DNA of 64,000 nucleotides, from NCBI RefSeq assembly GCF_032191835.1, contig NC_083243.1, forward strand, positions 168,020,001 through 168,084,000, in the 5' to 3' direction. The DNA is from Heteronotia binoei (Eukaryota). The notes below the pieces were generated by a model that worked only from the letters and a program-made list of their open reading frames with translations, made no database searches and was not told the origin of the DNA. The position numbers and the translations under genes are program-made. Positions 1-64,000 of the stretch are shown piece after piece (position 1 is the first letter of the stretch; every line of letters starts with the position of its first letter).

Positions 1-660
1 ACAATGGTTCCGGTGCCGCAAATTTCCATTGCGAGTGCCACTAGAAGCCTGTGTTCCAAAGGAGATTTGAATAAGGAACTGTTTTGACTGCTTGCTCTCT
101 GTCTGCACCCCAAAAATGCATTATGGACCACCATATGCCATTCAACCCCACATTCAGGGGACTCTGCCCTTCGAGAGGACATGTTCTGCCTCATGGTCCA
201 AAGAGCTCATACCAGCTTCTAAAACGTATGGCACTACACACTTTGTTTTGGGGGACCACTGTAAAGGCCTGTCTTTCAAAGTACATTGGATAAAGGAACC
301 TCTCCCAGTGATGTGCCAGCTTGCAGACCCCCTTAGGGTTAAAGTCATTTTGGTTCTGAATAGGGATTAACAGCCTTCCAAGCTTCAATTCATGGTAACA
401 AAATGAAATTTCTAAATTTGAATTCATTCTCAAGTTCACTACGATGGACCCATCAGGGCTCAATGGATTCTTACCCCACCTTTGATGCTAATGTACCACA
501 CCCAGGTCCCAAACATCATTCTAGTTTGCTGTTATTTTGACTGCAAAATAGTGAAATTAACAAATTGAAAGAGCAAACTAGAATGATGTTTGGGACTTGG
601 GTGTGGTACATTAGCACTTTGAAGACACGCCTTTACAGTGGTCTTTGCAGTAGTTTCTTC

Positions 661-1930
661 TTTAAATCTCCTTTGGAATAGAGGCTTCTAGGTGGAAGCT
701 TGTGGCACAGGACCAGGGTTTTTGGACTGGGCAACACTGCATGTCTTCTTGCAGGGGATAATGTCCTGAGCGAGGGAATGTGTCACTTGGGGTGATCCAG
801 ATATTGTTTTGGGGTATAACCTGGTCCCAGTGTCTGTGTCATGGGTACTGGGGACCCTGCAGAAGAAGCTGAGCCTGCAGAAGAAACTGTGCCCCTGCCA
901 CCTGCACCAGTGCCCCTGCCTCCTGCTGGAGAAGATCCAAGCCCCCCTGCCTCGCCCTCTCGGGTGGCTCGTGTGCGTGACCACCTTCGTCAGGACCTCA
1001 GGGATCGGAGGAGGGCGGCACGCTCACGAGCAAGACGCTCCCTGAGCCCTGAGTTTTGAAAGGATTCTGGCCCTTCTAGGAGTGAGGATGCTTGAGTCTC
1101 AGCAGGATCCTGGCTGCCTCTCTGAGCCTGCAATTAGCCCAAATGGGCAACAGACAGCAGAGGGCTATATAGCTGTGGGCTTTGGGAGGAGGCTTTGTGG
1201 AAGCAACTAGTCACTTACCTGACGTTCTAGCATCCACTTCGGCTCTCGACTTTGGCTTTGACTTTGACTTCTGGACCCCCTGACTTCGGCTTCTGAACCT
1301 CTGACCTGAGATACCTGGACTGTGATTCGGTTTTGCCACCTTGGACCCTCTTTGCTCACCAGCTACAGACCTTGGACTGCCCCTGGACTTAGCCTGACCC
1401 GGCCCCAGCCCGTGACAGTCTGCCTCTTTGAGTGTCCTGGGGGCACCTTGTTTTGGAGCAGCTGGCACGAGAACTGCTCATTGGACCATGCATGTCCTCT
1501 CAAAGGGTGGAGTCCCCTGAATGTGGGGTTGAATGGCATATGGTGGTCCATAGTGTATTTTGGGGGTGCAGACAGAGGGCAAGCAGTCAAAACAGTTCCT
1601 TATTCAAATCTCCTTTGGAACACAGGCTTCTAGGTGGCACTCGCAATGGAAGCTTGTGGCACCGGAACCAGTGTTTGGACCGGGCATCACTGCATGTCTC
1701 TTTGCAGGGGACAGTGTCCCGAGTGTGGGGATGTGTCACTTGGGGTGGTCCAAATATTGTTTTGGAGTACAGCCTTTCCCCAGTGTCTTTCTGTTTAAGT
1801 ATCCTGGGGGCACCTTGTTTTGGAGCAGCTAGCATGAGAACTGCTCATTGGACCATGAGGCAGCACTTGTCTTCTTGAAGGGCAAAGTCCCCTGAACAAG
1901 GGGGTGTATGATATATGGGAGTCCAGGCCT
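661..1930 (+). repeat. ~370-bp satellite-like units (about 2 copies, first split by a solo LTR); inverted copy at 1-215
   Basis: 661-836 repeats at ~1605-1790 (aaatctcctttggaa...ggcttctaggtgg...tgtcacttgggg); 1422-1500 repeats at ~1790-1860; positions 1-215 are the reverse complement of ~1460-1675. Confidence 0.75.
837..1417 (+). mobile_element. Solo LTR of an LTR retrotransposon (581 bp)
   Basis: Ends TGTCA (837-841) and TGACA (1413-1417); perfect 5-bp TSD GTCTG at 832-836 and 1418-1422; TATA-like gctatatagc near 1165. Superfamily not determined. Confidence 0.85.
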
Positions 1931-3239
1931 TATTTTGTGGTTCAGAGCTTTCAAACTCTCTCCAGTGTTTTTGGTTGAATTCACGAATAAGGAATGGATA
2001 GGGAACGAATAAGGATCTGTGAACAAGAAACCAACTTCAGCCTCCTTCAATGTTTCCACTTGCTCAGGCATCACACAAAATTGTCTGAAAAGTTGTGTCG
2101 CCTTAGCACCTGGAGATTCCCATGAAAAGGTAGAGAGCGCTGTGGAAAGGACAGTTGGTCAGATTACAGGAGGGGAGAACAATAGAGGACTAGGTGGGAG
2201 TGGCAGGCAACAAGGTCAAGGCTAAAAATGCACCAGGCATACTTTTAAATCCAAGGCCCCCTGTCCGGTGTGGTTTGCGGCTTAAATCATGGCCTTAAAC
2301 TAATATGGGTCAAGTAGCTGCAGGCTACACGGCAGAGGGCCAGGGGCTGGTAGCGGAAGGGCTCCCCAAAGGTTTTTGCAGGTTCCCCACTCAAACATCA
2401 GTCAGTTTGTTTACATTCCACAAGACCTAGTGCAGTATTTAGTCAACTAACAATAGAACAGAGATGTCATACAGTTTATGCACTACTCCACATAGCCAGT
2501 CGCATCTATTCAGACTAGTGGTGGTTGTCCCAGGTTTTCTAACAGAACTAGTTTTCTAGGCTGGCTTGCAGAGATTCTTCTTTAACCAAACATGACAAAA
2601 AGTGAACCTTGTGTGGTGTTCTCAACCACTGTACTATACCACTTCTGCAGGACCACCTTAATCCATGCAGTAGATCAAAATAGTAAAGCAGTGGAGGGAT
2701 GTCCCTAGTGCACTGTGGATTAATGTGAACAAAACCAGTAAAGACTGGCTTTAAATGGTTGGAAAGTTAAATGAAGCACTGTTACCTGAAGACAGGAAGG
2801 GTTAATAAAAGTGTACTCTTTCTGTGTTTTGTTTTCCAAAATTTTGTTTTGGAGTGCCTGTAATGCATTCAACCTTTTTCAGTGATGCTATTGTTTCTTG
2901 ACTGCCCATCCCGTTGTGTTCTGGAGGCATTATGGCCCAGAACAGATTAATAAGTTCTGGAGGCAGATTAATGTGTTCTGGAGGCATTATGGCCCAGAAC
3001 AGAAATGCATGACATTTCTGCATTTGGATTTCCAAAATATTCCTCTAAAGTGCCTATCATGCATCCCACTGGGTTTTTTTTATACTGCTATTTGTTGAAT
3101 GACCCTTCTGCCTGATCTGGGGTGCTCCAGGAGCATTTTGGCCTGGAAGACAATATTTTTGTGTCTGGATTTCCAAAATAGTATTCTATAGTGCAGTTAA
3201 CACATCTCACTGTTTTTCACAGTAATATTATTTCTCTAA

Positions 3240-4886
3240 TGCCTGTTCCACCCTGTTCTGGAGGCATTTTAGCCCTAAATGTGCTAATAAGGACATGTGA
3301 GTTCTGCTTTTTCTGTTCTAGAATATTGTTCTCAAGTGTCTGTGATGCATGCCAGTGTTTTTTGTGGCAGCCCAGGTTGTTTGATGCCCGTTCTGGCCTG
3401 TTCCAGGGTGTTCCGAAGGCATTTTGGCCCATAATGGGGTAATAAGAACGTGTGAGTTTTGCTTTCTCTGTTCTGGAATATAGTTCTCGAGTGTCTGCAA
3501 TGCATGCTAGTGTTTTTTGTGGCAGCCCAGGTTGTTTGATGCCTGTTACCACCTGTTCCGGGGTGTTTCAGAGGCATTTTGGCCCGGAAGGGGTAATAAG
3601 GAGGTGTGAGTTTCGCTTTTTGTTCTAGAATATTGTTCTCAAGTGTCTGTGATGCATGCCAGTGTTTTTTGTCACAACCCAGGTTGTTTGATGCCCGTTC
3701 TGAGTGTTCCGGAAGCATTTTGGCCTGGAAGAGGTAATAAGGACATGTGAGTTCCGCTTTTTCTGTTCTAGATCATTGTTCTCGAGTGTCTGTGATGCAT
3801 GCCAGTGTTTTTTTTGTGGCAGCCCAGGTTGTTTGATGCTTGTTCCAAGGTTTTCTGGAGGCATTTTGGCCCGGAACGGGGTAATAAGGACGTGTGAGTT
3901 CTGCTTTTTCTGTTCTAGAATATTGTTCTTGGGTGTCTGTGATGCATGCCAGTGTTTTTTGTGGCAGCCCAGGTTGTTTGATGCCCGTTCCGGCCTGTTC
4001 CAGGGTGTTCTGGAGGCATTTTGGCCCGGAACGGGGTAATAAGGATGTGTGAGTTTTGCTTTTTCTGTTCTAGAATATAGTTCTCAAGTGTCTGCAATGC
4101 ATGCTAGTGTTTTTTGTGGCAGCCCAGGTTGTTTGATGCCCATTCCAGCCTGTTGCGGGGTGTTCCAGAGGCATTTTGGCCTGGAATGGGGTAATAAGGA
4201 CGTGTGAGTTCCTCTTTTTCTGTTTTAGAATATTGTTCTTGAGTGTCTGTGATGCATGCCAGTGTTTTCTGTGGCAGCCCAGGTTGTTTGAGGCCCATTC
4301 CGGAGGCTTTTTGGCCAGGAAGGGGTAATAAGGATGTGTGTTTCGCTTTTTCTGTTCTAGAATATTTTTCTCTAGTGTCTGTGATGCATGCCAGTGTTTT
4401 TTGTTGCAACCCAGGTTATTTGATGCCTGTTCCGGGTGTTCCTGAGGCATTTTGGCTCGGAAGAGATAATAAGAACGTGAGTTCCGCTTTTTCTGTTCTA
4501 GATGATTGTTCTGGAGTGTCTGATGCATCCCAGTGTTTTTTATGGCAGCCCAGAATGTTTGATGCCCGTTCCAGCCTGTTCTGGGTGTTCCGGAGGCATT
4601 TTGAGCTGGAATGGGATAATAAGGACATGTGAGTTCCACTTTATCAGTTCTAGAATATTGTTCTCGGGTGTCTGTGATGCATGCTAGTGTTTTTTGTGGC
4701 AGCCCAGGTTGTTTGATGCCCACTCCAGCCTGTTCCGGAGGCATTTTGGCCCAAAACGGGGTAATAAGGTCGTGTGAGTTCTGCTTTTTCTGTTCTAGAA
4801 TATTGTTCTTGAGTGTCTGTGATGCTGCATCCCATTGTTTTTTGTGACAGTCTACGTTGTTTTATACCCATTCCAGGCTGTTCAGG
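3240..4886. repeat. Tandem array of 11 units of 135-155 bp
   Basis: Anchor motif gaggcattttggc recurs at 3261, 3416, 3571, 3712, 3858, 4013, 4168, 4303, 4444, 4593 and 4738; degenerate partial units at ~2920-3140. Confidence 0.95.
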
Positions 4887-5219
4887 CTTTTACCCTGTCC
4901 TAATAAAAGTTACCACCCCCAAATGAGCCACCCCCCATTAGCAAAACTAATTTTAAGGATTTTTTAAAATAAAAGCCTCACATTGTGCCAACATCAAAAG
5001 GTACACAGAAATTCAGATAAAAAGAATTCCACACACTCATTTTAGAGTTTTGCAAATTCTATGCAATTGCTCCAATCTACAGCAATTTGTTTCAATGGAC
5101 TGAAAAAGCAGTTACTATATCCAGTATTCAAGAGGGATAGCTGTGTTCATTTGGCGGAACATCATACTGTATTATCTTTAAAATTCGTTCCAGTGTCAGC
5201 CTTCGACAGTACAGCTCCT

Positions 5220-6070
5220 TGCGTAGTGCGCGCCACCAACAGAGAGCGAAAAGGCAGAAGTTACAGGAAGTCAGTGCAAAACAAGAACTAGTATTTTATA
5301 GGATTGCAGAGTTACTTTCCTAGAGCTGTGTGCATGGGAATCAGCCACTTTACCCGTGGCCGGATCGACACCCCATATCATGCGAAGCAGCCTTTTCGAG
5401 TTTACGGCAAGTACCCCCCCCCCCCCGCCAACAGAGTCCTCCGAAATGCCGCCCACGCTGACCGTGTAGCTCCGCCCTATACCAAAATGGCCGCCAAAGC
5501 CAGCGCGCCTTAAGCCAGTAGCTCTGCAGACAACCCAAATCAGTGTCGCCGCTGGAGGAAGTGACGGAAAGAGACCTTGATCGACTTCCCTTCACAATCG
5601 AACGCAACACATCGCTTCCGGCCTGTAACCGGAAGCAGGAAACGCTTCGTGGTTGGGGATTCCTCGCCTTGCCTATCTCCCTGTTTCGTTTTGACTTCTG
5701 ACAGGTGAGTTCCGATTATTCGGGTAGTTGTCATTTAACCCTTTCTTGCGCCATCTTATGCGAAAAGGCAAAGAGTTTCACGTTTGATTGGACAAAGGAG
5801 GTCATAGGTAGGAGTGTCTGGGAGCCTCTTAGTCAGGCAGCGCCCCTCGACACCCTCCTCCCCGGTTTCCTTCTGCTTCTTCTCGTTGCTCTGCTTCCCC
5901 TCCGACTGAAGGCGCGGCAGATGAAGGGGTGGTTGCGGGCCATGTGCGAGGGAAGCGTCCATTGTAGGCGTGGGGAGCGCGACTCATGCAGTCGGGCGCT
6001 GCTTCCTTCGTCTCAGAAAAACAAAAAGAGGGGAAGCCGCGTCCCCTGGGCGGGGGTCTGCGCGTTCCAG
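5220..6070 (+). promoter_or_regulatory. VPS37C: CpG-rich TATA-less promoter of VPS37C
   Basis: Local CpG enrichment; YY1-like CAAAATGGCCGCC 5483-5495; ETS-CRE-like GGAAGTGACG 5557-5566; inverted ETS pair GCTTCCGG 5614-5621 / CCGGAAGC 5629-5636; followed by donor ACAG|GTGAGT at 5704/5705. Confidence 0.8.
5590..5704 (+). other. VPS37C: Probable non-coding exon 1 of VPS37C (5' end approximate)
   Basis: Consensus donor CAG|GTGAGT at 5704/5705 inside the CpG island; the TSS is not determinable from sequence. Confidence 0.6.
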
Positions 6071-6794
6071 TCTTGAGTGGGTGACTCTGGTCATTGGACG
6101 CAGAAGTAGCAATGCTCCGTGCACATGCCCAAGCCCAATAGTATTTTTTCCTGCCTTTTGCTGCTGTACAATGGTATTGAAAACGGACTCTAGGGCAGAT
6201 CTGTGGTTCTTATTAAACTGGGCATGGTGGTTGTTGACGCCTTTCCTTTGATTAACACCAAAGTCGGGATTAAAGACAAAAAACGCTGATCAGATGACAT
6301 TAGAAACATTTAGCCAAAGTACCTGACCTGCTGGTAATTATGCCGTTGTACTAATTTTTTTTTCATGCCCTGGCACACTTATTAGTCCATAACTCCTTAG
6401 TTAATATGTGGGCATCATATGCTCCTCACACTAGTCAGTGGCACTATGCCAGCCTAGATGGTTCATAGTTCTATTTTCTGAAGAATAATTTCCAGTGTGA
6501 ATTAATTTATGGTTAACAACAGGCTTCCTCTCCTCCCCATCCTGACAATCCACTATGGAGTGTATTTGCAACAAATTTGTTGACATCATGGTCTTTATGC
6601 CCGTCATATTTATGCAGTAAAGGCTTATATGTGGGTTTGTTAGTAAACTGGGGATTATGAATAATGGTGCAAAGGAGGAACAATCTGGAAATTCTCCTTT
6701 CCAGGAAACTGTTAAGCTATCTGGCTCTTGAGCAGTTGCTTTCAGCTTTCTGTCCCTTCTGGAGCATATTTTACTCTCATCACACCACAAACTA

Positions 6795-6853
6795 CCTGGG
6801 ATTGAACCTGGGACCTTCTGCATGCACTGCAGGTGCTCTACCACTGAGCTACA
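6795..6853 (-). mobile_element. tRNA-derived SINE head (Squam3-like)
   Basis: Minus strand tagctcagtggtagagcacctgcagtgcatgcagaaggtcccaggttcaatcccagg has A and B boxes but no intact acceptor stem. Confidence 0.65.
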
Positions 6854-8388
6854 ACTGTTGGTACTTTTCTTTTTTCCTTGCCAACATCTGCTAACTGACA
6901 GATTCTTCCCAGTCCCTTCTGGAGTTTACCGAGGGGCTTGCTAAATGAACTGTTGGGTTTTTTTTAGCATGCTCATGGCCATATCACATGTACTAGAGGA
7001 GGAAACTGGGCTTGATGATAGGCATATACTCAAGAAAGAATGGTGATCAGTCATGGCTCCCTGATGAATTTACCACTACATGGATGTTTTCCATTCTATT
7101 CGTTGCATTTATAATTAACAGGTTTAGGCTTACCCTTAAAGCACCTAAAAAATATGTGAAGTGATTCTCTGTTGATCTTTCCCAAAAGTGTTAGTAACAG
7201 TGGAACTAGAATTTCTCCACCATCCCTATTTGGTTAAAAAGGGATTTCTTCCATCTAGCTGTGGTTTCATGCACACCGAGAAGTACTTAAGTTTCAAACA
7301 GAAGCTTGTCTTGAATTGTTTTCCAGATACTGATGAAAAATCCTTTGAATCAAGACTGTGAAATGTTTCACTTGAATCAGACATAGAAGAGTCAACAGTA
7401 GACAATAACAGGTTTGCGCTTCTGGAGTATGTGATGTTATGAAGACAGAATGTTTTGAATTAAATATGCAAGGAGTTGTGGTAGAAGAAGAAAGGGGAAG
7501 GCACTGTGTTTGTAGGTCTCACATTATGGCACAAATTATTTTAAAAAGTAAATAACTATGAATACACAGAGAATTATACAGTGGCTGTTGCAAGTGAGCA
7601 AGAAGTATTGAGAAAGGGTTAGCTTGAATCTCCATTTTGTTTAAAATGAAAATGCACTTTTAAATTAGATTGTGAAATAGAGGGAGAAAAAAAACTACAA
7701 GGGGTTTGTATGTATGTTTGGTTTTTTTCACCCATTGATTTACAGATACAAGTGACAGTGTATACATAATGGATTGTATTATCCTTTCTTAAAGTTCTCT
7801 GGTCCAGATACTGTCTATATATAGGTTCTTCTTTTTCTCTAGTTTGGATTTTAAGACTGCAAACTGTAGTAGAGAGAGAGATTTTATCAGTGTTGTATAT
7901 TTTGTTCTAATTTGTGGTGGAGATGCTGGCAACACTAAACTTTGTTCACACATTGGGCAGTGATTCTACAAACACTGTGCAATGTGTGAAGAGTCATTGT
8001 GGGCCCCTGGGGTCAAGTTCACTCAGGCCTGTTTTACCTGTGCATGATGGTTATAATGTATAACTTGCATGTAATTCCGCTGTGTTAGTAATGTGTCCCA
8101 TGCTTAGCAAAATCAAGAGGTAAAGATCATGTCTTTTGGGGCTGGCATTTTAACACAACAGCTACACTATTATGACCAAAGAGTGTAGTTGGGAGAAAGG
8201 TGGATGAGCCTCATCATGCTCCCCCTCTGTATATAATTTCTATATATTTTGCTCAGTGTGTTTAATGACAGCGGAATCTTCAATTCTGTGCAATTACCTT
8301 CCTCAAATACGCTTGCATCCTTTCCTCATCCTTACTTTTAAAGCCTTCCGTAGCCTCTCTTCACCTCCATATTGCCATTCGCATATCC

Positions 8389-9000
8389 CAGTATCTCCCT
8401 GCCTGTGAGTTCCAGCTCCTTCGCTGCTGGCTGTCCAAAGAATTCTACACTTTCAGATGGTTCTGCTTTTTTCCCTCTTGCTTTTCTGCATACCTGGAAG
8501 TATACTGTGTGTTAGAACACTTTGTGTTGGCTTATCACCTCTCTTGTTTTCTAAGGAACTCTTTCAAAACTGAAAGCCTAAGTTGTGTACTTGCACTGAA
8601 TGAATAGTCTTCCCTTCTTTATCCCTGCCTCCATCTCTCATTTCTGTCTTAGTTGTCTCTCTCATGGCCATTTTAGAATTCAAGAAGATGGGTCACTCTA
8701 ACACTCTAAAATGGCCATGAGAGAGATAACTAAGACATTCAGTGCAAGCACACAACTTAGGCTTGGCTTCAATAGGGAAGTGGTATTGTTGTAGTTCATT
8801 TAAACTTTGAGTTTTGAAAGAGTTCCTTAGGAAACAAGAGAGGTGATAAGCCAACACAAAGTATTTTGACAGGCAGCACACTTCCAGGTATAAGGGAAAA
8901 AAACCAGAACCATCTGAAAGTGTAGAATTCTTTGGGCAGTCAGCAGTGGAGGAGCTGGAACTCACAGGCAGGGAGATATTGACCCATCTTCTTGAATTCT
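8389..9000. repeat. ~600-bp imperfect palindrome in VPS37C intron 1
   Basis: Arm pairs 8389-8465/8905-8981, 8520-8571/8810-8861 (51/52), 8578-8602/8736-8760 (24/25), 8648-8677/8705-8734 (29/30); loop 8675-8695 is the exact reverse complement of 8980-9000. Confidence 0.9.
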
Positions 9001-9173
9001 GAGAAGCACTATTTAGTTGATAGTGCTATATAAATCAATGATAATTCAATAATTAAATACACTTAATTAAATGCACCAGGCTTATGATTCTGCTTGTTGT
9101 GGCTTGATGATGTAAAAGTACACAAAAACAGCTATTACATGTGTTCTCTTTTTCACTTCAGAGAAGTTCATGA

Positions 9174-18826
<9,653 letters not shown>

Positions 18827-21800
18827 TCAGGGACACTAGGCAGGATTCCTCTTCTACAGCATTACCTGAGAAATTGACTCTTGCTAGCTGTTGAGACCTG
18901 AGGTGTTATCCTGAAAGACATCTTTGTGTAAGCATTATTACTGGTATCATATGTGAATCGACTGTAAGACCTCAGAAGGAATGCTGCTGTTGGAAGGTTC
19001 AGTGTATGTAGCAGTATGCATTGATTGTAGGCAGCCACTTGTGGCCAGTTGCACTGACCAGTTAATTGATTCAAGCCGTAGTAAAGCTGAGGTCCAGACA
19101 CATTGCTAATGTGAACTGGCATTGTTCCAAATAATTAAGACCTTTGAGACATATGGTGCTTTCACATATGCTAAATAACACAGTTTCAGCCCACTTCAGC
19201 GACTATGCAAGTAGATTTTGCCATTTCACACAGTAAAATCCAGTTGCAAAATGCATTGAAAGTTGATCAAAAGTGTGTTATTTTGTGTGTGAAAGTGCCC
19301 ATACTTAGTGACAGTAATATAGATTCGGCTCCATGTGTTTGTATATGCACACACGTGTGTGCATGTGTGTGTGTATAATTCTATATACTTGCCAGGAAAG
19401 AAAGGCATATGAATTCTTGTGGCACTAAAAATTAATGGAAAGTAGATGGAGGGAACATTGTAGCCTTTGACATGCCTCAGAAGTAGTATGCTGACTAGCA
19501 GAACAGTGACGCCAACCCTGCCTCAAGTGCTCTCAGGTGCAGTCTTGTGTCCACGCAGTTTTCCATCCTGATGTGCCTACAGAGCACAGAATGTTTCTCT
19601 TGTCAGTGTATTTCCACCCTTTTAGGTTTTCACGTTTGTAACCCTTGTTTTCTGAATAGATGCACAGAAGGTACAGAATGGCTGCGTTAGGTGTATGGTG
19701 TATGTTAGTTAGGGGCAAGTGATGTTTGTTTAAGTCAGCACAGGAAAGCTGATTTATCGAAAGCTAGATTATGATGCTTTTTTGCACATGGGAACAATGG
19801 ACAAAATACTAGCATCCCTGTTTCCATTGGTGAGTGTGATGTGCTGCACTGAAGCCTTGAGACATCTGTGGCTGAACTTATCCTGCTCCTTTTCTCTAGC
19901 AACCTACTACTAGGGTAGCAGAAGAGGTTCAATAATGATCCTCCCTCCTGTCCTCCTTGATTGTTGCCGCATTCCTCACAGTTGATGGGAGGAAATACTG
20001 GCGACCAATCAAGAGCACCCGGGGATCCTAATGGAAGAAGCTGGCTTTGCTAAGCACTTTATTCTCTTGCTTGCCTGTAATGTATTTATAAAACAAAAGA
20101 GACTACTAAATAGACTAGACAGGTTGAATGAATGCTTTTGGAACTTGATTAGAGTAATTCTATACATGATGAATTATGATAATAAAACTTGATGAATTGC
20201 ACACAGAGTTACTGTTATGTCACTTTGGAAAAATCAAGCAGTGACTGGTTGGGATTTGTTATTGATCTATTTTCTTGCTTACTGAACATCCTCCCTTTGA
20301 CCTCATTGTTCTTAGCAATAAAACCCTTCACCTTTCATCTCATACAGACATGGACTTTTCATATGATCTTTCCCCTTTTCTGTATTCCACTTAAGAGATC
20401 CGTTTGTGCAGCTTTCATTCCCATGGAACAATAAACTTTTCCCTTCTCAGCATCATTCAGATCAGGTTTTCTCTATTCTTTGAACTGTGATTTTCTTTGT
20501 TATATTTTGTTTTCTAATCATTCTTTATTATCACCATCAATTTTTGCTTTTACTATAGGATAATTAAAAGTCGTCACCTGTCCTCCTTCCTGTGTCAATT
20601 TAATTCATCAGCTGTCAGTTACTCATCTTTGATCTTGCTTCTTATTTCATAATCAGCCTAACATTTGATAATGTCTTCTCCATTAGAATGCCAGCGTATG
20701 AGGCAAGACCAAAATGACAAAAAGGTGTTTAGGAACGCAGGGTTTCATTTGTGTGTGTGTGTGTGTGTGTGAGGAGCAAGGAATATTTTGTAAAATTGTT
20801 TAAAAGGATGACAAAGGAGAAAAATTGTTGATGATGGCATGATAAACAGTATACTTAAATTTTGGTCTTGTACAATCCCAAAAGCTTCACAACCCCTTAG
20901 CGTTTAATAGCTCTCCATTTCCTTCCCTTCTGACACAGATAAACATATTTGGATATACATGGCATTTTTGAAAAGAAAAAAAAAATCCCAGCCCAGTAGT
21001 GTGAGAGAAGAAAGTAATGCACAAAGAACACTGTAGAAAAAAAAACAAAACAGGCCAAGAGAAACAAAAATGAAATGTTAGAAAACTGCAACAAAGGATA
21101 GTTTGATTCATGCTGGGTGATGAGTGAAATCCTCACATACTGGGGATTATAGGTAGTCTGGTGGAAGTCATTTAATATATGTGGAATAACGCAGGTATAG
21201 AAACTATCTTTCTCCTTGGTTCTAGGCACTCTGTACTTCAAAGTTCTTCCATGTACAGATCTTGTAGTAGTTCTTCAGATATTTGAGTTGCATTTGAATT
21301 TATCAGAGAAAATACTGAAGCCTGTTTTTGGGCTTCACACTTAAAATCTGTTTTTTAAAGAGATTTTCTTCTCCCATGGATTTGAAGGCAGCCGTATACT
21401 TGACAATTCACAGTGGGTTATGGGTAGCTAGATACAATCCACATGAGTCCCACATCAGTTGTGATGGGTGTTTTCATGTAGTAAGTGTGTGGGTTGGATT
21501 TTAGGACTAGCTTTTTTGTATTCCCCTCCTAGCAGTCATTTCTGTTCCCGGGAAAGCTTATTTCTGGTGCTATGGTGTCCACATGCTTTAACAGGCACAC
21601 AGGGCAGGAGGCTGCAACAAGGAGGGGGTGATTTCACCCCATCAACCTGAATGGCTGTTACACAATGCAGGCCTCGTGACTCCAGGAGTCAAATTCCCTG
21701 GAGTTGGAAAGGACTGTTGTGGGGAGGAGAACATGAGAAAGATCTGCGACTCATCACCTTTAGCTGACAAACCATGGAGTCTAATCCTGTATCTTTACAC

Positions 21801-22947
21801 TTCTTAGGAGCAGTTATTGCAAAGTGCAAAGGCTTCTTGCTTCGGAATAGTTTAGACTTAGAGGCACACTCCACAGACAGGAAAGTACAAACATGCCCTT
21901 TGTCCTTATAATTTTCTGTGCTTGTATTTGAGTAAAAAATGTCAGATACGATGCTCTGATTTCTGAACCTGTCTCAAACTTCATATTGGACAAAATTCAA
22001 CCATAATTCATCACTTTTAAGTTCCATTGAACTCAACAGCAGAAAGTTAAAGGATGTGCTTGAAATAAGGGGGGTTTAAATCATGAGTTGCACTCACTGT
22101 CTTTTACATCTGACATGACTTTTTTCTTTGGATGGGTTTATCCTTTTGTGTTTGTGTGCTTTTGACTTGCACTAAAACTAGCAGTCAGGATTCTGATGGT
22201 GAAATCATTTAAGTTTCTCTGGGGATGGTGTTGCTTTGGGTAAAGGCAGTGGCACAAGCTTGAAGTAATCTGTTGTTATACCAGGATGTAAGCATAAAAA
22301 CTTATACTGAAACTTTAGTAAGGTTCATGAATATGGGGACATTCAGCTCTGTATCTGAATCTCTGAATTTGCAGCGGAAAGTAAACTTTGACTGGACTCC
22401 CAGAGAATGCAATTAAACTCTATTTGTATACAAAAAAAAATTGTGACTTGTAAGGACTGGATGTCAATAAATTTTATTTCTGATAAATATCTATGATGCT
22501 TTGAAAACTGTTATAAAAGTGATACAAACTGATTTGAAAGAATTTAGTCTCTGGGTATAGGGTAAATTGGTTTGAAAGAAAAGACTCCCTCCCTCAAAAA
22601 AATCTTACTTCCTGATCTAGTTAATTTCACTCCAGAAAGTAACGATTTTTTTAACAGCTAGAAGATACTGGCTTAGAGGCATATGAAGGGGTTGCTGGCT
22701 AGATAGAGGAAGCACTGTGGAAATGAGCGCATATAAAACTTGTTCATAGGAACTGAGCCAGTATCTTGAATGGTAGCATTTTTAGTATGAATTTTAATAT
22801 CTTTCAAGACACTAAAATGTTTTGAAAGTTCCAAAAGTGCTCTGCCATGCTTATGATGGAAGGTAGGAGGCAAGTTGTACCTTCAAGACCCAAAAAATTT
22901 TATTCAGAATGTAAGCTTTCATGTGCTAGAAGCACACTTCATCAGAC

Positions 22948-24450
22948 TTTGGGTAAAGTTATTGAGAGGGCAGTGGCAGGAGTTCTTGGATGACACTTCC
23001 GTACTGGACCCATTTCAGTCTGGCTTTCGGCCGGGTCACAGGACGGAGATGGTACTGGTTGCCCTCATGGATGATCTCTTGAGACATCTGGTTGGGGCGG
23101 CTCAGCAGTGCTGCTGTTACTAGACCTGTCAGCTGCATTTGATACAGTCGACCACCAGCTACTCTTTCGCCACCGTGCTGGGGATCTGCCCTTCAATGGC
23201 TTACCTCCTTTCTCCAAGGCCGAGGACAAAGGGTGGTTATAGGGGAACAGCTGTCCCAGAGACACCCACTGATATGCAGTGTGCCTCAGGGGGCGGTTCT
23301 CTCCCCAATGTTCTTTAACATCTACACGTGCCCCCTTGCCCAGATAGTCCAGAGATACGGGCTGGGTTGCCACCAATATGCAGATGACACCCAGCTCTAT
23401 CTATTGATGGGCCAATCCAGCTGTGCCCTGGAAGATCTGGACCTAGCTTTACAAGCCGTAGTGAAACGACTCAGGCAGATGGACTGAAGCTGAATCCAGC
23501 AAAGACAGAGATCCTGTGTCAAAGTCGCAGCAGCCTGGGTGGAAAGATCACTCTGCCAGCCTTTGATGGGACACCTTTTGTGCCAGCCTCAAAGATCAAG
23601 AGCTTAGGGGTGCTCCTGGAGCTGTTGCTGGTAATGGAGGCCCAGGTAGCAGCCACTGCCAAATCCGCATTTTATCATCTTAGATGGATAAGGCAGTTGG
23701 CCCCATACCTAGAGTGCAATGACTAGGCAACAGTGATCCATACGACGATCACCTTGAGAATTGACTACTGTAACACCCTCTTTATAGTGCTGCCCTTGAC
23801 TCAAATTTGGAGGCTGCAACTTTTGCAAAATGCAACAGCCATATTGTTAATGGAGCTACCTGTATGGGTGCACATTCAGCCTGTGCTGGAAACATTGCAT
23901 TGGTTGCCTGTGGTGTTCCGGATTCGCTTCAAGGTGCTGGTCATAACCTTTAAAGCCCTAGATGGCCTGGGACCTGCTTACCTTTGGGACTGCCTCTCCC
24001 CATATGAGCCCCAGAGAGCGCTTTGTTCAGGGTCCCAAAGCCACCTTAAGATCCCTGGACTGAAAGAGGCTTGACTGTCCATCGCCAGAGCGTTTTCAGT
24101 AATAGCCCCTGCTCTGTGGAATGCCCTTCCTGAAAACACCAGGGCCCTGCAGGACCTGCCACATTTCTGCAGGGCCTGTAAAACCGAATTATATAAACTT
24201 GCCTTTAGAGGTTGAAGCGAGGTAGCTATTACTCCACGGCATCGATAATCCCACCGAATCATCATAACTGAAGTAAGAACATTCAGAGTAATTAAAACAC
24301 ACACATCTTGGTTTCATGATTGTAAATTGTACTGGTTGATTTTATTGCGTAATCTGTTTTTAATGTTTTATATGGTTTAATTTGCTGTTGCTAGCCGCCC
24401 TGAGGCCGCCAGGGGAGGGCGGGATATAAATTTGATAAAATAAATAAATA
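22948..24450 (+). mobile_element. Degenerate 5'-truncated L2 LINE (same family as 11158-13745)
   Basis: QSGFRPGHRTE, CHQYADDTQLY and LHWLPVVFRIRFK motifs with stops and frameshifts; L2 tail gccgccctgag...ggatataaat...taaataaata. Confidence 0.9.
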
Positions 24451-24632
24451 GGATGGAATGGCAAACAGTCCTAAATATAAACTGGGCAGTGAATTAGTAT
24501 GCAAAATCATGGAAATGTTTGTTATCAGATTAAAAGTATCACAATTTGAGGTCTGGTGATTGTTAGTTTATGTTAACTGGGCTGTATCAACAAGGGGGCA
24601 ATATAATATAACATAATACCATTCCATCCTAT

Positions 24633-24671
24633 TGTCTGATGAAGTGTGCTTCTAGCACATGAAAGCTTACA
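24633..24671 (+). ncRNA. Minimal type I hammerhead ribozyme-like motif
   Basis: UGU-CUGAUGA-A-GUGUGC(UUCUA)GCACAU-GAAA-GC-UU-ACA: complete core, 6-bp stem II, 3-bp stem I, stem III reduced to palindromic AGCU. Confidence 0.6.
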
Positions 24672-26448
24672 TTCTGAATAAAACTTTGTTGGTCTTAAAG
24701 GTGCACTTGATTCCTACTTTGTTCTATTGCCTCAGACCAACACGGCTGCCCACTTGGATCGATCTATGATGGAAGGTATTCAATATAAGCCAGTGGCAAA
24801 ATATGCATGTCTCCTACAGCATGATGTCCACACTGCTGGAGGTTTGTTTTAGGTTTTCCTTGATACAGTGTGAAGGGTTACAAAACTGGTTTGACAAATG
24901 ACACCTGTGGACTCTGTATACAGTGTTTCCAGGAAAAAAATATGTACATAACCATAAGACTATATTCAGTGATGCCTATAGTTTGTAACCTATCCACCCT
25001 CTTCCCTCAAGTACATACATTTCTCCATTTCTTCTATATGCATTTAGTTGCAAAATACTGTGGATTTGGAACTCTATAGTTATTTAACCATTTGCTGAGT
25101 AACCAGTTAATGCCTTTAAACACTGTTGCAAGTACTTAAATCTGTTATAAGACATGTAAAATTTGTCTCAGTGCCTCAGAAAGATGAGATAGGTTGCATA
25201 CCCTCAAACTACTAATTGAGATTATTAAATGATTTCTGTGTAACTGAAAAATCACCCTATCAACTGCATGCAAATAACTTTTTAATCCCAATGTAAAGTA
25301 TAATAGATGATTTGTCTTTCCTATATAACTTCCATCAGTTTTTAAAAAATGACATTGCCTTCCTTGTCTGGGGGAATCAAAGTGGTGAAATATTTCAACT
25401 GGAGTATGGTTACTTTCAATTTTTCTGTGTCATTTTGTATTGATGGGCACTGCGTTAACTCAAGATGCAAAATGTCAGCCAGCTTTTAGACTCTGAACTG
25501 TAGCTCACATTGCCTTAATTGTATACAAATCTCCAAATACAAATCACATGTTCCTTGTTGCAGGTATGGTTATCCCTTATATTTTTATTATACACCCAGT
25601 TATTGGCATGCCTTACAAGTAACAGATATATAAGAATAGATACAACTTAGAAATTATATTACATTTGAATTCAGACAAAACAACAGAACTCATAATTTAC
25701 AACTGGCTTCTATGTCTGCTCAATTACAGCTCATCTATAAATCATCATCATATTAATACTCCAGTTTAGCCAGTAATATATATAATACAAGCATATGCCA
25801 TTTTGCTTGGAAACAATCAAAAAGAGGAGCCCTGCTTCAAACATTAGTGTGTTCCCTGCTTTTTAATCACCACTCTTTCTTGGGTAGCTAAAACCATCCA
25901 GCCAGCTGTGTGAGGGCCATACTGTGTGCATGTGTGCGTGGCTGCTGAAACTTTCTGAAGGTTCAGCTCATGTTTCCGGAAATCCCAGCTGGTAGTGGTT
26001 GCCGGGGTCATAATATTTTGGGGTAGCCAAATAGGAATAACCAATCTTGCAAGGTGCAGCAGTCCTAGTTTTTAAGTTGTTATTGATTGAAAGAGCTGGC
26101 ACTATCAGTGCTACTAAGACTTAAAAGTCTAACAGGATCTTTTAGATCATATTGGGACACTCAGAAATCCCGTTTGAACTTTGCTTGGACTTGAAAAACA
26201 GATCATTGTTAACTTGTTAACAGATCATTGAGATGAGTGGAAGACAGATATTCTACTTCTTGGTATGTAGGAAAAGTAGTATGTTATATTCACATTGAAG
26301 AAAGTAAAAATAAGTTGCAGTTGGTATTCATGGTGACTAAGTAACAAACTGGGATTTTATTGGTACTCTTCCTCCTCTCATTTTCTCTTTTATTGAATTC
26401 TGCCTGTGCCTGCAGGAAGAAAATGAACTTCATGAAATTCAACCTGAC

Positions 26449-26449
26449 A

Positions 26450-26532
<83 letters not shown>
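26449..26532. repeat. (AAAG)21 microsatellite
   Basis: 84 nt of perfect repeat. Confidence 0.98.
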
Positions 26533-26534
<2 letters not shown>

Positions 26535-26752
26535 CACCTGCATGGTGATATTACTTTTGTTTCCCACAGATCCTGAATTTAAAGGACTAGTGATGCTACA
26601 GATTTAAGTGTATTTCAAAGATTCTGAACTCCAGCTGCCCCACCCCCAAAGAAAGTGGTTTAAATATATGGTAAATGTATGCACCCTAATTCTGTGGTTT
26701 ACTATCCAATAAAGTACATAGCATAGAGTTATTCATACCTGTTAGGGAGATT

Positions 26753-26841
26753 TTATAGCTGTTGCGCAGAACACAAATCATAGTCACTGTCAGAGGAGTA
26801 CTCTAAAGGGTTGGAAGATCTATAGGCTGCCCCTTCCAGAG
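26753..26841 (-). CDS. CD5: CD5 last coding exon
   Basis: cttatcatag|CT; ALEGAAYRSSNPLEYSSDSDYDLCSAQQL*. Confidence 0.95.
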
Positions 26842-29800
26842 CTATGATAAGAAACAAGCATTCTTAGCGTCAAAAGCTGCTACATCCTAGAGAAATGCCA
26901 AGTGTAGAGACGAAGGGCCAAACCAGACACAATAGAAAAACCCATGTTTAATTGTGCTTTTTGTTTGTTTGTTTTAAAACAAAAGCCCAGCAGGAACTTA
27001 TTTGAATATTAAGCCATACCCCCTGATGTCACCATTGTTTCACACAGAGCTTTTAAAAAAATATTAGGCCACACCCCCTGATGCCAAGCCAGCTGGAACT
27101 GCATTCCTGTGTGTTCCTGCCAAAAAAAAAGCCCTGTGTGTAATTTATTCATGCTTTCCCCCCATTCATGTGGAAGGTGGAGAAGGCGGAGTCTGTGTTG
27201 TTCCCCCTCCCCGAAATGGAGCACTTGAGCAAGAGGAGCTTAAACCCTGCACGCTCTTTCCCTGATCAGCCACTTGTGTCTCATGTAAAGTTTCTCCTGA
27301 GGATCAGAGAACCTTTCAGAGTGGAGTCTGATGTTATATGGAGGTGTGCTACTACCAGGGATGGGGGAATTGCTGAGGACCCACCTTCCCTCTTGCCCTC
27401 TGCAAGCTTAAGCAGATCTTTGTATGCAAGGTGTTATTTCTCATGTTAGAATCTGCCCAGCACCTCAAGTATATTAATTAGAGAAAGGTGGGTAAGGAAT
27501 AGAAAACATAATAATCACAGATATAATAAAAGCCTTACGGGTGACTCAATCCTCAATTTTTATTGAAAGTTGTGGCTAGCACAGGAGTGGCTTTGTACTC
27601 TGTCACCACTCCCCATGTCATTGGGTAGCCTTGCTGTGACCCGCCTACTGCTGGCCCTGTCAGGCCAGAACCTCATCAGTCAGCCTCTGACCTCTGATGA
27701 AGACAGTTGTCTGCTGAGAGGTTCTCCTGGAGCCTTACTGATTACTATTGCCTTTCCTCAGTCCATCTCCCCCCCTCCCAAAACAATGCTGCCACCATTT
27801 TTCCGCCTCCATCTAACACTGCCCGCCAAAGCTGCACTCACCCAGTACACTCCCCCCACCCCTACTGTTTAGGAAGTGAGGTATTTATATTTATAAATAT
27901 GCCAGAAAATCCTCAAGGGGCAGTATTCCACCTCTTCGTTTACAGCACAGTTTGTGGTTGAATCCAGTGTGAACTAATATCATGTGGCACACATACTTAT
28001 TTGAGTAATATTGAACATTGTTTAATAACTATATACATGGAAGCAAACTCTGACAGAAAACAGTTAAATTTCTTCAACAGAAAAGGAATGTTCCATCACA
28101 ATGGGGGGAGGAGCAGTTCAGCAGAGCAGATAAACAGGCTCTCTATACTCTATATTCTCTATACTCAAACCCCCTTTCGACCTGCAAATGGTTTTCACTC
28201 TTTCTAGTCAAATTAGGCTACAGTAGGCTGCTTGCTTTAAAAGGCAGGAAGCCATTTGAAGGCTCCCTTTCACTTCCTTCCACCTGCAAGTGGGAAGGGG
28301 TGAAAGGCAGGCTTCTAACAACTGCCTGCCTGCTTGCCTATCTTCCTGTCACTTCTCTGTCTCCCTCCCTTCCTTTCCCTTTATTTTATTCTTTTCTCCC
28401 AAACTTTAACACAACTCTCACTTCATTCATTCCTCTCATTCTTTCTCTGACTTTTTCTTTCATTCTGTCTATCTTCCTTCTCCTTTTTACTTCTCTCACA
28501 GGCCTCATTTTGGGCAGGAGCTCACAGAACTGGAGTTCCAGAACCTCTAAATTTTATTGTGATCTTTTTCTTAACCTCCCCCCCCCAAAAAAAATACTTG
28601 CTTCTGGGCTCCATTGTTCAAACCCCCTTTGAGAATTTTGCTGAACTCTTAAGATTTGACAAACTTTTTAATATTTTCCCCCACAAAAAATGGGGAAATA
28701 ACTAAAATATATAAAGCACACAGATAGAAATCTTTATCATGCCACTGTGGCCACACAGGAGAAGGCAATTTTAAAAGTATGATGGGAGTAAGATGACAAT
28801 TATAATTCAAGATGCATGTTAAAGTAGATGCTGAGCTGATATAATTTAGTCCCCCTTCTGGAGATTTCAGGGGTGTGTGGGATATTCAAGAGTTATGCAG
28901 ATGAGTTGTGCTAATGAGCTCTGGCACCTCTTCTTCTGCAAAATGACTCCTGCTCTCACTCCTTCCCCCCTCATTTTTCTACCACCTTTCTGTTCTTTCT
29001 CTGTATCTTTATATTTCATTCTGGCTGTGATCACACACACTAAATAATGCACTTTTAATTAGGGTTGCCAGGTCCAATTCAAGAAATATCTGGGGACTCT
29101 GGGCATGGGGTCAGGAGCAATGTTCCCTCTAAGCTGTGGAGTCTTGTGAGCAAAAATTCTACTTTGTGAGCTACTGGTAATAAAGTTGTGAGCTACTGCA
29201 TACATTATTGTGCTCTGGGGTCATCCTTCCTTAGCTAAGACAAAAAGATGTGAGCTTGAGGCTAAATATCTGGGAGCTAGCTCACACTAGCTTAGCTTAG
29301 AGGGAACATTGGTCAGGAGACTTTGGAGGTGGAGCTAGGAGGCATCAGGGGTGGGGCCAGGAGCAAAGGTTTGGCAACAAGCATAATTGAACTGCAAAGG
29401 GAGTTTTGGCCATCACATTTAAAGGTACCACACACCTTTTAAATGCCTTCCCTCCATTGGAAATAATGAAAGATACCCCTACCTTTTGGGGGGCTCAGAG
29501 AATTGGACCCCCTGGTTGAATCTTTTTGAAACTTGGACACTTTTTTGAGGAGAGGCACCAAATGCTATGCTGCAAATCTGGTGCCTCTACCTTAAAAAAC
29601 AACTCCCCTAGAGCCCCAGATACCCACAGATCAATTCTCCACTATACCCTATGGAAATTGGTCGCCATAGGGAATAATGGAGTACCCAACAGACATTTCC
29701 CTCCCCCACACACACTTTCTGATGACCCTAAAGCAGGGGAGGGCCTCAAAACTGGGGGATCCCCTGCACCCACCTGAGGATTGGCAACCCTACTTTCAAT

Positions 29801-32656
29801 CCACTTCCAGTGAACTTTCTAACTGGGTTTTACTTTGGGTTGAAATAGAGGGCCCAAAAGGCAATTTAACTATGGGAGTTTGTTATCACACACCAAATCA
29901 AAAGATAGAGGATGACTATAATATGATGGAAGGCTTAAAGATGGTGGCTAGACGTAAAAACTGTGTCATCATAGGTGATTTTAACTACCCGCAGATTGAT
30001 TGGGTCAATATGAGTTCTGGTCGAGAGACAGAGATTGAGTTTCTAGATGCTCTCAGTGACTGTGCTATGGAGCAGATGGTCACAGAAACTACCAGGGGTG
30101 GGGCGATCCTGGATTTGGTCCTAAGTAATGCCCACGATTTAGTGAGAGATGTAAAAGTGATCGCATTGCTTGGGAGCAGTGACCATAACGTTATTGATTT
30201 CACCATTTGTATAAATAGAGAGTTGCTCCAAAAGACCGGCACAACCATATTTAACTTTAAAAGGGGTAAATTCTCTGAGATGAGGAGGCATGTGAAGAGA
30301 AAACTGAAAGGAAAGGTAAATACAGTCAAAACCCTTGGGGAAGCTTGGAGGCTATTTAAAACTACAATCCTAGAAGCTCAGATAAAATATATACCACAAG
30401 TTAGGAAAGGCACAAACAGGTATAAGAGAAGGCCTGCACGGTTAACAAACAAAGTAATGGAAGCTGTAAAAGGTAAGAAGGACTCCTTTAAGTGGTGGAA
30501 GGCTAATCCAAGTGAAATTAATAAAAGGGAACACAGGCAGTGGCAAATCAAATGCAAGGCTGTGATCAGGCAGGCAAAAAGGGACTATGAGGAGCATATT
30601 GCAAAAAACATAAAGACCAACAATAAAAATTTCTTCAAATATATTAGAAGCAGGAAACCAGCCAGGGAGGCAGTGGGGCCCTTGGATGACCAAGGGGGTC
30701 AAAGGATTACTGAAGGAAGATAGGGAAATGGCTGAGAAGCTGAATGCATTTTTTGCCTCCGTCTTCACTGTGGAAGATGAGAAGTGTTTGCCTGCTCCAG
30801 AACCACTTATATTGGAAGGGGTGCTGAAAGACCTGAGTCAGATTGAGGTGACAAGAAAGGAGGTCCTACAACTGATAGACAAATTAAGAACTAATAAGTC
30901 ACCAGGTCCGGATGGCATACATCCAAGAGTTCTGAACGAACTCAAAGTTGAACTTGTGGATCTTTTGACAAAAATATGTAATCTTTCATTGAAATCTGCC
31001 TCTGTTCCTGAGGACTGGAAGGTAGCAAATGCCACCCCCATCTTTAAAAAGGGTTCCAGAGGAGATCCGGGTAACTACAGGCCAGTCAGTCTGACTTCAA
31101 TACCGGGAAAGTTGGTAGAAAACATTATCAAGGACAGAATGAGTAGGCACATTGATGAACACGAGTTATTGAGGAAGTCTCAGCATGGGTTCTGTAAGGG
31201 AAGATCTTGCCTCACTAACCTGTTACATTTCTTTGAGGGGGTGAACAAACATGTGGACAAAGGAGACCCAATAGATGTTGTTTAACTTGACTTCCAGAAA
31301 GCTTTTGATAAAGTTCCTCATCAAAGGCTCCTTAGTAAGCTCGAGAGTCATGGAGTAAAAGGACAGGTCCTCTTGTGGATCAAAAACTGGCCAGTTTGGT
31401 GTAGTGGTTAAGTGTGCGGACTCTTATCTGGGAGAACCGGGTTTGATTCCCCACTCCTCCACTTGCACCTGCTGGAATGGCCTTGGGTCAGCCAGAGCTC
31501 TGGCAGAGGTTGTCCTTGAAAGGGCAGCTGCTGTGAGAGCCCTCTCCAGCCCCACCCACCTCACAGGGTGTCTGTTGTGGGGGAGGAAGGTAAAGGAGAT
31601 TGTGAGCCGCTCTGAGACTCTTCGGAGTGGAGGGCGGGATATAAATCCAATATCTTCTTCTTCTTCTTCTAATTAACAGGAAGCAGAGAGTGAGTATGAA
31701 TGGGCAGTCTTTGTAGTGGAGGACGGTAAGCAGTGGAGTGCCGCAGGGCTCAGTACTGGGTCTCATGCTCTTTAACTTGTTCTTAAATGATTTGGAGTTG
31801 AGAGTAGGCAGTGAAGTGGCCAAGTTTGCAGATGACACTAAATTGTTCAGGGTGGTAAGAACCAGAGAGGATTGTTAGGAACTCCAAAGGGATCTGTTGA
31901 GGCTGGGTGAGTGGGCGTCAACGTGGCAGATGATGTTCAATGTGGCCAAGTGCAAAGTAATGCACATTGGGGCCAAGAATCCCAGCTACAAATACAAGTT
32001 GATGGGGTGTGAACTGGCAGAGACTGATCAAGAGAGAGATCTTGGGGTTGTGGTAGATAACTCACTGAAAATGTCAAGACAGTGTACGATTGCAATAAAA
32101 AAGGCCAACGCCATGTTGGGAATTATTAGGAAGGGAATTGAAAACAAATCAGCCAGTATCATAATGCCCCTGTATAAATCGATGGTGCGGTCTCATTTGG
32201 AATACTGTGTGCAATTCTGGTCACCACACCTCAAAAAGGATATTATAGCATTGGAAAAAGTCCAGAAAAGGGCAACTAGAATGATTAAAGGTTTGGAACA
32301 CTTTCCCTATGAAGAAAGGTTAAAACGCTTGAGGCTCTTTAGCTTGGAGAAACGTCGACTGTGCGGTGACATGATAGAGGTTTACAAGATTATGCATGGG
32401 ATGGAGAAGATAGAGAAATAAGTACTTTTCTCCCTTTCTCACAATACAAGAACTCGTGGGCATTCAATGAAATTGCTGAGCAGTTGGGTTAGAATGGATA
32501 AAAGGAGGTACTTCTTCACCCAAAGGGTGATTAACATGCGGAATTCACTGCCACAGGAGGTGGTGGCGGCTACAAGCATAGCCAGCTTCAAGAGGGGGTT
32601 AGATAAAAATATGGAGCAGAGGTCCATCAGTGGCTATTAGCCACAGTGTGTATATA

Positions 32657-32689
<33 letters not shown>

Positions 32690-35600
32690 TTTTTGGCCAC
32701 TGTGTGATACAGAGTGTTGGACTGGATGGGCCATTGGCCTGATCCAACATGGCTTCTCTTATGTTCTTATGTTCTTACTGTGTGGACTGGCAAAATCTAG
32801 ATGGAAAGTGCTTTGAAACTGGATTGAAATGGCATTATTTAATGTGTGTGATCGCAGCCTCTGTCTGTCTACCTTCCTTTCTTCCATTTCTCTTTGGCTG
32901 TTTCTACACTTGGCAGAAAATACTGTCTGTGCATATTTAAAAGTAATCATTTACATTGCGTATTCTTCTGTCTTGCTTTGCAATTTCTTAAGTCTTTTAA
33001 ATTTATTTTTTTGAATGGGCAACAAAAACGCTTTCACCCTGGAGTTGCCCTGCAGTTCTCAAGTGTACTTTTGAACAGGAGTTTTCCTGAACAGCAGATC
33101 TAACTTTGTAATTGTAGAACTTTCCCTCCAAGTTTTAAAACTCCTCCCCAAAGCCCCATCCAACGTTCACTTGCGAGAGAACTGATTCAGGAAGTCACTA
33201 GGTGCGCTGCTCAGAAGTGCGTTGACTTCTGAAGTGTGTGCTCTCCTCCAAGCAGGACTTCCTTCACAAGGAAAGCCCAGCTCAGAGGAGAATGCCCCTG
33301 CCTGGCTGCTGTTGTTTTCAAGGTGAAGGCAGCTGGGCAGGGCTTTGGTGTAGCTTCTCTGAGCCGGGTTTCCCTTGCAAGGGAGGCCCAACTCAGAGGA
33401 GAATGTGCCCCGCCTGGCTGCTCTTGTCTTCAAGGTGAACGCAGCCAGGTGGAGCATCAGTGTGGCTTCTCTGAGCATAACTTGGAGGAGAACGCTTCCA
33501 CAGTGCACTCTCGGAGGTGCTCTGTGCCTCCTAGAGTGCACTGTGCAGGCCTGGCTCAGCTGCAGCCTGCCCATCCCTCCTTCCACACCGCTGTGCCTGT
33601 TCTCTCTATGGGCAGGGGTGCGACAGCAGGGCAGATGCAGTTGAGGGGCACAGGACAGGTGTTGGCCTGGGGTGCCCAAGGCCCTAGCACTGGGCGTGCC
33701 AGGGTCCTGGGCAGGTGAAAGAGATGGTGGCAAAGGAAGACAACCTCCAAATGGCTCAGTAGATCTGGAACAAAGCTGAATGGGGAAAGGATCTTTCACT
33801 CTTTTCTCTCCCATCTTTTCCCTACCATTCTCTCTCTCTCTTTCATTCTGTTTATCTGTCTTCCTTCCTTCCTGCCACCTACATATTCATCACACCCCTC
33901 CCGAATATTTTTTCTAGGGTCCGCTGTATTTCTTCCTACAACGGGTTTTACTGTAGCCTTCCCAAGCCTCCCGCCCTGGCGGGAGAATACTGGATTTTCA
34001 GCCTCTTTTCCCGCTTTCCATAACTCTGGAAGCGGGGGGAGGAAGGGGGAATGGCGCCAAGGAGCATTTGCGTCGTCCGGGGAGGAGGTGCTGAGCCTGG
34101 CAAGGGAAATCTTGAGAAGGGAGGCTGGCTCGCCAGCGAGCGGGTGGAGGTGGCTGCCGAACGCAGGCGGGTCTTGACGGACTCCAATGCCCGATGCTTC
34201 TCCTCCTCCCTTCCCTTCCCACCCAGCCCCGTTGCAGCAGCCGTTCTTCCTTTTCGCAAGCTGCTTCCCGCGCCCAGTCAGCTGGCTGGGGGGGGGGGAG
34301 GAGAGAAGCCCCGCCTGCAAAGGACCATGTGCCTTTGCACCTCCGGAGGCTTGATTGCAAGGCTCCACTTTGGGATGGTGTGACTGCTGCTGTAAAGAAG
34401 CTGGCAGCAACTCGTGAGTAGAAAGGCCAGTCCCTCGCTTCAGTTGCCAGAAAGGGGGGGGGGAGGGAGGAGGAGAGGGAAACGTCTTCATTATTCCCTA
34501 TGTGGAGATCAATTCTCATAGGGTATAATGGGGAATTAATCTGGAGGTTTTGGGGGCTCTGGGGGAGCTGTTTTTTGAGGTAGAGGCACCAAATTTTCAA
34601 TATAGTATCTAGTGCCTCTCCCCAAAGTACCCTCCAAGTTTCAAAACGATTGGACCAGGGGGTCCAATTCTATGAGCCCCAAAAGAAGGTGCCCCTATTC
34701 TTTGTTATTTCCTATAGAAGGAAGACATTTTAAAAAGTGTGCTGTCCCTTTAAATGTGATGGCCAGAACTCTCTTGGAGTTCAATTATGCTTGTCACACC
34801 CTTGTTCTTGGCTCCGCCCCAATGTCTCCTGGCTCCACCCCCAAAGTCTCCTGGCTCCTCCCCCAAAGTCCCCAGATATTTCTTGAATTGGACTTGGCAA
34901 CCCTATTTTACTGCTAGTTCATAATAATATATGAGGGACATTCTGGAACTCTTCCCTCAGGAAGAAGAGACTTTCCAATCATTGTGGGTGCCAAGGTTGT
35001 GAAATACAGATAACGTCTGGCAACTGGGAAACCTCCTGGTCAGTTTTGCAATTGACTATTCTTTTCAGGAACAAATCATATTTTAAGAGCTATTTCATTT
35101 CCATTTCTACAAATTGTAACCAGAATTATCATTGGGACTCTTTGAAATAACATGGACAAACCAGTGGTGGTACAAAAAAAGAGATCTTGTGCTATAGACA
35201 GAAAATTTTTTATACCCTGTTGATTTTTGCTACCTGGATACGGTGAGAGGTAAGAATTTTTGTTGAGGTCTTGAGCATAGCCTTTCTCCTCATCCTGAAT
35301 CCCTTGGCTTTCAGGTCGTGCATGGAAGGCTGAGGAGCTGTTGCGATGGAAGGAAACTAAAGAAAAGCATGGTCCAGAATTAGTAATTACTCCCTACCCA
35401 AAGCAATAATCAGTCTTACGCTCTAAACACATATTTTATACTCAGTTAAAAAACTGAAATTCAGAGCTGCATGCAGGGCTTTTCTTGCAGAAAAAGCCCA
35501 GCAGGAACTCATTTGCATATTAGGCCACACCCCCAGACATCATTATTGTTTTACACAGGTTTTTTTTGTAGAAAAAGCCCAGCACAAACTAATCTGCATA

Positions 35601-38600
35601 TTAGGCCACACCCCTGACACCAAGCTAGCCAGAACTGCGTTCCTGCTCAAAAAAAGCCCTGACTACATGTAAATGATGTTAATGAAGGGCAAGAGCAGAA
35701 TAAACTGCCATTCATGCCGTTCCATTTAAAAAACAAAAAAGCACTTTCTTGGGAGTAAGCCCCATAGTCCTGAGAAATATTCTAAGTCAGGGTGGCCAAA
35801 GTATGGCTCTTTCATACATATTGTGTGACTCCTGGAGGTTGAGGAGGAACTTATTGCAGGCTTACATTCAAATAAGCATGCATAGCATTACGACCTCAGT
35901 CAGCCTCTGAGCGTTGCCGCACAGGTAGGCAACTATTTCTGCTGTGTATGAAATGGGGAATGAGAGGAAAATAGGCAGGCTTGCAAGCTCTTCTCCTCTA
36001 CCACAGAGGTTGTCCAGAGGCCTAGAGCAGGGAAAGAGCACAAGAGCCAAGGGAGCCACTGGAAGGAGGAACAGAATTAAAGAGGGTGGCACAGGGTTCC
36101 TCCTTAGTGTTATACCTCTTGTAGGAGCTGTATTGACTAACCTTCGTGTCAAGGCAAAGAGAGATGTATAGTTGGCTTGCCAATCCTCAGGTCCCAGCAG
36201 GGGTTCTTCTGCTTTCCCAGGCTCCTTCCCGCCCCCAGTCAGCTGACCGGCGGGGGGAAGCCCCGCCCCCACAGAACCATGTGCCTTTCCACCTCCGGAG
36301 GCTTCACTCTCCGATTGAAAGGCTTCCTCTTGGGATGGGGGGGTGTCTGTGTTACGTTGAAGAAGTTGGCAGCAACTCATGAGTAGAGAGGCCAATCCCT
36401 CGCTTCAGAGTCGCCAGAAACCGGGTGGGGGAGGGAAACGTCTGCTGAACACTTCATTATTCCCTAGGTGGAGATCGATTCTCATAGGGTATAATGGGGA
36501 ATTGATCTGGAAGTTTCACGGGCTCTGGGGGAGCTGTTTTTTGAGGTAGAGGCACCATAGTATCTAGTGCCTCTCCCCAAAATACCCCCCAAGTTTCAAA
36601 ATGATTGGACCAGGGGGTCCAATTCTATGAGCCCCAAAAGAAGGTGCCCCTATCCTTCATTATTTCCTATGGAAGGAAGACATTTAAAAAGGTGTGCTGT
36701 CCCTTTAAATGTGATGGACAGAACTCCCTTGGAGATCAATTCTGCTTGCCACACCTTGCTCCTGGCTCCACCCCAATGTCTCCCGGCTCCACCCCCAAAG
36801 TCTCCAGATATTTCTTGAATTGGACTTGGCAACCCTAATATATAGTAATGCAGACGGTGGTCAGGGAGAAGAAAACACATATGGTACATGTGTATTTCCT
36901 TCTTCCACTGGTGCCAAAAAATAATTCCCTAACCTTTCCCTATACTGGTCTTATGGGGACTGTTATTCTCAGCTTTTGTTTTTAAAAAAGTCTCCTTCTA
37001 GTTGTGTTGTAAAGTGCATAAATATGTATTTTACCTTCCTGTGCAAAGAAAGTATTAAAGAGTTTTAATAAAGATATGTGAGTAATATTTGTTCATGCCT
37101 TGCGGCTCTCAAACATCTGACGTTTATTCTTAATGTTAAGCAAGTTTAGCCATCACTGTTCTAAGACCTGCTTCTGAAACTTGTATAGCTGCCAAGCTAG
37201 TTCCTGCCTCTAGAGGGAGTAAAAGCTCATACTATGATTAGTCACACATCAATCTAAAAAAACCCCCAAGATGGGAGTTTCTCTAGATTCTGCCACCATG
37301 TTTCAAATGTAAATATAAATTGTGAAATTGGGATTATTGGACTGAATCTCTGTGTGTAACTACCAGAAGGGGCATTTTCTGAACTGAACAAGTAACATCA
37401 TATTTACAACACTGTTGCACATTTTGACTGCCTACAGTATAAAATTGAAATCCTGATAACATATTATACTGAAATCCTCATATGCGCTAGGTAGCTTGTG
37501 AAATTCTGTGCACTTGGTGGAAACATTTTTCTTCTTCCAAGTTGCTAATGGTTACCTTTTAATGTGTGATTTATTCTCTTCCTTGATTTAATGTGCTTTT
37601 TAGTGGTTTTAAAACTATGTTGTGATGTTTTTGCTAAGTGTCATTTTATCATTTTACTATTTTGTAACTGCTGACTTTACTGCTGCTATTTTAAAGTAGT
37701 TTTAAACATAATTTTGAATTGTTGCTGGTTTTATGAGTTCTTTATTGTGCTCTGAGACAAGAAGTTCAATGTAGCTAGGACTCTGCAATCGGAAACTTGC
37801 TTGGAATGTCAAGACTAGCTGGGGGTATGAATTGATAATAAAGAATGGGGTTATCTTGGAACTTTCAAAAAGTACCTTTGCTTCATTAAGTAATCACAGT
37901 TTATATGCTGGCTGGAATGTCTTCTTGGCAGTCTTATGCCTAGATAGTCTTATTTCTAGTAATTAACCCTGTCTTCTGAGCCACTTAACATATTTCATAG
38001 AAACCTGGATGTTCTGAACTTTGTGGCTGTAAGTTTTCATCCTGATCCTTTGGGAAGCAGGGAAGATGTAGACATCAGCACAAATGTACAATGGCCAAAT
38101 TTAATAATAGAAATGCTAGAATTTTCCAGTCACATGTTTTCCCTCTGGTTAGCACACCCAGGGATTTGCTTTTAGTTCGGTGGTTCAAATAAGAGTTTGC
38201 TTTTCTGCTGTTAAAGCTGGTACATGGCCCACTAACTGTTGGACTATAACTGAAAGATGCCATTCTTTCCCACACTCTATATTTCTGAAATGCTTTTCAT
38301 GATAAAATAGCAAAATACTGAACAATATCTTTGCTGGAAGCAAGCCTCCAACACTTCCAGCAATACTGTATTTGTAAACATTTCTTTTATGTAATGCAGG
38401 TTTAAAGAGGCATCAAGTTGGTTGGCTTTAAGGGAAACCTCTGCTCATGTTGTGGTTATTCTCTGTAAACCATTTAACAAATTGGTTGACCAATAGCCAT
38501 CCTGTTACCAAGTCAATGAATCCAAAGGCGTACCCATCAGAGACCAAACTGACCACAGTAGCACTTTAGATGCTATCAACAGCGGCAACAGTGTTAGGGC

Positions 38601-41600
38601 ATTTGCTCCATATGACACTTCATCCGGTTTATAATGAGAATGTAAAACTTGAATGGACTAGAACAGGCTTCCCCAATGTGGCATGGTACCCATGGTTACC
38701 ATGGTGCCTGCCACTACTTCCCTAGTACCTCCTGAGCTTTTCAAAAGTGAGTCAAGCCATAGTAAAGAAGGTATTGTTATTTGCTGCCCTCGTTCAAGTG
38801 AAAGTGTCTTCAGTGGCTGCAATAGTGACTGCAGTCATTGGGAAGTGCCCGGATTTTCCTTAGTCAGTGTATGGTTCCATTCCCCTTCAGGCCTGACTAA
38901 CTGCTGCCATTAGCCTCTTGCAAAGCAGAGAGAGAGATGTGTTCTCCATGGAGCTGGGCTGTTGCATGATGGGGAGATAAATGTTCAGGAGTAGAGGTCC
39001 ACTCTAATTCTTCAGGCTTGCTGTCCTTCCAGTAGCACCACCGTAACGTACAGGTAATACTAACCATGACAAATCAATAGCTGGCTCTGAATCCAACAGC
39101 TTTGTGTATTAGCATGGTTGCCATGTGATTCTTTTGCATTTGGCTCAGCCCCCTGTGGCAACCATTTTGGGGTAGCACTCACCACCCCCTCTCAAAATTC
39201 CAAAATTGCCTGCAGACTCAAAAAGGCTGGGGACCACTGGAGTAGAGTGTATATTCAGTTTCTCCCTCTGCACTATATATTTTTTCTTACCATTTTGGTT
39301 CACTCCATTTGGACCAATCCACTGGTGCTGCTTCTTCTTGGAATCTGCAACAAGGGAAGATAAGAGGGAGGTTAGGTGACGGAATAAATTGCAGCAGATT
39401 GCATGGTTCTCAAAATGATGATTAACAGCTTTACAGCTTATACAGGACCTGAAGCAGAATTGGAGCTAGTGTCCCATTACCTTTAAGCAGCTCAAGCTAG
39501 TGAAACATATATTTGTCTTTTGTACTTGACTCAACTGACACCATTTTGTGAGGCATTCAGTAAAAACCAAACCTCCAATGGTGTAGCCTGTCTTAAACAC
39601 TATGTAATGTTACCTGTTTTTCAGAACAATGGATAAATCAAGAAAGCCACAAACTCAAAGGTCCAACTAGACATACACTTTCCATGTAGCATTGCAGGTA
39701 CTTATTAATGTTGCGGCCATTGGTTGGACCTACCACTATTGCTGTTGGCACCTGAGTAGAGCACGTCATGAGCTGCCACCACTGCCTTCCTCCCTTTGAC
39801 CTTTTCCCTTTCTTGTTTGCCCATAGTCTCAATGAGCAACTCTGTTGCTGCACCAGCCTTCACTGGACTGAGGTGAGGTAGAAGGGAATGGGGGGAGGAG
39901 GAGAAGGGACAGTACATGGGCTGATTCTCCCTCAAAGGAGGGGGAAGAAGTAGGAAAGAGAAGATAATGAGGGAAGGATTAGGACTGGACACCACATGTA
40001 CAAAAATTGAGGGGATCCCACAACTCACATCTGACTGTTACACAGGATAGGGACCCCAGACCCAACTTATATACTCTTGTAAATAGGATAGTCACATCCC
40101 TGTAGTGTATGCTTCTATGCTGGAAAGTACATGGACAATGCTTTTCCTGGGGCTACCACAGATCTGTGTGAATGTGCGCTAAACTGAGGCTAAAAACAAA
40201 TGTCACTTACATTTATTTGCCAGTTTTTTATAGGCAAGGGGGACACAAATAACCAGGAAGACTGCTGTGAGGACCAGACCTAAGAGGATTCTTAAGATGG
40301 TTTCTGTGTAAGACACTGGTTTGGCATCTTGGCCTGGAGACAGAAGATAAGAGTGTAAATCGAATCACTACTAGGAGAAAGCTCTTCAGAGAAATATTAG
40401 TGGCTTTAACAATAACCAGCAAAAACATCCTCTCCCATTCTTCAAAGCCATAAAGTTACACCCAGCCTTTTATCTCACCTTCTTTAACACTATACCTGAA
40501 ACTCCAGTTCTTATGGTTCTTAGCTTACACCACAAACAATATTCTAGTTCCCTCTAACATCCAGAATGCCTGCCTTGAGATTTAGTATAAGAGAATAAGT
40601 TGTGTTCAGACCTCACCTATAGGTAATATAGGGATAATATTCTGCTTTACATTACTGGGGTATTTTAAGGATTTCTCAGGTAATGTATATATGAAGAATA
40701 TGCAACTGTATATGTGTTATGTCAGGGAGAAACTCCCCCCGCCCCCGCAGCTTCCTGTTTTCGCTCAATGGCATCCAGCATGCCTCTGACAGCACTTGTT
40801 GACTGGAGGAGGCAAAAAGTTTCTGTATTGGTTAATAACTTCTACCTAGAGGGTAGCCAAACAGGAGTCAGAAAGTATTTGGAAAAACTTTCAAAGCTTC
40901 TCAGAAAAAAAGTAGCATCTCACAAAACAGGGGACTGAATTCCTCAGAGGATTGCCATGAACAAAAGGGGGGGGGGTTTCACTCTTTCCTCCTCCCACAG
41001 CAGATCTCTGACTGTCCTTGTGCTGTGTTTGGGGGTTCTCTGTTCTACAGGAGCAGCATTTGGGGCTCTAGGAAGATTGGGGAGGCAAGAAAAGCCATTC
41101 TACTGATGGAAATCCCTTCCATTAGTGGAAACGTGCCACAGTTTCCAAAAACTGAACTTTCCAGTATTCATCTGTAAAATGAAATTGGTTGTTATTGCAG
41201 AGGGACATCTCTATGCTGAAGTCCTTTGTACTGGAGAATAGAGTAAAAACCAGTTCAGTGGAGATTTGTGGGGTCTCACGAACCATGAACCTTCTCAAAC
41301 CTCCATTTTCCCAGTTCATGCCCATCCCTAGTCCCAACTGCATATTGTCAACCAAAATGGAGTGCAGGGATAAAGCTAGCTATAGATAAAGTGCAAGGAA
41401 GGGATTGTAGGTAGTTGTCATATTCCTCATTGTGTGGTTTTGTTCTCAGCTCAGTTTTGTATTCCAGATGGTTGAATGTTCTATAACAGCAAAATAAAAG
41501 AGGACTCCAGTGGCACCTTAAAAAATAATAGCACAAGCTTTCCTTAGTCTTTAAGGTTTTGCTGTATTCCTGATTTACACAGAGTTATATGTTCATCATT

Positions 41601-44600
41601 ACTATGCTGGAAAGGTTGAGAGGAGAGATGTGTTTCCATTGAGATCCAAGTCCAGTTTAAGAGCAGCTGGGAGGGGCTCAGGGTAGGAGGCAGGAGGTGA
41701 GAGACAGGATGGTGTTACTTAGTTACAGCCTTCAAAAACAGCCACAGCCCATACAAATAGGCCAGTAAACTGAGAGCCATTCCACATAATATGCAGAATG
41801 AGCTGGGAGAGATAGAGTTCTGGACTGCACCACTTCAGACTCCAGGTAGGTGTGGAGGGGGGGGGTTCATATTTTTTAACATTCCCCTGTGCAAAACTTT
41901 TCCCTGCATGTTTTAAGATAATACACAGACAAACAGGTTTAGCACAGCCCTTTCCTTGACTTACTAAATGTGTTAAAAATTGTATATGTAAAGAAGAATT
42001 TTACAAAATGACTTCCTACTTGCAGTCTGAAATGGTACAGCTCACTATCATTTCACTCTCATTTACTATTCCGATTATACTGCTTCTGACCCCTTTGCCT
42101 GCTTCTTGTAATAGTGAATTAATATTACAAGCCAATTTCTTCAGAATTCAAGGAAGGAAAAGCAGCCAAGAATCTGTGTATGTTCTCCCAGACAGTTTCA
42201 CTCACCTGAACATTTTAGTAAGCTTATACTCAAGCATTCCTTGGTTCGGTTCAAGCACTCCAAGCTAAGGTTCATTTTTTCACACTGCACCTTTGCCCAC
42301 TGCTCAGGCTGCTGCATCTTCCCCTGGTCCTTTATTTCTATTGAGTCATCACAGTCTGCTTCCTGGCAGATCTTGGGGGCCAGTTTTGTCCACCATCTCT
42401 GTAAGTGCATGCAGACCATTTCCTGGCTGTCTCCTAAGTGCTGTCCTGCTGTCCCAGAGCATAGTGAGGTTACAGCTTCTAATCTGGTCCTAAGGAGGTC
42501 TTATGAGAAAGACAGGGGAAAATTAAGTCCAATGCACCAACAAGTAGTTGTGGTTAACAGCATCCAGTACCAACTGGTCAGTCCCTGGATCAAATCTAAA
42601 CACTCTTCATAAATTTACTGAACAATCTTACAAAAGTAATTATCTACATTGTAGGTGCTGTAGAATAAATATACAATAATTCAACCTCAATATTCTCCCC
42701 TGCACCTGCAAATTGGGCAGACATGGGGTTCAGATCCCTCACTTAGCCATCAAGTTTCCTGGGTGACTTTGACACTGCTTAGCCTCTCACAGGGGTGTTG
42801 TGAGGATAAAATGGAAGCAGGGAACACCATGAAGGCTGTCCTGAATGAGAAATGAATTAGATCTATATTAATACTAATCAAGATCCATTGTAAGGAAGAA
42901 AAATTGTGTGAAGCATTTGACTATTTAGGAAATGCACCAAGGATAGATCAACAGCCCTTCTTGGCCTAGTGCAAAGATGGCCAATCTGGACAGAACACAG
43001 AGGGCTGATCATTCTGGCTGTGAATCAGACCTACTGCCTATCTCATGCTGAGTTGCTATCTATTCCCTAGCTCAGTGCATTAGACAAAAAAAAAAAGTCA
43101 TAGTAAGACCCATGCGACTGCATATGTAATGTAGTGGGACTATGGGACATGATTTGTGGCACACTTTCCAAAGAAGCTGGTCATCATTGGTCTCTAGGAC
43201 TGTTGTCTTCATCCTCTTTAGTCAGTACCGATGGTGGTCTTTTTCACTGGTCCAGGTATGCCTTTTATAAGAACATCATAGTGGAGGCAATAAGCCACAA
43301 TCAGAACAGAAATGCAAGATGTCAGATAAGTAACTTTCTGGATACCACCATCTCCATGCTGTCCCCATCTTCAGATGTCTGCAAATTATCTTACATTTTA
43401 CAGGCCCATGGCAAGTAGCTATTCGCAGTAAGGATAAACTTGTCGTATGCCAGGGACATCGGATTTCTGATTTTTCTCTGTAAATCTCCACTTCCCACCT
43501 TCATTTTTATTCTGAGATTATATTTTTATCACAATTATAATGGATCACTTTCAGCAGTAAAGATGGCGGTGGGATTGTGCATTATTATTTTCTTACCAGG
43601 AGTCGTTGAGGAGGTCACCAATGGTGCTGATGTCTGGAGTAATCCAGAGAAGATTTTAATAGGATCTGAAATGACAAAACCCAACATATTTTAAGAGGAA
43701 AGAGAGATCAACCAAAGAAAGAACATAAGAGAAGCCATGTTGGATCAGGCCAATGGCCCATACAGTCCAACACTCTGTGTCACACAGTGGCAAAAAAGAG
43801 GAGTTTCATAAGTGGGGCTAGAAGCCCTTCCACTTTGCCCCCCCCCAAGCACCAAGAATACAGAGCATCACTGCCCCAGACAGTTCCAATAATATGCTGT
43901 GGCTAATAGCCACTGATGGACCTCTGCTCCATATTTTTATCCAAACCCTTCTTGAAGCTGGCTATGCTTGTAGCCACCACCACCTCCTATGGCAGTGAAT
44001 TCCACATGTTAATCACCCTTTGGGTGAAGAAGTACTTCCTTTTATCCATTCTAACCCAACTGCTCAGCAATTTCATTGAATGCCCATGAGTTCTTATATT
44101 GTGAGAAAGGGAGAAAAGTACTTCTTTCTCTACTTTCTCCATCCCATGCATATCACGTCACCCGCAGCCAATGTTTCTCCAAGCTAAAGAGCCCCAAATG
44201 TTTTAACCTTTCTTCATAAGGAAAGTGTTTCAAACCTTTAATTATTCTAGTTGCCCTTTTCTGGACTTTTTCCAATGCTATAATATCCTTTTTGAGGTGC
44301 GGTGACCAGAATTGTACACAGTATTCCAAATGAGACTGCACTATTGATTTATACAGGGGCATTATGATACTGGCTGATTTGTTTTCAATTCCCTTCCTAA
44401 TAATTCCCAGTTCCCTTCGTAATAATTCCCATGAGAGATGAAGAGATGAAGACTGCTGTAATATCTTAACAGTGGTAATGACCAATGTTTTGGTAGTGGT
44501 GTGATCTCAGTATCACAGCCTGGCTTGCAAGCAAGCAAGTTAAAGATGAATCAGCCATAAGTCTTGCTCCTCTTATATAGTTTTAAGAGGCTGCCCACTT

Positions 44601-47600
44601 TTTAAAAAGTGTATTGAAAGCAGTTTCACTCTCATGAAAACTTTTTGAAAGTGCTGAAAAGTGCTCTGGAGGGTGGGGTGGGGGGTTAGCTGTATTGATA
44701 CAGGTATAGGTGAAAGCCAATAGCTACCCTTCTTCACTAGCTTTTCTGTTCAAACTCCACCACACTGAAAATGTGTAAAAGCAGTTTGTCAGAGCTTTCC
44801 CCAGAATAGGATAAGGTTTGTTTATATTGAAAACAGTCAAGGGTATTTTTAATGCACCCCTACTTGTTTGAAATGTTTGTTTTATACACAGACAGAAGGA
44901 ATCAAAGAATAATAGTATTACCTTGACAGAGTATGGCCACATTCACATATTGCGTGCAGTTAGATGTATGTAGTTTGCAGTCCTTCAGGGCAATTTCATC
45001 CCCCTGGCAGCCTATTTTCATGCAATCTTCTTGTGTGTTCGGTGTTGTAGAAGTCTGATTCAGTGTGCCCCAAAGGGGACCACAGTGAAGCTGTTTACAT
45101 GCAACTTCTGCATTCTGCTGCTTCCAACTGTTGCTATGAATTCTTTTCAGTTTGTCTTGGTGAAAAATCTCCAGCCATCCAAAACATCTTGAGTGGCCAG
45201 TGAGTCTCACATTCCATTCCATCAGGGAAGCATTAAGACACTGGCCACCTAGACAGAAACAAAACAAGAAGCATAGGTTTCTTCTTCATCTTGGTGCTAT
45301 CAGCCCAAGACCTCTACCTCTCCTTTCCCAGAGCTGAATTCTCACATTCAGGGCTTTTTTTTTTTTAGCAGGAATGCACAGGAATGCAGTTCCAGCTGGC
45401 TTGGTGTCAGGGGTGTGTGGTCTAATATGCAAATAAGTTCCTGCAGGGCCTTTTCTACAAAAGAAGCCCTGCTCACACTTGAGATGAGCAAAAACATTTT
45501 GGCTTGAGATGCACGTGTATCAGCAGTTACAAGCAGCTTAGAGAAAGAATGCTTCAACACAAGGTAGGTTTCTCCAGGAATTCTGAATCAGCTATGCCCA
45601 ACTGCTTTGCAGTAATGTGGGAATAATAGTATATGGGGATGAGTAGGCAGTATATTGCCTACATAATCATATTAAAAAGTTTAACAAAGTTTAATTCTGG
45701 GTACAAGCTTTTGTGTGCATGCACACTTCTTCAGATACATTGAAACAGATTTACTCAAGCCTTACATGTATGTGTGGGTTTTATTTGCCAGGAAGGGCTA
45801 GGAAGAGTCAAGATGCACACGTAACTGAGCAAAAAGTAAAACTAAGATTGAATTAAAGCAATTGGGATGACCTGTGAATAGCAGCAAATTAGCATACAGA
45901 TAATAAAAGTTAACAACAGATGTGAGAATTGAGTCCAGTGGCACCTTAAAGACCAAAAAAAAATTCTGGATATAAGCAAGAACTGGTTATTGAAAAGGGC
46001 AAGTGTTCCTAGGTTAGGACGATAGTCCTCAACTTGTACAACTTGAAAAGTTTCCAGTCTGTTTTTGGATCAAAATCAGAGTGCTGGCTTTAATGCCCTA
46101 AAATTTGGCGCAAAAGTAATTTAAATGCCACCTTTATTCACATGACAACTATTAGACAAGTCATGCTGTGGTCCCCTGATAACAGAAGTGTGGCATGTAG
46201 TAACATGGCTCTTGGTGGTTGTACTGGGACTCTCTCTCTCTTTTTTTTTTTGCCACTGTGTGACACAGAGTGTTGGACTGGATGGGCCATTGGCCTGATC
46301 TAACATGGCTTCTCTTATGTTCTTATGCTGCAGTTTCAACTATCCTGGCTTTCAAGAGGCTAGTGAAGATAATACTTTGGGGATACATTGAAATGGGCTT
46401 GTTTTATTTTTGCCAATGTGTTTCATATTTATTCCACAGTGCTTAAAACTGAAACCAGCTGATGTTAGAGCAAATGTCTTTTGCCTTGAAAATTCTAGAG
46501 TTGCCATAAATTGGCTGTTTCTTGAATGCACTTTCTACCACCACCATATTGGAAGGGTAAGGGGATACTCTAGAATTTTGATGGCAATTTCAGCAAAAGG
46601 GTTTTTTTTTAGCACTAAAGGGCTTTTTAGGGATGCTCTACAAAAAGGGAAATGGTAGAAGTAAACAGGTGCCAGTAATCCAAGTGTGAACAAAGTGCGG
46701 AGTTATGCCAGTGCACTAAACAATTGCACAGGATGCCTCTGTGTATATTTTGTTACTTATTGGAAGATCTTGTGTTTGTGCACTGCTTCCTAATAAAAAT
46801 ACTTGAAACAACTAGTGTTAGGACTGTGGAAACTTTATGGATTATTAGTCAACATGTCAATTCTCAGTACTGCTAAATTGCATGCCTTCAATTGTGCAAA
46901 TGGGCTTTGTTATACAGGCTCTTTGTTGATCTCTTTCTCTGGATTTATATGAAGCTTGGTTCTTTAATTATCATTGTTTTCTGACCCCCTAATCTATAGC
47001 TCCCAGTAATGCCCCCAGAAAGTCTACTCCATCCATCCAAGTCGGTGCAGAATTAATCCTTTGCTCTGGTTAACACACATACTTAAATTATGGAATTGCT
47101 TGCACTTTCATAGGAAAGTTAAATGTTTATCTCCTTTTGGTCTCTTATAATCCACAGGCTGAGCAAACATATAGTCAAAGCTTTTCCAGAATTTTGCTGA
47201 CTTCATAACTCATATAGACAAGGATCTAAAGAGCCCTCACTGTGTGCAAAGCAGATTGTGGGGCATTAGGGACTCCAGCAGGATGCGAGAGGCAAACAAG
47301 CCATCCTTCGCGGCCAGAAATTCTTGCTGCCATGGAAACTCTGCTTTGGATCCAAGCCATTATGTTGTACCCGGCTGGCCCTGGCTGCTTGCATGACCAA
47401 CAGGTCCATGGTGACTTCTGATACCAGCCATCAGCGGCCTATCAATAAACTTATCTTCTGGCAAATGATCAACGTTAGCAGACTGACATGCAGCCTGTCT
47501 TCTCTGCTGTAGGCCAATATCATTCCTACAATATTAGTGGAGTCACTTTGTTATCTGATGTAAATGAAAATGGATCTTTTCATGTCACAGTGTAATGAAT

Positions 47601-50600
47601 TTCAAGAGTTTCAATAAGCTTTGCAGGGTGAATGTTAAACCTGCATTGGCTCGAAGGCTTGTTTGCATTACAAGCATCTCTGTCTCTGCCACATGAATAA
47701 TCACGTAGAGGAAAGGTGTTTTAGTGACAGCATTCTGTCATTTCAAACATGACAGTGGCTCAATTCAAACACCATTTAATTAACTTAATTATGGTTAGTG
47801 TGATAATCTGAACACAGGTCCCTCTGCTATTTCATGTATATACATGACCATGTAAGTCACCCTGAGCCTGCTTTGGCGGGGAGGGCGGGATATAAATCAA
47901 AACAAACAAACAAACAAACAAATAAATTATAGCTAGGATATGTCAAACTAGAATCTGAAACCATGGAGAAGTTGGTTTTAACAATGATTGGGTGTGATGA
48001 TCTTGGATTCATCTGGATTTGTTTCCCTGTACTGCCCTCACACATTCCCTAGCAACAGAGATACCTGATCAGTGAAAGAAATGAAACCACTATGTCAAAG
48101 CAAACCAGGATTCAAGTAATTTTTTTATTTCACAAACTAAGAACACAATCCGGGGGGGGGGGGGGTGGAAAGTATTTTGGAAGCAGACGAGCTGGTATGT
48201 GGGCTCAGGAAGGGTTTGCGCCGGCGTACGACTGGCGCCGCCAGAGCAGAGGTATATGGGCGGGGGGCCGCCTGAGCGGTGCCCCGCCCAAAGGCAGCAG
48301 CTCCTGAGGCTGCGCCCGAGTATGGGCGGAAGTGAGGCGTAGCACAATTTTCAGGTGGAGGAGGGGGTGGAGTTGGGGACGCGGCCAGGCTTAGGTGGCT
48401 TCCTGAGCAGTTTGGCCCATGACACGCCAGCCCCCGAGAGGTGCAACTTTATGCCTGCAAAAATGGCAGCGTGTCCCATAGGCACTCATTGAAACCAAAA
48501 ACAAAGGTCGCCGCCACCGCTGCGGAAGCTCGGAAACCCCTTAGGGAGTGGCGTGATTGCCTCAGCAATCCCCTTGCAGCTCGGGCTGACGAGCCCACTC
48601 CCCATCACCTAATCGCGGTCTCCCGCCTCCTAGAAATGCTTCCGCTCTGGCCTCGCACAACTCAGTTGTTAGAGAAAAGAGCGCATGGCAGGAAGTTCTG
48701 CCAGCGAGCTCCCGGCCATATGGACTTAGAGTGAGGGACAGGCAGGCACATTGGTGATGGGTTTTGCACCTCGCAGTTACTTTGACAGTATCTTTGTCTT
48801 GCGAGGGGGAGAGAGAGGTCTCTTCCCTGGGGCTAACTGCTCTTGATTCCAGGTCTCCACAGCTTCTGGGCTCCTGGAGGCTCTGCATGCAAGAACTGTC
48901 ACCCATAGCTGGGTAAGTTCCACTGCCCCTCCCCGCCTCCTCCTCCCCTCGCTCTCGACCGCTCGGTGTGTGAGTGTCTCTGGCACATGAACCAGGCAGT
49001 GGGCTTCAGCAGGGGGCATCTGCTGACCCCGCTCCCCTGTGCTGCCACCTGCTCCCTGCCCTTGGTCTGCCCTCTGCCATGTTCTCAGCCCCTGGCAGGG
49101 CACGAGATGTGTGTGTGTGGCAGCTGCCCCGTTGTGGGGAAGTGAGTCAGAGACTGTCCCTTTAAGTGAGCGCCTGGCTGAAACGCAGCCCACTCTTCCA
49201 GCCGCTGCCCCTGCAGGTGCTCTTGATCCCTATCTCCATTTTGCAGGTGGGAATCCAACACAGAGGCTTCCGCGTGTGCCGCTCCACTGCCTCCCCACTC
49301 CCTCAGTTGTTTCTGCCTGCCGCTCAGAATGGAGCGCCGCCCATGGCAAGACTGCCCAGTGCACTCCAGGGAGACTGCTGCACTCTGTTCTGGAAAAATA
49401 AAGTCTGAGCTGTGCCCTCTGTTGTCTCTCCCGCTTGGCATCTGCTGCACATTCCCTGGGCAACTCCCCCCCCCCGTCAGTGGCCACTCCGAGGGAATGC
49501 CTGGGAAGGAATGCCTGGGCAGATTTGTTTTTGGTGAGGGGGGGAATGGTCTATGAGCTGCCATGCTGCCCCCCGCATGGCTGGACAGGGGAGGGGAGTG
49601 CTGCCACTCAACCTGCCTGGGCTGACAGCCTACCCGACCCACAGGGCTGTTGTGCGCAGGGCACTAAGGAAGGGCTGATGAAGTGGACTCAGAGTTCTGC
49701 AGCTGATGCACTCGCACTCTGAGTTCTGCAGCCCCCAGGGGAGGTGTTCTGTGCACATGGCAGGGGGCGTCAGGGCAGCACAGGGGGTCTCTGGGTGTGG
49801 GAGTGTCTACTGCTGGGCTGCTTACTTCCAGACACACATTCCAGCCACTGTCTATGACAGCGAACTCCTGCACTTGGTACTTCCTGCTTGTCTGCCTGCC
49901 ATTGGCAGAGTCTCTGACAGCGGGAGGGTGTGAGGGGATTGATGGCTTCCCTGTGGTCCCATGCAGGCCTGTCTCACCTCCACCTGCACCTTGCCACCAA
50001 GCCAGGCTTCTAGTGCGCACATGCCCAGCCTCACTCCTGTTCCCTCCCCGTGTTGGTGGGCCATCTCTCCTTTGCCTGTGATGGTGTGCCCATCATTGGC
50101 TCCGTTCTCTGTTTGGGGGTGGGTTGGGGTTGCCTCTCCCCATCCCTGACTGTCATGAGCCGTGGCGCATGCGCCAGGACTGGCCAATGTGTGTGGGGTG
50201 GTGGTCTGGCCCTCCCCTCCAGCTGTCTCCGCCTCCCTTCCATGCCTCTGCCAGTGGCGTTGCCATGGTGACCGTCTCCCTCATGGCAAGCTACGCCTCT
50301 CCCCTCCCCACGCTCCAGCATGTCGAAGTCCTCAGGAAGTCTACTAGCGGCGCGGCAGCTACACCGTGGCCAGCCGCCCCTTATCTCTGGATTGGGCTGT
50401 AAGCATAGTTAAAATTAAACAATGTTTTGTGTTACATCTGAACTGAGCCACTATCATGCATTATGCAAATGTTTGAGTGCTGTAAATGAAGAGAGGCACT
50501 TCTTGGTTTTAGGAACTTGATTTAAACCAGAACTACTTGATATAGCAGATGAGAAAGTGCCTTGAGTATATTCAGTGAACATATTAACTGTTTGTGTGTT

Positions 50601-53600
50601 TGGGCACAATGTATCCTTGATTGAAAATGGGAAAAGTTCAAAAAAGCAATTTCATGTTATTTCCATTCATTATAATAGAAAGTGTTTTGAAGATATTCTC
50701 TCCAAATGCAAATTATGCTCTTTGTCTCTTTCTGTGTATGATCATCACAGCAATTACCATCTTTCCTTGTTGCTTGTCTTCTCTGAAGAATAATTTGATT
50801 AAGAGGAATTTTGATGAGCGGGTAAAGAATCTTAAAAATGCAGGTCAAGTTCAGCTCACTTCACTAGAGCAGTCCATATTTGCACCAAGAGCATCTTCTC
50901 TCTCCGCTGGTCATGACAATTAAGCATGCAACATAATTAGAACTCTGCCTACTTTTAGCTGTCAGTCATTATTTTTTTCAATTTAAACTATGCAAGCACT
51001 CTGAGAAAAGTAAAGAGGGATGCCTAGACTAGTCTGCATATGAATATTGTGCCTGCGTGAAGAAGGATGTTTTATGCATACAACTAAAATGCAAAGTGTA
51101 AATGAAATAAATATTTATGTGAGCACATGGATCATAAAAGTACACTCTTGCCTTGTGTGATACCACAAATGTGAGAGCACTCATGCAGCCCGTTAAAAGA
51201 AGAAAAAACAGGATAGAAAGCCTGCCAGCTATCTGTTACCATCTAGCAATGGTATATTATAAATATTATAAATATTTCATCTTATAAATATTCCCCACTT
51301 TTTCTTGTTTTTATAGTCCTGTGGCTATGCTCCCTTTCATCAGTGCTGCAGCACACAGCTGCCCTGAATCATGATGATTTTATTTATTAATTTATATCCC
51401 ACTTTTCTCCCATGGGGACCCAAAGTGACATATCATTCTCCCCTTTTCCATTTCAACCTCACAACAAGCCTGTGAGGTAGGTTAGGCTGAGGGTGTGTGA
51501 CTGGCCCAAGGTCACCCAGCAAACTTCCATAGCAAAATGGGGATCCGAACCTGGGTCTCCCAAATCCTAGTCTGATTCTCTCACCACTGTGCTACATTGA
51601 CTTCCATGAAGATGCAGTGGTGATTAATTAAATTTTTGTATAACTCAAGGATTACTTTTAAAGACCTGTTCCAAAAGAACCTAATGATCAAAGCACATGT
51701 GATGTGAGGGATCTGTGTCTGAATCCTCAAACCCACAATTGTACAAAATTCAGCCATGGATATCCCAGTACAGATCAGGGCTGTGGTTCTGGAGAAGGAA
51801 CGGTAAAAAGACAGAATACAGGTAAATGTTTTTTTTTCCCTACAACCCAGGGGAAGTCTACTTCTGACTGAGAACATAGCATGGGGAGAGGGAGACTTGG
51901 CCACCCTTTCCCCCCAACAACATAGCCCCCATCCATACCCCAGCCAGTAATTGCTTTTCACAACTCAGTTGTACATCTTGGAATCCTGATAAAGATCCCC
52001 AGCTTTACACAGGATCTGGTCCTAAATTTATGTGCTTTTAGCATGCAAAAGGCACATAACATTTTAATGTCATAGCTAAGGTAGAGCGAGTAGATAATAT
52101 GACCCTCACCTGTAGCACTGATTAACCCAACCTAAGAACTGGTTGTTATGTTGTTTTTTTTTTACAGACTTTTAAAATGTGGCAGCCCCATGCAAAGAAC
52201 AAAAGCCTATTTTAGAATATAAACATTTCTATCAGTGGCAGCTGGCATCCATCCCCACTGTCCCCATGACGGTTCTCCAAATAGAATCCTACTACTACCC
52301 AACCAAGATTCTTCCCTGTTGATTTTTAAGATCATTCTCAGCCTTAGAATCATGTGATTTCTCCTGCCATGACTGACCATACAGGCTGCTTAAATTGGAA
52401 AAGAATCACTTAAGGAAATTGTTATTGCTTAAAGGCATTAATTATAAATAGGTAAAAGCCTCTGACTTTGAGGGAGGGAAGGTGGCATGCTCTCACCTGA
52501 AGCTAAGCAGGGTCGGTACTTGGAAGGGAGACATCCAAGGAAGGCAGTGGCCAATCACCTCTGATGAATCACTTGCCTTAAAAGCCCCTTGCTGGGAGTT
52601 GCCATAAGTCAGCTCTGATTTCATGGCACTTTACACACACACACGTCTCTGAACTTTAAAAAAAACAACTCTTAGCAACTTTTACACCTCTGATGCTAAA
52701 ATTCTTGCAGAATAAAAACATACAGACTTGGGACAGTTCTGTTAATAACAAGGTAATCAGTGATTGTTTCTTATTTTTTGCTTGCTTGCTTGCTATGATC
52801 TCCGTTCACAGGATTCAAAGCACCACTGGAAATCACTCAGCTCCTTCTTCTGAGGCAGGTCTACTGCAATCCTCTGTCATTCATCCTTTTGAGGCTCTTA
52901 TACTATTATGTTTGGGGAAGATGCTAGAAGTTTCATGAATGGATATCCAGTATTCAGGCATGCAGACCCCCAGTTCCAATCAGGATTGCAATGGAGGGGG
53001 GGGGGAAGAGAGGTTTATGTCTTCTTCCCCGTGTCATTTTAGTGGCCTGTGAGGGCCATTTTAATTTGGGAAAACAGCAGGGGAGGGGGAGAGGCTGAAA
53101 ATTGAATTTATAAAAATGATGGGAATTTTCAGTGTCTCATCTGGTTGGCTCACTGTGGCCGAGAGAAAATTACTTGGCTGGGGCTCTCTAGTGAATTGTG
53201 ACTAAATAGCAATGTTATCCCAGGTGCTCAAGTCCAACGCCAGGTTTCTGTGCCTTGAATAATTCTGGTTTGCTCATGCAGATTGCTCTATGGGTTAATG
53301 AAATTTCTGCGCTGCATGGGAAAGCACTCTCAAAGCACCAACTGGAAAGAAAAGCCAATATTTTCTCTGTAAAAAACTATCTGTTTGATAGCTTCACTGT
53401 TTCAAGAAAATTCTGTGGCCGTGATGTTTAATACAAACTATCCCATGCTGGAGATGCTAGGTTACTCCTATTCCTAATTAATCACTGAATGTTTTGCTTG
53501 ATTATGAGGAAAACACAAAACTTTCTCCTCTAAAGAGACAGAACTTTTTTAAAAAGTGTTAGTTCACTCTTTTATTTTTTCACTTCAACCCCCATTAATG

Positions 53601-55808
53601 TCGTGGATGGGTGACATGCACAATACATTATTATAAGCTGATCTTTGCAAATCTTATTTGCATGTGTTTCAATGTATATTATAACAGCACATTGAGGGCA
53701 GTACCTACAAGTCACTTATAGTTCTAAATAAATATTATATAAGTTACTATACTAGCTGAAGGCCGTAATGTAATTATGTAAATATGGTAATGTCATGCTT
53801 CAGGATTTTAGCTCTGTTGGTATTTTTAGCACAGTTTACAAATGACAAGAACAATATGTGCACACCTGCTTTGTTCCTTCATGTTTAAACAATTCAGTGC
53901 AAACTGTTTGTTTCCTTACTTTGATTTTTGAATTGTAACCTAAGATCTGTCTGAACATGCAAGTAGTACTAATTTAGTAATGATCTCCAACTAACTAACT
54001 AAAATGATTGGCATAGTATTGTGCTGAAATAAAAATTAGGTCCTCGCTGACCATTGCTAATTTTTGTTATACAAATTCTATTCTAAACGAAACATAAATG
54101 GAGGATGAGTAGATAGTAGAGGTTGTCATGGTGGACAAGATAATTATGTAGAGTAGGTGGATGGTTAAGAGCAAATCCTTAGTCCAAATAAATGGTAAGG
54201 GTTCATCAACAACTTTATGTCCACAGTGCTAATTCAGATGTGGCCATAATCAGTGGCTTCAATAAAGAATGCAGGACTGAAGTGATTTTTTAAAATATTT
54301 TGGGTTCTGTCTGTCTATTTTATCCTAGTCTCCCTCCGCAGGGCTCAAGGAGAGGTAAATTGTTGTAGCCTGTTTTCATTGGGTTGGATCCATCAGATGA
54401 AGACACCACTTTTTTTAAAAAAAAAAATACTCGTTACTTTATCATAGAATTGTGATTTGTATACATCTGGGTACATATTGACCTTAGAAATGTTTATTAT
54501 AACAAAACACATAATTATTTGCTACATTCAAACAAAAGAGCAACTGAGACAATCAATACTAAGTTATAAATATTCTGCAGAGGACACATCATCTGCTGGT
54601 TACTTTGGACGCTGGAAAGATGTGATGTACTCACCAAAGATCTGACTGACAGCTCAATCGTAGGCATGTTTACTCAAAAGTAGTTCTCAAGAAATGTAAT
54701 GGAGTTTAAGGATTACAGCCTTAGGCAATGGCTGCAGAAAATCAGAGCAGCCTCAAAGGAATGAGACTGGTTCACAATGCCCTGAAGACAGATACCAATT
54801 TATTAAATTTGAACCCACATAATCAGTTAGGAAGGCTGATATTACCAATAAAAACACAGTTTAAAACTTACAGTTAGCTACAAAGAATATGCAATAAGTC
54901 AGTACGCAAAATCTTTAATGAATACAGTTATAATCAATCTCATTCCAGGCCTTCTTTAAAAAGAAAGGCCTTGATTAATTTTTAAAGCCACCATGAGACA
55001 TGGCCACATGCACTTTTCAGTGGTTCCAAAGAAGGCCCCAAGATGCTTTTCACCATACTATTATGAATGCGGGTATGTAACACAGCCTCCTTATAGTGCA
55101 TTCAGGACAACATATGGGGAGAGATATCCCTCCAGATATCCTGGAAGCTGGCCATTATTGGCTCTAGCATCAGGTGGCTTCACTCAGCCAACTGAGGATT
55201 GTTGCCAGATAAAGCTCTGTTAATATGTGTTTACTGCACACACCTCCAAGGGACATGACATTTCTGTATGCACTCCAGAGAAAAGAGAGCTGCATAATGC
55301 TGCTCAGCATTTCTATAGTACATTTCCTAAATGCTCAACGCATTTAATATAGATTTACTCAGTCATTCTGACCACAGATGGACCAACACCGTTAGCTTCC
55401 CAATAGACCAGGAGCAAGACTAGGAATGAAGCAGAGAGACAGTGGGCTGCTGAAGGCAAGCCAGAGAGGTTACATCTCAGTTGATATTTTAAATGGGGAT
55501 TACTGATGCATAGCTCATCACTATGTTACAGCAGCATGTGATCAGCATCCCTGTAGACTCTTTTCTTGCATGCACATGTGTTTGTCTGCACACATACAAA
55601 AGACCATACTTATTCCATGCATGAAAGAGTCTTTTGGTACTGTGTGCCTGTTAAGTCCCATCAAGTCCCTTTCAACATGTGGCAACCTTATGGATTAATG
55701 ACCTCTAACACATCCTGTTGTTAACACCCTTGCTCAAGTCTTTTGGTACTACTCACCCCATATCCCCACCAACATCAATGGGATAAAGGCTAGATGCTTG
55801 AATCTCAT
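26753..55808 (-). CDS. CD5: T-cell surface glycoprotein CD5, spliced CDS complement(join of 55808-55757,45248-44922,43665-43597,42499-42206,40333-40211,39344-39291,35356-35234,26841-26753), 376 aa
   Basis: Signal peptide, SRCR, T/S/P linker, SRCR, TM ending PLAYKKL, then cytoplasmic KKKQHQWIGPNGVNQN, SFHRN and SSDSDYDL, all diagnostic of CD5. Every intron is GT-AG phase 1; 1131 nt total. A donor 14 nt after the stop (26739/26738) implies a non-coding last exon. Confidence 0.93.
28499..28952. mobile_element. Non-autonomous hAT-like element
   Basis: Approximate TIRs caggcctcattttg / caaaatgactcctg; TSD ambiguous. Confidence 0.5.
29060..29792. mobile_element. hAT MITE with TAGGGTTGCCA TIRs, containing a nested MITE
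   Basis: TIRs 29060-29070 and 29782-29792; 8-bp TSD CTTTTAAT/CTTTCAAT (7/8). Confidence 0.85.
29118..29311. mobile_element. Nested hAT MITE (194 bp)
   Basis: Perfect 18-bp TIR CAATGTTCCCTCTAAGCT; perfect 8-bp TSD GTCAGGAG at 29110-29117 and 29312-29319. Confidence 0.92.
29830..32770 (+). mobile_element. CR1 LINE, near-complete ORF2 (APE endonuclease plus RT), disrupted
   Basis: GDFNYPQIDW, LDLVL, SDH, PGPDG, QHGF and FADD motifs over ORFs 29677-30723, 30686-31285 and 31897-32421; frameshift near 30700, stop at 31283, SINE insertion; (ATGTTCTT)n 3' tail. Confidence 0.93.
31392..31670 (+). mobile_element. Squam2-like SINE inserted in CR1
   Basis: Flanks rejoin to aaaaactggc-taattaacagg; (TCT)n tail. 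Confidence 0.9.
33954..34905. mobile_element. hAT MITE of the TAGGGTTGCCA family with a divergent left TIR
   Basis: Perfect TSD TTTTACTG at 33946-33953 and 34906-34913; right TIR TGGCAACCCTA; left end TAGCCTTCCCA. Confidence 0.85.
35234..35356 (-). CDS. CD5: CD5 cytoplasmic exon (123 nt)
   Basis: ttttctttag|TT; VSFHRNSSSAFHARPESQGIQDEEKGYAQDLNKNSYLSPYP; G|gtagca donor. Confidence 0.93.
35474..35661. mobile_element. Short hAT-like MITE (CAGGGCTTTT TIRs); related copies at ~26980-27136 and 45349-45471
   Basis: TIRs cagggctttt / aaaaagccctg; TSD 6/8 here and 7/8 (CTCACATT/CTCACACT) for the 45349-45471 copy. Confidence 0.75.
36172..36837. mobile_element. hAT MITE related to 33954-34905
   Basis: Long shared internal sequence; TSD ATGTATAG/ATATATAG (7/8); right TIR 36827-36837. 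Confidence 0.85.
39291..39344 (-). CDS. CD5: CD5 cytoplasmic exon (54 nt)
   Basis: ccttgttgcag|AT; YSKKKQHQWIGPNGVNQN; G|gtaaga donor. Confidence 0.95.
40211..40333 (-). CDS. CD5: CD5 transmembrane exon
   Basis: tgtctccag|GC; QDAKPVSYTETILRILLGLVLTAVFLVICVPLAYKKLANK; T|gtaagt donor. Confidence 0.93.
42206..42499 (-). CDS. CD5: CD5 second SRCR exon (294 nt, 8 Cys)
   Basis: ctttctcataag|AC; DLLRTRLEAVTSLCSG...MVC...KICQEADC...VQC...LEC...KEC...LKCS; G|gtgagt donor. Confidence 0.9.
43597..43665 (-). CDS. CD5: CD5 Thr/Ser/Pro linker exon (69 nt)
   Basis: gtcatttcag|AT; DPIKIFSGLLQTSAPLVTSSTTP; G|gtaaga donor. Confidence 0.85.
43719..44410 (-). mobile_element. CR1 3' fragment in a CD5 intron
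   Basis: ORF 44153-44485 shares RKGIENKSASIIMPLYKS...HFPYEERLK with the 31897-32421 ORF; aagaacataagagaagcc tail. Confidence 0.9.
44922..45248 (-). CDS. CD5: CD5 first SRCR exon (327 nt), including the end of the leader
   Basis: tttctgtctag|GT; GGQCLNASLMEWNVRLTGHSRCFGWLEIF...ACKQLHCG...AILCQ; G|gtaata donor. Confidence 0.92.
45701..45738 (-). ncRNA. Hammerhead-like motif with G12A core substitution (Penelope-like relic, ~45680-45975)
   Basis: GUAU-CUGAAGA-A-GUGUG(CAUG)CACAC-AAAA-GC-UU-GUAC; nearby ggtctttaaggtgccactggactc terminus on the minus strand at ~45930-45955. Confidence 0.5.
46244..46327 (+). mobile_element. CR1 3' tail fragment
   Basis: gccactgtgtgacacagagtgttggactggatggg...atgttcttatg. 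Confidence 0.8.
48141..50399. mobile_element. GC/CpG-rich 2.26-kb candidate non-autonomous PIF/Harbinger-type element in CD5 intron 1
   Basis: TAA on both flanks (48138-48140 and 50400-50402); ends GAACACAATCC vs CAGCCCAATCC (8/11 as inverted repeats); abrupt GC shift relative to flanks; no recognisable transposase. Confidence 0.5.
51380..51600 (-). mobile_element. tRNA/core-type SINE; related copies at ~56700-56920 (+), ~57100-57240 (-) and ~42720-42860
   Basis: ctcacaacaagcctgtgaggtaggttagg...cccaaggtcacccagc...gaacctgggtctcc motifs with a (ttta)n tail. Confidence 0.7.
52490..52644 (+). mobile_element. 5S rRNA-headed SINE with RTE/BovB-type tail
   Basis: gaagctaagcagggtcgg...tacttggaagggagac matches the internal part of 5S rRNA with a deletion; tail gccataagtcagc...ggcacttta(ca)n. 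Confidence 0.7.
55757..55808 (-). CDS. CD5: CD5 exon 1 (signal peptide)
   Basis: ATG 55808; MRFKHLAFIPLMLVGIW; G|gtgagt phase-1 donor compatible with the SRCR1 exon. Confidence 0.85.
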
Positions 55809-55960
55809 CGGCTCGTTCCTCCTCATTCGATCATCTACAGATAGCATGGTTTAGTCTTTCCCCTGATGCTTCTGCTACCTGCTATGGGCAAAAGGAGGGG
55901 GGCTGGGAGGAAGACAAAGTGCCTTTTTCCTCCTGATGTGGTTGTTTGCGTCATATCTCA
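55809..55960 (-). promoter_or_regulatory. CD5: Putative CD5 proximal promoter / 5' UTR
   Basis: Immediately 5' of the ATG; RUNX TGTGGTT 55937-55943, CRE/AP1-like TGCGTCA 55947-55953, GGAA cores; no TATA box seen. Confidence 0.5.
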
Positions 55961-58900
55961 GTTGCTTGAAGTTTGCTTTACTAATCTTCTCTCCCTATCG
56001 TTCATGGCATTAGAACTGCTTACTGGCCTTTCTCAACCAGGAGATCTACATCTCCAGGTTCTACTTAGCCATAAAAACCCTGCTTGTCTCCCCAGCAGAT
56101 ACTAAAGCTCACTGCTGGTGTGTCAAAATGGAGGAAACTTGCTGAAGTGAAGAGAGAGTGATATGCTGTTTGCATTAAGAAAGGTTTTAGGATAATTTCC
56201 ACACAGGCAGAGTTAGCATCCACGGCACTTATTGCTTCTCTTGGAAAGCAGAACAGGTCCTTTCATGAAACTGATAATAAAGATTCAGCTGCATGTTATC
56301 CCTCCTTCCAGCTTACCAAGGGTTTTTTTTTCTTTTGAAAATTTAGTTGTCAGGACTGTTTTAACAAGGAGAGAAACAGATTAAGGAGAGACTGAAAACG
56401 TCAGCTCTTCCCCCTCTGATCCAATTTCATATGGGAGAAAGCCGTTCTAGAGTTGATTGTCTGTTTCTTTCTCCCATACACACTACTGTCTTTCTTAAAT
56501 CAATCCTGCCAACTAAATTTGCTTTGAAAAAAGGAAGGAAAAAAACAAACAACCCCCCCCCCCCCAGCCATTATCTTAGTTTAAAATAAACCTGGAAGAA
56601 ATTCTAATGTTTATAACTTGAGTCCTTAGACTGGAGTAACTCTGCATAAAATTGCAGTGCAGAAATTCTATAAACACTGAAACAACAAACTGAAGAGCCA
56701 GCTGGGGTTAATGGCTAAAGTAGTGAAGTAGAATCTGGGACAGTTAGATTCAAATCCCATTCTACTATAGAAGCTTACTGGATGACCTTTGGCCAGTCAC
56801 ATTGTCTCAGCTTAACCTACCTCACAGGGTTGTTGTCTGGATAAAATGCAGCACTGGAAGCTGATATATATAGCCCTGAGACATGGGAGGAAGGGCAAGA
56901 TAAAAATGTAGTAAATAAAAATAAAAGGGTAGAACAGCAGCAAAACTAGGAAAAAAGTAATAAACCAATTTATCAGCTACAGTCTTAGAAGTCTCTTAAA
57001 ATCCTCAAATAGCCCTCAAACAACCAGGGAAAAACCACTACCAATTGTTTTAGGTATCTATACCTTGCTTTCCTCTCAATGAGAGTGCAAGTAAGTTACA
57101 ACTTCATTATCTTCTCCTTACGTTTATCCTTACAACAAATCTATGAGGTAAGTTAGGCTCAAAGAATGTGGCCGGCTGAAGGTTCACCCAGTTAGCTATG
57201 ATGGAAGACTGGGCATTTGAACCTGGATTTCCAACAGCCTAAGGGTGTTTTTACACTGACAGTTTGTGACTCTCTATCACCACATTGGAAACTCACCTTT
57301 TGCATTACCTAACGTTCTCACAACTGTTTTGCATCATTGCTGCCTGAAGCATCTACATTTGTTTAGGTGAGATGAGTTCCGGCGCTGCTGCTGCAACGTT
57401 TTTTTCAAAACTAGTTTTGATCCAGTCATTTCTCTACAGGAGTTTCAAACTTGTATTGTAGAAGTTTTCATGCGTTTTAAAAGACTCCTCCAAAAGCCAC
57501 AAGGTGCAGTAATTTGCATGAGAACTGACAGCACTTGAAATTTTTACATATCATTGCTTGCCTCATCTTGTAATTTAAATTTGTATTGTTTTTGCAGTGT
57601 TAACACCATTTCCAAGCAATCGCATACATTTAAGCACTGGTATTCTGTCTGCCCTCTGATCAGAGACTCCCTCCCTAAATTGAAATGCTTTCAGCAGGCA
57701 ATATAGAAGTTTGGCTATGCAAAATGAGCGCAGCAAATCCACAAATTGTAAAAGGAAAATAATTAAAATGTAACAGTGGCAGGCGATTTGAACTCTAAAA
57801 CTCTGGATCAAACTGAATGTAAAAACACCCTAAGTCTGACAGTTTAGCCATTACCCCACACTGGCTGTGATTAGAAGTTAATTTATCAGATTGTCTTGCT
57901 TTTCTCCCATGATTTAAAGCAGGATAATTTAATTGAAGAACTAATAAAGCTCCACAGAAGAGGAAGATTTAAAAGGCCTGAGAATTTGGCTAGTGCCTAA
58001 TACATTTGGCACCAGTATTTCCATGTCTTCTACAACTCTCTTTTGTTGACATCTATTTCCTTCCGTTTTGGGTCCATGGTCAGTCAGCCTTTTGCCTCAC
58101 TCAGAGCCCTGCAAACATTGTTCTGGGGCTTTTTGCAGAGTAATAGGAGGTGAGTTGGCAGGAGACCATGTAGGAATGGAAACACTCAATTTAAAAGCAT
58201 TATTTCTAAAGAAGCACAGCGGAAACCATGAGAAAAACACACTGAAGGTCTTATTGCTCAAGGTATATAGATACAAAGTACTCTGTTGGCACAGCAGTGT
58301 GCCAAAATCTGTTAGTAGTTTTGGAGAGTATAGGGATATTTAGCTCGAGGGTAGTAGTGGTTGTATTTTTGCTTAATCTCTTTATTTTATATAATTTTGC
58401 ATTTTATATAAATTTGTACTGTCTAAAAGCCTAGGAGCTGTATAGATGCACCTGTCAATAAATTGAAATAGCTGCCCCAGTTCCCCAAAAATGTGTTCAG
58501 CAGTCAACTTCCTTGCTGCTCAGTCCTCCCTGTATTGACTATATCCAAGTACTTTTATTTGTGTCTTTTTCCCCCTTTGGATTCCTACCTGGATTTATTT
58601 GTTTGGGTCCCTGGTTAGCACTTGGGTCAGCACTTGTGTCAGCACTTGGCTAGCTCTCTCTGGGAACTCCAGACCCCAAATTTCTTCCCCTTCAATAATG
58701 CCTTTTAGGAACTATTAAGAGAGAAACTGAAAAGTGACAACAGAAAAATTGTTAGCTGGGGTGGGTGGGAGAGAAAGGTGATGTCTGAAACCAGGGGAGG
58801 CATGTCTAAAAGACAAGGGAAGACTGTCCTAGAATGGAAACAGGTCTCAACCTTCTTATCCTAAAAGCTGGGGGCTAGAATGAAAGGCAGCTGCTATACA

Positions 58901-60032
58901 AAATCTGCCATCTATGAAGAGTTCCACTTAGGCTGATCAACATTGGCTTGGGAAACTCCTGGAGATCAGGGGGAGGGGGGTGGCTAGGAAAGGCAGAGTG
59001 TAGGGAGGGGAGGGAGCTCCATGAGGATGTAACATCAGAGTCCACCCTCTGAAGCTGCTGTTTCCTCTATGGAAACGGATCTCTGTAGTTCAGAGGTCAG
59101 TTATAATTTCAAGAGAACTCCAGCCACCACCTGGAGGTTGGTAACCCCACCAGTTCAGAACCTTATGAGAAGGAAGGTTGACAGCTGACCTGTTCCAGTG
59201 TGTGAAGCAGCTTAGTTTAGTGTCTGTACAGTGAAAATTGAACATGAATTGATAAATGGGGGATTGTAGAGTCATTGTCTGATTGATATGGGGTGCATTC
59301 ACGTACACTAAATAATGCGTTTTGCAACTGGATTTTTCCTGTGTAAGAATAGCAAAAATCCACTTGCAAAACACTTTATTTAGCATAGTCTGAACACACA
59401 CAAATTTTATGTTATTATTAACTGGTTTGCTAACACCTCTAGCGTAGATTTACTGTGCCATATGAAGCAAGGCTGCAATCTTCTGAACCCATTTAGCTGA
59501 ATAGTCTTAAGGTTGCCAACGTCCAGGTGGGGCCTGGAGTTCTTTTGGAATTACAGCTGATCTCCAGACTGCAGAGACCAGATCCCTGAGAGAAATGGCA
59601 GTTTCTGAAAGTGGACTTTACAGCACCACATCTCTGTGGAGCCCTCTCCCCAAACTCCACCCTCCCTAGGCTCTGCCCCAAAGCTTCAGGAATTCCCTGA
59701 GACAAAGCTGGCAACGCTGCTTTGGATGGCAGTTACAATAACGTTTTGAAACATCTGGTTTTAAAACAACTAAGTTACAATGCTTGTTAATCCAGGCATC
59801 TGTTCTTTTATGTTCAAATCCTCACAAAGAAGTTTTGAATACCCATTTGGGGAAGTATTATAAACAAAATACTGTATAGGCTAAACATTCTCCACAGGGC
59901 TGCACCACAGTTCAGGGGAGAAATTCCTCCTAGAGGGTCATTATCCAAAGCTTATTGAGTAAACAGTTCAGCTCCGTATCTGGCAAGATACTGAGCTGCC
60001 TGCAAAGGAGCCTGCCTGAGGAATGACACTGC

Positions 60033-60170
60033 TGTGGTTGTCACATACAAATAGGCCCTGCCTGACAGAAATAACTGCCTTTGTTTCAATAAATAGCCTC
60101 CCACTTCCTGAGTTTGTCTGTCTTTTTGGTCCCTTCTATATTTATTCTCTTGTTATCTCTGCCTGTGGTC
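60033..60170. promoter_or_regulatory. Candidate T-cell enhancer ~4.3 kb upstream of CD5
   Basis: RUNX 60033-60039, TCF/LEF CTTTGTT 60079-60085, ETS ACTTCCTG 60103-60110, GATA TTATCT 60153-60158 and RUNX TGTGGTC 60164-60170, in apparently non-repeat DNA. Confidence 0.45.
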
Positions 60171-62840
60171 TCAGTTTAAGGTGAACAAAGTTTTCTGCTC
60201 ACTGACAGGAAATTTGCAGGCAACATTCTGCTGGTGCGGTTTACCTTTGCGCAGTACTGTGCAGAATTTAGTAAAGGCTCCCATGCACAGTAGAGTCTCT
60301 CACCAGGAGGGCGAGGCTGAAATGCAAGCAGGAAAATCAAAACTGTTATCAGCACCAAGCCACGTGCAAAGCATAGGCCACTGCAGCGACTGATGCACCA
60401 GCTGGGGTAGTTTCATCTTGATAATAACATCGTAAGCACTGCTGTTCAGCATCTTGAAAGGTCACCAAAGCATTGCTGCTGACATCCTTTTCAAGCTATT
60501 GTTGCTCAGAAGCAATCAAAGCTCCTACCCCTCAGAGCTAATCTCAAAGAAGATAAGTCTCAGACAGTGGAGAATCATGAAACCCTCTCAATAGCTGAAG
60601 ATGCTTGAAGATCATATTTAATTTACCAGGCCTAATCTTATTCATCTGTCTGTGTAACACAGATACTGGTGCCACTTTGGAGGTACTTCTCCTGCAGTTC
60701 CAAGACACAGAAGCTAGTGAGACTTGGGCCCGCTGATGGTTCATTTGGGAAAACATTTTTCCAAGATATACTACCCAGAAAATTCACTGCCTGAGGCGGA
60801 GCACACTAAAGCAGGACAATGCAGGATTGCATGGAATTAAACCAAGTAGTAGAATAGCTGTACAGGGCCTGACTATAAAATGGGCCCACCAATGTGCCAC
60901 AAACCACTTTACTTGACAAGTTCTATTCTTAGGCAGTTTGAGTATGTCATTTGTTTTCAGGGATGTGGGGGGGTGACACTTGGGTTTTGGGCAAAAACCA
61001 GAGCATTGCCCCAGTGTTCCCAATATGCTTTGGGGTCACAGTTGAAGTCATGTGGGCTCATCACTGACATGTGCAAAGAAGCTCCCAGCTCCTGGTAAGC
61101 TCACCCCCTCATCCCCTGCTAGCTGCCAGGAGGGACCTGGAAACCTTAGGCTAAGGCCTTCCCTTGATGCAGTACAGCGGCAGTCCTTTCTGAGGCCAGT
61201 TGACAGAGAGACACAGAAGAGTGGGATATGTGTCTCTCTCTGAGATAAGACTGCTTTTGGGAGTTTGTTCAACATTCTTGGACCTTAGTAAGCAGGGGAG
61301 TCAGCCAGTGGGAGGCGAAAGACTCTGACTGAGCTGTGATCAGGCAATGCCTTGCTGTCTTCCCACCCACCTAAGTGAAGGCATTAATTCCCCCTCCCTG
61401 CACATACCTCAAGGGGAGGTGACCTGGAGTTGGCAACCCGGCAGCCTCTACATGGGAAAAGGACAGTCTTTCTTCATGGTGGGGCAAGCACCTGGAGGTT
61501 GGCAACAGTGGTTCCCTGGGAGGAAATGGCTGGTAGCATCAAGCAGCTGACACTGTGAGGAAAGCCACTGCAAGAATCCCTTTTGCTCCCTCTGAAGTGG
61601 CCCCTCCCTGCTGAGAACAAACATTCCTTGTCAGTTGAAGAGATGTTAACTTCTACTGTTTGTATGGATTAAAGAGAGGAAGGCAGACAGACAAAATGAA
61701 ATTAAAAAAACTGAAAGACAGAGATACAGAGAAAGAATGAGAGAAAGAACAGAAGGGGGAGGTAGAAAAAAGAGGAGGAGAAAGGAGTGAAAGAAAAATG
61801 AGAGGAAGGAAGATAGGGCCCTGAGGGGAGGCAATAGAGATCAGTAAGCTCCCAGCAGAGAACTGTCTCCCTCAGACATCTGATTGTGTTCTTGCCTGAC
61901 AGGGCTGGCAGTGGGCGGGGAAGGGCATAGGGTGGGGGGACAGGCCAGTGAGCCTATGTGAGGCCAGAGGGGTTGATGGACACGTGACAGGTCAGTGGCT
62001 CATGGAGTGTAGGCTTAGCCAGTGAGGGACCTGGATTTGGTTTCACCAGAGGACTTTTAGGCTTTTATTATAAAGGACTAGGAGTAAGGCCCGTTGCGGA
62101 GGCAATGGATAGCTGAAGTTGTGAAGAAAAATACAATGGGCTCTAGAAGGAGGCTCTGGGTGAGTGCCTACCTTGCTGTCTTCCCACCCACCCAAGTGAA
62201 GGCATTGACCCACCCCCCCCCCCAACACACACACACCTCGAGGGAGCTAATGTCTGTCATCTAGAGAACAGTTGTAAATCTGAGTGATCTCCAGTGCCTC
62301 CCCAGAAGGAAATGGCATTGTATCTGTCTGAGGTCCTATCCTTTCTCAAACCCCATCCTCTCCAGGCCCCACCCCTAACCTGGAGTTGGCTACCCTACTA
62401 CACAGTCAGCTTCCACAGCAAGAACCTGGGTCTGGCAGATCCCACTCTGAAGCCCTAACTTGTATGTCCTCCTCAAATTCCACCACAGAATCTCCAAGAA
62501 TTTCCCACCAACTTGGAAAGGTACCACTAAAGGCCTCTGGGCGAGTGCCCCCCAACCCTGCTGTCTTCTCACCCACCCAAGTGAAAGCATTCACTCCCCA
62601 CCCACCTCAAGGGGAACTGATCTCTGCCATCTATTTGGATAGCAGTTGTAATTCTGAGTGATCTCCAGCCCTCACCTTGAGATTGGCAGCAGTGGTTCCC
62701 CATAGGGTTGCCAAATCCAATTCAATATCTGGGGACTTTGTGGGTAGAGCCAGGAGACTTTGGGGGTGGAGCCAGGAACAAGGGTGTGACAAGCATAATT
62801 GAACTCCAAGGAAGTTCTGGCCATCACATTTAAAGGGACA

Positions 62841-63473
62841 GCGGTGGCTAAAAAGGCAAATGCAATTTTGGGCTTATCAACAGAAGTATAGTGTCCAGAT
62901 CACGTGATGTGATGGTATTGCTTTACTCTGCTCTGGTAAGACCTCACCTGGAGTTTTGTGTTGAGTTTTGGGCGCCTCATTTTAAAAAGGATATAGACAA
63001 GCTGGAACACGTCCAGAGGAGGGTGATGAAGATGGTGAGGGGTCTGGAGACCAAGTCCTATAAGGAAAGGTTGAAGGAGCTGGGGATGTTTAGCCTGGAG
63101 AGGAGGCGGCTGAGAGATGATATGATCACCATCTTCAAGCACTTGAAGGGCTGTCATATAGAGGATGGTGTAGAATTGTTTTCTGTGGCCCTGGAAGGTA
63201 GGACCAGAACCAATGGGTTGAAATTAAATCAAAAGAATTTCCAGTTCAACATTAGGAAGAACGTCCTGACAGTTAGAGCGATTCCTCAGTGGAACAGGCT
63301 TCCTTGGGAGGTAGTGGGCTCTCCTTCCTTGGAGGTTTTTAAACAGGCTAGATGGCCATCTGACAGCAATGAAGATCCTGTGAATTTGGGGTAGGTATTT
63401 GTGGGTTTCCTGCATTGTGCAGGGGGTTGGACTAGATGACCCTGGAGGTCCCTTCCAACTCTATGATTCTATG
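62841..63473 (+). mobile_element. CR1 3' fragment of a second subfamily (ATTCTATG tail), preceded by a TAGGGTTGCCA MITE end at 62703
   Basis: ORF 62891-63394 LYSALVRPHLEFCVEFWAPHFKKDIDKLE; ends ctctatgattctatg. Confidence 0.88.
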
Positions 63474-64000
63474 TGCTGGATATCAATTATTACTCTAGAG
63501 AGTCCAAAGATACAACTGAAAACTTTTGCAGATCACAATTACCTTACAATATCAAGTGTCCTGCAACACTCTAGATCGGCTGGATTTATTTATTTATTGG
63601 ATTTATATCCTGTTCTCCCCACCCAAGCAGGCTCAAGGTGGCTCATAACAATCAAGACATGGATGGATGAAAAAAATAGCAACCTTTCCTAGATCTCAGT
63701 TGAGAGGTCTGTATCTCCTGATATATGCTACAAGAGCATCCTACTGCCAGGAAGGTTACCAAATCTCTTTCCCACCCCCTTTGGCTCAGGTCTGCCAATG
63801 TAGTGATTACCCAATTAGAGCTTACCAACACTGGTTAATATGCATATTGACACCTAGACTCTGGTGGGAGATATGTGCAGAGTAGCCCATTGGCTCTAAC
63901 TAGCTAAAGTAAGATATCAGCATGCATAAACAAACAATTAATTATCTAATGACTTCAGGAAGTGAAGATGGCAAAACCCAACAGATACCTCCACAATAAG

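Follow-up and report, generated by a model that had tools for sequence, protein, structure and literature searches.

T cells and B-1a-like cells express CD5, a negative tuner of antigen-receptor signalling. The mammalian protein has three SRCR domains, D1, D2 and the membrane-proximal D3, and its extracellular ligands are still disputed. In the literature CD5 is described as a three-SRCR receptor (PMC5983667, PMC13204495), the tail of which exerts negative regulation independently of extracellular engagement (PMC5983667). Mouse data, in the form in which a review cites them, have CD5 inhibit with no need for the ectodomain. A shortened ectodomain is described for CD6: human CD6 delta-d3 is a natural splice isoform without the third SRCR domain, in which skipping of one symmetric exon removes the membrane-proximal SRCR and the signalling tail is unchanged (PMC6305463). 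This isoform is regulated, occurs beside the full form and lacks the CD166-binding domain. Short CD5 forms are also predicted for turtles. Isoform X2 of Dermochelys coriacea (380 aa) has no D3 and isoform 3 of Pangshura tecta (367 aa) has no D2. As the X2 model lacks exactly D3, the D3 exon should be skippable in frame. Both are predicted alternative transcripts of genes that keep the D3 exon.

The window analysed here is a stretch of 64,000 nt of Heteronotia binoei DNA (GCF_032191835.1, NC_083243.1, 168,020,001-168,084,000) with 0 N in the sequence. Its minus strand carries an intact CD5 gene of eight exons (Table 1), in which by direct reading all junctions are AG/GT and all introns are phase 1. 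Counted from the ATG at 55808 the exons total 1128 nt or 376 codons, whereas the RefSeq ATG at 55847 gives a protein of 389 aa; the leader exon has further in-frame ATGs at 55826 and 55808 and is followed by a phase-1 donor GT (55756-55755). In every exon the sequence is 100% identical to the public model "T-cell surface glycoprotein CD5 [Heteronotia binoei]" (P0026, 389 aa), as recovered for seven exons via tblastn and for the 22-aa linker exon via blastp. An earlier note on this DNA had identified the gene as CD5 and proposed a chain of exons, all phase 1 and in frame, that starts with the ATG at 55808 and encodes 376 aa; the identity with the public model and the reading of the sequence bear out both. 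The H. binoei CD5 is an ordinary gene for its clade and is annotated correctly.

Table 1. Features of the H. binoei CD5 gene (positions in the window)
Feature	Position	Strand	Remarks
Leader (signal peptide) exon	55757-55808 (ATG of the earlier note) or 55757-55847 (RefSeq ATG, 55847-55845)	-	tblastn P0026 residues 1-31, 100%
SRCR domain D1 exon	44922-45248	-	327 nt, phase 1-1, 8 Cys; Pfam PF00530 3.2e-14
Ser/Thr/Pro-rich linker exon	43597-43665	-	69 nt, phase 1-1; P0026 residues 141-162, 100%
Second SRCR exon, orthologous to CD5 D2	42206-42499	-	294 nt, phase 1-1, 8 Cys
D2-TM intron	40334-42205	-	1872 nt; site of D3 exon in turtles
TM exon, juxtamembrane motif CVPLAYKKL	40211-40333	-	123 nt, phase 1-1; P0026 100%
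Cytoplasmic exon 1 (SKKKQHQWIGPNGVNQN)	39291-39344	-	54 nt
Cytoplasmic exon 2 (SFHRNS ... GYAQ ... NSYLSPYP)	35234-35356	-	123 nt; ITAM-like tyrosines
Last coding exon (ALEG ... SDSDYDLCSAQQL)	26756-26841, stop TAA 26753-26755	-	sequence reading and tblastn

The locus has in common with CD5 of mammals, birds, crocodilians and turtles that each SRCR domain is encoded by one phase-1 exon, that D1 is followed by a Pro/Ser/Thr linker and D2, that the TM segment carries C-x-P-x-x-Y-K-K and that the tail contains WIGP, SFHRNS, SxYxALEG and SDSDYDL. It differs from three-domain CD5 in that the lepidosaur form has no membrane-proximal D3 and its D2 has eight cysteines, not six. Compared with CD6 delta-d3, the exon is gone from the lepidosaur genome, which leaves no form but the short one. 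The architecture D1-linker-D2-TM is exactly that of the predicted Dermochelys isoform X2.

For the search for a third SRCR exon, HMMs for D1, D2 and D3 were each built from 89-108 archosaur and turtle domains and run against all 2788 six-frame pieces of at least 15 aa from the window. Only the two known SRCR exons were matched and no third SRCR exon was found among these pieces. The best additional match of the D3 HMM (E = 0.022) covers 28 residues on the wrong strand, and the marginal SRCR-like matches in introns were rejected as chance, being all short and driven by cysteines. The D3 exon of Caretta is 279 nt long, phase 1-1, and is flanked by a D2 donor and a TM acceptor, the exact counterparts of the two sides of the gecko junction; this agrees with the proposal that one symmetric phase-1 exon is missing. 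Its DNA gave no match to the window in nhmmer, whereas the Caretta D2 exon, used as positive control, matched 42233-42495 (8.7e-07). Within the D2-TM intron no D3 remnant was detectable with the D3 HMM or nhmmer. The claim that CD5 has only two SRCR domains here, with no third exon in the introns, thus holds for the whole 64 kb, and the six-frame profile check suggested with it was run with the domain HMMs. Three tandem group B SRCR domains are present neither in gecko CD5 nor in any retrieved lepidosaur model.

RNA evidence comes from a 201-nt Logan contig of one metatranscriptomic run (RNA contig X1 record 1), in which 42205/6 is spliced directly to 40332/3, that is, from the D2 exon to the TM exon. 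A 102-nt piece of the contig ending at 40332 is listed as mapped; the D2 half (99 nt, 42205-42303) has no listed piece and is placed by depth arithmetic. At 42064-42411 the bins have depths of 0.78 and 1.56, which are the values of 4.1 x 33/174 and 4.1 x 66/174, and from these the other 99 nt of the contig are assigned to 42205-42303. The junction 42206>40333, proposed earlier for inspection in RNA, is therefore spanned by one contig, with its D2 side from this arithmetic. RNA signal at the locus is very low in the runs found and this contig is the one informative for CD5. Nearly all other RNA contigs at the locus represent an interspersed repeat at 43719-44500.

A third SRCR exon could still have been missed, being too divergent, outside the window or lost in an assembly collapse, with the real protein having three domains. 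Divergence already keeps Pfam from recognising the retained D2, a D3 that had diverged very far could likewise escape, and the RNA evidence is one contig. However, D3 is the better conserved domain (alligator versus human 1.7e-15), the D3 HMM of 100 sequences has no match on the correct strand, and there is no N in the window. In turtles the splice sites on either side of D3 are the homologues of the gecko D2 donor and TM acceptor, D2 is joined to TM in the RNA contig, and the same architecture is present in more than 20 independent assemblies. We consider a missed exon very improbable.

To assign the retained second domain, the profiles, a per-domain tree and half-domain comparisons were used. 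Pfam and PDB do not separate D2 from D3: the second SRCR exon has no Pfam match at E <= 10, its best PDB match is human CD5 D1 (E = 0.18), and to the human CD5 D3 crystal chain there is no match at E <= 1. The same crystal chain (2JA4) is matched by alligator D3 with 1.7e-15. With the archosaur/turtle HMMs the second exon scores 1.5e-07 for D2, 0.11 for D3 and 0.048 for D1, and the D1 exon scores 2.8e-17 for D1. In the tree, a check already suggested in the earlier note, the second domain groups with D2 (lepidosaur second domain and D2 96/98; D3 97/94; lepidosaur first domain and D1 91/95). When the N-half and the C-half of the second domain were scored separately, the D2 HMM was top-scoring in 29/30 tests, and the D2-specific motif LPVxWE ... 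(D/E)CFNRT is common to the lepidosaur second domain and D2. The assignment of this domain as a putative SRCR rests on the homology between it and the D2 domains of three-domain CD5 (1.5e-07). Gecko D1 matches Pfam (3.2e-14) and has an AlphaFold2 pLDDT of about 90. For D2 alone (27-sequence alignment) the pLDDT is 39, and in full-length P0026 (133 sequences) the prediction is confident for D1 and the TM helix and has 34-43 for D2; this D2 model was set aside as meaningless.

The note had regarded the retained domain as ambiguous, since 8 Cys and 294 nt make it resemble D3 and its end and place after the linker make it resemble D2. The figures are right, and eight cysteines are a lepidosaur-wide feature of D2. 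The same figures would suit a retained D3 with D2 lost, or a D2/D3 hybrid from unequal recombination, as D3 has 8 Cys in all three-domain species and D2 has 6. Yet the lepidosaur domain falls into the D2 clade (96/98) with D3 in a separate clade (97/94), the LPVxWE ... (D/E)CFNRT motif is present, and the turtle exon DNA that matches is D2 only. A chimera was rejected on the half-domain HMMs, as both halves are D2-like. The two extra cysteines lie one in each half, so that a single crossover cannot supply both. A retained D3 or a hybrid is thus hardly to be expected, and the tree, the half-domain HMMs and the nucleotide match to the Caretta D2 exon remove the ambiguity: D2 is the domain retained and D3 the one lost. 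Orthologues of CD5 D1 and D2 with the Pro/Ser/Thr-rich linker between them are accordingly seen in the tree and the linker exon.

D2 has 8 Cys in lepidosaurs versus 6 in turtle, alligator and bird, and human CD5 D2 likewise lacks the C2-C7 disulfide. The gecko D2 cysteines occupy the canonical columns C1-C8, C2 and C7 included, and a comparison of 15 species shows all eight kept in both lepidosaur domains with few exceptions. Both gecko domains have the features of group B SRCR domains, each being a single phase-1 exon of ~100 residues with eight canonical cysteines. Tentatively, the eight cysteines of D2 may be linked to the loss of D3: D2, on becoming membrane-proximal on the lepidosaur stem, would have acquired the C2-C7 disulfide or come under constraint to keep it, and would form a rigid stalk of canonical SRCR type. 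The lepidosaur ectodomain would then be a natural minimal form with an age of roughly 250 million years. We regard this link as rather unlikely. If true, lepidosaur CD5 would separate the ectodomain functions that depend on D3 from those that do without it.

To place the loss in time, CD5 models of other sauropsids were compared. About 22 annotated squamate CD5 models and one tuatara model were retrieved, all D1-linker-D2-TM and 365-425 aa long, whereas CD5 of turtle, alligator and bird has three domains and about 460-480 aa. In the alignment the D3 block is empty in 15/15 lepidosaurs, tuatara included, and filled in alligator, turtles and birds; tuatara is represented by one gene model from UniProt. 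With D3 absent in squamates and in this model, the loss would fall on the lepidosaur stem, before the squamate-tuatara split. The proposal of a loss "in this lineage" was too narrow in view of the same form in all retrieved squamate models and the tuatara model. Two-domain CD5 appears as a clade-wide lepidosaur trait that is already in public gene models, and the novelty assumed earlier is weakened, since the two-domain form is the annotated squamate norm, a case that the note itself had named beforehand as removing it. In a literature search that covered few subscription journals we found no published account of two-domain reptile CD5.

The absence of D3 is read as loss because alligator D3 matches 2JA4, so that D3 is older than the mammal-sauropsid split. 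With the alligator CD5 query only sauropsids are among the 120 matches listed, and it is from the 2JA4 match and textbook knowledge that three domains are taken as ancestral, the sequences compared being sauropsid. Two ancestral domains, with D3 gained in other amniotes, are a formal alternative that none of the results favours. This polarity is contradicted already by the orthology of alligator D3 to human CD5 D3. As mammals branch outside the sauropsids as a whole, D3 predates the branching of lepidosaurs, and in the paralogue CD6 the SRCR domains likewise number three (PMC13204495). We give a gain of D3 next to no credence.

The gecko protein has a single-pass TM and a tail with the conserved CD5 motifs. 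AYKK, WIGP, SFHRNS, SxYxALEG and SDSDYDL are all present and are invariant or nearly so in alignments of 13 and 133 sequences. The domain loss, the divergent D2 and the very low level of RNA at the locus in these runs could also be expected from a decaying or non-functional remnant. Against this, the frame of 376/389 codons is intact, all splice sites are canonical, both domains keep eight cysteines in nearly all of the 15 species, the tail motifs are almost invariant in more than 130 sauropsid sequences and a spliced RNA contig is present. A remnant is scarcely credible. CD5-like function in lepidosaurs is instead suggested by the conservation of the TM segment, the juxtamembrane motif, WIGP, SFHRNS, the SxYxALEG tyrosine and the SDSDYDL C-terminus.

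Taken together, we read the locus as a single intact gecko CD5 orthologue with the architecture D1-linker-D2-TM, in which the D3 exon was lost on the lepidosaur stem (probability about 0.9). The D3 exon, which in turtles is a symmetric phase-1 cassette, would have been dropped there, and the D2 donor is now spliced straight to the TM acceptor with the frame kept. Lepidosaur CD5 would still tune antigen-receptor signalling via its cytoplasmic tail, as in mammals. What D3 contributes elsewhere in amniotes would be dispensable in lepidosaurs or may have been assumed by the remodelled eight-cysteine D2. As a finding the two-domain CD5 is real yet modest: a known receptor with a variant architecture. 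It represents a natural experiment in which the role for which CD5 is selected, whatever it is, can do without the membrane-proximal domain, which fits the mouse data as the review cites them. For ligand mapping it offers a comparison of two- and three-domain ectodomains and of six- and eight-cysteine D2.

CD6 was not seen within the window. At 9174-9695 and 18071-18823 the plus strand has exons of the Mod_r/VPS37 family, tail-to-tail with CD5. A VPS37-family neighbour is probably shared with CD5 of mammals, birds, crocodilians and turtles; at human 11q12 VPS37C lies tail-to-tail with CD5.

The coding exons of CD5 on the minus strand of the window are listed in the table below; all introns of the gene, read on that strand, are AG/GT and phase 1. 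The exon lengths total 1128 nt, i.e., 376 codons, as the earlier note had it. The exons were searched singly, not spliced into one protein, and each shows 100% identity to the public protein P0026 ("T-cell surface glycoprotein CD5 [Heteronotia binoei]", 389 aa), so that the exon model is that of the public annotation. The sole difference is the start of P0026 at the upstream ATG 55847; a further in-frame ATG of the leader exon was read at 55826. For whole-protein work public proteins were used, notably P0026. The window contains zero N. Gecko CD5 is an intact and spliced type I membrane protein with two SRCR domains.

Coding exons of CD5 in the window
Feature	Position	Strand	Length and remarks
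Leader exon	55757-55808 (ATG of the earlier note)	minus	52 nt counted from 55808
SRCR1 exon	44922-45248	minus	327 nt
Linker exon	43597-43665	minus	69 nt
SRCR2 exon	42206-42499	minus	294 nt, eight Cys
TM exon	40211-40333	minus	123 nt
Cytoplasmic exon 1	39291-39344	minus	54 nt
Cytoplasmic exon 2	35234-35356	minus	123 nt
Last coding exon	26756-26841	minus	86 nt; stop TAA 26753-26755

HMMs of the three CD5 SRCR domains (D1 to D3 in order, D3 membrane-proximal) were built from 89 D1, 108 D2 and 100 D3 domains of crocodilian, turtle and bird CD5 and run against all 2788 stop-to-stop pieces (at least 15 aa) in six frames of the whole window, unfiltered. The D1 model matched SRCR1 (2.8e-17) and the D2 model SRCR2 (1.5e-07). 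The D3 model matched SRCR1 alone (5e-06), which is generic SRCR similarity; its remaining matches in the six frames had E values of at least 0.02, were short and cysteine-driven, and lay on the wrong strand or distant from the expected intron. In a nucleotide search the 279-nt D3 exon of the turtle Caretta caretta gave no match to the window. The Caretta D2 exon, serving as control, matched 42233-42495 (8.7e-07), showing that the method is able to detect homology at turtle-gecko distance. Protein models and exon DNA therefore agree that the window holds no third SRCR exon, as the earlier note had it for the introns.

From sequence comparison the missing domain is identified as D3. In a maximum likelihood tree of 66 domains (LG+C20, 1000 ultrafast bootstraps and SH-aLRT) all second domains of lepidosaurs, i.e., squamates and tuatara (15/15), join the 12 D2 domains with support 96/98, D3 forms a separate clade (97/94) and the lepidosaur first domains cluster with D1 (91/95). 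A second domain that is a hybrid of D2 and D3 was also considered. For this, the domain was cut after the fourth cysteine and the halves were scored separately; over both halves taken together, the D2 HMM was the best scorer in 29/30 tests, which excludes the hybrid. The motif LPVxWE ... (D/E)CFNRT, specific for D2, is common to D2 and the lepidosaur second domain. Human CD5 was compared solely via PDB search tables, where the gecko SRCR2 exon gave no match to human D3 at E <= 1. The retained domain, left undecided between D2 and D3 in the earlier note, is settled as D2 by these results. With D3 a single symmetric cassette was cleanly lost, the kind of event proposed before: the Caretta D3 exon is phase 1-1, and the codon split at the D2 donor/TM acceptor (x|GC, then Q-N/D-x-K-P) is identical in Caretta and gecko.

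Human D2 has six cysteines, and in group B SRCR domains C2 pairs with C7. Six cysteines are found in D2 of archosaurs and turtles (12/12) and eight in D2 of lepidosaurs (15/15), where the two additional ones occupy the canonical C2 and C7 columns also used by D1 and D3; this explains the likeness to D3 seen before. Gecko D2 was not recognized in a Pfam search of the SRCR2 exon, and structure prediction of D2 gave no confident fold. In squamate D1, the canonical C2 cysteine is present in just 27% of the aligned domains and a new cysteine stands five residues ahead of C5 in 73% (gecko DCMKIGC), which looks like a rearranged disulfide pattern with eight cysteines kept.

RNA was tested with Logan contigs of three runs. 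Almost all of them map to an interspersed repeat (43719-44500) in the intron that separates the D1 exon from the linker exon. In each of the three runs this repeat draws huge contig numbers (90-99% identity) and swamps the CD5 signal. It includes a fragment of a LINE-type ORF on the minus strand (44153-44485), of which a near-copy lies at 31897-32421 on the plus strand. The sole contig informative for CD5 (run X1, record 1; 201 nt, depth 4.1) aligns with 102 letters to 40231-40332, up to the edge of the TM exon. Elsewhere run X1 shows depth in just two bins, 42064-42237 (0.78) and 42238-42411 (1.56). The two values are 33/174 and 66/174 of 4.1, placing the other 99 letters (33 + 66) at 42205-42303, where the SRCR2 exon has its 3' end. 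The contig hence spans the junction 42206>40333, its D2 half placed by depth arithmetic, and gives direct but thin support for the D2-to-TM splice.

Among 1.84 billion representative proteins the SRCR2 exon has six relatives, and all four species-named ones are squamate. A survey of CD5 models with the Varanus protein as query gave 40 matches (complete listing), none of them a three-domain lepidosaur CD5. About 22 squamates (geckos, skinks, lacertids, an amphisbaenian, anguimorphs, iguanians and snakes) have models of 365-425 aa and the one tuatara model has 386 aa; CD5 of turtles and alligator is 460-478 aa long and that of birds about 470-480 aa. Every aligned lepidosaur, including tuatara, has an empty block exactly at the D3 position of the other species, which places the loss on the lepidosaur stem, before the squamate-tuatara split, with a single gene model speaking for tuatara. 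The age given for this split in PMC7393497 is about 250 Myr. Alligator D3 has a match in 2JA4, the human CD5 domain 3 crystal chain (1.7e-15); D3 thus predates the mammal-sauropsid split, and a primitive two-domain state is ruled out. The loss claimed in the earlier note therefore stands, while its restriction to this one lineage does not, as all retrieved squamate models and the tuatara model lack D3. Its caveat that two domains might be the squamate norm is true of public database annotation: two-domain CD5 is the annotated norm there and no peculiarity of the H. binoei genome. A full-text literature search found no mention of two-domain CD5; most subscription journals lie outside its coverage, and an earlier description may exist. 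A 2026 paper still gives CD5 and CD6 an organization of three tandem SRCR domains (PMC13204495).

The TM segment is conserved and the tail keeps AYKK, WIGP, SFHRNS, SxYxALEG and SDSDYDL. Lepidosaur CD5 would therefore be expected to tune antigen-receptor signalling via its tail, as mammalian CD5 does. PMC5983667, with reference to Bhandoola et al. 2002, assigns negative regulation to the tail tyrosines and describes it as independent of extracellular engagement; this would explain why loss of an ectodomain module was tolerated. As the closest parallel, human CD6 has a splice isoform, delta-d3, without the membrane-proximal, CD166-binding domain (PMC6305463). In turtles, the predicted in-frame isoform X2 of Dermochelys (P0034) skips the same D3 cassette and the predicted in-frame isoform 3 of Pangshura (P0038) skips the D2 exon; apparently either cassette can be dropped by splicing in three-domain turtle CD5. 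The protein alignment shows no variation at the second tyrosine (SxYxALEG) or in SDSDYDL. The first ITAM-like tyrosine lies in DNDY[AS]Q in tuatara, alligator, turtles and birds, is retained in Heteronotia (EKGYAQ, cytoplasmic exon 2) and two other geckos, is H in Eublepharis, and is deleted (3-4 residues) in all aligned snakes, iguanians and anguimorphs.

Elsewhere in the window, two plus-strand exons at 9174-9695 and 18071-18823 match Mod_r (VPS37 family; 3.6e-12 and 1.8e-06), which fits a tail-to-tail order of VPS37C and CD5. A minus-strand retrotransposon ORF of 797 aa at 11389-13779 has the reverse-transcriptase domain RVT_1 (2.8e-37). Putative retrotransposon ORFs on the plus strand at 29677-32421, within the intron that precedes the last coding exon and follows cytoplasmic exon 2, resemble a LINE with endonuclease/RT arrangement. 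At about 33200-36400 and 48000-50400 GC-rich stretches, probably repeats or CpG-rich elements within CD5 introns, show long ORFs that overlap on both strands and have recurring peptide themes.
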